From a virus: a stretch of DNA of 64,000 bases. The stretch spans positions 1-64,000 of IMG/VR virus record IMGVR_UViG_3300035696_000005; one strand, written 5' to 3'. The notes under the pieces were generated by a model. It had not been told where the DNA came from. It ran no database searches and saw nothing but the letters and a program-made list of their open reading frames with translations. Below, piece by piece: positions 1 to 64,000 of this stretch; within the stretch, counting starts at the first letter, position 1, and each line of letters opens with the position of its first letter. The position numbers and the translations under genes are program-made.

Positions 1-2166
1 GGCAACACAGCGATGGGTTATTTTTCACTAGAATCAGAGACGACTGGATTCTATAACACCGCAGTAGGACAGGGTGCGATGGTTAACGCTAGTAGTGGAA
101 ATTCTTATCTGACCGCTGTCGGTCATAACGCTTTAGCGAATGCGGTCGGTCTATCGTCGTCAACTGCTATGGGAACTTCCGCGTTGAATAATGATACTAC
201 AGGAGATCAAAATACCGCAGTTGGATACAGCGCATTGAATTCTGTTACAACAAGTTCATCCAACACAGCGGTTGGAAACACTTCTTTAGGAAATGTGACA
301 GGTGGTGCCGGTGGAAATACTGCAATAGGTTATGGAACTGGTTCCAGCATTGTGAATGGTGACGGCAATACATTTGTTGGCCAGAATGCTAATGCAACAG
401 GTGATTACACGAATGCGACAGCGATTGGTTATTCAGCGTCCGTTGGAGAAAGCAACGCACTGGTTCTAGGGATGTCTGGTACCAGCGTTGGCATTGGTGT
501 GACGACGCCGTCGTATTCATCTGAGCTGAATCTTGGAGCTGGGTCAACGACGGTCGCACCATTGATTGTGAATGCTGGGTCGATTCTTACGTCACCAGTA
601 GCAGGTGCGATAGAGTTTGATGGTACGTACTTGTACTACACGGACAGCACGCCGACGAGGCATATCCTAAGTGCGGCGAGTATTCCAGCATTCACTACAG
701 ATGCTGATTTTAACTTGTACGCAGGTGTTGGAACTCCAGCGCCGCTCAGTGGTTCGGATAACGAAGCGCTAGGATATCATTCGTTAAATAGCGTCACGAC
801 TGAAACGGATAATATTGCGATCGGATACGAAGCCGGTGCTGGCATTGCGAGCACTAACGGAAATATTGGAATAGGATCTGGTGCACTTCAATATGGTGCA
901 AATGCTACAGTAGCTGTCGGTTATGAAGCAGCTCAATATCAAATTAATGGTAGTAGTGGAGGTAACGTAGCTGTTGGATTTTATGCAATGCAAGGAAGTT
1001 CTACTCCTCCTTATTCAAATGTTAATAACAGTGTAGCTGTTGGCTGGAGATCAATGACTAGTATCTCAAATGGTACTAGTGGTAATGATACAGCTGTAGG
1101 AGCGTTTTCTGCGCTTAGTCTTACAGCAGACGCTGGAAATAATACAGCAATAGGTGAATCAGCACTTTTTAATGAGACTACTGGTGGTAATAATACCGCT
1201 GTAGGGTCGGGTGCTCTTACTCATGGTAGTGGAAATAATGGAATTACTGCTGTGGGTACTAATGCATTAACTAATATTAGTAGTGCTACATATAGTACAG
1301 CAGTAGGAACTAACGCCTTAGGTGCCGATACTTCTGGTGATGAAAACACTGCTGTTGGACAAGATGCGATGGATAATATTACCACTGGTGGATCTAATAC
1401 TGCAGTGGGAGTGCAGGCTTGGCAGTATGACGAGACAAGCTCGTACAACACTGCTGTGGGACAGTGGGCTGGTTACAACATGACGCCAGCTAATGGTGGT
1501 AATACAGCAATTGGTTATCAAGCTATGTGGGGGCAAAGTAGTGCGACTGGAGATTACAACACAGCAGTTGGGTGGAATGCTTTATATTTAATGGGATCTG
1601 GATCTGGCAACGTTGGTATCGGAGAGAGTGCTGGGGAGACACTTAGCAATCCTATCACCGGATCTAGTAACACTTTCATCGGCAATGCCTCTGGTACAGC
1701 TGATAGTCCAGCAACAGTGGCATATTCATTTATGACGGCACTTGGTGCTGGGTCTCTGGTTCAGACGCCGAATACGGTTGTGCTGGGAAGATCTACAGAT
1801 GCAGTGGTGGTTGGAACGAGCAGTGATGATGGAAATGGTTCGCATTTGCAGGTTACTGGCGGTGTTGAAGTGAATGGGCATGTTGCTACGACAGGAGCAA
1901 CACCATCGATTAGCTCTTGTGGGTCTGGAGCTACTATTACAGCATTGAGTACAGATGTGGCTGGATCAGTCACTATTGGATCGGGTACGAGTACCTGTAC
2001 GATAGATTTTACGAATGGTTGGACCAATGCCCCGCACTGTTTCGTGAATGATCGAACGTCAGCAGGGACACCAAGGGTAGCAACGCCAACGACAGCTGGT
2101 TTCGAAATTGTAGGCATTCCGGCTGGCGGAGATCTGATTGATTGGTACTGTATTGGTAATCAATAA
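1..2166 (+). CDS. Fibre/adhesin-like protein with NTAVG beta-roll repeats (5' partial)
   Basis: Frame is open from base 1 (GNTAMG...). Dozens of N-T-A-V/I-G-x-x-A repeats of the YadA/Hep-Hag type. C-terminal domain has 4 Cys. Confidence 0.75.
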   Translation, partial: GNTAMGYFSLESETTGFYNTAVGQGAMVNASSGNSYLTAVGHNALANAVGLSSSTAMGTSALNNDTTGDQNTAVGYSALNSVTTSSSNTAVGNTSLGNVTGGAGGNTAIGYGTGSSIVNGDGNTFVGQNANATGDYTNATAIGYSASVGESNALVLGMSGTSVGIGVTTPSYSSELNLGAGSTTVAPLIVNAGSILTSPVAGAIEFDGTYLYYTDSTPTRHILSAASIPAFTTDADFNLYAGVGTPAPLSGSDNEALGYHSLNSVTTETDNIAIGYEAGAGIASTNGNIGIGSGALQYGANATVAVGYEAAQYQINGSSGGNVAVGFYAMQGSSTPPYSNVNNSVAVGWRSMTSISNGTSGNDTAVGAFSALSLTADAGNNTAIGESALFNETTGGNNTAVGSGALTHGSGNNGITAVGTNALTNISSATYSTAVGTNALGADTSGDENTAVGQDAMDNITTGGSNTAVGVQAWQYDETSSYNTAVGQWAGYNMTPANGGNTAIGYQAMWGQSSATGDYNTAVGWNALYLMGSGSGNVGIGESAGETLSNPITGSSNTFIGNASGTADSPATVAYSFMTALGAGSLVQTPNTVVLGRSTDAVVVGTSSDDGNGSHLQVTGGVEVNGHVATTGATPSISSCGSGATITALSTDVAGSVTIGSGTSTCTIDFTNGWTNAPHCFVNDRTSAGTPRVATPTTAGFEIVGIPAGGDLIDWYCIGNQ

Positions 2167-2178
2167 GGAGAAATAAAA

Positions 2179-2574
2179 ATGAAAAAGTTGTTTCTGTTAG
2201 TATTACTATTCGCCAGTTCAGCTCAAGCGTGGCTTATCACCCCGCAGCCTTCTGGTTCGCCTTCACCTGCACCTTCGATCTCGGTTGCTCATCTGCAACA
2301 GCTCGAAGCGATGAAAATCAGAATGACTGTAAATCAGGATTTCAAACAGCTCACCAGGGACACGACGATGATGTTCAATGAGATATGGAACAACCCTAAA
2401 GGGCTCACCCCTCAGCAAGTCTTTACTGCTTTGGGAACTGATGCAGGAGCACTGCATGCTTTTTATTTGAATGAAGTATCGTTCCTAAATTCGGTTGTCG
2501 CAGGAACGATTACCCTGACTGAGCCACATTCTGTGACCGTTAACTCGGATGGCACAATCACGGTCGGTCCATAA
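2179..2574 (+). CDS. Secreted hypothetical protein
   Basis: AAGGAG RBS; signal peptide MKKLFLLVLLFASSAQA|W. Confidence 0.75.
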   Translation: MKKLFLLVLLFASSAQAWLITPQPSGSPSPAPSISVAHLQQLEAMKIRMTVNQDFKQLTRDTTMMFNEIWNNPKGLTPQQVFTALGTDAGALHAFYLNEVSFLNSVVAGTITLTEPHSVTVNSDGTITVGP

Positions 2575-2645
2575 CTCGTTTTATAGCCGTGGGCGGCTTT
2601 TCGAGATACAATTAAACATGTATTAAACTCACGAAGGAGCCGTCC

Positions 2646-2954
2646 ATGGCTAAAGAGCCCAAAGCCCCAGCCAGAAACACATCACCTATGATGCCGCATC
2701 TCACCGAAGTTAAAGTCCAAGTTGCTCGCGTAGAAGAACGACTCGTCAGTATGTGTGAGAAGCAGGAAAATATTGCCAAGGATATCTCCAATATTTCCAC
2801 TAAGCTAGATACTCATCAGCAAGCCGTTGAGCTCTATAAGGCGGATATCGATAAGTACAATACCGTCTACAAGAACGACAAGAAGTGGGCGATGGGCATT
2901 TTTGGCGTCCTTTACGGCATTGTGATTGCTTGGATAGAGTACCGATCTCGTTGA
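2646..2954 (+). CDS. Coiled-coil protein with C-terminal TM helix (holin/XhlA-like)
   Basis: AAGGAG RBS; heptad-like middle; WAMGIFGVLYGIVIAWI hydrophobic end. Confidence 0.5.
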   Translation: MAKEPKAPARNTSPMMPHLTEVKVQVARVEERLVSMCEKQENIAKDISNISTKLDTHQQAVELYKADIDKYNTVYKNDKKWAMGIFGVLYGIVIAWIEYRSR

Positions 2955-3024
2955 GTTTTATCCTTGAAGACAGCCACTTTTAGGCTATGCTATGATCAAC
3001 TTACCTATAGGAGGAAGTTAAATC

Positions 3025-3390
3025 ATGAGTGCTCTACCATTTCTGAACTCTGTTATTAGTTTTCTGATGACCGTTCCAACTGTTGGACCGGTTCTTATTA
3101 AGGTCCTGGATATTCTTTTGGCCGCTGCAGCAATTATCACCCCGCTTGTCGGTGTGTGGCGTGCAGTTGTTGCTTTGATGCAAGCTGCGGCTAAAGTCCC
3201 GGGGCTCGGCGGACTTTCCAATCTTGCCGCCAAGCTTACGGCGGATGACAATGCTGTTGAAGGGTTTGTGAACAACACTCTTCTTCCGATTGTCCAAGAT
3301 CTGAGCTTGATCTCGATTCCTTCGAGCTCCGGCTCTGCTCCTGCTCAGGCTGCCGCTCAGGCGAAAGCCCCCGATCAGGCAAAGAAGTAA
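3025..3390 (+). CDS. Small membrane protein (holin-like)
   Basis: GGAGG RBS; long hydrophobic N-terminal half. Confidence 0.5.
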   Translation: MSALPFLNSVISFLMTVPTVGPVLIKVLDILLAAAAIITPLVGVWRAVVALMQAAAKVPGLGGLSNLAAKLTADDNAVEGFVNNTLLPIVQDLSLISIPSSSGSAPAQAAAQAKAPDQAKK

Positions 3391-3430
3391 TGAGGTTCGG
3401 GGGGAACTGATCACTCCCCCCGAAAATCTA

Positions 3431-4432
3431 ATGAGACTCAAAGACTTAGTTCTCTCAATTTTTCTAGTCATTATTTTTCCAGCCTGCAGCTCTCTTCCAT
3501 ACCAAGACGACACTGGCTTCTCAAATTCATCCCAGGCAAATTCTCCTGAGTTTCCCATCTACATTGATAACCATCTTTGTAAAGACAACTCAGGTAAACC
3601 TGGCCTGTGCAGTAAGCGAGTTAAATCAACTGACACGATTCAGTTTCACATCGATGCGCAACAGTATGCTTACAATCTCGATGTCAGCTGCGAAAACCCT
3701 GTAAGCCCGCCCCCTTCTGTTTCCGTTCCTAAAGGGTCATCTCTCGACTTTTCTATGAAAGGTCCTTTTGGACTTCCAAGTTTTGTTTGTATCGGTGAGG
3801 TTTTTCCACAAGATAGACCGCAGCCTCTGAGTGCTAAATGGGAAATCAGAGTCACCCAAACTGATGCCCAAGATCCTGTGACCAATGCCGATCTTCTTTT
3901 AGTTGGTGGCGAGGACTGTCAGGACATGGATACTGGCGAAGGCTTCTGTAGTGTAAGAACAACCTCGGATACTGGGGTCGGGTTTATGATGAAGCCGCAA
4001 GCAAGTAACTACACACTTACCGTCTTGTGCTCTACGCCTGTTGTCCCGCCACCCACGGTTTCCGTTGCCGCAGGGGCTGTCGAGCAATTTAATATTGCGC
4101 CACCTTTCCCGGATGAAAGCTTTGTTTGCGTGGGAAAGATCGTTCCAACAACTGGATCAGCAATGATGTGGGACGTTCGAGTTGTTGTAACGGATAAAGC
4201 CTATAAAGATCGTGAATCCATTGAGTTTGTTACGGACAACGACGACACTTATCTTGTCTTAGGTCAATTTGCCAAATACTCTTGGGTCTTTGATGGAAAC
4301 AACTGGGGCAAGCACTCCAAAGACACCATGATCAAAGTCGATGACCCAACCCAAGTGAAGGCTTACAGTGAGAGCTTTGAAATGAGATACAACTACCTCA
4401 ACATGGACGCTCCTGTCCCAGAGGATAATTAA
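3431..4432 (+). CDS. Lipoprotein with two internal 4-Cys repeat domains
   Basis: MRLKDLVLSIFLVIIFPA|CSS lipobox-like; repeats LCK..LCS..SCE..VCI and DCQ..FCS..LCS..VCV. Confidence 0.65.
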   Translation: MRLKDLVLSIFLVIIFPACSSLPYQDDTGFSNSSQANSPEFPIYIDNHLCKDNSGKPGLCSKRVKSTDTIQFHIDAQQYAYNLDVSCENPVSPPPSVSVPKGSSLDFSMKGPFGLPSFVCIGEVFPQDRPQPLSAKWEIRVTQTDAQDPVTNADLLLVGGEDCQDMDTGEGFCSVRTTSDTGVGFMMKPQASNYTLTVLCSTPVVPPPTVSVAAGAVEQFNIAPPFPDESFVCVGKIVPTTGSAMMWDVRVVVTDKAYKDRESIEFVTDNDDTYLVLGQFAKYSWVFDGNNWGKHSKDTMIKVDDPTQVKAYSESFEMRYNYLNMDAPVPEDN

Positions 4433-4433
4433 G

Positions 4434-4748
4434 ATGGCTGACCCAACCCCAACCCCTACTCCTACCCCAACGCCAGCGCCTTTCGTCTTTGATTATACGG
4501 CTTACAATAACCCAGGTCTTACGGTGCAACAGCTCGACGCTCTGGCTACCGCTGTCTTTGCCCCCACGGGAACCGGTACGTTTGCCATGATCTTTGGTTC
4601 CATTAAGCTTGCTGTAGCAATTGCCTATATTTTCTGCAGAAGTAAGATGATTGATGAGCAATTACAGATCCAAAAACAGCAGTACGAAAACGCTCAGGAC
4701 GACAACAACCAAAACGAAGTGAACAATCAGAATCCCCCTGGGACTTGA
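4434..4748 (+). CDS. Small membrane protein with PT repeat
   Basis: PTPTPTPTPTP N-terminus; one hydrophobic helix. Confidence 0.6.
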   Translation: MADPTPTPTPTPTPAPFVFDYTAYNNPGLTVQQLDALATAVFAPTGTGTFAMIFGSIKLAVAIAYIFCRSKMIDEQLQIQKQQYENAQDDNNQNEVNNQNPPGT

Positions 4749-4786
4749 GCTTACTAGTATGATATCCTAGCTTTAGGAGATAAAAC

Positions 4787-5215
4787 ATGTCTGGACCCAC
4801 GATAATCTATTTCGGCGCGTCACCCACCACAATCATCTTTCAATCTTCTACAAACTTTAATGGGACCGCTCAGACCGGCACCCCGACTCTCAGCCCTGGG
4901 GTTTATGTCTTCCCCGTTCAAGCAGCTGGTGGACTTTACAACATGCACGAGTTGCTTGGTAACGGTGATCCCATCACAGTGCTTAATATCAACTACACAG
5001 GTGGCGGGACACTTGAAGTAGAGCGTGTCTTAGATATCGTTCCTGGCGACCCAACCTCAACCGTCGGAACGATCAGTGGAAGCGGGGATCTTCAATTTAA
5101 ACCAGGAGAGCTTGTTCTCAATAAGGGCATTCAACTTAGCCTCTCATCATCCGGTGCAACTAACCCGGTCGTCGCGATCACCGCAATGCTTTCTTCGGCG
5201 GGCTGGGTGGCTTAA
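4787..5215 (+). CDS. Hypothetical beta-rich, probably virion protein
   Basis: AGGAG RBS; beta-strand-like composition; structural context. Confidence 0.6.
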   Translation: MSGPTIIYFGASPTTIIFQSSTNFNGTAQTGTPTLSPGVYVFPVQAAGGLYNMHELLGNGDPITVLNINYTGGGTLEVERVLDIVPGDPTSTVGTISGSGDLQFKPGELVLNKGIQLSLSSSGATNPVVAITAMLSSAGWVA

Positions 5216-5217
5216 TC

Positions 5218-5811
5218 ATGAGTGCCTACCAGAACAGACCCTGGGAGACAACCGTCTACCTATCGCTTGCGGGCTCTCCTGTAACAGGGATTCTGTACAC
5301 TCAGATCACCGTCAACTACAAACAGTTTGGGCAAACCGCTTTCACGACACGAACGCTTCTAGCAGCTGACTGGATCGAGCTTGGAAATGGCTACTATACA
5401 TTGGATTGGGAAAGTACCTTCTTAAGTACACTTGGACCCTTCGTTTACGTGATCACTGGTGCTGGTCTCTTTAATCAAGTCTTTGGCGAATTTGATGTTG
5501 ATCCGCAACCTGTATCTTTCCTCACCCCACCTGATCTCTGTGTCGTTACGGGAAATATTACAGATATCGGTGGGAAACCAGGCATTCACCGCACCGTCAG
5601 CTTCCGCCCACCTGAGTTCCCAGTCATTGTTGGTACTACTGTCGTTGACGCGGATAAGGTTTATACAAATCCCGACTATATGGGAAACTTCTCCGTCGCT
5701 CTGATCCAAGGGCAGACTGTTCTTGTTGAGATCGACCGCACCGGTATCTATACCCAAATCACGATTCCCATGGCTCCCACAGCCAACCTCACTGATCTAC
5801 TTCCTCTCTAA
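5218..5811 (+). CDS. Probable virion protein with C-terminal carboxypeptidase-regulatory-like sandwich
   Basis: C-terminal CVVTGNITD...GNFSVALIQGQTV resembles CTVEGRVID...GRWSMPLIQGKRL of 14341..15210. Confidence 0.55.
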   Translation: MSAYQNRPWETTVYLSLAGSPVTGILYTQITVNYKQFGQTAFTTRTLLAADWIELGNGYYTLDWESTFLSTLGPFVYVITGAGLFNQVFGEFDVDPQPVSFLTPPDLCVVTGNITDIGGKPGIHRTVSFRPPEFPVIVGTTVVDADKVYTNPDYMGNFSVALIQGQTVLVEIDRTGIYTQITIPMAPTANLTDLLPL

Positions 5812-5825
5812 TAGCTAAAGAAATT

Positions 5826-5851
5826 GGCAGGCCCCGTCGACGGGGCCTGCC
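5826..5851. terminator. 26-bp perfect palindrome between convergent genes
   Basis: GGCAGGCCCC-GTCGAC-GGGGCCTGCC. Confidence 0.65.
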
Positions 5852-5955
5852 TGATAGCTACTTGACTCGCTGTTAACGTTAACTACTTCAACATTGCGGG
5901 AACACACTTTAATTCCCCCCGCAAAGGAAATACTTCTTTTGTAGTACAGCTTGTC

Positions 5956-6456
5956 TTACGAAGCCTGTCTGTCGAACGGAACGACGTTATCTCGCCTCTT
6001 GCTTGGCCTTGCAGGTGCTGCTGCCGTTGTTTCCGAAAATGGATTGGATTCCGTTCCAGGAATCTCTTCATTCGGAGCAGCTCCTTCAAACAGCCTCGGG
6101 ATATAGGCAGCACCCAAAGCAAACAATCCAACACCGACTGCAGTCGATGCGACGTTGCTCAGGATGACTCTCCAATCGGTTGCGATCCTCCGGGCTACTG
6201 CGTTCGGAAGATCTTGCAAACGCTTTTGGACGACCAGATCTCGTGCGAGTGAGACGATGAAAAGCTCGATGTCCTCGCCACTTTTCCCCTCAAGCTCGCG
6301 CTTGAAACGTTTCAAAACAGGTTCAGAAATATCTCGTGCGACTTGCGCCACTTCTTCGAGTTCGCGCTCGGTGAACTCCTTAAGATCTTGAGACTTGCTG
6401 AGTTGTTCCAATTCTTCTTTGACGGCTTTTGCTTCGGTGTTGTTTGCGTTGCTCAT
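5956..6456 (-). CDS. Hypothetical protein with TM segment
   Basis: AAGGA RBS before MSNANN; hydrophobic VASTAVGVGLFALGAAYI. Confidence 0.7.
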   Translation of the reverse strand: MSNANNTEAKAVKEELEQLSKSQDLKEFTERELEEVAQVARDISEPVLKRFKRELEGKSGEDIELFIVSLARDLVVQKRLQDLPNAVARRIATDWRVILSNVASTAVGVGLFALGAAYIPRLFEGAAPNEEIPGTESNPFSETTAAAPARPSKRRDNVVPFDRQAS

Positions 6457-6501
6457 AACTAATGTCCTTTTAGTGAAAGCTTGCAAATAGCTACCTTGAT
6501 T

Positions 6502-6527
6502 CTTATAACAGGAATCCCAGGTTTTTT
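6502..6527 (-). promoter_or_regulatory. AAA-N-G-N-TATAAG promoter-like motif
   Basis: Minus strand GCAAAAAACCTGGGATTCCTGT-TATAAG upstream of the 6456 gene. Confidence 0.55.
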
Positions 6528-6562
6528 GCTGTGCAGCATTATGATAAGCTTTTTGCTGAGGT

Positions 6563-6591
6563 GCGCGTAAAATGGTATCCTTAGAGGGATT
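6563..6591 (+). promoter_or_regulatory. Approximate sigma70-like promoter region
   Basis: TTGCTG-17 nt-TATCCT just upstream of the GAGGAG RBS. Confidence 0.4.
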
Positions 6592-6608
6592 AATTGAGGA
6601 GACTGAGC

Positions 6609-7721
6609 ATGGCTCTAGTTCATCAGATTGTTGATTTTGTTGACGATATCAATCGGAGTATTCTGAAGGAGGCGGCTGCCAATATCCCAGCACACCTCAA
6701 AGATGCCAAGATCCTCACCGCTGAGGAAAGAGAAAGGCTTGAGCCCGAGCAGTTTGCTCTCGTGATGAGAACCAAAGAAGCTCAGGTTCTAAAGAAATTT
6801 CCAGTGAATGATGAAGCCAATACATGGCTCTCTTGCCGCTACTTTGAGAAGACCTCTGAACAGCTTCCTTACGTGGCTCAGAAGGTTGCGGCAACTCACT
6901 TGAAACGCGCCTGCGATATTTACGGGCTTGAGTCCCATGAGGCAATCAATAAGCTTGCTTCCAATGAGATCAAAACCAACCGCTATGACGAAGTAAAGAG
7001 CTGGACTGAAGATCGCCTTCACAAGCAATCCGTAAAGCTTGCCAAAGTAGAGCATGATGGCTCCAAGCACTTTTATGCTTTGGGTAACCATTACGCCATG
7101 CCTAATCCAGAGTACGTAAAGAAGGCTGCAGCCTATTTCGTAGATCATCTGAAAGAGTTTTCAGATGCTGAAGATCGCTCAGTGTTCGCCGAGAACGTCA
7201 GAGCCCGCGCCAAAGAACTTGAGGTCTCGCTTGAAAAGAAAGCCGAAGAGTCTCTTAGGGCTTACGCAAGTGATGCTTACGGCGATCTGATTGGAACTCA
7301 GCTTAAACTTCGTGAGGAGCTCCTATCATTCAAACCTGAGATGAGCCAGGCTCTTTCTAAGCTTGCAGCTCACCGTGCGGATACTGATCCACAGACTTTC
7401 GCTAAAGCACTCTTTCTCTTTGATAAGAAGGCAGGTCTTACACGCTATTACGACGGTTTCCTAAGCGATGCGTTTAAAGCAACCTTTGGAACTATGTTCT
7501 CAAAGAAAGCTTCTGAGTATAGCTGGGAAGACGAGGGCTCGGGCCTTTCAATTAACGCCAAAGATCTTGAAAAGGCAGCCGATGCTAAGTATGAAAAGAT
7601 CAAAGGCTACTTTGGATCTACCGTTGCTGATCAACTCAAGAAGCACGCAGTCTCTATTTTTGAATCTCTCCCCAAAGACGCAAAGGAAACGATTATCAAG
7701 ATCGCTAAAGGAGCCCTGTAA
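6609..7721 (+). CDS. Hypothetical, probable head/internal virion protein
   Basis: GAGGAG RBS; several K-x-A motifs (ILKEAA, FSKKAS, LEKAAD). Confidence 0.7.
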   Translation: MALVHQIVDFVDDINRSILKEAAANIPAHLKDAKILTAEERERLEPEQFALVMRTKEAQVLKKFPVNDEANTWLSCRYFEKTSEQLPYVAQKVAATHLKRACDIYGLESHEAINKLASNEIKTNRYDEVKSWTEDRLHKQSVKLAKVEHDGSKHFYALGNHYAMPNPEYVKKAAAYFVDHLKEFSDAEDRSVFAENVRARAKELEVSLEKKAEESLRAYASDAYGDLIGTQLKLREELLSFKPEMSQALSKLAAHRADTDPQTFAKALFLFDKKAGLTRYYDGFLSDAFKATFGTMFSKKASEYSWEDEGSGLSINAKDLEKAADAKYEKIKGYFGSTVADQLKKHAVSIFESLPKDAKETIIKIAKGAL

Positions 7722-8582
7722 TTGAGCAGTTTTTTTCCGCCCCCAAAAAAGAAGAAAGAGGGCGTATTCGAGCAGACTAAAAGACATTTGGGACTTCTGA
7801 AAAGCACAGTTCAGGTAGGCGAAGCTGCTATTTCCAAAAATCCTGAAAAAGCCATGCAGCAACTTGTAGTAGCTGGTCTTAAGATGGCTGAAGAGATCCC
7901 TTTCTACAATCCAGCCGTAAACCCTCTTAAGCTCATCGATGGACTAAAGACCCTTGGTATCGGAGCTCTCGCCTGGTCCCCTGAGACTTTGATGGCAGCT
8001 ATTGATCGCAAATACCACAATTGGTCAGATGATGAAGTAGCTAACGCGCTAGAGCACTTCCACAAGACTGGAACTCTGAAGACTGATGTTCCGCAACTAG
8101 TTCGTGAAAAGATCTATGCCATTCGAGTCATCTCCACTTCGAACACAGCCCAGACTGAGTGGCATGTCTTTGAAAAGATTGGCGGAGCTTTCAATGATCG
8201 GGTAGCTCAGTTTGGAACACTCGAACCACTGAGCGCCGCTGAGTGTGCGAAGACCGTGGCTCTGATTGAAACCATTAGACCAGATACCTACGAGAATGAG
8301 ATAAAGATCTATATCGCAGCGAGCTGCTTCTCAGACGGACTTTATACTGTAGATCCTGTAAAATGGTTGGCAATAGCAGAGACCTATTTACAGCAGATGA
8401 ACTTTGAATCAACGGGTGAGCACGTTGATCCGACTATAAAAACAAAGATCTTGGATGCGCTGAACACATACCGGGCTTACAAGACAACGGTCAGAGAAGT
8501 TCCAGACGAATTAGCCGCTGTCCAAGCATCGAAGCTTCTCGCTATTGAAGAGTATGTAGACGAAGCGCTCAAAGAAGCTTAA
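7722..8582 (+). CDS. Hypothetical protein
   Basis: 286-aa ORF abutting the previous stop (TTG start). Confidence 0.7.
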   Translation: MSSFFPPPKKKKEGVFEQTKRHLGLLKSTVQVGEAAISKNPEKAMQQLVVAGLKMAEEIPFYNPAVNPLKLIDGLKTLGIGALAWSPETLMAAIDRKYHNWSDDEVANALEHFHKTGTLKTDVPQLVREKIYAIRVISTSNTAQTEWHVFEKIGGAFNDRVAQFGTLEPLSAAECAKTVALIETIRPDTYENEIKIYIAASCFSDGLYTVDPVKWLAIAETYLQQMNFESTGEHVDPTIKTKILDALNTYRAYKTTVREVPDELAAVQASKLLAIEEYVDEALKEA

Positions 8583-8591
8583 GGAGAGCTC

Positions 8592-10166
8592 ATGCGAAAG
8601 TGGATCTCGATCGCAGCAATTTTTTTAAACCTGATTCGCGCTGCCCACGCAGATACTCCTCCCGGACGGGATTTGCATGCTTGGGCTTTCGACTCTGTTG
8701 GTAATGGAATCACAAGCACTCCGTCACTGATTCTTTATCCCGGTCACACAGGACTTGACGTAAATATTCTTAATCAATCCACGCTTCCGGCTAACCAAGG
8801 CTTGCCTACTACAATCGGCAATGCCTGGCCCTTTTATCTAACCAACTCACTGGGCACTGTAGCTGCAGGAGTCACCAATGCTGGTGCTCTCAAAGTGGAC
8901 GGTAGTGCAGTCACACAGCCTGTTTCAGGACTGGTCAGTATCGGAAACTTTCCAGCGACACTTGGGGTTACCCAGTCTACATCTCCGTGGGTTGTCAGTG
9001 GATCTGTGGCCGTCAATAATTTTCCACTCTCGTTCATCGTTAACCAGGGTACAAACCCATGGACGGTTACTGGAAGCGTAAGTATCAGCAGCATCTCCGG
9101 AATAGTAGGCGTAACCCAGTCAACGAGTCCTTGGGTCGTCAGCGGAACTGTAACGAGTAATATTGGTACGACAGGAGGACTCGCTCTAGATAGTAGCCTT
9201 ACGCCTATTGCGAACTCAGTGAATAGTATCAATACCAAGCTGGGCTCGCTTGGACAAAAAAATATGGCGGGGTCCGCACCTGTGGTTATTGCCTCAGACC
9301 AAAGTGCGCTAACCGTTACTGGGTCGCTGGGTAGAACATGGATGTTATCAAGCGCTACAGACTCTGTGAGTATCAGTAACTTTCCTGGCACGCTTGCTGT
9401 CACTCAATCAACTAGCCCTTGGGTAGTTTCAGGAACAGTAACAGCAAATATTGGCACAACTGGCGGTTTGGCACTCGATAGTTCTCTTACGCCGATTGCA
9501 AACTCAGTGAATAGTATCAATACCAAGCTGGGCTCGCTTGGACAAAAAAATATGGCTGGCTCGGCACCCGTTGTTATCGCCTCAGATCAAAGTGCTGTCC
9601 CTATTTCCGCAACTTCACTACCACTTCCGACGGATGCGGCAACGTCTGCTAATCAACTTACAGAGATTTCTGATCTAGGAACCATTAATACTAGTTTAGG
9701 GACCATCAACAGCACACTCGGTAGCCCGTTCCAAGCTGGCGGTTCTATCGGGAACACTTCGTTTATTGCGACTCAAACTAGTGGTGCAAATCTCCACGTA
9801 GATGTTGACAGTACTCCGTCTATACCTAGCGGTTCCAATCCTATCGGTTATCTGAGCGGTAGAGGAGTTGTTTCAACATTTACCCAGAACTACTCTACAA
9901 ATTTAAGTACCTCTGCGTTTACCACTATCATAACCAGCACTGCCGCCACGATAAACGAGATCGACATTTGGGATAACTCCGGATTGGATTATTATCTCGC
10001 CTATGCGTCTACTTGTGGGGCTCTCTCAACCGCATCTAATGCCATTATCATAAGTCCTGGCGGCGGCGGTAAAGACTTTCAAATACCGAGCGGTAACTGC
10101 GTTGGATTTGAAGCCAAAACTTCCAACATAACTTCAGGGTACGTCAATATGACGTTTTACCAATGA
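8592..10166 (+). CDS. Secreted repeat protein (fibre-like)
   Basis: Signal peptide ..AAHA|D; VTQSTSPWVVSG repeats; 96-aa internal duplication. Confidence 0.75.
   Translation: MRKWISIAAIFLNLIRAAHADTPPGRDLHAWAFDSVGNGITSTPSLILYPGHTGLDVNILNQSTLPANQGLPTTIGNAWPFYLTNSLGTVAAGVTNAGALKVDGSAVTQPVSGLVSIGNFPATLGVTQSTSPWVVSGSVAVNNFPLSFIVNQGTNPWTVTGSVSISSISGIVGVTQSTSPWVVSGTVTSNIGTTGGLALDSSLTPIANSVNSINTKLGSLGQKNMAGSAPVVIASDQSALTVTGSLGRTWMLSSATDSVSISNFPGTLAVTQSTSPWVVSGTVTANIGTTGGLALDSSLTPIANSVNSINTKLGSLGQKNMAGSAPVVIASDQSAVPISATSLPLPTDAATSANQLTEISDLGTINTSLGTINSTLGSPFQAGGSIGNTSFIATQTSGANLHVDVDSTPSIPSGSNPIGYLSGRGVVSTFTQNYSTNLSTSAFTTIITSTAATINEIDIWDNSGLDYYLAYASTCGALSTASNAIIISPGGGGKDFQIPSGNCVGFEAKTSNITSGYVNMTFYQ
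9213..9556 (+). repeat. 56-bp exact direct repeat (9213-9268 and 9501-9556) within a 288-bp-period duplication
   Basis: AACTCAGTGAATAGTATCAATACCAAGCTGGGCTCGCTTGGACAAAAAAATATGGC occurs twice. Confidence 0.9.
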
Positions 10167-13100
10167 GAAACTTATTTAAACTAAGCACGTTATTACTGCT
10201 TACTTACTCTGTAGCATCAGCTGAAATAATTCAAAACAACCCGCCTATCGTTTGGGGTCCTAATCTCCAAGCCACTACTATAGACAGCGGTGGATTGAAT
10301 GTGCCTTCTACCAGCACGACAGCGCTGCAGGTTAACTCGACCTCGCTCGTCTTCGATGCTACCAATAACGTTCTTGGTATTGGCCACGCACCTACTCCCG
10401 GAAACCTAATCGACGCTCAAATGAACGCTTCTGCCGACGTTCCTGTTTTGGCTACCGTGTTTGGTACTGGTGGACACACCACCTTCAGATCCCGTGCAGC
10501 AAGAGGAACCTCAGCCTCACCTAGCGCAACTCAATCAGGAGATGTGCTTGGTTCTTACGGTGCGGTCGGTTACGGAGCTTCGCAATTTCCGACGGTAAAC
10601 ACTGGTGCAATCCACATGGTAGCGGGTGAAAATTTCACCAATACTTCAAACGCCACTTACATGACCTTCCTAACTGCCCCTACTGGAACGGTTGCCGGTA
10701 CTGAGAGAATGCGTTTGAATACTAACGGCAATCTCTTGGTAAACACCACCACGGATAACGGTCTCGCCCAGATTCAGTCAGCGTCAATAACTCAGGCTCA
10801 GCTATCCCTCGGGTATGATGCAACTTCTAACTATTCGCTGTTCACTGTTGATTCAACTAACGACCTCTCTTTTGGTCCAGCCACTAACCCATCTGGCAGT
10901 ACCGGTAATATTAACATCACAAGTGCTCCTGGCTATGCCACAGCTGGTGGTGGCTCGGGCGGTTCAATTAAGATTACTGCCTCAGCCGCTGCTGGCACTT
11001 CGAGCCATACTGGTGGAAGTATTACTCTCCTATCAGGAACAGGATCAGCTAGCGGTTTAGGTGGTGGGGTTTCTATTACGGCTGGTACTGGTGGTCCTGG
11101 AGCTGGAGTCACCGGACAACCTGGCGGTACCGCTACGTTTACTGGTGGTACTGGTGGTACTGGTAGTTCTAACGGTGGAGCCGGAGGGGCTGTTACAGTA
11201 AGTGGCGGCGCTCCTGGTGCGGCTTCAGGCGGTGCTGGTGGAGCATTAACACTTCAAGGAGCTAGCGGAACGACATCGGGCACTGGCGGAAACGGTGGAA
11301 GTCTCACACTATCGGCAGGAAACGCTAACGGAAATAATACAGTTAGCTATTCTGGAGGTAGCGTCTCTCTCACAGCTGGAAGTAGCATAGGTGCCAGTGC
11401 TGGTGGTGCAATTACTTTAACCACAGGCAATGGTGGACCAGGTGTCGGTACAGGTGGTGTAGCAAGCGGTCTTTTGACTTTGGCTACAGGTACTGGAGGA
11501 ACGGGAAGTGCAACATCAGCTAACGCTGCAGCTATTAACTTATCTCCAGGTACTGGTGGCGGTGGTGTTGCTGGCGGTAACGGGGGAAACCTTAACTTAA
11601 ATGCTGGTACTGGTGGTGTTGGAAGTTCTACCAGCGGTAACGGTGGAGCAATTAATATAACTAGTGGTCCTGCTGCCGCAGGAGCTGCCTCGCTTGGTGG
11701 TGCTATTGCGATAACTGCGTCTAATGGTTCATCTACAGGATCAGGCGGTGGTGGTGGCTCTATCACTATGACTGCCGGTAGTGGAAACAAAGGAGATAAC
11801 TCTGTAAACCGAACCGGCGGCTCAATTACGTTAACCGCAGGAATAGGTGGTGGTAGCAGTGCTGGTGGTGGGATTACCATTAACTCTGGGGTTGGTGGTG
11901 TAGGTACTGGTACAGCCGGGGCTGTTGGTGGAACCATAACTATCCAACCAGGAGCAGGTGGGATTGGTAGTGCAACATCAGGTAATGGCGGTACTGTTAC
12001 AGTTCAAGGTGGTGTTGGTGGTGCTGGTGTTGCCGGTGGAAACGGCGGCGCAACAACCCTACAGGGCGGTACTGGTGGCGTAGGAAGCTCAACCGGTGGA
12101 AACGGTGGCGGCGTCACGATCAACGGAGGGACCGCTGCGGCGGCGGCAGGAGCAAACGGTGGCGGTGTCACGGTCAACGGATCACCTGGAAGCACTACAG
12201 GCTCAGGTGGATCAGGTGGAAATGCTGCAATTCACGGAGGGGATGCGGGCGGCGACAATACTGTAAGTAACTCAGGTGGTAACTTTACTGCCACGGCTGG
12301 AGCGAGCAAAGGAAGCTCATCAGGCGGCACAGTCTCCATTACCGCTGGAACGGGCGGAGCTGGAACCGCTGGCGCAGGCGCAGGCGGTGGCTCCATTACG
12401 ATCACATCAGGAACAGGTGGGGTAGGAACCTCAACCTCTGGTAACGGTGGTGGCATCAGCGAGAGCGCTGGAACGGGAGGTTCAGGCGCATCATCTGTGG
12501 TGGGTGGAAACGGAGGAAATACTACGATCACCGGTGGTGCCGCAGGAACCGGCACGACCTCGCCAGGAAATGGCGGTTCGATCAGTATCACAGGCGGGTC
12601 GGCGACCTCGCAGGCTGGATCAAACGGAGGCTCTGCAACTATCGGTGGTGCTTCTGGGAGTACAACTGGATCAGGAGGTGCTGGCGGCGGTCTGACCCTG
12701 AATGGTGGAAATGCAAACGGAGACAACACCGTGAACCGGGCGGGTGGAGGCATTGGGGCCACAGCGGGAACCTCAAAAGGAAGCTCCACGGGCGGTACGA
12801 TCACATTGACCGCTGGAACCGGAGGAGCGGGAACTGGAACGGCTGGTGCAAACGGCGGACTCTTTTCAATTTTGGCTGGCGATGGTGGTGCGGGATCGGC
12901 CACAGGTGGAAACGGAGGAGGACTGCAGCTGAGCGGCGGACGCGGCGGAGCTTCAACCGCGAACGGAACAGGCGGAGTAATCACTTTTAGAACGGCCCCA
13001 AATACGAGCTACAATACCGTGGGTACAATCACAGCAGCAGGGCTATGGGGATTCGGAAACAATACTTCTCCCACTTACTTAATCGACGTACTTGGCGGTA

Positions 13101-13378
13101 ACGTCGGTGTTGCTACAGCAGGCGACGGCTATAGGACTAAAGAAGGATCTAACGCCAAGCAGGGAACAGCCACATTAGTAGCTGGTACTGTGACAGTAGC
13201 GAATACTAACGTCACAGCTACTAGTAGAATATTCTTAACTGCTCAATCTTTAGGAACTGTAAGTACTCCACAAGCTCTTGCTGTCACTGCTCGAACTGCA
13301 GGAACATCTTTCACGATAACGTCCGCCTCAGCATCTGATACGAGTGTCATTGCTTATGAAATATTTGAACCCTATTGA
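10163..13378 (+). CDS. Secreted Gly-rich fibre-like protein
   Basis: Signal peptide ..SVASA|E; about 700 aa of GG-x-GG repeats; beta-rich C-terminal tip domain. Confidence 0.8.
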   Translation: MRNLFKLSTLLLLTYSVASAEIIQNNPPIVWGPNLQATTIDSGGLNVPSTSTTALQVNSTSLVFDATNNVLGIGHAPTPGNLIDAQMNASADVPVLATVFGTGGHTTFRSRAARGTSASPSATQSGDVLGSYGAVGYGASQFPTVNTGAIHMVAGENFTNTSNATYMTFLTAPTGTVAGTERMRLNTNGNLLVNTTTDNGLAQIQSASITQAQLSLGYDATSNYSLFTVDSTNDLSFGPATNPSGSTGNINITSAPGYATAGGGSGGSIKITASAAAGTSSHTGGSITLLSGTGSASGLGGGVSITAGTGGPGAGVTGQPGGTATFTGGTGGTGSSNGGAGGAVTVSGGAPGAASGGAGGALTLQGASGTTSGTGGNGGSLTLSAGNANGNNTVSYSGGSVSLTAGSSIGASAGGAITLTTGNGGPGVGTGGVASGLLTLATGTGGTGSATSANAAAINLSPGTGGGGVAGGNGGNLNLNAGTGGVGSSTSGNGGAINITSGPAAAGAASLGGAIAITASNGSSTGSGGGGGSITMTAGSGNKGDNSVNRTGGSITLTAGIGGGSSAGGGITINSGVGGVGTGTAGAVGGTITIQPGAGGIGSATSGNGGTVTVQGGVGGAGVAGGNGGATTLQGGTGGVGSSTGGNGGGVTINGGTAAAAAGANGGGVTVNGSPGSTTGSGGSGGNAAIHGGDAGGDNTVSNSGGNFTATAGASKGSSSGGTVSITAGTGGAGTAGAGAGGGSITITSGTGGVGTSTSGNGGGISESAGTGGSGASSVVGGNGGNTTITGGAAGTGTTSPGNGGSISITGGSATSQAGSNGGSATIGGASGSTTGSGGAGGGLTLNGGNANGDNTVNRAGGGIGATAGTSKGSSTGGTITLTAGTGGAGTGTAGANGGLFSILAGDGGAGSATGGNGGGLQLSGGRGGASTANGTGGVITFRTAPNTSYNTVGTITAAGLWGFGNNTSPTYLIDVLGGNVGVATAGDGYRTKEGSNAKQGTATLVAGTVTVANTNVTATSRIFLTAQSLGTVSTPQALAVTARTAGTSFTITSASASDTSVIAYEIFEPY

Positions 13379-13387
13379 GAACTAATT

Positions 13388-13984
13388 ATGGAAATCGTAG
13401 CTGCGGGACTTCCCATTCCAATCGAGTATAGCGCTTACGACCAGTCGCCTGATTTGGTTGTCGCGATGTTGGTCTATGATGTTACGGCGGGGTATCCAGG
13501 AACCCTGGCAAGTACTGTCGTCATGACCCACATTATCAATGGAACGTATGGCGGAACTTTCACCCCACAACCCAACAAGATCTATGTAGTAAATAAAATG
13601 GTCTACACAAGTCTGACTTTGCTGACCACCGATTCTAGCTACAGTCCTGGATCTGAGTCCTTTGCTTCAAATACTTTCTATGCTTGCGAGATGGCTGCAG
13701 CGATTGACCCGGCTTTTGATATCCTCACTTTTCAGGTTTGGTTAGAACAAAATCGAGAAGTCGTCGCAAACCCACAAACAGCCGAGGTTAACGTTTTTAA
13801 CAGTCTGGGTGCCCCAATTGTAATTGGATTGATGTCTTCTACCCCGTCAAGCCAAGGTGTCTTCACGCTGACGTTCGATCATGCAAGTAACGTATTTGCA
13901 GCAAACCAGGCTTACACGGTCACCGTCTCAATTGGATTGGGACCAAATATTTTTGAAACCACAAAAGCTTTAACGGTGTTCTAA
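13388..13984 (+). CDS. Hypothetical beta-rich protein
   Basis: 198-aa ORF coupled to its neighbours. Confidence 0.65.
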   Translation: MEIVAAGLPIPIEYSAYDQSPDLVVAMLVYDVTAGYPGTLASTVVMTHIINGTYGGTFTPQPNKIYVVNKMVYTSLTLLTTDSSYSPGSESFASNTFYACEMAAAIDPAFDILTFQVWLEQNREVVANPQTAEVNVFNSLGAPIVIGLMSSTPSSQGVFTLTFDHASNVFAANQAYTVTVSIGLGPNIFETTKALTVF

Positions 13985-14199
13985 TGGCGATCAGATGCTT
14001 TGCCCAACAAACTGTTATTGCTTTTATCTACGGAGCGGAGGCCGCCTTGATTCCACCCCCAGCACCCACTTCACCTGGAAACCAACCCCCCGATGAGAAA
14101 GCATTAGGCTTCCCGCAGCTTCTTGCTTTTCACGTTGAATATAGCCAAACGCCTCTTACTGATTTTACTGAGAAGGTCGATGAAAGAACTCAACCCTAG
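13984..14199 (+). CDS. Hypothetical protein
   Basis: TAATG coupling to the upstream stop. Confidence 0.5.
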   Translation: MAIRCFAQQTVIAFIYGAEAALIPPPAPTSPGNQPPDEKALGFPQLLAFHVEYSQTPLTDFTEKVDERTQP

Positions 14200-14344
14200 C
14201 TTCGCAAGAGGCTTTCATAAGGTAGCGACTAAACACCTGCCTGACTGGTTGAGATCAGCTCATCAGAAGATTGATGGACCTAAACTTCCGTCCTACAGTA
14301 AACGCGGTATTCGTGAGATGCTGAAAAGGCGGGGTGTACGATGA
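14180..14344 (+). CDS. Small GFxKxA-motif protein
   Basis: MKELNPSFARGFHKVA. Confidence 0.65.
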   Translation: MKELNPSFARGFHKVATKHLPDWLRSAHQKIDGPKLPSYSKRGIREMLKRRGVR

Positions 14345-15210
14345 ATACAGTTAAGTGGAATACTTTCGTCGATTCAGACGTCGATTCTTTCAATATCTAT
14401 CGATCGATTACAGGATTGAGTATTACATTTCCAAACTCTCTTCAAACTGGAGATGTTTTCCAGTTTGCGGCTACGAGCCCTACGGTTCAGAAAGTTACTA
14501 TTGGAGCTACTGACATTAACTCGGTTGCGGCGGCAATCAACGCCCAAGCCAAAGGACTCACAGCGACCGTAAGCCAGTCTGGTTTGGTTCTTTTTATTCG
14601 TTGCACTGCCAAAGAGAGAGCGAGACTAAAGCTCTACCCGTGTACCTTCCTCACACACCTAAGTATTCCTGTCTCGATCATCGTCCCACGATCAAACTTT
14701 GTCTTACTCGCAAACGTGGCTTTCGTTCCAGCTCCTTCTGCCTATAGTTACAGCGACTTGGACGGCAATCCGCTTGACTGGTATCATATTACTTCGGTCA
14801 AGAGTTCCATTGAAACCATTCCAAGTATCGATCAGAAGCCCATTATTACCCCTGAATCAGTCTGCACCGTAGAAGGACGCGTGATTGATGTACAGAACAA
14901 TCCTATTGTCGGCGCAGAGGTCCGTGCTTCCCCTATAGGCGGCGTTGAGACTTCAGACAACTCAGGGCTCGTTACACCCGGGATTGTGGCTTATACGGAC
15001 GATTACGGGCGTTGGAGCATGCCCCTCATTCAAGGTAAGCGCTTATTATTTGAAATCGCTTCTATAGGGTACTCCCAGGTTTGTGTTGTTCCATCCCAAT
15101 CCTTTTGTCTTTTCCAGAATCTAGAACCTGTTGATAGTTACTACTTCAGCCCATCAGGAGACTTCACCGGGGGATTTGACGTAGGTGTTGATGAAGACAT
15201 TATCGAGTAA
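14341..15210 (+). CDS. Probable virion protein with C-terminal carboxypeptidase-regulatory-like sandwich
   Basis: VEGRVIDVQNNPIVGAEV...TDDYGRWS pattern. Confidence 0.6.
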   Translation: MNTVKWNTFVDSDVDSFNIYRSITGLSITFPNSLQTGDVFQFAATSPTVQKVTIGATDINSVAAAINAQAKGLTATVSQSGLVLFIRCTAKERARLKLYPCTFLTHLSIPVSIIVPRSNFVLLANVAFVPAPSAYSYSDLDGNPLDWYHITSVKSSIETIPSIDQKPIITPESVCTVEGRVIDVQNNPIVGAEVRASPIGGVETSDNSGLVTPGIVAYTDDYGRWSMPLIQGKRLLFEIASIGYSQVCVVPSQSFCLFQNLEPVDSYYFSPSGDFTGGFDVGVDEDIIE

Positions 15211-15214
15211 AATT

Positions 15215-15730
15215 ATGGATATACATTCAGAGCTTCAAAGGTCTGGACGATGGCCTAATGGGTGCCAGACGCACAGGACGTGTAAAACTTGTAAACAAAA
15301 CCTCCCAATAGAGAACTTCAAGGGAACCGTTTTAAAGAAAACAGGCAAGTTTTATCATACCCATGGCGCATGCAAAGCCTGCGAAAGTATCGCAAGAAAG
15401 ATAAAATATAGAAGCGGATTCAGAGAGCGATTAAAGACACTAATGAAAAACGCTGAAGGCAGGTCGAGAAGAGAAGACCTGCCTTTTGATCTGGATCTTG
15501 AGTTCATAATGGCTCTAGGTGAGCGCCAAGAATGGAAGTGCTTCTACAGCGGAGAACCAATGAATTTCTCTGGGGGCACCTATTCTGCTAGTATAGACAG
15601 AAGAGATCCCCACCGTGGTTATACTAGGGATAACGTAGTATTGACGCTGTGGGTTGTAAACAACATAAAAAGAAACTTACCCGAAGAGGTTTTTAGGGAT
15701 CTTTGTAAAAAGATTGGTGGAGTTAAGTAA
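15215..15730 (+). CDS. Free-standing HNH-like endonuclease
   Basis: CxxC...CxxC N-terminus; CFYSG...SIDRRDPHRGYTRDNVVL; AT-richer than flanks. Confidence 0.7.
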   Translation: MDIHSELQRSGRWPNGCQTHRTCKTCKQNLPIENFKGTVLKKTGKFYHTHGACKACESIARKIKYRSGFRERLKTLMKNAEGRSRREDLPFDLDLEFIMALGERQEWKCFYSGEPMNFSGGTYSASIDRRDPHRGYTRDNVVLTLWVVNNIKRNLPEEVFRDLCKKIGGVK

Positions 15731-17626
15731 GTGGCAGGAACTGGCGGCGGACTAGAAACAGCAGCAGTAGATCCAGATCTACGGATGAACGCATCGCGCA
15801 ACCAGTTGCGCTATCCGTCGCCGTTCTTTGATGTTTCTCAACAATATGTCCCGCCCACAATCAAGGAGCTTTTTAAGTGGGTCTACTACTACGCGACCAA
15901 CAATTCTTTTCTTGGTCCTGCGCTCTCTAAGATTGCCCGTTATCCCGTTACTGACCTGATCCTTGAGGATAACAACCCTCAGCTTGTTGAGAACTGGAAG
16001 ATGCTTCTTAATAGCACGCTTCAGATCAAGACCTTCCTGATGGAGACCAATTTGGACTTGGTCACTTACGGTAATGCTTTCGTTACCATTCACTACCCGT
16101 CAGCTCGCTTTCTTAAGTGCGAAAAGTGCAAAGAGATCTTTCCTTGGAAGATGATCCAAAAGAAGATCGATAACCTACGCATTAAGATCAAATGTCTCAA
16201 GTGTGGTTATGATGGCGATGCAATTGTAAGAGACGTTCCATTCAAGTCTGTTGAGAACTTACGTCTGGTTCGAATCAACCCGGAGTTCATCGACATCAAG
16301 TACAACGACGCTACTGGACGGCACACCTATCTCTATTCAATTCCAGATAAACTCAAGCGCCAGATCATGAGCGGTGACCCGGATATCTTAGAGGATACGC
16401 CGCAGATCTATATTGATGCGATCAAGCAGCGTAAGAAGATTAAACTGAGCGGGCAAAACCTATTTCACCTCAAGCGACCAACTCTTGCTGGTAAAGACAT
16501 GGGCTGGGGAATGCCCCTGATTGCTGTTGCGCTAAAAGATCTTTATTACTTCTACACTCTCAGACGCGGTCAGGAATGTATCATCAACGAGCACATTGTT
16601 CCGTTTGATATCTTGTTCCCACAGTCCAACGGTAAGTTTGACCCTTACGTTCACTCGGATATTTCTTCTTGGAAAAGGGAAATCGAAAGACAGCTTGCTG
16701 CTCGACGAAAAGACCCAAACTACAAAGCAGTTACTCCGTTTCCCATTGGCTTTGAACGTATCGGCGGTGATGGTAAAGCGCTCATGCTTACCCCGGAAAT
16801 GGACTTCCTCTCAAAGACCATTATCGGCTCCGTTGGTATCCCGCAAGAGTTCGTCTTTGGTGGATCAATGAACTGGACTGGTTCTAGTATCAGTCTAAGA
16901 ACGCTTGAAAACGATTTCCTGCATCACCGCTCACAGCTTCTCCAACTAACGATTTGGCTGGTAGAGCGCCTTCGTATTTACATGGGCATTCCTACGCCTA
17001 AGACCATTAAGTTCTCGGACTTTAAGATGGCTGACGACGTTCAAAAACTTCAGCTTCTTATGGGAATGGCTTCGAACGAAAAGCTCGACTGGGATAGCCT
17101 ACAAAAAGAACTGGGCTACGATCCAGAAGTCATTAGAAAGAAAATTGAAGAACAGAAACTCTTTGAAGCCAAGATGCTTGAGATGCAGACAATTCGCGCA
17201 GCGGAAGCTCAAGCCAAAGCCCAGAAAGTTCAGCTTCGCTATCAACAGCAGATGCAAGAAGAAGCCGTTAATCAGAATGCCCAGATGGCTGAGCAGGCAG
17301 GACAAACTGATCAGGTGGATACGACTACTCAAATGCCTCCTGGAGCGGGCGGACCTGCAGATGCAGCCGGTGAAGCTCAAGATAAGACCATTCAAGCATG
17401 GGCTAAGAAACTTTCACAACAAGATCCACAGGCTCAAGCCCAAGCTCTTGCAAGACTTCATCAGAGCAATCCAGATTTTGCAGCAAAACTTAAGATGGCT
17501 ATTGCTCAGTTCTCAATTCCACAAATGCCGGAGGGACAACCAGGACAACAAAAACAATCCCCGAAAGGAGCGGATATGAGGCCGCTACCAACTCAGCGAC
17601 CACCGCGTAGACAGGGAGGCATCTAA
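15731..17626 (+). CDS. Portal protein
   Basis: 631 aa; LVTYGNAF and GWGMPLI portal-like segments; Q/P-rich tail; head-gene context. Confidence 0.7.
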   Translation: MAGTGGGLETAAVDPDLRMNASRNQLRYPSPFFDVSQQYVPPTIKELFKWVYYYATNNSFLGPALSKIARYPVTDLILEDNNPQLVENWKMLLNSTLQIKTFLMETNLDLVTYGNAFVTIHYPSARFLKCEKCKEIFPWKMIQKKIDNLRIKIKCLKCGYDGDAIVRDVPFKSVENLRLVRINPEFIDIKYNDATGRHTYLYSIPDKLKRQIMSGDPDILEDTPQIYIDAIKQRKKIKLSGQNLFHLKRPTLAGKDMGWGMPLIAVALKDLYYFYTLRRGQECIINEHIVPFDILFPQSNGKFDPYVHSDISSWKREIERQLAARRKDPNYKAVTPFPIGFERIGGDGKALMLTPEMDFLSKTIIGSVGIPQEFVFGGSMNWTGSSISLRTLENDFLHHRSQLLQLTIWLVERLRIYMGIPTPKTIKFSDFKMADDVQKLQLLMGMASNEKLDWDSLQKELGYDPEVIRKKIEEQKLFEAKMLEMQTIRAAEAQAKAQKVQLRYQQQMQEEAVNQNAQMAEQAGQTDQVDTTTQMPPGAGGPADAAGEAQDKTIQAWAKKLSQQDPQAQAQALARLHQSNPDFAAKLKMAIAQFSIPQMPEGQPGQQKQSPKGADMRPLPTQRPPRRQGGI

Positions 17627-18000
17627 TGAACGAGTACCCTAGGGGCTACCTTCCTGAAGCAGTTGGCGCTACGAAGTATATGGAGAAAAGCCCCTTTGTT
17701 CAGGGCTTCCTTGCAGGCTTAAAGGGAATGCTTCTCGGAGCTCCCGCAGGCGCTGCAGTCCAAGCCATTCGCGGAGGAAGCCCCCTCACCGGCGCAATCA
17801 TTGGCGGTCTAGGTGCAGGCTTACTGAGTGGTATTGGAAAATCACTCGAACAAAAGATGGAGAATATTAATGTCGAAGAAGGAATGAGGTATCATATCGA
17901 GCAATTGAAGTCTCGTGAGCCTCTTGTGTTTATGCCTCCTCCTTCGATCTTTGGACCTGTCTTTAGACGCTTTCACGCAAGAGAACACGGGAGGATATAA
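17626..18000 (+). CDS. Glycine-zipper protein
   Basis: FVQGF motif then GAPAGAA...GAIIGGLGAGLLSG. Confidence 0.65.
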   Translation: MNEYPRGYLPEAVGATKYMEKSPFVQGFLAGLKGMLLGAPAGAAVQAIRGGSPLTGAIIGGLGAGLLSGIGKSLEQKMENINVEEGMRYHIEQLKSREPLVFMPPPSIFGPVFRRFHAREHGRI

Positions 18001-18212
18001 TGCTGATTGAAAAAACCACCCGTAAGATCCTAAGATTTGATTTAAATTCGCCAGAGGATTTGGCTGAATATAACCGCCTACTTGCAAACCCTGCTGTGAA
18101 GGTCATTGAAAAGCAGGTCCACGAACAGAAGGAAAGCCACTTCGAAAAAGACTTTAGCGAAACTTCAACCCACCACGTTGCCTATCTTGAGGTGGAAGAA
18201 TGTTCGCTCTAG
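18000..18212 (+). CDS. Hypothetical protein
   Basis: Coupled ORF with GGAGG RBS. Confidence 0.6.
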   Translation: MLIEKTTRKILRFDLNSPEDLAEYNRLLANPAVKVIEKQVHEQKESHFEKDFSETSTHHVAYLEVEECSL

Positions 18213-18640
18213 GTTTTCAAAAAATCGCAATGTACGCCAGACATAACGACGGCACTGAGTTTAAAATTCAGGATACCGAACCATCTCCTTATGTTGCGGG
18301 TGTGGGTGGTATGTCGCCTTCCGGAATCCCCTCCTATAAACCTACTGAAACTACAGGTATGGGTAAGCCAAAATACGGCCCACAGCTTTCCCCCAAGGCT
18401 GCCGAAAAACAAAGAGCACTAGACATTGCGATGCTCAGTAAGATGGCGTCCCTTGGCGATCCAAGGGATTCCACGGCTTACGTTGGGACACAGGGACAAG
18501 GAGCAGACACGCTTTGCTCTCAGTTTAAATACGAGTCGGGATTCAATAACATTACGGAAGGCATGGGTTATAATAAAACCAAAGCGCCAAGCCGCTTAAT
18601 GAAGAACTTAAAGCAGCTATACAAGGGAGCCAAGAAATGA
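18200..18640 (+). CDS. GFxKxA-motif protein
   Basis: MFALGFQKIA; GAGG RBS. Confidence 0.7.
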   Translation: MFALGFQKIAMYARHNDGTEFKIQDTEPSPYVAGVGGMSPSGIPSYKPTETTGMGKPKYGPQLSPKAAEKQRALDIAMLSKMASLGDPRDSTAYVGTQGQGADTLCSQFKYESGFNNITEGMGYNKTKAPSRLMKNLKQLYKGAKK

Positions 18641-19017
18641 ACGGATTTGCAAAAGGTTTTCAAAAAGTAGCAGCTGGAGCAAGTCTTCTTGAGGGTGCGG
18701 CAAGCGCAGCTAAAAAAATCGGCATTGGCGCTACACGCGTGGCCAAAGGCGCAGTGGGCGGTGCTGGAGAAGCGATGAAAGGCACTATCGGTGATGCACT
18801 GAAACTCAAAGGACTAAGCCATCTATCTGATGCTTACAAGACCCACGGCGTTGGAGGACTTAAGACCAAGGCCGGACAAAAGGCTTGGGGTGAGGCAATC
18901 GGTAAGGCTGCACCTTCTCTTGCGGCTGGCGGTGCTTACGCTGCTGCTGGTAAAAAGATTTACGATAAAACTCTGGGTTCCAATAAAGATCAAGCCTCTG
19001 CGGGGTATTATTACTGA
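18637..19017 (+). CDS. GFxKxA-motif Gly/Ala-rich protein
   Basis: MNGFAKGFQKVA; LAAGGAYAAAG segment. Confidence 0.75.
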   Translation: MNGFAKGFQKVAAGASLLEGAASAAKKIGIGATRVAKGAVGGAGEAMKGTIGDALKLKGLSHLSDAYKTHGVGGLKTKAGQKAWGEAIGKAAPSLAAGGAYAAAGKKIYDKTLGSNKDQASAGYYY

Positions 19018-19193
19018 TGGCTTTCAAAGAAGGTTTTAAGAAAGTAGCACAGGGAAGTATTGGTCAAATGATTGGCTTTCCAGGAGCTACGCCTAATGTC
19101 GGAAAGGCTACGCCCAAGCCGCCTCCTCCGCCCAAGAATGTTTCTGCTGGCGGTAAAACTCTTGGACAAATGATTGGGTTCCCCGGTAGTTGA
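19017..19193 (+). CDS. Small GFxKxA-motif protein (absent from the ORF track)
   Basis: MAFKEGFKKVAQGSIGQMIGFPG..., 58 aa, TGATG coupling. Confidence 0.75.
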   Translation: MAFKEGFKKVAQGSIGQMIGFPGATPNVGKATPKPPPPPKNVSAGGKTLGQMIGFPGS

Positions 19194-19202
19194 GAGAATA
19201 AG

Positions 19203-19427
19203 ATGTCATTTAAAACAGGCTTCCAAAAAATTGCTCAAGGTGACGCTATCGGCTCTGCCAGGGATATCAAAGATTTTACAAAAGGATATACCGCAGGCGG
19301 TCCCTCTCTTGCTCAAACCATGAGTAACTTTAAAAAAGCTTTTGGATTTGGAGGCGGTAATGCAGCCCCTAAGCCCATGGCACCTCCTCCAGCCGCACCC
19401 GGTAACGTTGGAAAGATGGGAGGCTAA
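19203..19427 (+). CDS. Small GFxKxA-motif Pro-rich protein
   Basis: MSFKTGFQKIA. Confidence 0.75.
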   Translation: MSFKTGFQKIAQGDAIGSARDIKDFTKGYTAGGPSLAQTMSNFKKAFGFGGGNAAPKPMAPPPAAPGNVGKMGG

Positions 19428-19628
19428 ATGGCGTTCAAAAAAGGTTTTCAGAAGGTTGCCACTGACGGAACTCTCGGTTCAAGAATCGGCTTTCCTGGAA
19501 GCGTTACAGCACCGCCCAAACTTCCAAAACAACCTGCTCCCCCAAAGACCCCTATCGGTACACCAGGAGTTGGAGAAGCCATGAGTAAAGGCTTCGCAAG
19601 TATTCGTAAAGCCTTTGGTGGGACCTAA
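19428..19628 (+). CDS. Small GFxKxA-motif Pro-rich protein
   Basis: MAFKKGFQKVA. Confidence 0.75.
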   Translation: MAFKKGFQKVATDGTLGSRIGFPGSVTAPPKLPKQPAPPKTPIGTPGVGEAMSKGFASIRKAFGGT

Positions 19629-19630
19629 CT

Positions 19631-19660
19631 AAAAAAAGAAGGGGCCGAAGCCCCTTCTCT
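19631..19660. terminator. Bidirectional intrinsic terminator
   Basis: AGAAGGGGC-CGAA-GCCCCTTCT with A-run on the left, between convergent genes. Confidence 0.8.
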
Positions 19661-19873
19661 CTATTCTTGAAATAGCGCCGAATGATCTTCGTGCTCAAGC
19701 TTCATTTCACGAAGCTTCTTTTGCTCGTCGGCAAGCGCCTTCTGATCAGAAGCAAGTCGCTTCTGGATCGTAATGATGTTGTCCACGCGTTGCTTTACCA
19801 ACGCCTCAAATGCTTTCTCCGCATTCGCCTTCTTTTCTTCCAGTGTTTTGCGTGCAATTTCTAGTGCGTTCAT
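19661..19873 (-). CDS. Coiled-coil hypothetical protein
   Basis: AGGAG RBS. Confidence 0.65.
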   Translation of the reverse strand: MNALEIARKTLEEKKANAEKAFEALVKQRVDNIITIQKRLASDQKALADEQKKLREMKLEHEDHSALFQE

Positions 19874-20133
19874 GTTTCTCCTTGATCCAGCCCCATGCTG
19901 GTATTGATATCGGTTGTAATGCTTGTGACTGCATCTTGAATACGTTTCAGGGTTTCGGGGCTCAAGGCAAAGTTAACGTCATCACCATAGCCGCCACCGA
20001 AGGCTTGCTTGGCCAGAACCTTTCCATTACTTCCCATGAGATCGTATTTACCAGTTGTTTTGAGTATTCCGCTAGACGAATCCCACCGGATGCCTAATTC
20101 GGCGACTCTTGCTCCTGCGATTGTGATTGCCAT
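19870..20133 (-). CDS. Hypothetical protein
   Basis: Coupled operon ORF. Confidence 0.65.
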   Translation of the reverse strand: MAITIAGARVAELGIRWDSSSGILKTTGKYDLMGSNGKVLAKQAFGGGYGDDVNFALSPETLKRIQDAVTSITTDINTSMGLDQGET

Positions 20134-20135
20134 TT

Positions 20136-20483
20136 TTACCTATTCCTCCCTACATCTTCGATTGCGACCCACGCAGCTTGCGGAACGCAGAGCTCATCAA
20201 TCACTTTGACTCGATCAGGAAAGTGAAGAGTTGTCTCTTTGCGGTGCGAGGTCCACGTATCTCCCCACTTATCCGCTGCCTTAATCCTGAGTGTTGCGGT
20301 ATTGCCTGTTTCAGTGCGCCCCCCATGAAGGTAGATTGTATTTCTCTTTTTTGAAAACCCAAGTGACGTTACTCTTCCCATCCGAAGAACAGCAGAACGA
20401 CCTGCAGAAGCTGCATAAACAACGTAGCTTCCGACACTGATGGGCTGTCCAGTAATGTCATGATGTGTGAAGCTTTGTGACAT
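20136..20483 (-). CDS. Hypothetical protein (SH3/KOW-like beta barrel)
   Basis: DITGQPISVGSYVVY start, typical of small phage proteins. Confidence 0.6.
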   Translation of the reverse strand: MSQSFTHHDITGQPISVGSYVVYAASAGRSAVLRMGRVTSLGFSKKRNTIYLHGGRTETGNTATLRIKAADKWGDTWTSHRKETTLHFPDRVKVIDELCVPQAAWVAIEDVGRNR

Positions 20484-20832
20484 GCTCTTTCTCCTCTACC
20501 TCAATCTTATGATTCCTCGACATCCAAACCTCAGGTTTAATGTTCCTGAACCAATCCGATACAGTGGGAATTCTCCCACCACAATCCTCCATCACGTGCT
20601 GCTCACCAATGTAACGAACAGGCACCTTCTTTCCGTCTGAGTTTGTAATCGTGTGTCCAAAGATCCTTTCTGCTTCAAAGATCCCCTGGGAGTGATGCCT
20701 CAAAGCGCGGTGCCTGAAATCAGCAAACGTCTCCTTGGTTGCATCAAACCAGTCATGAATGGGGAGATAATCCTCGATCTTACCTCCCCAGAGCTTGACC
20801 GATGTTTCCGAGTGGTGTGTGGTGTGGCTCAT
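20458..20832 (-). CDS. DUF6915-like His-rich protein
   Basis: HH..S...WGG..EDYLPIHDWFD..K...DFRHRALRHHSQGIFEAERIFG. Confidence 0.65.
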   Translation of the reverse strand: MSHTTHHSETSVKLWGGKIEDYLPIHDWFDATKETFADFRHRALRHHSQGIFEAERIFGHTITNSDGKKVPVRYIGEQHVMEDCGGRIPTVSDWFRNIKPEVWMSRNHKIEVEEKEHVTKLHTS

Positions 20833-21299
20833 AGCTCGTGCTCGCTATAGTTTGTCTCGGTATAGTTATCGCCATGATCCATCCTGAAGCTGCCTTTAGA
20901 GACATCGATCACGATCTCACCTTGTGCGCCATCGTTGTTGAAGCATCCGGGGTGCTCAAGATCAAGCCACTCACCGGCAAACTCGTAAAGAGCGTCCTTG
21001 AGTGTGAGAAGCTTTTTGTTGAACTTATTAACCCATTTTCCACGCTCGGGCGTACCTTCGAAAACGCTAGACTCTGAGATTACCTCAACTTCAAGAACGC
21101 TAGCAGCCGTTAATGGCGTGCCGTCTTTTGTCACGCAAGCCTCGTCAATACATCCATCGTCACCACCGCCACTGTATGTGATAACTACTTTATCCGCCTC
21201 AAGTTGCTTAAGCGCAGCAAGTAAAATAGGTTTATTCACCCTGAGCATATCAGTGACATTAGCGCGTTTCTTACCTGGTTTTCTGAGGAGCTCCTCCAT
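20829..21299 (-). CDS. DUF6878-like protein (start uncertain)
   Basis: ITYSGGGDDGCI and FNNDGAQGEI motifs. Confidence 0.6.
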   Translation of the reverse strand: MEELLRKPGKKRANVTDMLRVNKPILLAALKQLEADKVVITYSGGGDDGCIDEACVTKDGTPLTAASVLEVEVISESSVFEGTPERGKWVNKFNKKLLTLKDALYEFAGEWLDLEHPGCFNNDGAQGEIVIDVSKGSFRMDHGDNYTETNYSEHEL

Positions 21300-21318
21300 A
21301 ACCAGTTCAAGATATTCC

Positions 21319-21747
21319 TTAGATAGCGGATCTAAATCGTTCTGTTTCTTTCTTGTAGAGTTGCCTCTTGTGTTTTTTTTCTCGGTGCCCTTTGAGTCGC
21401 CCTTCTGTCTTGAAAGCTTTTCCGCAGTACTCACAAATGTGTTCTCCTTTCGGCATCACGTTCTCAAGTAGATCGCCATCACAGGGAAGATCATAACCCT
21501 GCAGATGATCCCTGATCGGCGCTTCATGTTTCTTGAGAACTTCCTTGATTGTTTCCTCATTACGCTTGGCCCACTCGAAGAATTCGACGCAGTTGACTCG
21601 GCATACTTTTTTAGCTCGCAGTGCGATACATGCGTCAGAATGTTTTTGGTGTAGAAAGAGCGGGCAATGAAAGATCTTATAGGGACGGGATTTCGTTACC
21701 GGAGCCTGGGACACGGTCCCCTTTACACACCTTCTCCTTTTCTGCAT
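21319..21747 (-). CDS. C2H2 zinc-finger protein
   Basis: CEYCGKAFKTEGRLKGHREKKH matches C-x2-C-x3-F-x5-L-x2-H-x4-H. Confidence 0.65.
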   Translation of the reverse strand: MQKRRRCVKGTVSQAPVTKSRPYKIFHCPLFLHQKHSDACIALRAKKVCRVNCVEFFEWAKRNEETIKEVLKKHEAPIRDHLQGYDLPCDGDLLENVMPKGEHICEYCGKAFKTEGRLKGHREKKHKRQLYKKETERFRSAI

Positions 21748-21952
21748 AAACCAGCTCCTTGAATTTTTGTCGATCCTTCATGGTTGGAAATGAAAACGTG
21801 TAAAGCTTCTCGTGTGGATACTCCACCATATCGTGGACCCTCCCCGAGAAGCGTTGAGCACTTAACTCCGCATCCAGTTCTTCACCGTGCCTGACCGATA
21901 TCAATACTTTGAATGTCGGTTTTCTTCTGTTGATAACGCCTTTGACTCCCAT
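21677..21952 (-). CDS. Hypothetical protein
   Basis: Operon ORF directly after the 21955 stop. Confidence 0.5.
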   Translation of the reverse strand: MGVKGVINRRKPTFKVLISVRHGEELDAELSAQRFSGRVHDMVEYPHEKLYTFSFPTMKDRQKFKELVYAEKEKVCKGDRVPGSGNEIPSL

Positions 21953-21954
21953 AA

Positions 21955-22416
21955 TTACCAGCTCATCGTAGTGCCCGTGCTGCCATATTGTCTGGAGAAC
22001 GGATCATTATAGTTTGTTGTCGCCGCAGCAGCTGGGGCTGCTAGGTTCACCGCTGTCTTATGCTTGGTCAACGACTCCATTGCCGAGCTCAGCACCATCG
22101 AGCAGATGTCGACAATGAAATTGAAGACCGATAGCATGAATGCCTTTTTCGTGAAATCCCAAAGTACCTCAAGTAGCTTCTTTGCCAGCCCTTCCAGGCG
22201 CTTCATCCAACCCCAGTTCTTTTGTTTCCGTGCAAGTCTAGCCTGTCCTTCAAGACTCCTTGCAGCACTCAGAAGATCTCCTGCCTCTCCAGCGATGCTT
22301 GTCCCTGTTTGCTTTACAGCCTCTGTGCTGTCAAAAGGGTTTTCCACTCGTACCTCCTTGAGCTTCTTGTTGGGTTGCTCTAAGTGATGTACACTCAGAG
22401 CTAATGTGTTACTCAT
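21955..22416 (-). CDS. Hypothetical protein
   Basis: First gene behind the TATAAG motif. Confidence 0.65.
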   Translation of the reverse strand: MSNTLALSVHHLEQPNKKLKEVRVENPFDSTEAVKQTGTSIAGEAGDLLSAARSLEGQARLARKQKNWGWMKRLEGLAKKLLEVLWDFTKKAFMLSVFNFIVDICSMVLSSAMESLTKHKTAVNLAAPAAAATTNYNDPFSRQYGSTGTTMSW

Positions 22417-22420
22417 TGTT

Positions 22421-22447
22421 CTTATATCCAGAATTGAAAGAAATTTT
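22421..22447 (-). promoter_or_regulatory. AAA-N-G-N-TATAAG promoter-like motif
   Basis: GGAAAATTTCTTTCAATTCTGGA-TATAAG. Confidence 0.5.
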
Positions 22448-22466
22448 CCTAACTAATTGAAATTAC

Positions 22467-25400
22467 ATGAGAACTTTTTCCGGTGCTGAACAGTTCGATG
22501 CTCTAAAGAAGACTGTCGTTGATAGTTATCAAAAGCTGTTTCCTGTCCAAAAAGATCCAAAAGGTCCAAGTTTGCACCTCAATAAAATCTGGGTCGACGA
22601 CGAATCGCTTGATCCACATGATTATGTTGACCAGAAAAAGACCCGCCTTGCAGGCAATACTTGGGGTGCTCCAGTCTACGCATCGCTTGATCTGAAGGAC
22701 GCTTCAGGAAAAGTTATTGATCACCTCGACAAGGTAAGACTCGCTACGATTCCACGCCTGACTCCTCGTGGCTCTTACATCGTCAATGGCAACGAACACC
22801 AAGTCGCCAACCAACTTCGCATGAAGATGGGTCCTTACATCCTGCGCTCCCAGCGAGGCGATGAATATAAAGCCGCGCTTAACTTAGGTGGTGAATTCAA
22901 TCGCCGTTTTGAAGTCCACTTTGATCCAGTCAATAACAAGTACACAACCAAAATCGATCAAAGCACGATGCCGCTTTACCCGCTCATGCACGCTATGGGT
23001 GTAAGCGATGAGGAAACGAAGAAGGCTTGGGGCGCTGATATCTTTGCAGCAAACAAGGTTGATCCAACCAAGTTTATGCCTAAGTATGCTGAGAAACTTT
23101 CTCGCACAAGGGCAGTGAGTCCTGAGGCAGCCAAAGAAGCCATACAGACTTACGCAAAAGGTGCAGTCGTTGATCCCAAGATTACAGAAGTCACGCTCGG
23201 AAAAGCTTACAGCCACCTTCATCCAAGCTTGATGCTAGATACAAGTAAAAAGCTCTTGAACGTTTATCAAGACAAAGAAGAGCCAGATGATCCGGAGAAC
23301 ATTCTTTTCAAAGAAGTTCTATCTGTCGAGGACATGCTTAAGGATTCCCTAAGCCAGAAGCAAAAGATCCAAGGACTGAAGTTCATGCTTTCTCGTCACC
23401 TAGGTAAGCGTGACAAGATCAAAGACATGATTGACTTTAAGAAGCTCTCGGCACCCGTTGAGTACTTCTTTACTCACGATGACCGTGTCTCGCAGCCTGA
23501 GCAGTATAATCCAGTTCACATGATCTCAGAAATCCACAAGCTCACCATGACTGGAACGGGCGGTATCAAAGACCCTCATACCATCAGCCCTGAGATTCGT
23601 GAAGTCCATCCCTCTCACGTAGGCTTTGTTGATCCAGTCCACACTCCTGAATCTGAGAAAATCGGTGTGATGCTTCACCTTGCTACCGGAACAATGAAGG
23701 ACGGTCGTGAGATTAGAACTCCCGTCATTAATACCAAAACGATGAAGCAGGAGTATCTGACTCCGCACGAACTTTACCGTAAAAGCGTTGCTTTCCCAGA
23801 TGAAGCAAAAATCGCAAACGGGAAGCTCCACTATACAAGTGATAAGATCAAAACTCAGAGACTTGGTAAGCTCACGATTGCTAAGCCATCCGAAGTGGAA
23901 TACATTCTTCCCTCTCACTCGGCTCTTTTTAGCTATTCGACAAACCTAATTCCATTTCTCCAAAACGACCAGGGCACTCGTGCCATGATGGGCACTAAAC
24001 ACTTGGGTCAGGCTATCCCACTTGTTGAGCGCGAAGCCCCACACGTTCAAACGGACATCGGTGATGGAAAGACGTTTCACCAGGCTATCGGTCAGCAGTT
24101 CTCAGTTCACGCGCCCGTTGCAGGGAAGGTAACTAAGATCACCTCGGATCACATCGAAATCGGCAAAACAAGAATTCCGCTTTACAACGATTTCCCGCTT
24201 AACCAAAAAACTTACCTCCACCACGAACCCGTAGTAAAAGTGGGTGATAGCGTTAAAGAAGGGCAGCTTCTTGCTGATTCAAACTTCACTAAGGGCGGCA
24301 CTCTTGCTTTGGGTAAGAATCTCACTGTTGCTTATCTGCCGTATCCAGGGCTTACGTTCGAAGACGGTATCGTGATCACTGAGAGTGCGGCAAAGAAGCT
24401 CTCCTCTCAGCACATCTACAAACATACCTATGAAACTGAGCCCGAGAACAAGATCACAGACTTTAGAAAGTACATGGCGTATTACCCAAACGCCTTGAGT
24501 AAAGAACACAAAACTAAGTTCGATGCAGATGGAGTTGTAAGAAAAGGCTCGCTAGTTAATCCGAATGATCTTCTTATCATGGGTTTGAAATACGACCTGG
24601 CTAACCCAGAAAACGCAACTCTCCGAAAGATCAATAAGGCTCTTCAAAAGCCTTGGTCAAATGCAGGCGTAAAGTATAAGGGCGAATTCCCAGGCATTGT
24701 CACTGACGTTGTTAAGCGCGCTGGTCAGGTCGATGTCTTTGTAAAGTCCGTAGAACCAGCTAAAGAATCCGATAAGCTCTCTGGCGTTCACGGGAACAAG
24801 GGTGTCATCACAAAGATTATCGCGGATAAAGATGCTCCACGCCTGGCTAATGGAACAGTGCCGGACGTGTTCCTTAACCCACACGGCATCATCGGTCGTA
24901 TTAACCTGGGGCAGATCTACGAATCAGCTGCGGGTAAGATTGCCGAAAAGACTAAAAAACCCTACGTAGTAAAAAACTTCTCAGGCGAGAACATCAACGA
25001 GAAGGTTCAGGGAGAGCTCAATAAGGCAGGCATTACTGACGAAGAAGAAATGTTTCTTCCAAACGGCAAACCTATCGGTAAAGTCCATGTGGGCAAGCCA
25101 TATATCCTAAGGCTCGCAAAGACGGGTAAGTCTGGATTCTCAGCCCGCATGCCGATGACAAGCTATGACCTAAACCGCCAGCCCGTTAAAGGTGGTGAGG
25201 AAGGAACGAAAGCACTTGACCTGATGACTTTCTACTCTATGCTTTCGCATGGGGCTAAAAAGAATCTGATCGACGCACACCAGAAAAGTGAGCAAAACGA
25301 TGAATATTGGCACGCTATTGAAATGGGTAAGCCACTTCCTGCTCCTAAACCTACTTTTGTTTTCAATAAGTTCATCAGTCTACTTCACGGTGCAGGAATC

Positions 25401-28400
25401 AACACAGTCAAACAAGGACAAGACGTGGTCCTGGCTCCTCTTACTGATGGAGCAGTCAAGCGACTAAGTCACGGTAAGATTGAAGAGCCAGAATTCCTTC
25501 ACGGAAAAGATCTCAAAGAAAAGCGTGGTGGATTCTTTGATCCGATCATCACAGGTGGCAAGTTTGGTACAAACTACACTCACGTTGAGCTTCCAGAAGC
25601 GCTCCCTAACCCTGTTTTTGAAAAGCCCATCCGCGTCCTAACAGGACTTAAACCTGCCGAATATATTGACGTGATTGCTGGCGTGAAGCACGTAAGAGCA
25701 GATGGAACGCTGACTGCTCAAGAAGAAAAAGGTGCTGTCACAGGTGGAGCTGGAATCTCAAGACTCCTAGGTAGGATCGATGTCGAAGGAGACATCAGTC
25801 GATTCAAAGATAAGCTCAAGACTGCAAAAACTGAGACAGAGACCGATCTACTCAATAAGAAGATGCGCTATCTAACGGCGCTAAAGGATCTCAATCTTAA
25901 GCCTGAAGAAGCCTACATGCGTAAGCTTGTTCCTGTGGTCCCGCCCCAGTTCAGACCCATCTACGAAATCCCTAAGCGCGGACTTCAGGTGGCTCCGGTA
26001 AACTACCTCTATCAGAGCGTCGGTCTTCTTTCCAAGGCGCATGACTATCCAGTGATGAAGCTCCTTCCGGATTCGGAAAAAGCCGAACTTAAGGCAGATA
26101 CATACAAGGCAACTCGTGCTCTTGCCGGACTTGAGCCAGTTCTTACTCGTAGCAAGGATCACCCGATTGAAGGCTTCGTTTCTCAGATCACAAGCTCAAG
26201 ACCTAAGAAGGGCTTCTTCATCAACAAGATCCTGGATCGCCGCCAAGATCTTGTTGGTCGTGGCGTTATTACCGCAGCCCCAGATCTAGATGTAGATGAG
26301 CTCGGAATTCCAGAGAAGATGGCTTGGAACATCTTTAGACCATTTGTTGTCAGGCAATACACAACTGCGGGTATCGGGGCGGATGTAGCTCGCCGTGAGA
26401 TCGAAGAAAAAGCTCCACGCGCCAAACAGATGCTTGAGGCGGCAATGAACCGGAGAACGGTTCTGATGAACCGCGCACCATCGCTTCATAAGTTCTCCAT
26501 CATGGCTTTTAAACCAAAACTTACAGAAGGGCTTGCCGTTCGTGTGCCGCCCCTTGTCCTCAAAGGCTTTGGCGGTGACTTCGACGGCGACGCTGTAACG
26601 ATTCACGTTCCGACAAGCGATCAGGCGTTAGAAGAATCCAGAAAGATGTACCCGTCCAATAACCTGTTTAAGCCGGGTACGGGTGAGCTTATGATCATGC
26701 CTTCTCAGGAAAGCGCGATCGGTCTTTACTTCCTATCCCAATCCACTGAAGGGCGTAAAAAGATCAATGCCCTTCTCCCCGATCAGTTTAAGATCAACGC
26801 GGAACTGAGCGCTAAAGCCGCAAAGCATCTCTACAACAAAATTGCAAAAGAAGATAAGTCAAACTACCACAAGATCGTTTTTGACCTCAAACAACTCGGA
26901 GATAAGACTGCTTATGAGCAGGGCTTCTCTGTTGGGATGAAGGATCTTGTTACGAGCAAGTCCCACGTGAAAGACCAGATCTTTGCTAAAGCCGATAAGG
27001 TTGCTGAGCAGCTTAGAAAGTCAATGAAGCCAGGCATTGATCAGGACCGCAAAGTTTCCGAGGTCTATAGTACTGCTGCAAAAGAAGCCTACCAGGAAAT
27101 CAAAGAAGACCTCAGAAAGAAAGACAACAACTTCTATCACATGGTCACTTCAGGCGCTCGTGGTAAGGATTCCCAGCTCATGCAGCTGGTCTCAGCGCCC
27201 GGTGTTGTAGCGGGTGCTAAAGATCGTCCTATTCCGGTACCAATTAAAAAATCATACGCCGAAGGACTCACAACCAGTGATTATTTCGTCTCCTCTTACG
27301 GTGTTCGTAAAGGCATGATGGATCGTGTTCTTCAAACATCTGCGCCTGGTGCTCTTAACAAAGAAATCATGGCAAGTACGCTCGATAACATCATCACTAT
27401 CGATGACTGCGAAACCCACAAGGGAATCGATCTTCCCGTCACAAGTCCTGACGTCTACGATCGCTTTCTTTCAAAAGATCAAGCAGGGTTCAAAAGAAAT
27501 ACGCAAGTCACGCCGCAACTCGTTTCTGCCTTTAATAGAAAAGGCATCAAGAGCGTGCAGGTTAGAAGCCCACTTAAGTGTACTGCTCCTAAAGGAACAT
27601 GTTCTCACTGTTACGGTCTTGATGAATTTGGGGCGCGTCCTCCTGTAGGAGAAAACGTCGGAGCCAAGACGGGTCAAGCGATGTCAGAGCCTATGACCCA
27701 GATGACGATGAAAACCTTCCACACAGGTGGCGTGGCGGGCGAAGCCCCTGTCGCTAAAGGCTTCGAGCGTATTCGTCAGCTTCTTCAGATGTCCAAGCAC
27801 GTTACGGGTGAGGCGGCTCTCGCGCACCTTGATGGAAAAGTAGATAAGATCCAGAAGCTTTCCACGGGCGGTTTTGATGTCCACATTGGAGGAGAGATCC
27901 ACAAGGTCGCTCCTCAGCGTGAACTCAAGGTCAAAGTCGGTGACATGGTGATGTCTGGAGACCCCATCTCCGCAGGAGTGATCAAACCACAAGATCTGCT
28001 CAAGTATAAAGGCATGCCCGCTGCCCAAAACTACGTAGTTGATGAACTTCATAAGTCTTACCAAAACCAAGATGTTCCAATGCAGCGGAAGATCTTTGAG
28101 ACGGTCGTTCGTTCGATTGGAAACCTGACCCGTGTTGTTCATGCACCAAAGCATGCTGAATTTAACGTAGGCGATATCGTGCCTTACACAACCGCAGAAC
28201 ACTATAACGAAACCCGAGCTCTTAAGCTTCCTACGGCAGACGCTACAGGCTACAAACTTCAGTTTAAAATCGGTAACCTCCCGCAACATCACGAGATTAC
28301 AGATAAGGACGTTTCTTACCTGAGAGGAATGGGATACAATCATGTGGATGTGGTGAAAGATCCTCTAATCCACGCCCCTGTTCTAACAGGTATTGACCGG

Positions 28401-28568
28401 CTTCCGATCAATAAGAAAAACTGGATGGCACAGCTAGGCTATAGAAGGATCAAAGATACGCTCACCGATGGCGCTGCTGAAGCCTGGAAGACAAGCCTTC
28501 AGGACACTCATCCAGTGCCAGCATTTGCGTACGGCGCTACGTTTGGCCAGAAGAAGGAGCACTACTAA
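22467..28568 (+). CDS. rpoBC: Fused beta-beta' DNA-directed RNA polymerase
   Basis: beta motifs DKLSGVHGNKGVI and NPHGIIGRINLGQ; beta' motifs NRAPSLH, GGDFDGD, SGARG and EPMTQMTMKTFHTGG. Confidence 0.95.
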   Translation: MRTFSGAEQFDALKKTVVDSYQKLFPVQKDPKGPSLHLNKIWVDDESLDPHDYVDQKKTRLAGNTWGAPVYASLDLKDASGKVIDHLDKVRLATIPRLTPRGSYIVNGNEHQVANQLRMKMGPYILRSQRGDEYKAALNLGGEFNRRFEVHFDPVNNKYTTKIDQSTMPLYPLMHAMGVSDEETKKAWGADIFAANKVDPTKFMPKYAEKLSRTRAVSPEAAKEAIQTYAKGAVVDPKITEVTLGKAYSHLHPSLMLDTSKKLLNVYQDKEEPDDPENILFKEVLSVEDMLKDSLSQKQKIQGLKFMLSRHLGKRDKIKDMIDFKKLSAPVEYFFTHDDRVSQPEQYNPVHMISEIHKLTMTGTGGIKDPHTISPEIREVHPSHVGFVDPVHTPESEKIGVMLHLATGTMKDGREIRTPVINTKTMKQEYLTPHELYRKSVAFPDEAKIANGKLHYTSDKIKTQRLGKLTIAKPSEVEYILPSHSALFSYSTNLIPFLQNDQGTRAMMGTKHLGQAIPLVEREAPHVQTDIGDGKTFHQAIGQQFSVHAPVAGKVTKITSDHIEIGKTRIPLYNDFPLNQKTYLHHEPVVKVGDSVKEGQLLADSNFTKGGTLALGKNLTVAYLPYPGLTFEDGIVITESAAKKLSSQHIYKHTYETEPENKITDFRKYMAYYPNALSKEHKTKFDADGVVRKGSLVNPNDLLIMGLKYDLANPENATLRKINKALQKPWSNAGVKYKGEFPGIVTDVVKRAGQVDVFVKSVEPAKESDKLSGVHGNKGVITKIIADKDAPRLANGTVPDVFLNPHGIIGRINLGQIYESAAGKIAEKTKKPYVVKNFSGENINEKVQGELNKAGITDEEEMFLPNGKPIGKVHVGKPYILRLAKTGKSGFSARMPMTSYDLNRQPVKGGEEGTKALDLMTFYSMLSHGAKKNLIDAHQKSEQNDEYWHAIEMGKPLPAPKPTFVFNKFISLLHGAGINTVKQGQDVVLAPLTDGAVKRLSHGKIEEPEFLHGKDLKEKRGGFFDPIITGGKFGTNYTHVELPEALPNPVFEKPIRVLTGLKPAEYIDVIAGVKHVRADGTLTAQEEKGAVTGGAGISRLLGRIDVEGDISRFKDKLKTAKTETETDLLNKKMRYLTALKDLNLKPEEAYMRKLVPVVPPQFRPIYEIPKRGLQVAPVNYLYQSVGLLSKAHDYPVMKLLPDSEKAELKADTYKATRALAGLEPVLTRSKDHPIEGFVSQITSSRPKKGFFINKILDRRQDLVGRGVITAAPDLDVDELGIPEKMAWNIFRPFVVRQYTTAGIGADVARREIEEKAPRAKQMLEAAMNRRTVLMNRAPSLHKFSIMAFKPKLTEGLAVRVPPLVLKGFGGDFDGDAVTIHVPTSDQALEESRKMYPSNNLFKPGTGELMIMPSQESAIGLYFLSQSTEGRKKINALLPDQFKINAELSAKAAKHLYNKIAKEDKSNYHKIVFDLKQLGDKTAYEQGFSVGMKDLVTSKSHVKDQIFAKADKVAEQLRKSMKPGIDQDRKVSEVYSTAAKEAYQEIKEDLRKKDNNFYHMVTSGARGKDSQLMQLVSAPGVVAGAKDRPIPVPIKKSYAEGLTTSDYFVSSYGVRKGMMDRVLQTSAPGALNKEIMASTLDNIITIDDCETHKGIDLPVTSPDVYDRFLSKDQAGFKRNTQVTPQLVSAFNRKGIKSVQVRSPLKCTAPKGTCSHCYGLDEFGARPPVGENVGAKTGQAMSEPMTQMTMKTFHTGGVAGEAPVAKGFERIRQLLQMSKHVTGEAALAHLDGKVDKIQKLSTGGFDVHIGGEIHKVAPQRELKVKVGDMVMSGDPISAGVIKPQDLLKYKGMPAAQNYVVDELHKSYQNQDVPMQRKIFETVVRSIGNLTRVVHAPKHAEFNVGDIVPYTTAEHYNETRALKLPTADATGYKLQFKIGNLPQHHEITDKDVSYLRGMGYNHVDVVKDPLIHAPVLTGIDRLPINKKNWMAQLGYRRIKDTLTDGAAEAWKTSLQDTHPVPAFAYGATFGQKKEHY

Positions 28569-29044
28569 TGGCATTTGCAGATGGCTTTAAAAAAGAAGCA
28601 GCCATGAGGGAGGTTGGTAGAGCAGCTGGTAAAGTGCTTTCTGCTCCTTTCAAAGCAGTTGGCGTAGCAGCTCATCATGGAGCTAAAGCCGTTGGTCGAG
28701 GTGCTAAAGGTTTCGCCGAAGGTGTAAGTGCAGGCTTCCCTGTTAAGAGACTTTCTCCTTCTGGAAAAGTTAAGCCCGAGCGCGGTGTAGGTCTTGGTGG
28801 GGCAAGAACTGAACAGGCCGCAAGGAAAGGTGAACTTAAACTTACCCCAGAAACAGAGCGCCAGCTCGCCAAAGGAAAAGCCAAAGAAGATATCAAGGAG
28901 CGCCACGAGAGAATTAAGCGCGGTCCTTCTTTCGCAAGAAGACACCCCATTCCAACAGCCCTGGCAGCTTACGGTGGCTACAAGCTTCTAACCTCGCCAT
29001 CTGAAGAAACCAGACAACCTCAAGTGATCTATCCGCAACAGTAA
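28568..29044 (+). CDS. GFxKxA-motif basic protein
   Basis: MAFADGFKKEA; TAATG coupling to the RNAP stop. Confidence 0.75.
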   Translation: MAFADGFKKEAAMREVGRAAGKVLSAPFKAVGVAAHHGAKAVGRGAKGFAEGVSAGFPVKRLSPSGKVKPERGVGLGGARTEQAARKGELKLTPETERQLAKGKAKEDIKERHERIKRGPSFARRHPIPTALAAYGGYKLLTSPSEETRQPQVIYPQQ

Positions 29045-29049
29045 AATTT

Positions 29050-29475
29050 ATGTTTACAGTTGGGTTTCTAAAAGAAGCAGCAAAGACGAAAGCTAAACCT
29101 GCCCCAAAAAGGCCAGATCCAAACTCTCGTCCTCAGCTTCTTTATCCTGCCGTTCCAGAGAACTTTGATGGTTGGCCGAATAAAATGGGAGCAGCGTCTC
29201 CTCCCATACTTAAGACCCCGCTACCAAGCCTCCCAAAGCACCCACAAGCGCTTGTAAGCCCTGTGGGAAGACAGAGTAGACTTCCTATGCCAAAGATGGC
29301 TGCAGCCAAACCTAAGCTCAAAAGAGGACCTCTCTGGGGGAAACTGACTATTTATGAACCACAGCCCCTTTACAGAAAGAAACCAGAATCACAGATGATC
29401 ACAGAGCCCCTTGGTGCGAGCATGCCGTGCCAGAGTACGGGTGGTGGCATTGCTGGTTACTACGGGTCAAATTGA
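29050..29475 (+). CDS. GFxKxA-motif Pro/Lys-rich protein
   Basis: MFTVGFLKEA. Confidence 0.7.
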   Translation: MFTVGFLKEAAKTKAKPAPKRPDPNSRPQLLYPAVPENFDGWPNKMGAASPPILKTPLPSLPKHPQALVSPVGRQSRLPMPKMAAAKPKLKRGPLWGKLTIYEPQPLYRKKPESQMITEPLGASMPCQSTGGGIAGYYGSN

Positions 29476-29696
29476 GTACAAACAAAAAGAACCACATCTC
29501 AGAGCTAATTAGTCCGGGAGACTATTGTCTTACAGATATCGGAATTATACTGCTCTGCCCTTTCTGCAAAACAAGGATGAGCTGCACACAAAAGATTGTG
29601 CGTATAGAACCACTAACCCTCTCGCCCTCTGTACGATCTGCATGCGGGCATCATTTCTATATTTGCAATGGGGAAGTAAGACAAGTAAAGCCGTAG
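29472..29696 (+). CDS. DUF6527-like small zinc-ribbon protein
   Basis: LCPFCK...LTLSPSVRSACGHHFYICNGEV; TTG start overlaps the previous stop. Confidence 0.55.
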   Translation: MSTNKKNHISELISPGDYCLTDIGIILLCPFCKTRMSCTQKIVRIEPLTLSPSVRSACGHHFYICNGEVRQVKP

Positions 29697-29706
29697 GCGG
29701 ATAGCT

Positions 29707-30045
29707 AAAAAATTCCCCCTCTCGGGGATACAGACCATGGACGGTCCACATACCCAAGTCGAGCACAAATCCGTTAGCTCCCATAGGAGCGGATTTGCTG
29801 GGACTTGAGTAGGGTCCTTATCCTTTCTTGTATACCTGGTAAAGATTCTTTACACGTTAGGCGAACTTAATCTCCCTATGTAATCCTCCTACCAAGCATA
29901 CAGCTCAGTGTTTACTAGGGTCTTCCTAACCATATCACTTCGTTATAAGAACGAAGTCGTCTGTTCCATGAGACGACATGTAAGCTCTTAGCTAGAAGGT
30001 ATAACAGTTAAAAAAGAAGTGCGTTGTTAAACACACTTCTTTTCT
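29707..30045 (-). ncRNA. Candidate structured non-coding RNA
   Basis: ORF-free; long hairpin 29751-29811 with G-U pairs only on the minus strand; further hairpins; terminator-like end at 29707-29730. Confidence 0.35.
30010..30044. terminator. Terminator-like hairpin
   Basis: AAAAGAAGTG-CGTTGTTAAACA-CACTTCTTTT. Confidence 0.55.
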
Positions 30046-30053
30046 CTATATAT

Positions 30054-30078
30054 CTTATACCCGATTTTGGGGTAGTTT
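30054..30078 (-). promoter_or_regulatory. AAA-N-G-N-TATAAG promoter-like motif
   Basis: CTAAACTACCCCAAAATCGGG-TATAAG. Confidence 0.5.
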
Positions 30079-30361
30079 AGAGTGACTTCTCCGGAGGCTC
30101 TCTTTCCTCAAGAAGGGGGTATACCGTCTCATAGAACTTAACGAACTTGTCGAAAACCTCTTGGCTGATCTTCCAATTCTCCGTTTTGTAGGAAACGTGA
30201 GTGGGTCCGATGTAAAGCTTATCGATACAGAAGTCTCCCTCAGGGAACCTTTCGATCTCATGCCAAGCTTCCCCGCAAGGTTGCCAGTTCCAACAGACCT
30301 CTGCCATGAGTTGTCTAAAATTCATTTCAGGTAGTTGCGCTACCCACTCTTCGTCGTGCAT
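30077..30361 (-). CDS. Hypothetical protein
   Basis: Operon ORF. Confidence 0.6.
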   Translation of the reverse strand: MHDEEWVAQLPEMNFRQLMAEVCWNWQPCGEAWHEIERFPEGDFCIDKLYIGPTHVSYKTENWKISQEVFDKFVKFYETVYPLLEEREPPEKSL

Positions 30362-30843
30362 GTGTTTCCTTTCAATGAGAACAAAAATTCGTCCAGGCTA
30401 GCCAGGCGATTAGGATCGCCCAGATTAAAGACAGGTATCCGATAGCTCTCGGCAAGAACAATGGCGGTGCGAGTGCCACCCACCTTCTCAGCATCTTTTG
30501 TCCAGCATATAAGAAACTCACTAGGGGAGATAAGATCCTTACCCAAAACTTGGAATACATTTCTTCCATGAAGCTTGCGAGCAAGCGGAGTACACGCAGC
30601 CCAATTAGGATGAATCTTTTCTGCGATCTTCTCCGCCTGGGTGGTTGAATCTCCTGCATAAAAGATCTCCTTGTTTCTGGAATCCCTGGCACCACGCTCG
30701 AAAGCAATATCAGCTCCTTCAGCTCCGCCTGAGCGAAGAATGAAGCCAAAGCCCTCTAAAATCGAGGCTGTCAGGGACATTAAAGCGCAAACTTCTATTG
30801 GTGTGCTTCTTGAACCTACGCCAGTGTAAAATCTATTTCCCAT
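30340..30843 (-). CDS. SLOG/DprA-like superfamily protein
   Basis: FYTGVGSRSTP, LRSGGAEGADIAFERGA, GGTRTAIVLA, IPVFNL. Confidence 0.75.
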   Translation of the reverse strand: MGNRFYTGVGSRSTPIEVCALMSLTASILEGFGFILRSGGAEGADIAFERGARDSRNKEIFYAGDSTTQAEKIAEKIHPNWAACTPLARKLHGRNVFQVLGKDLISPSEFLICWTKDAEKVGGTRTAIVLAESYRIPVFNLGDPNRLASLDEFLFSLKGNTCTTKSG

Positions 30844-31234
30844 ACTTATGACCACAGCATTCCGGAAGGTAGTCGCTGTCGTAACATCCGTTAGGGCACT
30901 CTTCATCTGGTGGAGTCATAGCGCATTTTTCCACCGCCTCTGGGTTTCCTTCAGCTTCACGAAAAAGTCTTTCGGCTTCCTGGCTCATGTGAATAATTCC
31001 TTGATCCAAACAATAGTTTACCGACTCATAATACAGAGGACCTAGGAATAGAAAGTTTGCCTTGTAGAGATGAAGTACATCAAAGAGATAAGAATCGGAA
31101 GCAATTTGATCTGCCTTCAGCTCAGAGAATTGATCCGAGTTATCTCTGATGAATTCCCTGAATGCCGGGACATCGTGCTTTTTCATAATGTCTAAGAGTC
31201 GATACTTCTGATCTCTAAATGGATCTTTTTTCAT
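30833..31234 (-). CDS. Hypothetical protein with Cys-rich tail
   Basis: Operon ORF; start set at MKKDPF. Confidence 0.6.
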   Translation of the reverse strand: MKKDPFRDQKYRLLDIMKKHDVPAFREFIRDNSDQFSELKADQIASDSYLFDVLHLYKANFLFLGPLYYESVNYCLDQGIIHMSQEAERLFREAEGNPEAVEKCAMTPPDEECPNGCYDSDYLPECCGHKYGK

Positions 31235-31529
31235 TGATAAACTCCAACGTGGCAAGACAGATGGCGTGTGCTACTGACTCACCCTGTTTTGTGATGAATC
31301 TATGAAAAGAGTCGACGGGTTTGTCGAGATAGCCGATAGTGACGAAATGTCCGCGCTTTCCTTCTGACATTGTTTTATACGCAAACGTGCAGCCAGAGTT
31401 TTCAAGCCTATTTACGATCTGCCAGGCTGCAGCAACGTTTGTAGAATAGTGCGGAAGATTACCACGATCGCACCACTTCCAATCCATGAATCTACCGATC
31501 GCAAGATCAAGTTCTTCGCCGGGTTTCAT
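31215..31529 (-). CDS. Phage ABA-sandwich-like protein
   Basis: LDLAI..., HYSTNVAAAWQIV, AHAICLATL. Confidence 0.65.
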   Translation of the reverse strand: MKPGEELDLAIGRFMDWKWCDRGNLPHYSTNVAAAWQIVNRLENSGCTFAYKTMSEGKRGHFVTIGYLDKPVDSFHRFITKQGESVAHAICLATLEFINEKRSI

Positions 31530-31587
31530 TGCATCTCTCCTATGTAAAAGAAAGCGGGTGGAGCTTTCGCCCCACCCACCAACTTAC

Positions 31588-32010
31588 TTAAAACGGAATC
31601 GAGTCGTCACCAAATCCCGCATCCGCAGCCGGAGCAGCGCCCGCCGTAGCTGCGGCACCTGCACTAGCACCCGCCCCACCGGCAGAACCAAGAAACTGAA
31701 CGTGCTGAGCATTGATCTCAGTCGTGTACTGTGTCTTGCCTTCCTTGTTCTCCCATTGGCGAGTCTGGAGTTTTCCCTCGATGTAGATCTGCTTACCCTT
31801 CTTCAGGTACTTCTGGCAGATCTCCGCAGTCTTGCCCCAGACTACAATTTTATGCCATTCCGTCTTTTCTTGCTTGGTACCGGACTTGTCGGTCCAGGAT
31901 TCATTCGTTGCGACACTGAAGTTTGCCACTGCAGCTCCCGAGGGAGTGAAGCGGACTTCAGGATCTTGCCCCAAATGACCAATCAAGATTACTTTGTTTA
32001 CACCTGACAT
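31588..32010 (-). CDS. ssb: Single-stranded DNA-binding protein
   Basis: [34 protein letters not shown], acidic DDSIPF tail. Confidence 0.97.
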
Positions 32011-32058
32011 TGCGTCTTCCTTTCTTAAAGTAGAGCAACCCTGCTCTACTACGTTAAG

Positions 32059-32220
32059 CTACTCTGGATTCACGATTAAAACCAAAGTAGCACCAAGTAT
32101 CACCGCAGCAACAATATCGAAGGGAATCCCCACGCTACCTGCTACGACGAGGATTGCAGCGCTTGCACCTAAAACTTTGTAAGCTTGCTTTCCTCTTTTG
32201 GAGTGCTTTGAACCTGCCAT
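32059..32220 (-). CDS. Small membrane protein
   Basis: GGAGG RBS; two hydrophobic segments. Confidence 0.6.
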   Translation of the reverse strand: MAGSKHSKRGKQAYKVLGASAAILVVAGSVGIPFDIVAAVILGATLVLIVNPE

Positions 32221-32242
32221 AGTAAGCCCTCCTTCCGCCAAT

Positions 32243-32266
32243 CTTATACCGAAGATTGAGAAGTTT
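32243..32266 (-). promoter_or_regulatory. AAA-N-G-N-TATAAG promoter-like motif
   Basis: GAACAAACTTCTCAATCTTCGG-TATAAG. Confidence 0.55.
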
Positions 32267-32299
32267 GTTCCTAGAAAAAATGCTGCTATGATCTAATCT

Positions 32300-33412
32300 A
32301 TGGCCATAGAGAAAAGTCCCTACGAGGGCACTTTCGATAACCTGAACGGTAGAGCAGCCTTAGGACGCGTAGTGAGTGTGGATGTCACAAATAGGAGATG
32401 CCGAGTCAAAACCATCGGCTCTCAGGGTCCTAAGATGCCAGGAAAAAACCGTGCCACAGGAATGGGAACAGATGACCACGATGTTCCTGATGTTCAGTGG
32501 ATCACGACCTCAGCGAGTGATGCCGGAGCAGAAGATACTTCTATCCCAGCCATTGGACAGATCGGCGTTCTTCTTTACATCAATTCAGAACCTTACTTGA
32601 TTGGTTTCTTCCGCACCATGCAGCCAGCCCCACAAGACGTACCGGCGGGAACCGAAGAAGATGCCCTTGAAGCTCTGATCACCGAAGGGGATCGCATCCT
32701 CACAACGATCGGTGGTAATAGTGTCATCCTTCGTTCGGGTGGATCTATTGAAATTAGAAGTACTGCTGTATGCCGTACGTTCTGGCTACCGACCAATCTC
32801 ATGACATCCGTCTGCGGTGATTTCGAGCTCGATACTGACGGTGGTTACATCACCTGGGAGCGCACTCCACAAACAAACGACGAGATGCTTGAGTTCTTCA
32901 TTCAAGACAATCTTGAGCCCGAGAATTGCATTGATCTTCAGTTAGGAACAACAGAGGCCGGAAACCTCGTTGATCTTAAGATTGGTGCAGTCGACATCGA
33001 TGATTTTACCTTCACCAACGTACAAGTTTCGCTCAGTATCGATCCCGACGGAAACGTCACTGTACAGGTAGGTAACGTATCCAGCGGGACACCGAATGCG
33101 TCTTTGACCATTGAGGCTGCAACAGGCAACACAACCTATAGCACCCAAGGTTCAATGACTATGAACGTGAAGCAAGATCTCACAGCAACCGTACAGGGTG
33201 ACGCGACTGTAACCGTCACTGGAGATATCAATGCTACGACCCAAGCTGATGCCAACGTGACGGCTTCTGGAACAGTGAACGTAAAAGGTGAGAAGATTCT
33301 GCTCAATGGAGAGCTCTCAGGAGTCACGACCGAAAATTCCCACTATGGGGTCGTCGATTTTATTACGGGTGTTCCAGTTGAACCAAGCATGACAACATTC
33401 TCGGACGTTTAA
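32300..33412 (+). CDS. Baseplate spike protein (gpV/gp5-like)
   Basis: N-terminal GRVVSVD...RCRVK OB-like region and P.IGQ.G.L; C-terminal beta-helix repeats (TVQGDATVTVTGD). Confidence 0.7.
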   Translation: MAIEKSPYEGTFDNLNGRAALGRVVSVDVTNRRCRVKTIGSQGPKMPGKNRATGMGTDDHDVPDVQWITTSASDAGAEDTSIPAIGQIGVLLYINSEPYLIGFFRTMQPAPQDVPAGTEEDALEALITEGDRILTTIGGNSVILRSGGSIEIRSTAVCRTFWLPTNLMTSVCGDFELDTDGGYITWERTPQTNDEMLEFFIQDNLEPENCIDLQLGTTEAGNLVDLKIGAVDIDDFTFTNVQVSLSIDPDGNVTVQVGNVSSGTPNASLTIEAATGNTTYSTQGSMTMNVKQDLTATVQGDATVTVTGDINATTQADANVTASGTVNVKGEKILLNGELSGVTTENSHYGVVDFITGVPVEPSMTTFSDV

Positions 33413-34143
33413 TGCCTCCCGTTGGACTTGTATTAGGCGGAATGATTCAGACTGAAGTGGATGGGCTGATGGCTGCCATCCAGGGGACTAGTAAAATAAA
33501 GTTTCAAGGAGTACACCCACTTCTCCAAAAGAATCCTGCCTACTACATTCAGTTCTGCAATGCGATCGGACAAGGACTCATTAACGGAGGTCCTGTGATC
33601 GAATTCACAACCAACGATACCGGGCTTTCTGCCTCACCTCTTATCCCGGGAACAGGACTTGGAATTGGAATTTTTATCGATAAAGACTTCTTTCGAGAGA
33701 ATGCCTATACCAATGCCAGAAACGCAATCATCGAAAGATTCCAAAGAACCTACAACGATCCTTATCCGCCAGGACCCGACAACACAGGGCAATTCCTAGA
33801 TGCTATTTGTAACGGAGTAGCGACATCGGTTCATGATTACTACACTACAGCATGGACTCTTAACTCAGTTCATCCCCAAATCTATCAAGGGACAGGTCTA
33901 ATCACAGACGGACAATTTTCTGGAATTAGCTCGGGGGCTATCGCAAGTTCGATTCAGTCCTACCTTTCAGGCTTTCAAGGAGAATTCTATCCCGAACTCA
34001 TCCAAGCTATCGCGGATGCTTATGTTTTAACCATTACCACTATGGCCACAGGAACGGTTACAATAACAGGAACTTGTGTGCCCTCTATCAGCCAAGTCTG
34101 CGCTATCCCGTCGACTGGACACGGTACTGGCGTTGCATCTTGA
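33412..34143 (+). CDS. Probable baseplate-associated protein
   Basis: TAATG coupling to the spike gene. Confidence 0.5.
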   Translation: MPPVGLVLGGMIQTEVDGLMAAIQGTSKIKFQGVHPLLQKNPAYYIQFCNAIGQGLINGGPVIEFTTNDTGLSASPLIPGTGLGIGIFIDKDFFRENAYTNARNAIIERFQRTYNDPYPPGPDNTGQFLDAICNGVATSVHDYYTTAWTLNSVHPQIYQGTGLITDGQFSGISSGAIASSIQSYLSGFQGEFYPELIQAIADAYVLTITTMATGTVTITGTCVPSISQVCAIPSTGHGTGVAS

Positions 34144-34207
34144 TTGATTCACAAGCCTTTAATTACGTTGTATTATGTAAAGGTTATTACCCCAAGGAGA
34201 ACTTGAC

Positions 34208-36796
34208 ATGGCGGGTCTAGAAAATCTATTTGCGGCAGAACCCACACTCCCAAACGTCCAGACGACCAAACTACCGGACGACCCTCAGCAGTGGGCAGAA
34301 GTCATTACGACTAGGCTTCGTGAGCAGTATCCAGAAGTTACTCGCCTCCCTCTTGTGGTTGAGTATCGGAAAAAGGACCCGCAAAGTGGTACCGCGATTG
34401 GTGCTATCCAGGTTTCCAGTGAAACTGGAAAGACTCTTTTCGTTCCGTTCATCATTAAAAAGTTCGAGCTCTACCCGCTTGATATTTGGATGGAGGCTCA
34501 GACTCAAAATGTTCACCCGCTAACGAACGATACGTTCAAAGAGCAGTTCTTTACTCGCGCTATTGCGGACGCTCTTGACCAGCGCCCTTTCGATGCCGCA
34601 GGTCAGTACTTCAACGACCCCTCTCTTTGGACCTCGAACTATCCTCCGCTCCAAGGTCGTTACTCTTACGCGTCCGGTGGTTATCAGATCCTGGATCAAA
34701 TCGAAGATACGATGACCCGCGAGCACTGGGACATCTTCAAGAAGTCCCTTGAGAAGCATGCTTACGCCTTGATGAACTACAAGAAGGGAACTAAAGGACA
34801 GTACGAGCTCATCTCAAAGCTTGCTCAGAAGAAAATCCCCGCTAAAAATAACACCAACGACTTTGCAACAAGCGCCGCAAAGCTGATCCCAGTGGGTGCT
34901 GCCAGCATCAAGCGCGAAGGCTACGATAAATACTCCGTCATCTCGATGGCAGATCAGCTCTTTGATCTCTCGGGTAGTGAGTATATGAACCGCGAAGACT
35001 GCGCACGCTTTCTTTCAAAGATCTACCCAAAGCCCTGGGAATTCCTGCATGAAGTAGACCAGGAAGGCGAGAAGCTGGTTGTTGTGAAGCCAGCACCTGA
35101 AAAAGGTGTGTTTCTTTACGACGACATGAGAGACAGACCTGAAGCGGCTAACGAGTTTGCTGTCTACGACGTGAAGAACCAAATGGGAATGCACATGCTG
35201 GGCGTTGTATTCCCTTATGTCGTTGGTTTCGACGGCAAAAAGAAAAATCAGAAGCTCTTTATCAGCTCTGAGAACTCAACGATGCAAGGAAATATCGCTG
35301 GTATTAAGCGTGAAAACAGCGACTATTTCCTAAAGCTCTTTCGCCACCCAAAAGCCTGCCGTGTGGGTCAGACCGGAACGTTTATCTTTATCGATGACGG
35401 TAAGGCAATCGCAACGGTTCCTGTGACCATTAAAGCCATCGAGGGGCATGGTCCAATTACAGCCATCACAATGGATGGCCAGAAGATCAAAATCAAACGC
35501 AGTTGGGGCGATGACAACGTCATGGAGCCTGCTTCTCCTGCGATGAAAAAGAAGCCAAACTTCCTTGATGCCCACGGCATGGTTGAAGTTCGCCCGAAGG
35601 AATACGTCATCCCTCGTCGCATGACCTGGTTTCCAATGGAGGGCTTCAGAGACGTGAGTTCCACTGCCGAAGAGTGGATGAATAAAGAAGCTGCGCTCCA
35701 CATGGAAATGGACCCAATGGTCGTTCGTTGGACCGGGATTGTTTATGATATCTCTGGCTCCGGAATGGATAAGGTTTCTCTTGATGAGCGCCAAACGAAG
35801 CTACTTCTTGCTACTCGTGGAGCAACCATTGAGAAAGTAGCCCAGATCATTAAGAAAGCCCGTGCTGCAGGTCGTGTGAAAGTTCACAATCTTCAGCCTC
35901 TTCGCAAAAAGGCTGACATTATCAAATATGCGGCAGACACCTACCAGTCGCTTGAGAAGATCTGTGCTGAACTTCGTTGCGATTTTGTCAAAGAGGCCGC
36001 AGAGATTGATGATGCAATGACGGTTGATGCTCTTTTGTCGCTTGGATTCATTAACCCTGAGAACCTCTCTAAGTTCGTTTCCTTCAAACCTGTATTTGAA
36101 AAGGTGATGGATTACCTGGCTGAGCTCACGCTTGCTTGCCGTTTGGGACTTAAGGATCTCAATGAGTCTGCTCTTGTTACTGTCTTGGGTCGCCTTGGCG
36201 AAGTCATTGAGGGACTAAAGAAAGTCGAGAACGGTCTTAAGAAGCCTGGGATTAAGACGGCTTCCGCTTCTTGCCCTGCTTGTAAAAAGAAGGGCTGCGA
36301 GTGCGGTGGTAAGTGCGATTGCTGCAAGGAGTTCGTCAAAGAGCACGAGAAGAAGTTCCATAAAGAGTCTGCCGTTAAGTCCCCGCATCTCTGGCCCAAA
36401 AGTCTGCGCCCTGCAAAGGGAAGTAAACTTCTCGATAAAGGCCACAAAGCCCTTACCGGAGCCGGTGCTGCCGCAGGTCTTTATACAGCGCTCAAGCCGC
36501 GCCACCACAAAGAAGCCGCCGCAAAGGATAAGACGCACGTGCCACCGGCGGGCATGAGCACCAGACCTACTCAAGAAGGCAATCCTTTCGCTGACGGTAT
36601 GGTAGACGGAGAGATGGAAGGGCATATGTATCTGGAGCGATGGAGAAATGATCCAAAGGCGATGCTGGCTTATCTTAACGGAAAAAGAACTGCCGAAATG
36701 AATAAAGCAACTACGGCGATGGGGGCGGGCTTTCAACCGCCCAACGGGCTGAAGCCGCAAAAACCTCAAGCTCCTGCTAAACCGGCTAAAAAATAA
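34208..36796 (+). CDS. Large probable head/internal protein
   Basis: AGGAG RBS; many K-x-A motifs; Cys cluster CPACKKKGCECGGKCDCC. Confidence 0.65.
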   Translation: MAGLENLFAAEPTLPNVQTTKLPDDPQQWAEVITTRLREQYPEVTRLPLVVEYRKKDPQSGTAIGAIQVSSETGKTLFVPFIIKKFELYPLDIWMEAQTQNVHPLTNDTFKEQFFTRAIADALDQRPFDAAGQYFNDPSLWTSNYPPLQGRYSYASGGYQILDQIEDTMTREHWDIFKKSLEKHAYALMNYKKGTKGQYELISKLAQKKIPAKNNTNDFATSAAKLIPVGAASIKREGYDKYSVISMADQLFDLSGSEYMNREDCARFLSKIYPKPWEFLHEVDQEGEKLVVVKPAPEKGVFLYDDMRDRPEAANEFAVYDVKNQMGMHMLGVVFPYVVGFDGKKKNQKLFISSENSTMQGNIAGIKRENSDYFLKLFRHPKACRVGQTGTFIFIDDGKAIATVPVTIKAIEGHGPITAITMDGQKIKIKRSWGDDNVMEPASPAMKKKPNFLDAHGMVEVRPKEYVIPRRMTWFPMEGFRDVSSTAEEWMNKEAALHMEMDPMVVRWTGIVYDISGSGMDKVSLDERQTKLLLATRGATIEKVAQIIKKARAAGRVKVHNLQPLRKKADIIKYAADTYQSLEKICAELRCDFVKEAAEIDDAMTVDALLSLGFINPENLSKFVSFKPVFEKVMDYLAELTLACRLGLKDLNESALVTVLGRLGEVIEGLKKVENGLKKPGIKTASASCPACKKKGCECGGKCDCCKEFVKEHEKKFHKESAVKSPHLWPKSLRPAKGSKLLDKGHKALTGAGAAAGLYTALKPRHHKEAAAKDKTHVPPAGMSTRPTQEGNPFADGMVDGEMEGHMYLERWRNDPKAMLAYLNGKRTAEMNKATTAMGAGFQPPNGLKPQKPQAPAKPAKK

Positions 36797-36798
36797 AT

Positions 36799-37212
36799 AT
36801 GGGACGATATAGTCCGACTCAAAAAGAAGCGAAAAAGCGCTACTACATTAAATTTAAAGATGACCCCGTTTTTAAGGAAAAAAGAAAACGGCTTTGCTAT
36901 GCACATAGCAAAACGCCAAAAGGGCGTTTAGCTAGAGCGCGAAGAGCGGCTATCAGAAGAGGATTCACGTGGGAGATATCTCTGGAAGTCTATGCGAAAC
37001 TGCTTGAAGGCTCCTGTCACTATTGTGGTGGCAAATTAAATCAAGCCGGGGGCGGGTTAGACAGGAAAGACTCCGCTATTGGGTATACAATAGAAAATGT
37101 TGTCCCGTGCTGTGGAAACTGCAACAAACTGAAAAATAATTTTCTTACAGAAGATGAAGCGGTTCAACTAATAGGACTTCTGAAGATTATACGCGGTGGG
37201 AGGGTTTGGTAA
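36799..37212 (+). CDS. Free-standing HNH-like endonuclease
   Basis: CHYCGG...GLDRKDSAIGYTIENVVPCCGNCNKLK. Confidence 0.8.
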   Translation: MGRYSPTQKEAKKRYYIKFKDDPVFKEKRKRLCYAHSKTPKGRLARARRAAIRRGFTWEISLEVYAKLLEGSCHYCGGKLNQAGGGLDRKDSAIGYTIENVVPCCGNCNKLKNNFLTEDEAVQLIGLLKIIRGGRVW

Positions 37213-37442
37213 TGTTTGCAGCAGGTTTTACTAAAAAAGCTGGCGTTGTCTCTTCCCTAAAGCGCGCCGTCGGACTCAAGCCCAGCGCTCACTCTCATAT
37301 GTCGCGTCTTGCGGATAAGGCACTGGAGAAGATGAATCTCCCTACCAGCCTTGTGGGAAGCACTCAGGGAAAAGCGCGTACCGCTCGTGGCGTTCACCAG
37401 CTAGAACGCCTCCAACACTTCTATAAGAGCAAAATGGCTTAA
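37212..37442 (+). CDS. Small GFxKxA-motif protein
   Basis: MFAAGFTKKA. Confidence 0.7.
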   Translation: MFAAGFTKKAGVVSSLKRAVGLKPSAHSHMSRLADKALEKMNLPTSLVGSTQGKARTARGVHQLERLQHFYKSKMA

Positions 37443-37443
37443 G

Positions 37444-37472
37444 TTGACTTATTCTAAAGGTCAATCAATACT
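37444..37472 (+). promoter_or_regulatory. Sigma70-like promoter
   Basis: TTGACT-17 nt-AATACT. Confidence 0.45.
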
Positions 37473-37478
37473 CAAGGG

Positions 37479-38405
37479 ATGAACCTGCCTTTTGCTAAGG
37501 GCTTAATCTGGCTCTATTTAGAGCAGCAAACCGACGAATTCATTGAACAGCAGTTTGATGAGATTACTCTTCCTTTGCCCGATCCTGACATCCTAGCGGA
37601 ACATAAGGAAGCAGCAGCCGCTCTTCCTTTGTCTCCTGCGATCTTAAAGCGTTTAGGTCATAAGAAATTCGAACAAACGGACTATCAAATCTTTCAAAAA
37701 ATAGGCTATGGAGAAGCTTATCTAAAGACAACTTGTTCATGTGATAAAGAAACAGGTCTTCAAGATCTTTGGAATGAGGTTCACCGCCTGCTTCGCAATC
37801 CAGTGGCGCGCACTGCTGTGGATGTGGGAATTCTTTGCAAGTACAGGTTTGAGGATCTTGTTCCGATGGTTTCAGGGACATTCCACGAAGTTCTCACGGA
37901 AAAGGGTTTAGAGCTATATCAAAAATATTTTTTTGATGCCGCTTCGATGACTAAACTTGACTGGAGAGCTTATCTCCGTATTTGTGCGGGGATTCCATAC
38001 CTTTATCTACGCATCCACACAGCCCTCACAAAGCCCAAGAAAGAAGCGATGCACTTAGCGGGGCTTCCGGCTAAGGCGGCCTTCGCCGACTTCTTAAAAA
38101 CCGTTCTGGCGACTGCTGAGTATAAGTTTGAATACTACTCACGCCACAATAACCAATGCTCGGACAATCAGGCAAGAGCCTGGGCTAAGATTGGTTTTGA
38201 CGCTGGTGTTAAATACGAGAAGTTCTCCGCAAGCGATGTAACAGACTTCTCCAAAGCTGTTCAAACTGAGTTCGAAAGCTTCAATGCCGAGATCCCTACG
38301 ATCTCCACAGACATGCTCAGTGAGGTGAAGCCTCCTGAGACTGAGGTGGAGAGTAAATCCAAAGCGCCTCCGGTTCCAGTGCTGGCTCCAGACACGGAAG
38401 TTTGA
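37479..38405 (+). CDS. Hypothetical protein (terminase small subunit candidate)
   Basis: Helical 308-aa ORF upstream of terL; function inferred from position only. Confidence 0.45.
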   Translation: MNLPFAKGLIWLYLEQQTDEFIEQQFDEITLPLPDPDILAEHKEAAAALPLSPAILKRLGHKKFEQTDYQIFQKIGYGEAYLKTTCSCDKETGLQDLWNEVHRLLRNPVARTAVDVGILCKYRFEDLVPMVSGTFHEVLTEKGLELYQKYFFDAASMTKLDWRAYLRICAGIPYLYLRIHTALTKPKKEAMHLAGLPAKAAFADFLKTVLATAEYKFEYYSRHNNQCSDNQARAWAKIGFDAGVKYEKFSASDVTDFSKAVQTEFESFNAEIPTISTDMLSEVKPPETEVESKSKAPPVPVLAPDTEV

Positions 38406-38824
38406 TTAGCCCGAGACTTGATTAAATTGGTCGCACAATTTATGTGTGGCGAGTGTGCGCAATGTGCAAGTCCGACTATCCTCGTCCACATAAAAACAGG
38501 CAGTGTGTGCACACATGTGCAACTTTCAACTTTGCGTCACACACACTCTTGACGCTCCTAGGTATGCGTCAGCTCAAATAAAAACAAGGATGCAAAGCGC
38601 AATGTGTTGAATGTGCACTCCTAAGCAATAAGCGACTCCATACAAACTATTTCTATTATACACACTGCATTACCTATGATTTTCTTTTCCTGTAAGGACC
38701 TTTGCGTATTAGCCCGCACATTCCCACGTTTCCACAGTCGCAGCGCATTACGAAAATCGTTTGAGTAAAGCGCTCTTCCAATTTTTAGTTATACAAAGTT
38801 GGCTCGGTGTATAACTGTAAGTAT

Positions 38825-40564
38825 ATGACCGATGAGATCGATGAAGAGCTAGCCTACCTCCACAGCATCGGCTCTGACATCACCCAGATCAACAAGGATC
38901 TCTCTGATAGCGCAAGGCTCAGGAAGCTTGTGAATAGCGCAGCCGTCGCTAAGATTCAAACTCTTTGGGGAAAGAACGGGGAATCCAAGCAACTGATCCG
39001 TGCTTCAAAGAGTGCGTGGATTCACCAGATGATTCACCTGGATGGAAAGAAGTTTGACTTTACTGGGCGTAATTATCTGATTCAGATCTACAACATGACT
39101 CACCCCCATAAGCTTCTAATGACGGGTCGTCAGGTTGAGAAATCCACCATGCTTGCTAACGAGTTCATTATCAACTCAGTGGTGATCCCTTACTTTAAAA
39201 GTCTTTATGTCTCTCCCTCTCACGATCAGACGCGCCAGTTCAGTAACGGTAAGCTCAAGCCCTGGATTGAAGCGAGTCCCATTATCAGTAAGTACTTTCA
39301 AAACTCTGTGGTCTCAAAGCAGGTCTTTGAAAAAGGTTTTGCTAACGGCTCTATGGGTTTCCTCAGGTCCGCCTTTTTAAACGCCGACCGTTGTCGTGGT
39401 ATCTCAGCTGACCAGGTCTTTGTCGACGAGCTTCAAAACGTCATCATCTCAAACCTACCTGTTATTCTTGAAGCTTTGTCTCACTCAAGTTACGGATGGA
39501 AGATCTTTGCAGGCACACCTCTTACACTTGAGAATACGATTCAACAATACTGGGAACTAGGTTCTCAATGTGAGTGGCTAGTTCCTTGCGAGCACCACAC
39601 TCCGAGATTCTGGAACTTCCTAGATGAGAAGTGCATTGGTAAGACTGGTCCCATCTGTGGCAAGTGCGGAAAACCAATCAATCCAGCTAATGGTAGGTGG
39701 ATCGCTTTCAGTAGTAACCGTGACATCATGGGTTTTAGAATCGCTCAGATCATGGTTCCTTGGATCTATCAGCACGCGCATAAGTGGAAAGAGTTTTTAT
39801 GGAAGTTTGAGAACTACAGCCAAGGACAGTTCAAAAACGAGTGTCTCGGCATTAGCTACGACTCCGCTAGTAAGCCCATTACCCGTTCTGAACTCATAGC
39901 CTGCTGCTCTTCCAAGCACGAGTATTATTACAACCCAACCCCGTGGACTCATAAGGTCGAGATCTTTGCAGGTATCGATTGGGGTGAGGGTTCAGACGGC
40001 ACTGAGCGTGGCGTAAAGGGAAAGATCAAAAACGCTTCCTACACCGTGCTTACGCTTGGAATGTATATCGATCAGAAGCACTTTTATATTTTCCACTACA
40101 GACGCTTCACAGGTAAGGAAGCTCTTCCTGGAAACTGTGTGAACGAGATTATCAAGATCCTAAAGGCATTTCGCGTTCGTTGTATCGGGGTAGACTGGGG
40201 ACATGGTTGGGGTGTGAACGAGCGCCTGGAGGAAGCCTTTGGTATTGAGCGTGTCATTAAGTTTCAACACGTAGGTAACCAGCGTCAGCGTAAAAAATAC
40301 GATGAGATCGGTCACAAGTTTCAGCTGGCTCGTAACGAAGTCATGACCGACTTCTTTATGGACATCAAAGATCATAAGATCATCTGGCCTGATTGGGAGC
40401 TTGTAAAAGATTACCTCTGCGACTTTGAGCACATCTACGCTGAATTCAACGAGGCAACCCGGCAAATGCGATATGATCATAAGGCATCTGAGCCAGATGA
40501 TGCGTGTCATGCAACAATTTATTTAAAGGAATGCGCTGATAATTATTACGGTAAAATACGATAG
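38825..40564 (+). CDS. terL: Terminase large subunit
   Basis: GRQVEKST Walker A, VFVDE Walker B, GIDWG and DDACHA nuclease motifs. Confidence 0.9.
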   Translation: MTDEIDEELAYLHSIGSDITQINKDLSDSARLRKLVNSAAVAKIQTLWGKNGESKQLIRASKSAWIHQMIHLDGKKFDFTGRNYLIQIYNMTHPHKLLMTGRQVEKSTMLANEFIINSVVIPYFKSLYVSPSHDQTRQFSNGKLKPWIEASPIISKYFQNSVVSKQVFEKGFANGSMGFLRSAFLNADRCRGISADQVFVDELQNVIISNLPVILEALSHSSYGWKIFAGTPLTLENTIQQYWELGSQCEWLVPCEHHTPRFWNFLDEKCIGKTGPICGKCGKPINPANGRWIAFSSNRDIMGFRIAQIMVPWIYQHAHKWKEFLWKFENYSQGQFKNECLGISYDSASKPITRSELIACCSSKHEYYYNPTPWTHKVEIFAGIDWGEGSDGTERGVKGKIKNASYTVLTLGMYIDQKHFYIFHYRRFTGKEALPGNCVNEIIKILKAFRVRCIGVDWGHGWGVNERLEEAFGIERVIKFQHVGNQRQRKKYDEIGHKFQLARNEVMTDFFMDIKDHKIIWPDWELVKDYLCDFEHIYAEFNEATRQMRYDHKASEPDDACHATIYLKECADNYYGKIR

Positions 40565-41124
40565 TTTTTAGCAAGTCGTTTGTCTATGTTTTGTTGTCGT
40601 CTTCTACTGATATATTTGGGAACGTTGCCGTTATTTTTTCTGGCGAATGTGTTTGTCTGGGTATGACAGTTCGGGCATAACCATCTTAAGTTGCGTACTC
40701 TATTATCGTTACAGACTCCGTTTATGTGATCTAGTTGGAGTGTCAGGGAATGGTTATTCCAGATTGGTTCTTGTCCGCATCGCTTGCACACATAGTCCAC
40801 AAGTTCTAACTTTTTGAATCGACTTACTAGAGTATTTTGGCACACTCTTGATTTTTCACAGAACACGACTTCTTTTGGAAACATTATTCTCGAAGCGTTC
40901 TTTTGAGCAGTTCTTTTGTATAAGCCCTCTGCAGTTAGAAAATGATTCGTTTTTAAATTCGCAGCCGCTATCATTTTAGCAACTACTTTAGCATTGTACC
41001 CACTGTACGAGCATGCCAGTTCGCGCATTACGTCATATACACATTGGGCTTTTTCCACCGCACTTTTTAGCTCAGCGGAAGTCACTGTACGTAATAGTTT
41101 ATGTCTTTTTGTCTTTAGTCTCAT
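40546..41124 (-). CDS. HNH endonuclease
   Basis: CKRCG...LQLDHINGVCNDNRVRNLRWLCPNCH. Confidence 0.9.
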   Translation of the reverse strand: MRLKTKRHKLLRTVTSAELKSAVEKAQCVYDVMRELACSYSGYNAKVVAKMIAAANLKTNHFLTAEGLYKRTAQKNASRIMFPKEVVFCEKSRVCQNTLVSRFKKLELVDYVCKRCGQEPIWNNHSLTLQLDHINGVCNDNRVRNLRWLCPNCHTQTNTFARKNNGNVPKYISRRRQQNIDKRLAKNYRILP

Positions 41125-41130
41125 ATAGGC

Positions 41131-41159
41131 ATAATATTACACAGATAATTTCGTGTCAA
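41131..41159 (-). promoter_or_regulatory. Sigma70 promoter, probably leaderless transcript
   Basis: TTGACA-17 nt-TATTAT with ATG 7 nt downstream and no RBS. Confidence 0.7.
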
Positions 41160-41176
41160 ACAAAAGTTCGATAGCT

Positions 41177-41201
41177 AAAAAAGTGGGGCGTAGCGCCCCA
41201 C
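41177..41201 (-). terminator. Intrinsic terminator
   Basis: GTGGGGCG-TAG-CGCCCCAC with T-run on the minus strand. Confidence 0.7.
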
Positions 41202-41203
41202 CT

Positions 41204-41551
41204 TCATTCCCACCCCACCACTTCCTTCTCCTCAGGAGTTAGAGTGATGTAGCGTTCTTTTTTGTAAGCTTCCTTCTCGTACGGAATCTCTCGATAAGCC
41301 TTATCGAAATCTTTGTAGCGAAGGTAGTTCTTTACATAATAATATGTGTAAAGAACAGTACTTTTGATAAGCCCATCTCGCTTCAGTTGCCTGATGTGGA
41401 TAAGCTCGTGCCTAACAGTAGTCTTTGGCACCTTGTCTTTATCTTCTTTAAACACTATGAATGGATAGAACACGAAGGCTTCGCACCGGAGAACTTCCGG
41501 AAGCCATCGCGCATCAAGCCACTTCTGACCGTAAATAACGATGAGCTTCAT
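41204..41551 (-). CDS. Hypothetical HExxH protein (DUF4157/metallopeptidase-like)
   Basis: VRHELIHIRQ...IPYEKEAY. Confidence 0.6.
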   Translation of the reverse strand: MKLIVIYGQKWLDARWLPEVLRCEAFVFYPFIVFKEDKDKVPKTTVRHELIHIRQLKRDGLIKSTVLYTYYYVKNYLRYKDFDKAYREIPYEKEAYKKERYITLTPEEKEVVGWE

Positions 41552-41605
41552 AAGCCCTCCTTGTGGTTAAAAAAAGACGGGTGGCCCAATGCCACCCGCC
41601 AAGCA

Positions 41606-41881
41606 TTATGCCGTAACCATCTGGAGCTCCATTGCATTCTTTTTCGGAATGCTTACCGCTCGATGGTAACGGTCGTAAGGTACTCTGAACCTAACGGTCT
41701 TGGCACCTTTTGTAAGTAAGCACAGCCTTGAAAGACCATCCTTACCCCAGACTGCATGACAGGTATTACAAACATACTTGTCGTCTTTCTTACTGGCTAC
41801 GTCCGAAAAGAATTGCGGCTCTCCGCAACCCCAGCAATCTAGCGTAGTGATATCTTCTTTCTGTACTTCCATTCTCAACAT
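41606..41881 (-). CDS. Zinc-ribbon hypothetical protein (start approximate)
   Basis: CWGC...CNTC. Confidence 0.55.
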   Translation of the reverse strand: MLRMEVQKEDITTLDCWGCGEPQFFSDVASKKDDKYVCNTCHAVWGKDGLSRLCLLTKGAKTVRFRVPYDRYHRAVSIPKKNAMELQMVTA

Positions 41882-41955
41882 GTCTTCCCCCTCCACAGGT
41901 GAATCGAAGTTGGGCGTGGGTATTGATCACGCCCAACTCCTCAGTCCTAGGAAAA

Positions 41956-42093
41956 CTAGGACATCTTTAAATACAAGGAACCTATGATCGCAAGAATCCC
42001 TGCGAGCATAAGTAGAAAGGCAACCCGGCGAGTGGTATTCTCGTTTGATTGCCTTTCAGCTAGAGCGAAAAATCCTGGAACATACTTGCCCAT
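41956..42093 (-). CDS. Small membrane peptide (absent from the ORF track)
   Basis: GGAGG RBS; MGKYVPGFF...VAFLLMLAGILAIIGSLYL, 45 aa. Confidence 0.6.
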   Translation of the reverse strand: MGKYVPGFFALAERQSNENTTRRVAFLLMLAGILAIIGSLYLKMS

Positions 42094-42107
42094 GGATTAT
42101 CCCTCCG

Positions 42108-42638
42108 TTAGTTCAGCGTTGCGCCGCTCTCGTGCTCATGATGAGCGTCGCCATCGGTGCGAAAGCCGTGCTCTTCATCTGTCGGAGTCGTAGCAACGAC
42201 CCGACGATAATGAGCAGCTTTCTCTCGCTCAGCCAGCGCACGCTCTTCAACCTCTTCCTCGTATCTTTCGACACGAGCACGAAGTTTTGCCCTGCGCTTG
42301 GCAAGCTGTGCGTCGAGATCTTCGATGATCCTGATCTCGTCTTCGATAGTTGAGCCCCCTGGAGCAGCGTTCGCCTTACGGTAAGCTCGGGTTTTTGCAG
42401 CCTTCTTACCAGGAGAAACTTTGTAGCTCCTCTTGGTCTCAGTCGCAGCTGCAACAGGCTTTCCATCCAGGTAACTGCGAACAGCAGTTTCCATGGCTTC
42501 CGGAATCGCCTGCTCTTTACGAAGAGCATTGTTGTAGAAGGTGGGTGTACTGTACCCAATCTTCTTCACGAAATTGACCGCAGAAAGACCTGAGTCTTTC
42601 TGAATCTTTTTCAGTTCATTTCCTGTCATCATAATCAT
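42108..42638 (-). CDS. XRE-like HTH protein
   Basis: LKKIQKDSGLSAVNFVKKIGYSTPTFYN; coiled-coil C-terminus. Confidence 0.65.
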   Translation of the reverse strand: MIMMTGNELKKIQKDSGLSAVNFVKKIGYSTPTFYNNALRKEQAIPEAMETAVRSYLDGKPVAAATETKRSYKVSPGKKAAKTRAYRKANAAPGGSTIEDEIRIIEDLDAQLAKRRAKLRARVERYEEEVEERALAEREKAAHYRRVVATTPTDEEHGFRTDGDAHHEHESGATLN

Positions 42639-42761
42639 TCTCCTTAGCTAAGTGTTTGTTAATGATGATGTTGATGACTCGTTGATACGAGTCAGTCTGC
42701 CCACTTGTCTTGTAATGGAGGAGCATACGACAAGGCAAGTAGGCAGGCTGTCTAATACCAA

Positions 42762-42798
42762 AGGGGAAAATTGCGGTGGGCTGTGGGAGCCCACCGCA
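42762..42798 (-). terminator. Intrinsic terminator
   Basis: TGCGGTGGGC...GCCCACCGCA with T-rich tail on the minus strand. Confidence 0.65.
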
Positions 42799-42831
42799 CT
42801 CAGGCTAATTACCGTAGTTGTAGCCCAAGAC

Positions 42832-42999
42832 TTAGTGCTTAACGGTTTTAGCCGTTGAGCGATTCTTTTTGGATTTCTTTTTGCTCGTGGTCTTTTCGGA
42901 TGTTCCGAAAATGCGCTTACCCAGTTTGTAAGCTCCCACAGTCAGAAGCGTGGTTCCAAGAATACCGCCGCCCCACTGAACATATTTGTTGTTAAGCAT
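42832..42999 (-). CDS. Small membrane-anchored basic peptide (absent from the ORF track)
   Basis: AGGAG RBS; MLNNKYVQWGGGILGTTLLTVGAYKLG..., 55 aa. Confidence 0.65.
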   Translation of the reverse strand: MLNNKYVQWGGGILGTTLLTVGAYKLGKRIFGTSEKTTSKKKSKKNRSTAKTVKH

Positions 43000-43089
43000 T
43001 CACTTCTCCTTTGTTTGTGTTGTTAACAATCACCGCCTTTATCCGTCGATAAAAGCGCGAAGTAAATTTTCTTTTTTACTTCTAACTAA

Positions 43090-43114
43090 CTTATACCCTG
43101 ATTTTGGGTATTTT
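43090..43114 (-). promoter_or_regulatory. AAA-N-G-N-TATAAG promoter-like motif
   Basis: CTAAAATACCCAAAATCAGGG-TATAAG. Confidence 0.55.
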
Positions 43115-43176
43115 AGCCTTTGGCTCAGGGAGCGCCCTAGATACCCCAATATGGGATACCTAGGGCACCGCCCGAA

Positions 43177-43407
43177 CTACCAGCCATAGTTTTTGCGATC
43201 CTCATCGATCTCCGCCATCAACTTCTTTTCCCTTTCTTCTTGGATCAGCGCATCCCAGACGTACTGAAGTGCAACTGCTCCGATAAGACTTGCCGCCATC
43301 GCGAACCAAACTACAAAGCTGTGCTTTTGGAATGCAATGTAAGCAAGCATGAGAGGAATGAATGGGGCAGAATCAACATAGTATTCGCGTATGGTGATCT
43401 TCCTCAT
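43177..43407 (-). CDS. Small membrane protein
   Basis: Two TM-like segments. Confidence 0.6.
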   Translation of the reverse strand: MRKITIREYYVDSAPFIPLMLAYIAFQKHSFVVWFAMAASLIGAVALQYVWDALIQEEREKKLMAEIDEDRKNYGW

Positions 43408-43595
43408 GACTTTCTCTTTTTCTTTGAGGATTTCTTCTTTGAGGAAGGCTTCCTTTCGTTTCCCCCAAATTCAAAGATATAGCTCGGTCTGCTATTATTA
43501 CCGGTTGCTGCTTCAACTATATCGACTACACAACCAGTCAGAATGAGCGTACCGAACAACGATTTCCATGGGTTATCGAAGATTTGCTTTAACAT
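43404..43595 (-). CDS. Small membrane-anchored basic protein
   Basis: Hydrophobic N-terminal half, Lys-rich tail. Confidence 0.55.
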   Translation of the reverse strand: MLKQIFDNPWKSLFGTLILTGCVVDIVEAATGNNSRPSYIFEFGGNERKPSSKKKSSKKKRKS

Positions 43596-43877
43596 TTACT
43601 TTGACCTCCTATCAGCTTCTTTGCTTATGTTTTCGATTGCGACAACAACCACGTCTACCTTGCAGTTTAGAGCGTTCAGGAGTTCCTGAAGATCCATTCT
43701 TTCCGGTAGTCTCTTTTGAACATGACATTCAGAAAGCGCGGCCATTAAATCAACCGCACTTCCTTGAAGATCATTAATAGCCCGCAGCAAGAGTGCTGTG
43801 TCTGCCGCAGCGCTATCAATCAAATCCTCATTGAGCCTAAAAGCATGTAACTGTTCTTTCGAGGGATTTCTTTCCAT
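43596..43877 (-). CDS. Hypothetical protein
   Basis: AGGAG RBS. Confidence 0.65.
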   Translation of the reverse strand: MERNPSKEQLHAFRLNEDLIDSAAADTALLLRAINDLQGSAVDLMAALSECHVQKRLPERMDLQELLNALNCKVDVVVVAIENISKEADRRSK

Positions 43878-43896
43878 GTGTCTCTCCTTTCACAAA

Positions 43897-43925
43897 GTGC
43901 CCCCACGAGACTGGCGTGGGGGCAC
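43897..43925 (-). terminator. Hairpin terminator
   Basis: GTGCCCCCACG-AGACTGG-CGTGGGGGCAC. Confidence 0.6.
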
Positions 43926-43983
43926 CCAATAACTGCTCTATAGACGTCCTAGGAACGCCACCAAACTACAGAGCAGTAGCTTA

Positions 43984-44712
43984 TTATTGAACGTTAATCG
44001 TAACCGGCAGCGTAAGTGCTGCAGGCATGTTAGCGTTCGTGTAGGTCGCGACTTCCGGATAGGTTGCCGTAGTTCCGCTACCACCAATGGTTGCACATCC
44101 CTGCCCATCTCCCAGGTAGGAGTAGAAAGTATGTGAACCACCCGTAGTAGACGTCACCTTATAAAAGACACCCGTATTGTGGAAAACGGTATTTACAGCC
44201 ATCGTGTTCACTGCGAAGGGAGTTCCCGAGCAGTTCACCGATGTGAAATACAGGCTTCCAGAATTCGGCTGACCGTTATAAGCGTAGCCTACAGCAACAC
44301 CGTTGGTAGCATCCCACACAGTGTAGCCGGTCGAAGCAGTGGCAATACCTCCCATGAGGTAGGTGCCTACTTGCGAACCGTTACCGTTGGTCAAAATCCA
44401 CATGGTTGCCGCAGTTCCTTGAGGACCTTGGGGACCCTGAGGACCAGTAGCACCCGTAGCTCCTGTAGCTCCGGCTGCGCCTTTGAATGCACTCAATGAT
44501 GATGCCGGAGCGCTAACGGTCATTCCGTTATCGCAGGTCATCGTCAAGTTTCCACTACCATCAGTGGAGGTTGTGCAATTCGTAGCACCACTTGCGGTAC
44601 CATTGTTTACGTTCGCTGTGACAGAACCACTTCCGCTTCCACTACCGCCGTCACAAGCGGTTAGGGTAATCATAGCCAAGGACACGACACCAATCAGCAT
44701 AGCGTTCTTCAT
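43984..44712 (-). CDS. Lipoprotein with collagen-like repeat
   Basis: LTA|C lipobox; GAAGATGATGATGPQGPQGPQG. Confidence 0.8.
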   Translation of the reverse strand: MKNAMLIGVVSLAMITLTACDGGSGSGSGSVTANVNNGTASGATNCTTSTDGSGNLTMTCDNGMTVSAPASSLSAFKGAAGATGATGATGPQGPQGPQGTAATMWILTNGNGSQVGTYLMGGIATASTGYTVWDATNGVAVGYAYNGQPNSGSLYFTSVNCSGTPFAVNTMAVNTVFHNTGVFYKVTSTTGGSHTFYSYLGDGQGCATIGGSGTTATYPEVATYTNANMPAALTLPVTINVQ

Positions 44713-44789
44713 ATGGGTCTCCTTTGTTTGTGGTTATTCGATAGCAACTCACCCTTTTGGATGGATGGTGCTTCTGCACACGTGCAGCG

Positions 44790-45050
44790 TTATCTGACGA
44801 CGATCCGAAGCAGTACAAGCTTTCGCCCGCACCACTTCAGATCCTTCGTTACCTTTATGAATTCACGAAGCGTAGAATATCCAGGACGGAACATATACCA
44901 CCATTTGAGATGTCTCTCGATCTGCTCTCCGCTTTCGCGCAAAACAGCAATGGCTGCATCTTCTACACTACTCATGTCAGGCACAAACTCTTCATCAAAC
45001 ATATCCTGATCACTCCCAAACTTGCCTGCAATTTGGGTTGCAAAATCCAC
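44790..45050 (-). CDS. Hypothetical protein (start uncertain)
   Basis: GTG start after AAGGA. Confidence 0.5.
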   Translation of the reverse strand: MDFATQIAGKFGSDQDMFDEEFVPDMSSVEDAAIAVLRESGEQIERHLKWWYMFRPGYSTLREFIKVTKDLKWCGRKLVLLRIVVR

Positions 45051-45099
45051 GGTCGATTTCCTTTTCGCTTTCTCACGAACGATAGCGATGAGTTGAAGT

Positions 45100-45480
45100 C
45101 TAACTCTTCTTACCCACAGCTGCCGCTCGTTTACTAGTCTTTGCTGGTAGAGTTCCCAGCTCGACTCTCCTGACTGTCTTTGTAATGACACTCTGGTCTC
45201 CTTTCTCGATCCGGTTGATCGCCTCACCGAGACGACTATCTAGATCTCCTAGAGCCCTGATGTGGTAGTCTGCCTCAAGAAAGAGCCGTTCAAGCAGTTC
45301 GGGATAGTTTCTGTTTTCGAAGTTACCTGGCTCAAGCTTTCTTACGAAAGATAAGAGCGCAGAGTAATCCTTCCTCAGTTTTTCAAAACCCCTTCTGACT
45401 GTACGGATTCCATCTTTTCTGACTGACTCCACGATGCGGAGTTCTCTTGGGTCAATTAGCACGGGTTTAGGCTGTGCCAT
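45100..45480 (-). CDS. Hypothetical protein
   Basis: GGAG RBS. Confidence 0.65.
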   Translation of the reverse strand: MAQPKPVLIDPRELRIVESVRKDGIRTVRRGFEKLRKDYSALLSFVRKLEPGNFENRNYPELLERLFLEADYHIRALGDLDSRLGEAINRIEKGDQSVITKTVRRVELGTLPAKTSKRAAAVGKKS

Positions 45481-45633
45481 GGCCTCTCCTTTCCAATACC
45501 TAAAGACTTCCCAAAACCTAAGACCTAGCCTTCACTCAAACTACAAGTTCGGGCCAGGTCCTAAGTCACTCTTGAGAAGTATGGAAATACAGTTAGAAAT
45601 GAACCATGCAGTAGCTAATTCATTCCTAGCCAT

Positions 45634-45659
45634 CTTATACCCCGAAAAAGGGTATTTTT
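45634..45659 (-). promoter_or_regulatory. AAA-N-G-N-TATAAG promoter-like motif
   Basis: GCAAAAATACCCTTTTTCGGGG-TATAAG. Confidence 0.55.
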
Positions 45660-45689
45660 GCCTATCTGGGAGGGGGGTCTAAAAAGGGG

Positions 45690-45905
45690 CTATTTTAGTG
45701 GTTTTGGGATCTTGGTTCCGCGCTGGAAACCGCTGACGTTAAAGTCACGTTTGACGAGTTCTGGCTCAAGGGAGGCGTAAGGCTTACCAAGCTCTACCTG
45801 CCTGCGAAGACCGGCTTTGATCTTGGCTTCTTGAGCAGCAGCACCGGCAGCCTGAGGTTTAACCCAAGAAAGCGCTTTTGAGATGAGTCCGGATTTAAAT
45901 GCCAT
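45690..45905 (-). CDS. Small protein with a variant of the GFxKxA N-terminus
   Basis: MAFKSGLISKA. Confidence 0.6.
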   Translation of the reverse strand: MAFKSGLISKALSWVKPQAAGAAAQEAKIKAGLRRQVELGKPYASLEPELVKRDFNVSGFQRGTKIPKPLK

Positions 45906-45927
45906 GAGAGTAGTTTACCCAATAAGT

Positions 45928-45961
45928 AAAAAAAGTACTAGCCCCAACCGGGGCTAGTACT
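45928..45961 (-). terminator. Intrinsic terminator
   Basis: AGTACTAGCCCC-AACC-GGGGCTAGTACT plus T-run on the minus strand. Confidence 0.8.
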
Positions 45962-46235
45962 AGTTGAGCCAGGACTTTCTACGACCGTCAGTAGCAGTGG
46001 GTTCTTCCTGAGCCACGGGCTCAGGCGCGGCTTCAGTTGTCATCTTGTGCGCAATGAGCCGGATGCGCTGATGCTCGGTAGCAAGATCATGTTTCAGTTC
46101 TTGTACCTCTTTGAGTAGCTGTTCTAACTCGGCGTTAGCCCTAAGTTGAACTTGGTAGGCTTTCTTGCCTACCACTGAGTAGTAGATACTGACAATCGAC
46201 GAAAGTCCCAGAATCAATGTAAGGAACGTTTGCAT
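45960..46235 (-). CDS. N-terminal TM plus coiled-coil protein
   Basis: Operon ORF. Confidence 0.6.
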   Translation of the reverse strand: MQTFLTLILGLSSIVSIYYSVVGKKAYQVQLRANAELEQLLKEVQELKHDLATEHQRIRLIAHKMTTEAAPEPVAQEEPTATDGRRKSWLN

Positions 46236-46239
46236 CTCT

Positions 46240-46512
46240 TTAGTTTAGCACAGCTCTCGGATTCTCGGAACGTAGCGGCAGGATCTTCTTTCCGGGGTCG
46301 TCTGAGGTAATGGTTGTATAGGCTTGACGCTCGGGCTCTTTCTCCGAATAGAAAGTCACGCTACGTGAGAATGGGAGCTCCGCCTCCTGATTATCCAGCG
46401 TATTGTTTTTAAGCTCATGCTCCAAGCGATCCGCAGCTTCTCTCAGAAGCTTAGGCGTGACTGGGATACGGATGGTTGATTTTGTGCTGAGGCTTTCGAG
46501 TGGTTTTTCCAT
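46240..46512 (-). CDS. Hypothetical protein
   Basis: AGGAG RBS. Confidence 0.65.
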   Translation of the reverse strand: MEKPLESLSTKSTIRIPVTPKLLREAADRLEHELKNNTLDNQEAELPFSRSVTFYSEKEPERQAYTTITSDDPGKKILPLRSENPRAVLN

Positions 46513-46521
46513 TTGGGTCTC

Positions 46522-46800
46522 CTATAGTTTTATTTTGGCGAGTTCTTTCATTTCGTTCACGCATTCCTGTACCTGAGTCTCCAACCACTTAGCTCTTGCC
46601 AGAACGTCTTCATAAGTTGCCTTTCTATAAACATTTACGATGCTCGTTTTTCCGTTGGGTGTTTCGATAAACCACAAAACAAGATCTGGGAAGAATGGAT
46701 CGCTTTCCTGATAGGGTTCCTTTTCAAGACGGAAAACCACATCGTGGTTGGTAAATGTGCTCACCAAGTAATCGCCTACTTTGAAATCAGGTTTACTCAT
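46522..46800 (-). CDS. Hypothetical protein (SH3-like)
   Basis: FKVGDYLV start; coupled ORF. Confidence 0.6.
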
Positions 46801-47072
46801 TTCCTCCCCACCTCCTCGTTACACACTTCAACCGCAAATCTGAGCGCCATCGCAGCAACCTGGATGGCTTCTTTTCGCATGGCTACAATGTCTCTCTTCT
46901 TTTGATTGAGTTTCACGTGATCCCAAAGTTCATCGACTTCTTCAAGTAAAACTCCATATCCTTCGTGAGCAGAATTCATGGAGGGCCATTTCTCCATTGT
47001 TTCATGCGCTTCTTTGTAGGCTGCGGAAGTAGCGTTACCTAGTTCGTCTTTTGGCCAATCCGTCCATGCCAT
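46797..47072 (-). CDS. MazG-like (all-alpha NTP-PPase) protein
   Basis: [17 protein letters not shown]...[12 protein letters not shown]. Confidence 0.65.
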
Positions 47073-47082
47073 TGTTTTTCTC

Positions 47083-47544
47083 CTAAGTTTTGTTTAGTTT
47101 TTTTATTACCTTCTTGGGCCAATTAAGCGGCCACTGATACGGGAATTTGTGCATTCCCCTATCAAGCCATTCTTGGATTGCGTCTTCGACTTTCCATCCA
47201 GATACTGCAATCCTAAATAGACAGCAGACTAACCCAGTGCGGTCAACTCCGTGCGTACAATGAACGTAGACAGCTCCGCCTCTATCGAGCTCAGTAGTAA
47301 TCGTATGCAGGATGTGGAAGAGGTAATCCCACGTGGGGAATCTGAAATCTCCAATCGGAAGGTGCGCAACCGCAATCCCTTCGTCATGAAGTTGCATATC
47401 CTCAGTAAACGAGATCTCATCCCACGCTGTTTGAAGATCGATGCAAAGCGTGATTCCAAATTTCTTGAGTTCATTTACATCGGTTGGGTGTGGACCTCGG
47501 TAAAGTCTTTCAGATACTGGTATAATCATTGGTCCGAACTCCAT
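47083..47544 (-). CDS. Tyrosine/dual-specificity phosphatase family protein
   Basis: LYRGPHP; [13 protein letters not shown] (CX5R). Confidence 0.85.
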
Positions 47545-47729
47545 CTCTTATCACAGAATGTGCAGTGATGGTCGGTCCAGTACCGGTCTGCACTGGGATC
47601 GTAGTTTCCTGTATTGCTTCGGTTTACCGATACAATCACATCTTTTGGATGAGAACAATTCTTTTGAATGTTAATGAGTTTAAGTTCAAGCTGTGTGATC
47701 TGCTCCTTAATCTCTTGTACGATTGTCAT
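47526..47729 (-). CDS. Small Cys/His protein
   Basis: CSHP...CTFCDKRW. Confidence 0.55.
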   Translation of the reverse strand: MTIVQEIKEQITQLELKLINIQKNCSHPKDVIVSVNRSNTGNYDPSADRYWTDHHCTFCDKRWSSDQ

Positions 47730-47953
47730 ATTCTCGTCCTATGTTTCCTATCCCACTCTTCGCAGGCTTTTTTGTGGGCTTCGATTTCCTCTTCTCTACA
47801 ACACTGGGGATCTGGGGAGAAGTCGTGTGGATTCTCTGGTCTGAAAAACCCGTATCCAAACTGCTCCTCCCCCTCCTCGTCGATGTAGACGTAGCTGCCA
47901 ATTCCCCAGCCGTTGCCGCAAACGTGAACATGGATCTTATTTTCATCTGTCAT
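47726..47953 (-). CDS. Hypothetical protein
   Basis: Coupled ORF. Confidence 0.55.
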   Translation of the reverse strand: MTDENKIHVHVCGNGWGIGSYVYIDEEGEEQFGYGFFRPENPHDFSPDPQCCREEEIEAHKKACEEWDRKHRTRI

Positions 47954-47954
47954 A

Positions 47955-49829
47955 TTATTTCGTCCAATAAGGAACTAGGTGCCCTTCCACAGTGACAGGC
48001 ACTCGGCTACAATAGCGCTGCCCGCATTCAATCATGATCTTCTTTTGAAGTTCATGAACTTCTTGTGCGTCTTTCTTTGCTGCATCAAGGACTGTCTCGT
48101 CATAGACCGAGTTGTAGAATCTGACATCATAGTTTCTCCGTTTGAACTCCCTTCTCATCTCTGCCATGGAAACTTTGGTCCATTCCACGTTGGTGGACTG
48201 GATATCAAAGTTGGCCGACTCACGCTCAATTGCAGCCCACTGCATTTTGACTTTCTCATGCGCAAGCTGGTTGATCTTGGTTTCTTCCTGGATACTGAGA
48301 TCCTTGTTTAGATTCTTCTTACCCAAAAACTCAAGTTTGACTGCAGCCTGAGCCTTATAGAAGTTAGGAGCAGTCCAACGTCTTTTTCTTCCAATGACGT
48401 TGATCATCTCCAGGTTCTTTCTCCCAAGCTTCTTATTGGCATCAAGATACTTGATCGCAACTTTGAAGGTCTCTTTGTAGCGCCTGAAGAGTTCCTGGCA
48501 TTCCTCTAGCGTAACCTTATGACCTTCAGCATTGAGCTTGGCATAAAGCTTAGCCGGTCCCATTCCGTAAGCCAGACCGAAATTAAGCGTCTTCGTAGGT
48601 GTACGGATGGGGTCGTCTTTGAGCACCTCTCGGTTAAATAGCATCGAAGCCACATAACAGTGGAAGTCGACACCTCGATTGAAACCCTCAACCATCAATG
48701 GATCACCTGAGCGATCAGCAAGAATCCTGAGCTCAGCTCCTGAAAAATCCACGGTTGAAATCAATCTTCCGAAATCAGTTACGAATGCATGGCGGAAGCG
48801 TTTTTCTCTAGGGACGTTCAAGATGTTGGGCTTAGGACAGGTGGGTCGTCCCGTATCAGTTCCCAGTTGGTCAATCCTAGGATGAATTCTTCCCGTGGTG
48901 GGATGAATTGCATCCAAGTAAGGCTGTCCATAAGTGCCAAGTGCCTTTTGTGCTTCTCGGTAGTAATCAAGCGCTTTGATTACCGGAAGGTGCCCAATCT
49001 TCTTTCGAGTCGCGTCGTTCGTATCGGAGATCTTGGCTCCGTCAACTTTGATTCCCATTCTCTGGAGTCCATAAAGGATCGTTGGTTGGGAAGCATAGTT
49101 GATATCCAAATTGCCGAATAGGTCGCGATCAAAGAAGGGCTCAAAAAACGTCCCTAGATTGGATTCAGCCTCCTTCATCTTTTTGTAGTTGTCATCCATG
49201 ATCTTTCGCCAGGCGGGTTCGTCGATCTTAAGACCGTGAAAGTAAATATCGGCGAAAGCAGGGATCACGTTATTTTCGATTTCCCAAGCCTTGGTAATCC
49301 CTTGAGCTATGATCTCTTTATTCATAGCATCGTGGAGAGGAAATAGATCGCTTGTATCTTCAGCAGCGTATTGAAGCTGATCCAAGGTGAACTCACCCTT
49401 GTGTCCGATAAAGCTCTTTTGGAGACTCTTATCTCTTTCCTTACCCAGGTACTTTTTGGTTATGGCTTCCAAACTGAAACCGTCCCATTGAACACCAGCA
49501 CCTAAAAGCTTTTCGCCTAGATGTAGACACTTCAATCCTTCGACTTCAATTCCACATGTTCCTTTGACCATGGAATAATCGAAAAAGAGATAGACACCGA
49601 TCTTAGCGATGTCCTCGCGCTCAAGGGGTTCTTTCAAAGCGAGAAGACATCTCACATCTTGGGTATCAATCAGATAGGTCTTTTCTCGGGTTGAGATCGA
49701 AACAAGGACAACCTTGTCTGTATGCGGATCAAGGCCCGTGGTTTCCGTATCGAATGCGATCTCAGGTTCGACGAGGAGTTGCTTTGCTAGTCTTTCGACC
49801 TCGCTTGGGGTTCTCAGGTAAAGATACAT
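47955..49829 (-). CDS. polA: Family A DNA polymerase (3'-5' exonuclease plus polymerase)
   Basis: FDTETTG, YAAED, TGR, DFSGAELRILA, KTLNFGLAYG, VYDE; GGAG RBS before MYLYL. Confidence 0.92.
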   Translation of the reverse strand: MYLYLRTPSEVERLAKQLLVEPEIAFDTETTGLDPHTDKVVLVSISTREKTYLIDTQDVRCLLALKEPLEREDIAKIGVYLFFDYSMVKGTCGIEVEGLKCLHLGEKLLGAGVQWDGFSLEAITKKYLGKERDKSLQKSFIGHKGEFTLDQLQYAAEDTSDLFPLHDAMNKEIIAQGITKAWEIENNVIPAFADIYFHGLKIDEPAWRKIMDDNYKKMKEAESNLGTFFEPFFDRDLFGNLDINYASQPTILYGLQRMGIKVDGAKISDTNDATRKKIGHLPVIKALDYYREAQKALGTYGQPYLDAIHPTTGRIHPRIDQLGTDTGRPTCPKPNILNVPREKRFRHAFVTDFGRLISTVDFSGAELRILADRSGDPLMVEGFNRGVDFHCYVASMLFNREVLKDDPIRTPTKTLNFGLAYGMGPAKLYAKLNAEGHKVTLEECQELFRRYKETFKVAIKYLDANKKLGRKNLEMINVIGRKRRWTAPNFYKAQAAVKLEFLGKKNLNKDLSIQEETKINQLAHEKVKMQWAAIERESANFDIQSTNVEWTKVSMAEMRREFKRRNYDVRFYNSVYDETVLDAAKKDAQEVHELQKKIMIECGQRYCSRVPVTVEGHLVPYWTK

Positions 49830-49974
49830 TTTGGATCTCCTCGGATTCACGGACGGTTGGAACATCGCGCCATTCAAAATCGGCAGCGTTCGATCCTCTG
49901 ATTCTATATTGAAGAACCTTCCAAAGCTTGCCTGGAGGCGTGTGTTCAGGCACGTAATATCTGAGCTCGATCAT
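49762..49974 (-). CDS. Hypothetical protein
   Basis: AGGAG RBS; overlaps the polA start. Confidence 0.45.
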   Translation of the reverse strand: MIELRYYVPEHTPPGKLWKVLQYRIRGSNAADFEWRDVPTVRESEEIQNVSLPENPKRGRKTSKATPRRT

Positions 49975-50041
49975 TGTGATTCTCCTAAGTTTTAGTATCC
50001 ACTCCGTTTGAGCGCAGGTGTTAATACAGAACTTGCATGAG

Positions 50042-50305
50042 TTATTTCCATATCGCTATGTTGTCATAACGTTCATCTTGATAGTCACAGGTCGATGAAT
50101 CTATAATTTTTTCAATTTGAGTCCAGCCGGGTTCGCCATCGGACCAAAGGACCTCAGTAATACTTCTACCTTCAAGTGCCGTGATTTTCCGAATAAGCAT
50201 GTCTGGAACACTTTTGCCTGTACAAACTCCGCCAGCTACAGTGTATTGAATAATGTAACGAATTTTTTCAAGGAACCAGTCGAGATCTGCTTGGTTTTTA
50301 GCCAT
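50042..50305 (-). CDS. Hypothetical protein
   Basis: Start at MAKNQADLD. Confidence 0.6.
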   Translation of the reverse strand: MAKNQADLDWFLEKIRYIIQYTVAGGVCTGKSVPDMLIRKITALEGRSITEVLWSDGEPGWTQIEKIIDSSTCDYQDERYDNIAIWK

Positions 50306-50315
50306 AGTGATTTTC

Positions 50316-50495
50316 CTAAGCTTTAATGTTGAGAATTTCGCCTTTTGGGCTGAACTCGATTGTAAAATGAGATTCGTCAAAGTGCAGATCGATATAAATT
50401 CTATCCCCACAGTCGCTTTCATCTAGATCCACTCTTGTAAGCAGTTTGCTAAAGACGCTGCGAGTCTTGTCGAGATCTGTTTGTTTCTTTGCCAT
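50316..50495 (-). CDS. Hypothetical protein (absent from the ORF track)
   Basis: GGAGG RBS; MAKKQTDLD..., 59 aa. Confidence 0.65.
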   Translation of the reverse strand: MAKKQTDLDKTRSVFSKLLTRVDLDESDCGDRIYIDLHFDESHFTIEFSPKGEILNIKA

Positions 50496-50514
50496 GATAA
50501 CCCTCCTTGCAAAT

Positions 50515-50539
50515 CTTATAACGGAGAATCAGTCAGTTT
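50515..50539 (-). promoter_or_regulatory. AAA-N-G-N-TATAAG promoter-like motif
   Basis: CGAAACTGACTGATTCTCCGT-TATAAG. Confidence 0.55.
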
Positions 50540-51057
50540 CGTGCGTACAAAGAGCCTGCTCTACGCAGGGTGCCAACATAGAAACCTTCGGTGGCGTAGT
50601 AAACAGGATTACTGATACCGAAGTTGGCGAGTTGGTGGATGGGAAGCTCGGAAGGAGTGAAGACGATAATCTTTCCAAACTCTTTGATCACTCTCCAGGC
50701 GTGAGAAAGAAACTCAGAACGAATAGCAGGATCTGAAGCGCACACAATAAGAAGATCTGCGCTGCCAGAATCAAAACCACTAAGATCGCGAGCCATCCCA
50801 GCTCCACGACAAATCTTAGGATTTTGGTCCTCAAAGTCGACTGCATCAGAAAACTCTTTTTCGCGCTTATCTGAGGATAAGGTGCTGGGCACAATGATGG
50901 TCGCCTCTAAAGCATACCCTGGAAATAGTCCCGCAAGTTCAGAAAGGTGGCTTCCGCCTACAATAATTGTATGCAGTCTTTTGGGAGGTTCAGTAAAAGG
51001 CTCAGCACTCTTTATGAACTTCGGAATTGATGCGGCTTTTGCAATCGCCTCGAACAT
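50533..51057 (-). CDS. Rossmann/methyltransferase-like protein
   Basis: DSGSADLLIV...AWRVIKEFGKIIV resembles class I SAM-MTase C-terminal motifs. Confidence 0.45.
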   Translation of the reverse strand: MFEAIAKAASIPKFIKSAEPFTEPPKRLHTIIVGGSHLSELAGLFPGYALEATIIVPSTLSSDKREKEFSDAVDFEDQNPKICRGAGMARDLSGFDSGSADLLIVCASDPAIRSEFLSHAWRVIKEFGKIIVFTPSELPIHQLANFGISNPVYYATEGFYVGTLRRAGSLYARN

Positions 51058-51078
51058 GACTTAAGTGTAGCACAAAGC

Positions 51079-51507
51079 TTAAGGTGAGATGATACTTCTG
51101 ATGAAAAGATCAGTGAACTTAGGCTCGTACCTAATCCAGATGATCTTTTTTGGATTGAAATCCGTATCAATAATTGGCATGCCACCCGTATCTGTGTAGC
51201 GAATGTAGCCCAGAGCTCGAAGCTTAGTGAGCCCTCCTGCAACTGTATTTGGGTGAAAACCACATTGCTCGAAACCCCAGATAATGTTACCAAGCATCCC
51301 TTCAGCAACAAAGCCCGCTTTCTTAAAACATTTGTTGAGTTCGATAAAGACCATACAGGCCGCACTTCCATCTCCCACGTCAGCAGGGATATGGGTTAAA
51401 CCATGATAAGGTGTTAGAATGACTTTTAGTGGCTCCTGGGTCGGGTCTTGCAAAATCGATGAAGGGAGGTAAAACTCCTGCATTGCTTTTTTAGGCTTTT
51501 GTTCCAT
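51079..51507 (-). CDS. Hypothetical protein (winged-helix-like C-terminus)
   Basis: TVAGGLTKLRALGYIRY. Confidence 0.55.
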   Translation of the reverse strand: MEQKPKKAMQEFYLPSSILQDPTQEPLKVILTPYHGLTHIPADVGDGSAACMVFIELNKCFKKAGFVAEGMLGNIIWGFEQCGFHPNTVAGGLTKLRALGYIRYTDTGGMPIIDTDFNPKKIIWIRYEPKFTDLFIRSIISP

Positions 51508-51537
51508 AGTGAGTTCCCGATCAAAGAATACTGTACT

Positions 51538-51566
51538 TGTCGCCCTAAGCCAAGTAGCTTAGAATG
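51538..51566 (+). promoter_or_regulatory. Sigma70-like promoter of the head operon
   Basis: TTGTCG-17 nt-TAGAAT. Confidence 0.5.
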
Positions 51567-51574
51567 GGAAGAAC

Positions 51575-51907
51575 ATGTTTATCCATGGATTTCAAAAACT
51601 TGCAGTCGCCGTCGTAACGCTTAGCCCTGAAAAGTACTACGAAATCGTTCGTGAGAAGGACCCTTATGTTGGGGCTCTTACAGGTGCGGCAGCAGGAGCT
51701 GCAGCTGGCGGTGCTAAGGGCGCTAAGGGTAAGAAAGCAAAGGCTGCCTTAGTTGGAGCGGGCATTGGTGCTGCAACTGGCGCAGCCACTGGCGGACTTG
51801 TTAGCAAAGGCTTAAAACACTATCAAGCACGCCGTGTTGAAAGATTGGCTCGTGAGCTAAGGCTGAGGGCAACTCCTGCACGATTTAGTTCCCACGACAA
51901 GGATTAG
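51575..51907 (+). CDS. GFxKxA-motif glycine-zipper protein
   Basis: MFIHGFQKLA; GALTGAAAGAAAGG...GAGIGAATGAATGG. Confidence 0.75.
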   Translation: MFIHGFQKLAVAVVTLSPEKYYEIVREKDPYVGALTGAAAGAAAGGAKGAKGKKAKAALVGAGIGAATGAATGGLVSKGLKHYQARRVERLARELRLRATPARFSSHDKD

Positions 51908-51966
51908 TCTCCATAGCGTGACTTGCAAGCGTTTGATATGATTGGACTGAAAGGGAGACTTCTATC

Positions 51967-52842
51967 GTGGCTGAGTATCGAGATAAGGAAACATTAAACA
52001 CTTTTGCCAAAATTGCCGCAGATGAATATCTAGGCAGTAACAAAACTTCTCTTAACACGACGCTTAAGAAAATCGCCTCTCAAGAACACCTCACTCCCTT
52101 CCAAATTGAATACGTCGCATCAGAAGCCAACAAGGCTGTTTGGGGGAAACTCTTTTCTATGGATAAACAAGCAAGTTACGATTTCCCTCTGGCTGATTCT
52201 AAAGAGGTCCTAAAAGATCTGCAGGTAAGTAATTCACCAGGCGAGGTAAAGACTGCGGATCTAGACTACCTGAGTCCTCCGGTTTCCACCAAGATTGCTT
52301 CTTTTGATCCTCTCAAAGCTATGGGCTTTGTTGAGGAGAATATTGAAAAGAGCGCATCAGCTCGCAAGGAAGTTAAGAGACAACTCCAATACCGTCTTGA
52401 GAAAGTCTCGCATGCCAAAGAAGAACTAGAGCGTGAGCTTTACGTTGCGAACACGAAGATCGAGGAGCTTGAAACAAGTTTTGTAAAGACAGCTCGAAAC
52501 ATGATTCTGGAATATCCTTTTGAGCAGCGCGGTGAAGCGATGGATAAGATTGCCGAGTTTCTTCGTGCCTCAAGTGAAAAGCCCGACCAAAACCGAATGC
52601 TCATCAAAAAGCTCGCACACGTGATGAAGAGGCAGGGGCTTGTTAAAGAGGCCGACCTGAAAGCTCCCGAGCAGTACATCAGTGATAAACTTCCTTGCCG
52701 TGTTGTAAACGGACGACATCAACTCTCCGTTCTCGTGAAAACCATCATGGATCAATACGACTGGAGAGATACGCTTTTCCATCGCTATGAAATCGTAGAT
52801 AGCAGTCTGCCTACGATTAAGGAGAAGATCCGTGAGCTTTAG
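51967..52842 (+). CDS. Probable head/core protein
   Basis: Repeated K-x-A (FAKIAA, LKKIAS, TKIAS, EKSAS). Confidence 0.65.
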   Translation: MAEYRDKETLNTFAKIAADEYLGSNKTSLNTTLKKIASQEHLTPFQIEYVASEANKAVWGKLFSMDKQASYDFPLADSKEVLKDLQVSNSPGEVKTADLDYLSPPVSTKIASFDPLKAMGFVEENIEKSASARKEVKRQLQYRLEKVSHAKEELERELYVANTKIEELETSFVKTARNMILEYPFEQRGEAMDKIAEFLRASSEKPDQNRMLIKKLAHVMKRQGLVKEADLKAPEQYISDKLPCRVVNGRHQLSVLVKTIMDQYDWRDTLFHRYEIVDSSLPTIKEKIREL

Positions 52843-53050
52843 AGATGGCTTCGATAAAACAGCAGGCATTGTCAGTGTAATTGGCAAAGGTGCCAAAATG
52901 CTTGGCAAGGGACTTACTCGCGCTGCAAGTGGCAACATCTCTAAGCCTCTGGGTCTAATGGATTATGCTGCTGCAGGTCTAACGGCTGCGGGTGCTGCAG
53001 GACAAGCAAAAGATATGTCTCAGCAGATGAGACAGGCTGCCATGAGGTAA
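52832..53050 (+). CDS. Small GFxKxA-motif protein
   Basis: MSFRDGFDKTA (GTG start). Confidence 0.7.
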   Translation: MSFRDGFDKTAGIVSVIGKGAKMLGKGLTRAASGNISKPLGLMDYAAAGLTAAGAAGQAKDMSQQMRQAAMR

Positions 53051-53053
53051 AGG

Positions 53054-54337
53054 ATGAAGAAGCTTGATTTCTCCTTCGATTCCTTGCAAAAGAACCAAGG
53101 ATTTACGAAGGGATTCATGGACAAGCTTTCTGAGGATCTGAGACATCTAGAGAAGGTGTCGGCAGCTCCTGGCACTTTATCTCAAACCTTAAAGTTCATG
53201 CTTCCTCATCTCGGTATGGCTCTAGGTGCTGCGGCTCTAACTGGCACTTATGGTTATTTTGCAGCCAAGAAGAAATATGAAGAGCACGCGGATAAACTCA
53301 AAAATAGTTTTGATGCCCTTTTGCTCACCAATAAGGACTTCAATAAAAATCCGAGTCAGTTTGTTCAAAGATTTTCCGAGCTCTCGCTAATATCTCCGAC
53401 GGTAGCTGCTAACCCAACGCTTGCTCAAAAGATCATCACACCTCGACTCGACAAAGGTTTTGATCTAGATGATGTGCACCGCCTGTCGTCGATTGAATAT
53501 CACTCAACTGTCACACCTAAACCCATGGAACCAGCGTCTTCTGCTCACGCACATGCTGCGGCTACACTAGGACGCGCTGCTGAGATCATGTATCCGATTC
53601 TCATCACGCAGCGGCTGGTTGCTCCGGTTGCAAAAGAAGTTCACCAAACCAAAGAGAAAGTACAAACGTTACCCACGGTAGCGGACATTCCGGCACCCAA
53701 GGTAATTGTTAACAAAGACGCTCTCGAAGCCATTAGGAAGAAACTTGGAGGATCTGTGCTAGGACATAAAAAAGAAGGATCGGATGATCAGCAATGGGTC
53801 AGCGATGAGTGTCTAGGCAAGATGCTAGCAGATCGCTATTGTATGTTTAAGACGGCAGGTATCGTGCCAAAGGCCGTATCAAACGTTCTCAAATCAAGTG
53901 GCAACGCCATGCACGACTACGTGAAGATCATGGCTCTTCCTTTAGCTATCGGTGGCGGTATCAAACTGGTCAGTGACATTATGAAGAGGAAGGCTGATGC
54001 ACAGACAGAACGCCAGGCAGACCAGGTCTTTTCGGGACTAAAACGCACGAACTCTTACGTTCAAGAAAACCCAGAACTTGCTGCTCAGGCATTTGATACG
54101 CTCCGCTCATTTGCTCCGGCTTTAGCTGCAAAACCATTGGTTGCAAAAACTTTCGTTGAGCACGTAATCACATCCGATGGACGCATTCCTCCGGATACTG
54201 CAAATATGCTCGCTTCGACGCAACAGCTTGTGAATCGCCTCAATGAAGCTACTGGTGGCGGGTTTGTTGAAGGGCTCAAGAGTCCGATGTCTCTTTTCAA
54301 GCACACCATCTCTTCTAAGAAGGGCGAAAAAGAGTAA
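53054..54337 (+). CDS. Probable internal virion protein with duplicated TM-plus-helical domain
   Basis: GFTKGF near the N-terminus; two similar domains (..SPTVAANPTLA / ..APALAAKPLVA). Confidence 0.65.
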   Translation: MKKLDFSFDSLQKNQGFTKGFMDKLSEDLRHLEKVSAAPGTLSQTLKFMLPHLGMALGAAALTGTYGYFAAKKKYEEHADKLKNSFDALLLTNKDFNKNPSQFVQRFSELSLISPTVAANPTLAQKIITPRLDKGFDLDDVHRLSSIEYHSTVTPKPMEPASSAHAHAAATLGRAAEIMYPILITQRLVAPVAKEVHQTKEKVQTLPTVADIPAPKVIVNKDALEAIRKKLGGSVLGHKKEGSDDQQWVSDECLGKMLADRYCMFKTAGIVPKAVSNVLKSSGNAMHDYVKIMALPLAIGGGIKLVSDIMKRKADAQTERQADQVFSGLKRTNSYVQENPELAAQAFDTLRSFAPALAAKPLVAKTFVEHVITSDGRIPPDTANMLASTQQLVNRLNEATGGGFVEGLKSPMSLFKHTISSKKGEKE

Positions 54338-54339
54338 TT

Positions 54340-56277
54340 GTGGACAAGCGATTGATTCTTCCTCAGAACATCGGGGATAGAAGGGACGTCTACTTCGTCA
54401 AAGAAGATAGGCAGTTTCTGCGCAAGCACGCATCAAGCTACCACCCGAAGATTGCTGAATATATCGAGAAGGCAAAGCCCATCCCGAACCTGATTCAGGT
54501 TCTGCTCACAGCCCTTGGCGCTTACGAGTTCTGGGGACAGAATGTAAACGGGGATCGCTTTAGGGTTCCTGCTCTCACTCACGAAGGCAGCGATTACGGC
54601 TACCAAACGTTTACTTCTAACGCTAACTATTTCACCCATCACGTGAATAAAGATCCAGCACTCGCTAAAGGGCAAGTGCTTCATGCTGTGTGGAACGAGG
54701 CTGGTAAGCGCGTTGAGCTTATCGTGGGAATTAATCCATCTCTTGATCCAGAAGGTGCCGCAATGGTGGATCGTGGAGATGATGTTACGTTCTCCATGGG
54801 AGCCAAAGTCCCCTTTGACGTTTGTTCAATCTGCCATCACAGAGCGAAAACTCGCGCCGAATACTGCGACTGCCTTCGCTATATGATGAATCAGATTGAT
54901 CCGATGTCCAACCAGCTGGTTGGAGCAGACAACCTCTTTCCTAAATTTTTCGATATTAGCCGCGTTTTGATTCCAGCCGATAAAACAGCCCATATGTGGA
55001 CGAAGGTGGCTTCTGCTCTCAATCCGTACAGAGCGCTTGGAAGTGCTCAACTTGCTGAACTTCCTGCGGGCACGCTCAATAACCCGGAATATCTTCTCAA
55101 GAAAGTAGCCGAGCAGCAGGAATTCGCTCGTGAGAAGCTAGGCACACAGAAGATCTCCGCAGTGAGTAAAAACGCCACGATCACAAAGCGGGTCGAGTTC
55201 ACGGCTTCTCCCAAGCTCGTCTCGCGGCTTCAGGAATCTGTCCCAACATCAAAAGCGCTACTTCAAGAAACATCCCCATCTCTTTCAGAAAAATCTTTTG
55301 AGGAGATGGCTAAGAATCATGTATCGCTTCAACAGCTTCTTTCGACAATGGCTGTTTTGGGGATGGAGCCCACACTAGAGGAGTCTGGCCATATCTTAAA
55401 GGCATTCGGTGCTGTGCCCGAACACCTCTCCTTGGGTCCTACACATTTTCATGAAGGCGTTTCCCGTAGGCTTCTTCCTTTGGTTTCCGAGCGCTCTTTT
55501 GCTCGTCCGGTACTTACAAGAAGGATCGTTGGATTAGCAAATAAACTGGATGCCGGAGATGCGGAGACAGTTAAAAAAGCTGAGGCAATCCAAGACATTA
55601 TGTTAAGAAAACCTCAAGACAAAGGAATGCACCCCGGCTATCTTGCGGGTCTAGCTGCAGCACTTTATGCACTCTTTGGTCCTCACGCTACTGGGTTGGC
55701 ACAGGGGATTGGTAAGGCAATGGCGGATTACCCGTACATCCTTCTTCCACTAGGAATGGGGGCTTTGGCTGGGTATAAAGTTCTTTCAACTCCGACGCAG
55801 ACTGGTTTTTATAATGTTGACGATTCTTTAGCCGGTCTCTACAATAAGAGCTACCAGAGTCGTTTTGCGGAAATGCAAGCGCGACCTGTTACGGTTATCA
55901 AAACCGGGGCTGCAAAAGCCGACCCAGAGTTGGCGAAAAAAATCTTCTATGGAGTTCCTGCGATCTATCTTGGATCGAAGGTTCTAAAAGCACGTGAAGA
56001 AAGTCATCCTGAAAAGCAGCCCGGTACAATTTCACATCTCATTGCTTCAAACCCAGAACTTCTCTCAGTTGGACTCATTGGTGAGCACCTTGCCGGACGA
56101 CCAGTTAGTCAAAGGGTTGGGAAGGCAATCGAGTCCGGAAAACGAATTATCAAATCAGCATCAATCCGAGATCTAGAATTTTTAGAGGCTGTTCCTGAAT
56201 CAGAAAGAGAACTGATTTGGGATGTCGCCATCCTTGATGCTGCAGATCGCATTAACAAGAAAGTGTTAGGAGGATGA
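54340..56277 (+). CDS. Prohead maturation protease, putative
   Basis: NVNGDRF, HHVNKD, VELIV, FSMGAKVPFDVCSICH; located upstream of scaffold-like and capsid genes. Confidence 0.7.
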   Translation: MDKRLILPQNIGDRRDVYFVKEDRQFLRKHASSYHPKIAEYIEKAKPIPNLIQVLLTALGAYEFWGQNVNGDRFRVPALTHEGSDYGYQTFTSNANYFTHHVNKDPALAKGQVLHAVWNEAGKRVELIVGINPSLDPEGAAMVDRGDDVTFSMGAKVPFDVCSICHHRAKTRAEYCDCLRYMMNQIDPMSNQLVGADNLFPKFFDISRVLIPADKTAHMWTKVASALNPYRALGSAQLAELPAGTLNNPEYLLKKVAEQQEFAREKLGTQKISAVSKNATITKRVEFTASPKLVSRLQESVPTSKALLQETSPSLSEKSFEEMAKNHVSLQQLLSTMAVLGMEPTLEESGHILKAFGAVPEHLSLGPTHFHEGVSRRLLPLVSERSFARPVLTRRIVGLANKLDAGDAETVKKAEAIQDIMLRKPQDKGMHPGYLAGLAAALYALFGPHATGLAQGIGKAMADYPYILLPLGMGALAGYKVLSTPTQTGFYNVDDSLAGLYNKSYQSRFAEMQARPVTVIKTGAAKADPELAKKIFYGVPAIYLGSKVLKAREESHPEKQPGTISHLIASNPELLSVGLIGEHLAGRPVSQRVGKAIESGKRIIKSASIRDLEFLEAVPESERELIWDVAILDAADRINKKVLGG

Positions 56278-56280
56278 GCA

Positions 56281-56907
56281 ATGGCTACACTACAGGAATT
56301 AATGGCTGAGGTTCTTGGAGAGACCAATCAGGGTCAGGAAAAGACAGCTTCGGCATCCAAGGTTTCTTCGACAGCTGAAGTCGATCAAATGTTGGAAAAT
56401 TTGGGACTCCAAGGTGCAGAATCTGTCAAAACAGCGTCTGCTGCTGCGGAAAAGAAAAATGGAGGAAACATGAGCCTTTCTGATATCTACGAACAAATCA
56501 TGGGCGGAATCGCTCCGGAAGCTGGTCAGGAAAAGACTGCCGCTGCTGGCGACGGTGCTACTCAGACTACTGAAGGTGATGAGCAATCGACCGCATTCGG
56601 CGAACTTGTCGCTGAATACTTTGCTGAGATCGCTGAGCCTTACTACGAAAAAGTTGCTTCTGATCTTGAAACGGAAGCTGGCAAAGGCGAAACCCCGCTT
56701 CAACACGTTCAGACTGGTGGCTCAATGACCACTGCTCTTGGCAAGCCTGCTGAGCCTCGCCTTGAACAGAACCACAGCGCTTCTAGCGGTGCTGCTATCC
56801 ATGCTGCTGTTCAAAACAGCACTCCTTACGCTCTTCGTGAAGCTGCTCTGAAGAAGACGATTCTGAAGCGTATGGCTGCGGCTCCGGTTGGCAACATCGT
56901 TGACTAA
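56281..56907 (+). CDS. Scaffold-like acidic protein
   Basis: EKTASA, VKTASA, EKTAAA, EKVAS. Confidence 0.6.
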   Translation: MATLQELMAEVLGETNQGQEKTASASKVSSTAEVDQMLENLGLQGAESVKTASAAAEKKNGGNMSLSDIYEQIMGGIAPEAGQEKTAAAGDGATQTTEGDEQSTAFGELVAEYFAEIAEPYYEKVASDLETEAGKGETPLQHVQTGGSMTTALGKPAEPRLEQNHSASSGAAIHAAVQNSTPYALREAALKKTILKRMAAAPVGNIVD

Positions 56908-56935
56908 TTCAAAGAGTGAATGAAGGAGATTCCTA

Positions 56936-57715
56936 ATGGAAAAGAACATTTTTGACGAAATTGAAAAAATGACGGACGCTGAGAAGCAAGCGCTTCTCAA
57001 CACCCAATTCCCGGAAGAGCTTGAGAAAGAAGCTGCTGCTGAACTCGATACTTCTCTTCTTGCTGACGCTCTTTACAGCTACGGCTGGCTTCAAGCTCAA
57101 CGCGCTCTTGCAGACGTTGATGGTCTCGACAAAGTCGCTGCCGATGACCTCAAGGCTCATGAGCAAGCTGAAGAAGAGGTTGCTGAACAGATTGAGGCTT
57201 GCCTTCAGTCCCTCGGCACTCACGTAAATGAAGACGATGCTGAACTTCATAAAGAAGCTCAGGTCTGCGCTGCTTTGATCTTTGACGGCTTCAGTGACTG
57301 CATTGAACAGGGCTGCATGGATAAGGAAGCTGCTTCGGCTATGGCTGCTAAAGCTGGCAAGATGGCTATGAAAGGTCTTCACAAAATGAAGGCTGCTGGC
57401 AAGAAAGTCGGCAAGAAAGCCCTTGGACTGGCCAAAAAGCATGGTGGTAAGGCTGCACTTTTTGGTGGCGGTGCTGCTGCTGCAAAACTCCATTCCGCTA
57501 TGAGCAAAGAGTCTGGCGCTCTTACTCCGGAACAACTTGTTGAGATTGCTTCTGATGTCGCTCTTGAAAAGCAAGCTACCATTACTGTCATTGAAGATGG
57601 CATCAATAAGCTTGCTGCTAAGGGGGCTCACAAAGGTAAGAAGCTCAAGGACATGATGAAGAGTTCTAAGTCGAGCGCTTCGTCTGCTTCGTCTAAGTCG
57701 AGCAAGTCGAGCTAA
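56936..57715 (+). CDS. Scaffold-like protein
   Basis: EKEAA, DKVAA, HKEAQ, DKEAA; S/K low-complexity tail. Confidence 0.6.
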   Translation: MEKNIFDEIEKMTDAEKQALLNTQFPEELEKEAAAELDTSLLADALYSYGWLQAQRALADVDGLDKVAADDLKAHEQAEEEVAEQIEACLQSLGTHVNEDDAELHKEAQVCAALIFDGFSDCIEQGCMDKEAASAMAAKAGKMAMKGLHKMKAAGKKVGKKALGLAKKHGGKAALFGGGAAAAKLHSAMSKESGALTPEQLVEIASDVALEKQATITVIEDGINKLAAKGAHKGKKLKDMMKSSKSSASSASSKSSKSS

Positions 57716-57728
57716 GGAGTAATCAACT

Positions 57729-58211
57729 GTGCGTGTGAAGCCTCTACAAGAATTGCTGGATCAGGCAGATGCTCTCTGCAAAGGTACAGCCTTGTCTAAA
57801 GTAGCTTCCGCTCAAGAGTCTGAGGTTTCAGCTCTAGCGAATTTACTCGTTGGAGCTGAAACCGATGTCAAAGTTGATTACGATCCAGAAGCTTTTAAGC
57901 AGACTGAGATCGATAAGATTGCGGAGAGTTTAAACCGCGTTCAGACTGCATCTGAAATCGACGTGGTGCTGAAGTTGGCTGATTTTGAGAAGAAAGCCCA
58001 GGCAGAGGGATACACTCAAGAGCAGATCAATGAAGCCTTCTCGAAGATTGCTGCAGAGAAGATCGCTAAAAACATTCCGCTTTTGGCTGCAATGGGATTC
58101 GTTGGTTTCACGGGTGAGGATAAAAACTCTCCCACCAAGAAACCCGATAAGAAGAAGTCGCAGCGTCAGCTTCTCGGTCGTCTGGATCTTACAAAGAGCA
58201 TGGGGTATTAA
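57729..58211 (+). CDS. Scaffold-like protein
   Basis: SKVAS, DKIAE, SKIAA. Confidence 0.55.
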   Translation: MRVKPLQELLDQADALCKGTALSKVASAQESEVSALANLLVGAETDVKVDYDPEAFKQTEIDKIAESLNRVQTASEIDVVLKLADFEKKAQAEGYTQEQINEAFSKIAAEKIAKNIPLLAAMGFVGFTGEDKNSPTKKPDKKKSQRQLLGRLDLTKSMGY

Positions 58212-58213
58212 GC

Positions 58214-58570
58214 ATGGAAACAAAAGTGATCAGCCCCGCACAAATTAAGCTAGCTGGTGAGATGCTCAAGAAAGAGCACTCTGAGAGACTCAGACTTGAG
58301 AAAGTCGCTGCGGATTTCGAAAAGAAAGCCAAGGCAGAGAAGCTGGCATTTAGGGAAGTTGAACTAGGTATTACCGAACCCTATAAGAATTTCGATGAGT
58401 TCCAAAAGAAGGTTGCTTCTCTTTTGGATGACGACCTCGAAGTTTTGGAAAAGGCTCTTGATCGGGGCTATGGGTCTTCCCGACGTGTGGGCGAGCTCGC
58501 AGATGCGGGTGGAAAAGTAAACAATCCCTTCGAACACTTTGTTCGTACGGGTGAACTTGTAACTGAGTAA
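58214..58570 (+). CDS. Scaffold-like coiled-coil protein
   Basis: EKVAA; C-terminal NPFEHFV typical of a capsid-binding tail. Confidence 0.55.
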   Translation: METKVISPAQIKLAGEMLKKEHSERLRLEKVAADFEKKAKAEKLAFREVELGITEPYKNFDEFQKKVASLLDDDLEVLEKALDRGYGSSRRVGELADAGGKVNNPFEHFVRTGELVTE

Positions 58571-58581
58571 GGAGAGAAATC

Positions 58582-59052
58582 ATGGCACTACCAGAAATTG
58601 TTGCACCGATTAGTGTAGATCTAAGACAGTCGGACAACCGAATTGATATTATCAAGGGCATCGAGCACCTTAAGGTGAAGGACGAGGTTATGTCTACCGC
58701 AGTTTCGAGCGGTGGAACGACTGCTGGCGACTGGCTCGTTAAGCAGGCTGGCGGACTCGCTTATCCTACTAGCACTGCTGTTCCTAACACGTTCCCTGTG
58801 TGGGTTGGCAATGACCAGTATGATGCTCAAGCAACCGGCAATGCCACCATTCTTCTTGGCGGCGGTTTCGTTTACCGCACCATTAAGTACGTCACCGGAT
58901 CTTACGTTGAAGGCCAAAACCTCACCGTTAAGAATCTTGGATCGGGTGAAAAAGTTCCGTCGGCGGCTGGCGGATCTGATCCGATTCTGGCTCGTGTTTA
59001 TACGGCTCCTGACTCCACTGGGGTCATGGAAATTTTGGTACTCGACCGCTAA
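58582..59052 (+). CDS. Head decoration/cement protein, putative
   Basis: 156 aa, beta-rich, immediately upstream of the major capsid gene. Confidence 0.55.
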   Translation: MALPEIVAPISVDLRQSDNRIDIIKGIEHLKVKDEVMSTAVSSGGTTAGDWLVKQAGGLAYPTSTAVPNTFPVWVGNDQYDAQATGNATILLGGGFVYRTIKYVTGSYVEGQNLTVKNLGSGEKVPSAAGGSDPILARVYTAPDSTGVMEILVLDR

Positions 59053-59099
59053 TTGCGGCTGAGTATGTGAGTTAGCTAACCCAAGGAGGAGGAAGCTAC

Positions 59100-60068
59100 A
59101 TGTCATTTAGTGAAGAGGCAGTCACATTTAATAACCTGTTTGTCGAGAGAATGGACACTCAAGATGGACAGGTTAAGACGGCTCAGGCAGGTCAAGCTTA
59201 TGTCCGGTCGTTCTTGCGTGAACACTCGTTCAGCCGCAAGATTCTACCGCCAGAAAGCGTTACCCGCGCTGATCTAACCCGTTCTACGCGCCACGATACT
59301 CTCATCAAGATCGTGGACTTTGAACATCCTTCCACTGCTGCTGCGGTTAACTTCCGCTCGGCTGGTCGTGAGCGTTACTTGCAGGGAACTCGCTATGCGG
59401 TTCCGTTCTTTAAGGTTGAGAGCGATCTCTTCGTTAAGAACGAAGCTGAATTGCTAGCCTACGAGTATCCAATCACGAAGGTGATCGAAGAGAACTCAAT
59501 CAAGGACATCATGTTTGTCGAGGACTCGACCTTTATTTCGGCTTCTGCTGGCGCTGTCAGCACGTCGGGTAAGTTCATTGCCTCTTCGGATACGTCGGTC
59601 TCTCGCACGAACTTGAACAAGCTGTTCAAGATGCTCGACAATGATAAGCTCCAGTCGATGGTTGTTCTGATGACCAACGTCGACTTCGACGACTGGCACG
59701 TTCAGCCTGCGACTGACGTCGGTTCTCCGTTGGCTACTGAGCTCACGATTAACGGCTACAAGTATGAGACAATCATGCGTCGCCGTGTGATCGTTACCAA
59801 TAAAGTGGATTTGCTCGCTCCGGGCTCCATTTATTGCTACACCGATCCTCAGTTCCTCGGAAACTTCTTCATCCTGAACGACGTCAAGTTCTGGATTAAG
59901 AAGGAAGCCGATAAGGTCTTCTGGAAGACCTGGGAATATGTTGGCGTGGGCATCGCTAACCTTCGCTCGATCGCTCAGATTACTCTGAACGTTCCTGCAA
60001 TCCCTGGCCCAGGCTACTCTGGAACCTTTGGTCCGAACTTGTTCGCACCTGGTTATCCGGTCGCCTAA
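59100..60068 (+). CDS. Major capsid protein (HK97 fold)
   Basis: 322 aa; FSRKILPP...; strong GGAGG RBS; biased codons; followed by a terminator. Confidence 0.8.
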   Translation: MSFSEEAVTFNNLFVERMDTQDGQVKTAQAGQAYVRSFLREHSFSRKILPPESVTRADLTRSTRHDTLIKIVDFEHPSTAAAVNFRSAGRERYLQGTRYAVPFFKVESDLFVKNEAELLAYEYPITKVIEENSIKDIMFVEDSTFISASAGAVSTSGKFIASSDTSVSRTNLNKLFKMLDNDKLQSMVVLMTNVDFDDWHVQPATDVGSPLATELTINGYKYETIMRRRVIVTNKVDLLAPGSIYCYTDPQFLGNFFILNDVKFWIKKEADKVFWKTWEYVGVGIANLRSIAQITLNVPAIPGPGYSGTFGPNLFAPGYPVA

Positions 60069-60090
60069 GGATAGGCTGTTTAGCATTGAG

Positions 60091-60128
60091 AACCCCTGGG
60101 ATCTTCGGGTCCTGGGGGTTTTCTTTTG
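60091..60128 (+). terminator. Intrinsic terminator after the capsid gene
   Basis: AACCCCTGGGATC-TTCG-GGTCCTGGGGGTT followed by TTCTTTT. Confidence 0.85.
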
Positions 60129-60177
60129 TTGTTCACGTTAATTTATTGTGGTAACTTTTTCCTAGAAGGAGACACAA

Positions 60178-60747
60178 ATGTCGCAAAAGATTCGGATTTA
60201 TAACATCACCTCTTTTCTAAAATTCCCCGGTTTCGGTATCGATTTCGATGGGCACTACCTGGCACCCAATCCCGATAGACCCTTGATTGTCGAAGTCGCT
60301 GTTGTCCCACAGATCCTCGAAGATTGGCAGGCTAGACGCTGGATTAAGATTCAGGCAGCTGATGACAAAACCCCTGTCACCAAAGAAAGCGAAGCTGCTG
60401 TCACACCGGGTACCCAGGTAAACGAAGTTGCCAGTGTACAGGTTGACGCACTTAATGATGAGTTGGATGAAGATATCTTTAACTTCGATACAGCTAAAGA
60501 AGCCTCGCTTACAGCTGACTCCACTCCAGGTCCTGCTCCCATGCAAAGCATTCGTCAAATGCAGACCGAAGAAGAGCTTGTCAGGTCTCGTGTTAAGGTG
60601 AGCCTAGGCACTTCGGACAAGCCTGGAATGGCAGATTCCGTATCTCCTATCCCGGGAGATCGTCCACGATCTGTCGATAATTCCGAGGCTTTTACCGTGC
60701 GCGCCCCTCGCCACACTGGCCCCGGAGCCGTGGTCAAGAGTTCTTAA
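60178..60747 (+). CDS. Hypothetical protein
   Basis: AGGAG RBS. Confidence 0.65.
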   Translation: MSQKIRIYNITSFLKFPGFGIDFDGHYLAPNPDRPLIVEVAVVPQILEDWQARRWIKIQAADDKTPVTKESEAAVTPGTQVNEVASVQVDALNDELDEDIFNFDTAKEASLTADSTPGPAPMQSIRQMQTEEELVRSRVKVSLGTSDKPGMADSVSPIPGDRPRSVDNSEAFTVRAPRHTGPGAVVKSS

Positions 60748-60765
60748 AGCGTGTAAGATGGGGGT

Positions 60766-61236
60766 ATGCAGTTAACCACCATCGACAAGCACAGGCTCGA
60801 CAAAGCACGTGAATATCTCAGGTTATTCCTTATGGACACGGAGGAGCTTAATAGGCTCCTCCGTCGTAAGGAAATCGATGACAAAAGACTCGACCTAGCG
60901 ATCCAGCTCACAATCAGCGATTGGAATACAACCACCCCGCTGATTGCTAACGTAACAATCGGAAATTTTCCAAGCTTTTATCTTCTCATCCATGGTGCAG
61001 CTATCCAGTGTTTGAAGATGGCTGGGCTCTACCAGAGTCGCAACGAACTTACTTACAATTCAGGTGGTAGCTCTTTTATTCGCGCTAACAAAACTGCCTA
61101 CTATCAGTCTTGGATTCAGAACTTCGCTACTGAATATGAAACCAAGAAACTCAACATGAAGATTCAGCAAAACGTTCAAGGTGGTTACGGGGCTGGTTTT
61201 CACAGCGAGTACTCACTCATTGGATATGACTGGTGA
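60766..61236 (+). CDS. Head-tail adaptor/neck protein, putative
   Basis: Helical ORF after the capsid gene; LYQSRNELTYNSGG. Confidence 0.55.
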   Translation: MQLTTIDKHRLDKAREYLRLFLMDTEELNRLLRRKEIDDKRLDLAIQLTISDWNTTTPLIANVTIGNFPSFYLLIHGAAIQCLKMAGLYQSRNELTYNSGGSSFIRANKTAYYQSWIQNFATEYETKKLNMKIQQNVQGGYGAGFHSEYSLIGYDW

Positions 61237-61239
61237 TCC

Positions 61240-61443
61240 ATGTTTTGCGATGGCTTTAAGAAAGTTGCATTTCAGGCTCCCAAGGCAGCTTCTAAAAGCC
61301 GCTATAACGTGCCTAAACGCCTCTCTAAGCCGCTTGCTGTGCAGGTGACGGGCAAAGCCCTAAGCAAGAATCCTTTTGCGGCGGGGGCAGATGGACAAGC
61401 GGTTGGAGCCATGTACGGTGGCAATACGCATGCGGGGTGGTAA
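61240..61443 (+). CDS. Small GFxKxA-motif protein
   Basis: MFCDGFKKVA. Confidence 0.7.
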   Translation: MFCDGFKKVAFQAPKAASKSRYNVPKRLSKPLAVQVTGKALSKNPFAAGADGQAVGAMYGGNTHAGW

Positions 61444-61599
61444 ATGGGCTTTACCAAAGGCTTTGAAAAGATAGCTGGTAAAAAAGAGAAGGAAAAAGAG
61501 AAACCGAAAGTCGAAGTTAAAAAGACTAGTCCTATCCGCCTACCTTCCAAGTACTATACCGGCATTATGGTCGATACGAACGACCCTCAGGACGGATAA
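61444..61599 (+). CDS. Small GFxKxA-motif protein (absent from the ORF track)
   Basis: MGFTKGFEKIAGKKEKEKEK..., 51 aa. Confidence 0.7.
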   Translation: MGFTKGFEKIAGKKEKEKEKPKVEVKKTSPIRLPSKYYTGIMVDTNDPQDG

Positions 61600-62789
61600 T
61601 GAGCTTTACTTCCGGATTTTCCAAGCATGCTGAATCTCTTGCCCCGAAGACCCATTACGGGACAAGGAGTATTCATAAGCTTGATCCGGAACATCCTGGT
61701 GAGGCTTGGTCTGCGAAAATTGACGGAGCCCATACCATCATCAAGTTTAAAGCAGGCAAGCTTCCTGATCTCTTCTCTCACCGTCAATCTAAACGAACTG
61801 GCGGGAAGATTGATTACACCGCTAAGCTTCCCAATATCAAACGAAAGGTCAACTTCGATGGGCAATTCAGGGGAGAAACGTATGCTGTCGACCCTTCTGG
61901 CAAAGCAGTTGAGCCTGAAGTCGTTACTTCTATCCTTAATCGTGGTGTTGATAACTCTCTACGCTTTCAAAAAGAGCACAGGTTAAAAACAAGAGTTGCT
62001 CTGATTAACGTCGACAAGTATCTGGGGAAAAGCTTACACAACGCTACCTTCGAAGAAAAAAGAAACGTCATGGAGCAAGTGGCTAAAATGAACCCAGATT
62101 TCACTTTACCTGCTTTGGCAACAACACCCAAGGCAAAGCTTAAGCTTAAAGAGCATGTTCTCTCTGGTGAACACCCACAATCCAGAGAGGGACTGATCGT
62201 ACACAGACTGGGTGAGGCTGGCTCGCCTTTTGCGAAAGCAAAGATCTTCAAAGAACATGACGTTTATGTAAGAGACATCTTCAAAGAAGAGAGCACAACA
62301 GGACGTAAACCCATGGCTGGTGGCTTTTATTATTCCTGGACACCTGATGGAGAAATTAAAGGTCGTGTCGGCAGCGGGTTTGACCATGCTGAAAAAGAAG
62401 ACATGCTCAAAAATCCAAACCGCTATATTGGTCTTGTGGCTCGCGTTCAGGCCACCAACGTTTCTAAGAATAAAGTTCTCTTGAAGCCCTCTTTCAAACA
62501 CTGGCACGTTGAGAAGAATATTGGACTAGAGAAGGCAGCCACCATCTTCGCCAAGCAATCGATCATCATCGACAAGACCCATGAACCCGATCGAGATAAG
62601 GCCAAGGAAGTTGCTCGTGGTTTTGCTGACAAGATTTACACCTCTCGTGGCACTAAAACTCAGTGGCGTTTTAGGCAAAGACCCCCGGGATTGTTCATCC
62701 CCGGAAGCTTTAGACATGCTAAAATTAAACCAGGCGTTTCAATCATCTATGGACAAATTGATGAGAAAAGGAAACGTAAGACTTCGTAA
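61599..62789 (+). CDS. ATP-dependent DNA ligase with GFxKxA N-terminus and extra C-terminal domain
   Basis: WSAKIDG (motif I), RGE, EGLIV, KAK, OB-fold GRVGSGF; MSFTSGFSKHA start. Confidence 0.8.
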   Translation: MSFTSGFSKHAESLAPKTHYGTRSIHKLDPEHPGEAWSAKIDGAHTIIKFKAGKLPDLFSHRQSKRTGGKIDYTAKLPNIKRKVNFDGQFRGETYAVDPSGKAVEPEVVTSILNRGVDNSLRFQKEHRLKTRVALINVDKYLGKSLHNATFEEKRNVMEQVAKMNPDFTLPALATTPKAKLKLKEHVLSGEHPQSREGLIVHRLGEAGSPFAKAKIFKEHDVYVRDIFKEESTTGRKPMAGGFYYSWTPDGEIKGRVGSGFDHAEKEDMLKNPNRYIGLVARVQATNVSKNKVLLKPSFKHWHVEKNIGLEKAATIFAKQSIIIDKTHEPDRDKAKEVARGFADKIYTSRGTKTQWRFRQRPPGLFIPGSFRHAKIKPGVSIIYGQIDEKRKRKTS

Positions 62790-62867
62790 TTTCTGGTTTA
62801 ATTTGTGTTGCGCTTAGTCTAATTTCTTACTGTTAAAATAAGACATCCACCACAGCTTGGAGGTCTT

Positions 62868-63059
62868 ATGGCGACAAAACGAAAGCCGATCCTTAGAGAG
62901 TACATGCGGGACAGCTTCGAGGAGTTCGCTGAGATCCTCTGTGAAGAGATCTACCGTAAGAACCCTAAGCAGCATAAAATGGTGAAAGAGATCAAAGACG
63001 CAATGAAGCGCGTCATAGAAGAAGAGTTTGGAGAAGACCCCGGTGGGATCATTGATTGA
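62868..63059 (+). CDS. Hypothetical protein
   Basis: GGAGG RBS. Confidence 0.65.
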   Translation: MATKRKPILREYMRDSFEEFAEILCEEIYRKNPKQHKMVKEIKDAMKRVIEEEFGEDPGGIID

Positions 63060-64000
63060 TGACGTAAATGATTTAGAATTTCCCATCGATAAGAAGACGT
63101 TTCCGCTTAACTTCAAACTCATCGATGTTATCCCTCTTTCGAGAGATCCTGGTAAGGTTCTGATCCGTTGGGAGATTGAGCAGACTAATCTTAATCTAGC
63201 TGACTTTGAATTCTACATCGACCGTGGGGATACGCCTGACCAGATTCCAGCGTTCCAACACGTTACGATCGATGGAAAAATTTGGCGCGATCATCCGTCA
63301 ATAACAACACACTCTGTGAACATGTCTCAGATCGGCGGACCTATTAGTGCGCTCGATTTCTACGAGTTCACGGATTATGCGCTTCACATCAAGAATCTAT
63401 ATAAGACTTACTACTATCGTGTTCGCATCAGAAGGATCTCTACCCAAGAAGAACTTGGAAGTGCTCCGATTACTTGGAAGGGTGACCTGGACTTAGAAGC
63501 ACTTTACGTAATCGATGAACATAACTTCATGTTAGATGACACCACAGGAGTTCCTGCGCTCATCTACAAGAGGAGAAGGAGCGGGGTTCTTTGTACTCAG
63601 TGTTTTGATGTGATTCAAAAAAAGAGGCTCGCTTCTCGCTGTCTGTACTGTTTTGGAACCAACTGGGAAGGTGGCTTTTATCAGCCCATTGACGCCTTTG
63701 TAGACATGAGCCCTCACCCGAAACAGGAACTCATCAGAGAATGGGGTGAAACTCAGCCCACTGAGACAGATATTCTTTTTACCAATTATCCGCTTCTTAG
63801 CCCAGGCGATATCGTTCGAGAGATTATGCAGAATAGGATGTGGCGGGTAACCCGAATCAGACCCACAGAAAAACTTCGCGTTCCGATGCTTCAATTTCTT
63901 CGCCTGATTGAAATCAACCCAGGTGATATTGAGTATAAGATTCCGATCGATCAGCACTTCATTGAGACAAAGATCCGCCAGTTTGAAGAATACAAAAAAC
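63052..64000 (+). CDS. Neck/head-closure protein, putative (3' partial; absent from the ORF track)
   Basis: Open frame from TTG 63052 to the window end; KRRRSGVLCTQCFD...RCLYCFGTNWEGGF. Confidence 0.65.
   Translation, partial: MIDDVNDLEFPIDKKTFPLNFKLIDVIPLSRDPGKVLIRWEIEQTNLNLADFEFYIDRGDTPDQIPAFQHVTIDGKIWRDHPSITTHSVNMSQIGGPISALDFYEFTDYALHIKNLYKTYYYRVRIRRISTQEELGSAPITWKGDLDLEALYVIDEHNFMLDDTTGVPALIYKRRRSGVLCTQCFDVIQKKRLASRCLYCFGTNWEGGFYQPIDAFVDMSPHPKQELIREWGETQPTETDILFTNYPLLSPGDIVREIMQNRMWRVTRIRPTEKLRVPMLQFLRLIEINPGDIEYKIPIDQHFIETKIRQFEEYKK

What the first reader, a model, noticed from the sequence alone, without database searches (positions are those of the whole stretch)
14180..62789. Family-wide N-terminal tag (F-x-x-G-F-x-K-x-A) on at least 14 dissimilar proteins: candidate capsid-targeting/cargo system
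Seen: the following ORFs start with the same peptide and then mostly diverge: 14180 (SFARGFHKVA), 18200 (MFALGFQKIA), 18637 (GFAKGFQKVA), 19017 (AFKEGFKKVA), 19203 (SFKTGFQKIA), 19428 (AFKKGFQKVA), 28568 (AFADGFKKEA), 29050 (MFTVGFLKEA), 37212 (MFAAGFTKKA), 51575 (MFIHGFQKLA), 52832 (SFRDGFDKTA), 61240 (MFCDGFKKVA), 61444 (GFTKGFEKIA) and 61599 (SFTSGFSKHA). Variants occur at 17626, 45690 and 53054. Codons vary synonymously (GGT/GGC/GGA, TTT/TTC, AAA/AAG), so the constraint is on the protein. All 14 lie in plus-strand virion operons, and none of the recognisable early enzymes (SSB, PolA, phosphatase) carries the tag. Established: T4 internal proteins use a roughly 10-aa N-terminal capsid-targeting sequence removed by the gp21 protease. 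Inference: this is an analogous, unrelated loading signal for a large set of injected cargo proteins.
Basis: partly seen in the sequence, partly recalled or inferred. Interest (0 to 1): 0.88.

Follow-up and report, generated by a model that had tools for sequence, protein, structure and literature searches.

The report
Shared head-loading tag on phage proteins
About 22 otherwise unrelated proteins of this uncultured 182-kb phage, a DNA ligase among them, start with the same nine-residue tag, which ends in the motif where the phage's own T4-like head protease most likely cuts, so the tag is probably a "load into the capsid, then clip off" label like the one known from phage T4, here with a different code and on far more proteins.

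Summary
F-x-x-G-F-x-K-x-A occurs 14 times in the window, against 0.01-0.04 expected. It occurs 21 times in the whole genome, always on the + strand, and 20 of the 21 are at an ORF start. With the tag removed the proteins are unrelated.

The last five residues (hydrophobic-x-K-x-A, then a small residue) form a motif that saturates the head-module proteins. It brackets the protease domain and sits at residues 24-28 of the capsid protein, where K-x-A is kept in 117 of 120 homologs. The protease model has the T4 gp21 / herpesvirus assemblin fold (Z 9.5).

The tag recurs across a large uncultured clade in lineage-specific versions, for example FWxGFEKRA. Orthologous ligases, helicases and NUDIX enzymes carry the local version. 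The cultured relatives Arash and phage G share the K-x-A motif.

Best reading (0.6): a capsid-targeting and cleavage leader analogous to the T4 CTS, on about 8% of the genes. Packaging, cleavage and injection are all untested. The scan noted the same tag family on other genomes. I found no paper describing it. Novelty: new variant of a known kind.

The parts
14180..14344 (+). Tagged ORF, 54 aa. The tag FARGFHKVA is at residues 8-16, the only one not at the extreme N-terminus.
18200..18640 (+). Tagged ORF, 146 aa (MFALGFQKIA). First of five tagged genes just downstream of the portal gene.
18637..19017 (+). Tagged ORF, 126 aa (MNGFAKGFQKVA), Gly/Ala/Lys-rich. An ortholog in G002 carries MSFVKGFSKIA.
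19017..19193 (+). Tagged ORF, 58 aa (MAFKEGFKKVA). Weak paralog of 19428.
19203..19427 (+). Tagged ORF, 74 aa (MSFKTGFQKIA).
19428..19628 (+). Tagged ORF, 66 aa (MAFKKGFQKVA).
28568..29044 (+). Tagged ORF, 158 aa (MAFADGFKKEA), immediately after the RNA polymerase gene. An ortholog in G002 is tagged.
29050..29475 (+). Tagged ORF, 141 aa (MFTVGFLKEA).
37212..37442 (+). Tagged ORF, 76 aa (MFAAGFTKKA).
51575..51907 (+). Tagged ORF, 110 aa (MFIHGFQKLA), first gene of the head module, with weak glycine-zipper hits. Orthologs in 7 related loci all carry the tag (MFLTGLNKVA, MFIKGFHKLA, MLFSTGLKKIA and others).
52832..53050 (+). Tagged ORF, 72 aa, GTG start (MSFRDGFDKTA).
61240..61443 (+). Tagged ORF, 67 aa (MFCDGFKKVA).
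61444..61599 (+). Tagged ORF, 51 aa (MGFTKGFEKIA), very basic.
61599..62789 (+). Tagged ATP-dependent DNA ligase relative, 396 aa (MSFTSGFSKHA, a linker of about 30 residues, then the KIDG motif). Orthologs carry lineage-specific tags and a few homologs have none.
54340..56277 (+). Head maturation protease (residues about 32-224) fused to a C-terminal extension of about 420 aa. Conserved FLRKHA|S lies before the domain and TKVA|S after it.
59100..60068 (+). Major capsid protein, 322 aa, with G-Q-V-K-T-A|Q at residues 23-29.
51967..52842 (+). Scaffold/core-like protein, 291 aa, with 10 K-x-A sites (8 of them hydrophobic-x-K-x-A against 0.85 expected). The site residues are 87% conserved in orthologs against 53% for other columns.
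56281..58570 (+). Four scaffold/core-like proteins (208, 259, 160 and 118 aa) with 5, 12, 6 and 5 K-x-A sites.
6594..7721 (+). 375-aa protein with 18 K-x-A sites (13 of them hydrophobic-x-K-x-A against 1.5 expected), lying away from the head module. Probably another processed core protein.
34208..36796 (+). 862-aa protein with 12 K-x-A sites (9 of them hydrophobic-x-K-x-A against 2.65 expected). Function unknown.
15731..17626 (+). Portal protein, homolog of phage G gp14 (E 7e-17). Five tagged genes follow it.
22467..28568 (+). Fused beta-beta' multisubunit-type RNA polymerase, untagged. It is the counterpart of Arash gp206 and gp216, which were detected in Arash virions.

Best explanation
The tag is a two-part N-terminal leader. 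Its last five residues (hydrophobic-x-Lys-x-Ala, usually followed by a small residue) are a substrate site of the phage's own prohead protease. That enzyme has the T4 gp21 / herpesvirus assemblin fold and is fused to a scaffold-like C-terminal extension. The upstream residues (Phe at P9, Gly at P6, Phe rather than any hydrophobic residue at P5) add an address. The address lets the tagged protein bind a component of the assembling prohead core, either the protease-scaffold protein, another core protein or the inner capsid surface. The protein is thus enclosed in the prohead. When the protease is activated it cuts the scaffold/core proteins into short peptides, trims the capsid protein after residue 28, frees itself at both ends, and clips the tag off the cargo. 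The cargo (small basic Gly/Ala-rich proteins, a DNA ligase, and in relatives SNF2 helicases and NUDIX hydrolases) then stays in the head and is probably delivered with the DNA. Shown here: the tag, its statistics, its conservation and lineage-specific versions, the enrichment and conservation of the K-x-A motif, and the protease fold. Inferred: that K-x-A is the cleavage site, which bond is cut, that the tag causes packaging, and that the cargo is ejected.
For: (1) The tag occurs 14 times in the window against 0.01-0.04 expected, and 21 times in the genome, all on the + strand in late blocks and 20 of them N-terminal. (2) The tagged proteins are unrelated once the tag is removed. (3) Hydrophobic-x-K-x-A is enriched 3- to 9-fold over composition in head-block proteins: 13 against 1.5, 8 against 0.85, 7 against 1.35, 5 against 0.6. 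Site residues are 87% conserved in orthologs of 51967, against 53% for other columns. (4) The capsid protein has K-x-A at residues 24-28 in 117 of 120 homologs. In the clade at about 63% identity it reads E-G-[LI]-Q-K-T-A-A, that is G-hydrophobic-x-K-x-A as in the tag. (5) The protease domain is flanked by conserved hydrophobic-x-K-x-A|S sites in 29 relatives. (6) The protease model (pLDDT 79.7) best matches T4 gp21 (Z 9.5, rmsd 3.0 over 129 residues) and then VZV protease (Z 8.1). It has sequence homologs in phage G gp19, which is annotated as a head maturation protease. (7) Tags carry three extra fixed positions that are absent from 76 internal sites. This matches the layout of the T4 CTS, where the address lies N-terminal and processing lies at the end (PMC9026906). 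(8) The tag is found across the clade in lineage-specific versions. Leaders ending in the motif occur on 4-10% of + strand ORFs against under 1% of - strand ORFs in 80 loci. Complete relatives have about 20 and about 12 tagged genes. (9) Orthologous ligases, SNF2 helicases and the 64014 family carry the local tag version, while some ligase homologs start at the catalytic core with no tag, so the tag is a module. (10) The cultured relatives Arash and phage G show the same K-x-A saturation of head proteins, and Arash virions contain many enzymes including the RNA polymerase.
Against: There is no experimental evidence for cleavage, packaging or ejection in this phage or any relative. The Arash paper gives no peptide-level data, and its virion list looks broad enough to include contaminants. 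The phage G structure paper was not available. The residue after the tag is more variable (A, G, Q, T, M, E, D, N, V, F) than at internal sites, which are mostly A or S. A conserved third catalytic His was not identified in the protease alignment. The presumably virion-borne RNA polymerase has no tag, so the tag is not the only route into the particle. One tag copy is internal (166485). The capsid-protein model failed (pLDDT 43), so the position of residue 28 relative to the HK97 fold is unknown.
Confidence: 0.6

Rival explanations
1. Processing site only. The leader is cut by the head protease but does not cause packaging. The proteins enter the prohead by other contacts, and the leader merely caps or regulates them until maturation.
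For: The C-terminal half of the tag equals the general head-protein motif. The untagged RNA polymerase shows that other routes into the particle probably exist.
Against: A 9-residue cap on more than 200 unrelated protein families, including enzymes whose untagged homologs start at the catalytic core, has no obvious purpose other than an address. Tags fix three extra positions (P9, P6, P5 = Phe) that ordinary cleavage sites lack. All tags in a genome change together between lineages.
Confidence: 0.15
2. Docking peptide that is not cleaved. Hydrophobic-x-K-x-A is a repeated binding motif, for example for the capsid interior, portal or scaffold, rather than a cleavage site. The tag would then anchor proteins permanently in the virion.
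For: Enrichment and conservation of a motif cannot by themselves distinguish binding from cutting. The K-T-A segment of the capsid protein is highly conserved, as a structural contact would be.
Against: The motif brackets the protease domain exactly where T4 gp21 and herpesvirus assemblin cut themselves free. It occurs every 20-30 residues in scaffold-like proteins, the pattern of core proteins that are degraded. Ala at P1 followed by Ser or Ala is the specificity of assemblin-fold proteases of herpesviruses (own knowledge).
Confidence: 0.12
3. Non-virion function. The tag would be an N-terminal amphipathic helix for membrane or compartment targeting (its GF-x-K core recalls the MinD membrane-targeting helix, own knowledge), or an N-terminal degron.
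For: F, F and A at positions i, i+4 and i+8 would lie on one face of a helix. Several tagged proteins have glycine-zipper-like segments.
Against: This does not explain the same motif inside the capsid protein, protease and scaffold proteins. It also does not explain tags on a DNA ligase, SNF2 helicase and NUDIX enzymes, or the restriction to late structural operons.
Confidence: 0.06
4. The invariant Lys is the acceptor site for the phage's own ubiquitin-like conjugation system.
For: A ThiF-type E1 was confirmed at 105023-105532.
Against: Complete relatives G002 and G003, and phage G, have the tag or the K-x-A motif but no ThiF-type E1.
Confidence: 0.02

Closest known systems
Capsid targeting sequence (CTS) of phage T4 internal proteins IPI, IPII, IPIII and of Alt, removed by prohead protease gp21 (Mullaney & Black 1996; reviewed in PMC9026906)
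   Same: Both are N-terminal leaders of about 10 residues on otherwise unrelated proteins. Both have an address in the N-terminal part and the protease's cleavage motif at the end. The protease has the same fold (Z 9.5 to T4 gp21), and cargo sets vary between related phages.
   Different: There is no sequence similarity (F-x-x-G-F-x-K-x-A against MKTYQEFIAE). The predicted cut is after Lys-x-Ala instead of Leu/Ile-x-Glu. About 22 tagged genes (about 8% of the genome) compare with a handful in T4. Cargo includes a DNA ligase, and SNF2 helicase and NUDIX enzymes in relatives. The protease is fused to a long C-terminal extension. Nothing has been tested experimentally.
Propeptides of head and ejection proteins of phiKZ-like giant phages (phiKZ gp175, SPN3US gp245; cleavage after S/A/G-x-E or A-x-E; PMC5694885, PMC10052503)
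   Same: Both are large phages with a virion-associated multisubunit RNA polymerase. In both, many head proteins are processed by a gp21-type protease at a short motif that recurs in many proteins.
   Different: Those propeptides are mostly long (60-160 residues) and dissimilar to one another, with Glu at P1. Here a uniform 9-residue tag is reused, and the inferred P1 is Ala.
Herpesvirus assemblin-scaffold polyprotein (pUL26/UL80a), with release and maturation sites (PMC4498786)
   Same: An N-terminal protease domain of the same fold (VZV protease Z 8.1) is fused to a scaffold-like C-terminal part. A conserved site lies directly after the protease domain. Ala at P1 with Ser or Ala at P1' matches the herpesvirus consensus (V/L/I)-x-A|S (own knowledge).
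   Different: This is a bacteriophage, and Lys is fixed at P3. The motif is also used as an N-terminal tag on many cargo proteins, which is not known for herpesviruses. The Ser-His-His triad is not fully identified here.
Salmonella phage Arash and Bacillus/Lysinibacillus phage G (cultured relatives)
   Same: They have homologous capsid protein, protease, portal and RNA polymerase. Their head proteins show the same K-x-A saturation. Phage G has short N-terminal leaders ending in K-x-A (MKRLISKTA, MKRLIKKA).
   Different: Their leaders differ in sequence and are less uniform. Neither published account that I could read mentions the motif or a tag.

Membership tests
T4-type capsid targeting sequence (CTS) system | Short (about 10 aa) N-terminal leader shared by otherwise unrelated proteins | tested here: met
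   There are 22 ORFs with the tag at residues 2-12. With the tag removed, all-against-all BLAST finds only one weak pair.
T4-type capsid targeting sequence (CTS) system | Leader ends in the cleavage motif of the phage's own prohead protease | tested here: inconclusive
   The tag's end equals the motif enriched and conserved in scaffold-like proteins, flanking the protease domain and at capsid protein residues 24-28. That this motif is the cleavage site is inferred and was not measured.
T4-type capsid targeting sequence (CTS) system | Prohead protease of the gp21 / assemblin fold | tested here: met
   AF2 model with pLDDT 79.7. The top match among 48,161 chains is T4 gp21, 5jbl_A, Z 9.5, rmsd 3.0 over 129 of 165 residues. 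VZV protease follows with Z 8.1. Foldseek alone gave only weak hits.
T4-type capsid targeting sequence (CTS) system | Sequence likeness to the T4 CTS and a Leu/Ile-x-Glu cleavage motif | tested here: not met
   The tag is F-x-x-G-F-x-K-x-A with no Glu at its end.
T4-type capsid targeting sequence (CTS) system | Leader necessary and sufficient for encapsidation, with cargo in virions and ejected into the host | not testable with these tools
   This needs virion proteomics and reporter fusions in a cultured relative.
Herpesvirus-type assemblin-scaffold fusion | N-terminal protease domain followed by a release site and a scaffold-like C-terminal region | tested here: inconclusive
   The domain spans residues about 32-224. 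Conserved K-V-A|S lies at 222-225 in most of 29 relatives, followed by a helical, poorly conserved extension of about 420 aa. Cleavage is not shown.
Herpesvirus-type assemblin-scaffold fusion | Ser-His-His catalytic triad | tested here: inconclusive
   H100, H101 and S152 are invariant (also D160, D205, S207). No conserved second His downstream of the Ser was found.
ATP-dependent DNA ligase (PF01068) for ORF 61599 | Adenylation domain with the KxDG motif, plus an OB domain | tested here: met
   phrog_114 E 2e-11. Homologs carry PF01068 or are named ATP-dependent DNA ligase. AKIDGAH is present. The protein's own Pfam OB hit is below the cut-off, and there is no PDB sequence hit.
Type IV prepilin leader (cleavage G|F) | Short basic leader ending in Gly, then Phe, a hydrophobic stretch and Glu at +5 | tested here: not met
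   After G-F come polar residues (x-K-x-A plus variable sequence), with no hydrophobic segment and no Glu5.

The most novel reading that the evidence does not exclude
A large uncultured clade of phages of about 165-190 kb, with cultured outliers Arash and phage G, may use a reusable and evolvable 9-12-residue address code. The code would end in the Lys-x-Ala site of a gp21/assemblin-type protease and load hundreds of unrelated protein families, including DNA ligase, SNF2 helicase and NUDIX enzymes, into the capsid for delivery with the DNA. All tags in a genome change in step with their receptor. The Ala-P1 specificity would link phage and herpesvirus maturation proteases.
Probability: 0.45. 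Interest if true: 0.78.

Novelty: new variant of a known kind. Interest (0 to 1): 0.64.

Why it matters
If the reading holds, it has four consequences.

First, it turns the T4 capsid-targeting principle from a peculiarity of T4-like phages into a general, portable code. The same logic appears with a different motif and protease specificity, on about 8% of the genes of a widespread but almost unstudied phage clade.

Second, it gives a sequence-only way to read the injected proteome of uncultured phages. Candidate early-acting effectors and anti-defence proteins are marked by their first ten residues.

Third, it predicts a virion-borne DNA ligase, helicase and NUDIX enzymes.

Fourth, it offers a short tag for loading foreign proteins into capsids of cultured relatives such as Arash and phage G.

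The predicted Lys-x-Ala|Ser specificity of a gp21-fold protease also bears on the evolutionary link between phage and herpesvirus maturation proteases.

Tried and rejected
1. Nucleotide search of the head region against 50,697 phage records found no match.
2. Pfam and PHROGs scans of most tagged proteins found no family. The kinase reading of 64014 rests only on E of about 0.03 to MEK1 N-lobes, so I treat it as unproven.
3. The AF2 model of the capsid protein was meant to place residue 28 relative to the HK97 fold. It had pLDDT 43 and was unusable.
4. Foldseek of the protease model against the PDB gave only weak hits (best E 0.04, herpesvirus proteases). The full VIA-align search was needed.
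6. The phage G capsid paper (PMC7316594) is not held. The Arash supplement holds annotation only, with no peptides. The 2026 jumbo-phage review does not mention propeptides or targeting.
7. The Ubl-acceptor hypothesis was rejected: E1 is absent from tagged complete relatives.
8. The prepilin-leader and N-degron readings were rejected from the sequence. There is no hydrophobic stretch, and Met-Phe keeps its Met while M-A/S/G-F exposes A, S or G.
9. I tested simple covariation between P2 of the capsid site and P2 of the tags across clades. It holds only in locus L071 (K-L-A in both) and is not general.
10. The 391-aa tagged protein of L052 is not an ortholog of the window's ligase.
11. tblastn found orthologs of the small tagged proteins in the 20-kb related loci for only a few of them.

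Full report
**Observation.** Shuffled windows give a mean of 0.013 matches, and amino-acid composition predicts 0.04.

The window is the first 64 kb of a complete 182,359-bp virus record. The whole genome has 21 strict matches, all on the + strand. Twenty sit at an ORF start, with the first Phe at residue 2-4 (residue 8 in ORF 14180). One is internal, at 166485. There are two near-variants at 67758 and 69255.

Codons vary synonymously at every fixed position, and most tagged ORFs have a Shine-Dalgarno-like sequence upstream. With the tag cut off, all-against-all BLAST links only 19017 and 19428 (E 0.003). So this is not a paralog family.

**What the phage is.** The window encodes these recognisable proteins:
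- a large terminase (38807-40564);
- a 2033-aa fused beta-beta' RNA polymerase (22467-28568);
- a major capsid protein (59100-60068, phrog_2522);
- a 645-aa protein whose N-terminal part weakly matches a head maturation protease family;
- a portal (15731-17626), homologous to phage G gp14.

The nearest cultured phages are distant (about 30% identity). They are Salmonella phage Arash, Vibrio phages D69/D181/D148, Bacillus phage G and, for the protease only, cluster C mycobacteriophages. The RNA polymerase corresponds to Arash gp206 plus gp216, which gave the highest and fifth-highest spectrum counts in the Arash virion proteome (PMC10585845). The capsid protein has at least 440 homologs in metagenomes, many on contigs of 160-178 kb. 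So this is a large uncultured clade.

**The tag ends in a motif that pervades the head module.** Hydrophobic-x-K-x-A is strongly over-represented in a specific set of proteins, compared with shuffles of each protein:

| ORF | observed | expected |
|---|---|---|
| 6594 | 13 | 1.5 |
| 34208 | 9 | 2.65 |
| 51967 | 8 | 0.85 |
| 54340 | 5 | 1.4 |
| 56936 | 7 | 1.35 |
| 57729 | 5 | 0.6 |

The 76 internal K-x-A sites in these proteins prefer Leu/Ile/Phe at P5 and Ala/Ser at P1'. In eight orthologs of 51967 the K and A of the sites are 87% conserved, against 53% for other columns and 58% for other Lys/Ala residues.

The capsid protein has G-Q-V-K-T-A|Q at residues 23-29. K-x-A at this place is kept in 117 of 120 homologs. 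In the clade at about 63% identity it reads E-G-[LI]-Q-K-T-A-A, that is G-hydrophobic-x-K-x-A as in the tag.

In an alignment of 29 protease relatives, a hydrophobic-x-K-x-A|S/A/G site lies about 30 residues from the N-terminus, in the sequences that include that region. A K-V-A|S/A site lies directly after the conserved FFDIS...AD(K/R)xA block, in those that extend that far. The two sites bracket the catalytic domain.

The cultured relatives show the same motif pattern. Arash gp220, gp223 and gp225 have 10, 8 and 7 sites. Its protease has 7, and its capsid protein has Q-G-L-V-K-E-A|G at residues 23-30. The phage G protease gp19 has 7 hydrophobic-x-K-x-A against 0.8 expected, and several small phage G proteins begin MKRLISKTA or MKRLIKKA.

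**The protease.** An AlphaFold2 model of residues 1-275, built on 29 sequences, has mean pLDDT 79.7, with residues 1-31 disordered. Aligned against 48,161 PDB representatives, the best match is the T4 capsid assembly protease gp21 (5jbl_A, Z 9.5, rmsd 3.0 Å over 129 of 165 residues). Next is varicella-zoster virus protease (Z 8.1). Foldseek alone gave only weak herpesvirus-protease hits.

H100, H101 and S152 are invariant. A conserved second His was not identified.

The layout is a protease domain, then a conserved site, then a long C-terminal extension. This is the layout of the herpesvirus assemblin-scaffold precursor with its release site (PMC4498786). From my own knowledge, herpesvirus assemblins cut (V/L/I)-x-Ala|Ser, so Ala at P1 with Ser/Ala at P1' has a precedent within this fold. 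T4 gp21 and the phiKZ-type enzymes cut after Glu (PMC5694885). Which bond of K-x-A is cut here is an inference.

**The tag is more than a cleavage site.** Compared with the internal sites, the 22 tags fix three further positions: Phe at P9 (22 of 22), Gly at P6 (22 of 22), and Phe rather than any hydrophobic residue at P5 (21 of 22). This is the two-part arrangement shown for the T4 capsid targeting sequence. There the first 10 residues of IPIII suffice for packaging, targeting depends mainly on residues 4 and 7, and processing depends on residues 8 and 10 (PMC9026906). The capsid protein's own N-terminal segment also has two aromatic residues four apart (F-N-N-L-F) upstream of its K-T-A. The tag may therefore be a compact mimic of that segment, but this is speculation.

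**Conservation and concerted change.** Eighty related IMG/VR loci with capsid identity of 38-90% were fetched. Their tags fall into lineage-specific versions:

| Capsid identity to the window | Tag version |
|---|---|
| 73% or more | M(x)F-x-x-G-[FLI]-x-K-x-A |
| 57-65% | M-x-x-F-W-x-G-F-E-K-[RQ]-A, plus M-Y-x-x-G-F-x-K-L-A |
| 54-55% | F-[LM]-x-G-F-x-x-E-L-[LVI]-K-x-A |
| 38-45% | looser leaders that still end in hydrophobic-x-K-x-A |

Leaders ending in the motif within 16 residues occur far more often on + strand ORFs than on - strand ORFs:

| Capsid identity group | + strand ORFs with leader | - strand ORFs with leader |
|---|---|---|
| 73% or more | 44 of 438 | 4 of 531 |
| 57-65% | 104 of 1042 | 8 of 1363 |
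| 54-55% | 17 of 460 | 2 of 535 |
| 38-45% | 33 of 696 | 9 of 930 |

Two complete relatives carry about 20 tagged genes (G002, 175 kb, F-x-x-G-F type) and about 12 (G003, 167 kb, F-W-x-G-F type). A permissive pattern finds about 346 distinct tagged ORFs in 212 sequence clusters, with some false positives.

**The tag behaves as a module on recognisable enzymes.** ORF 61599 belongs to the ATP-dependent DNA ligase family: phrog_114, homologs with PF01068, and an AKIDGAH motif. Its orthologs across the clade carry the local tag version, for example MFIEGFLKIA, MNSFWEGFEKQA and MDNFWTGFEKRA. A few homologs (P0143, P0152, P0165, P0168) and the distant LigD-like ones start at or near the catalytic core with no tag. 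NUDIX-ligase fusions are tagged too (P0140, P0151, P0157). In related loci, an SNF2-family helicase (L035) and NUDIX hydrolases (L026, L069) carry tags. The SNF2 cluster and the family of ORF 64014 show the same switch of tag version between lineages. Many unrelated proteins changing their tags in step is what a shared, co-evolving receptor predicts.

**Genomic setting.** All tagged genes lie in + strand late blocks, and none lies in the - strand replication and early blocks. Their positions are:
- one upstream of the portal gene and five directly after it;
- two directly after the RNA polymerase;
- one between 34208 and the terminase;
- three at each end of the head module;
- seven among the neck, sheath and tube genes beyond the window;
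- one or two in the distal tail block.

Recognisable sheath, tube, portal and terminase proteins and the RNA polymerase are untagged.

**Rivals.** A cleavage-only leader, an uncleaved docking peptide, and a membrane or degron signal are set out in the Rival explanations section. I tested whether the invariant Lys could be its acceptor. A ThiF-type E1 is present in this genome and in Arash. It is absent from the complete tagged relatives G002 and G003 and from phage G, so the tag does not depend on that system.

**Known or new.** The T4 CTS and the propeptides of phiKZ-like phages are established. I found no paper that mentions a Lys-x-Ala maturation code, or a shared N-terminal tag, in Arash, phage G or this clade. 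The one paper most likely to bear on it, the phage G capsid paper, was not available. The scan itself has noted the same tag family on other genomes (notes e1-5944530 and e1-5816453) and the K-x-A motif on several more. So this window is one instance of a clade-wide feature.

I class it as a new variant of a known kind. The logic is that of T4. What differs is the code, the scale and breadth of cargo, a likely assemblin-like specificity, and the absence of any experiment so far.

Noticed in passing
window 61599-62789; proteins P0140, P0151, P0157: The tagged DNA ligase family also exists as tagged NUDIX-ligase fusions of 475-658 aa in relatives. A virion-loaded ligase would be unusual. It could seal nicks or join genome ends on entry.
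   Followed up: partly
G000 166320-166727 (L003 6320-6727): A 135-aa ORF begins with an MPFVSQAQRGLFYHKK-type domain and carries a full tag copy (AFVEGFKKVA) internally at residues 56-65. If the tag is cut, this protein would be split in two. Relative G003 has internal and C-terminal tag copies as well.
   Followed up: no
window 6594-7721: A 375-aa protein has 18 K-x-A sites, about one per 20 residues. It lies among tail-fibre-region genes, far from the head module, and has no family match.
   Followed up: partly
window 22467-28568: A single-chain beta-beta' RNA polymerase corresponds to two separate, virion-detected genes in phage Arash (gp206, gp216). It has no tag, but two tagged genes follow it directly.
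   Followed up: partly
G000 105023-105532 (minus strand); Arash 176809-177291: A ThiF-type E1 is present in this phage and in Arash. It is absent from the two complete close relatives G002 and G003 and from phage G, so the Ubl cassette is patchily distributed in the clade.
   Followed up: partly
window 2179-2574 and 8592-10166: ORFs in the fibre region start with signal-peptide-like sequences (MKKLFLLVLLFASSAQA, MRKWISIAAIFLNLIRAAHA), which is unusual for virion proteins.
   Followed up: no
window 45690-45905 (minus strand): A 71-aa ORF in an early-gene block starts MAFKSGLISKA. This resembles the tag, but Lys is one position closer to Ala. It could be chance, a decayed tag, or a differently used leader.
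   Followed up: no
L090 (phage G 9000-30000): Phage G small proteins near the portal begin MKRLISKTA (gp13), MKRLIKKA (gp38) and MSKKISRLKKTA (gp20). This looks like a phage G version of the leader, in a cultured phage where it could be tested.
   Followed up: partly
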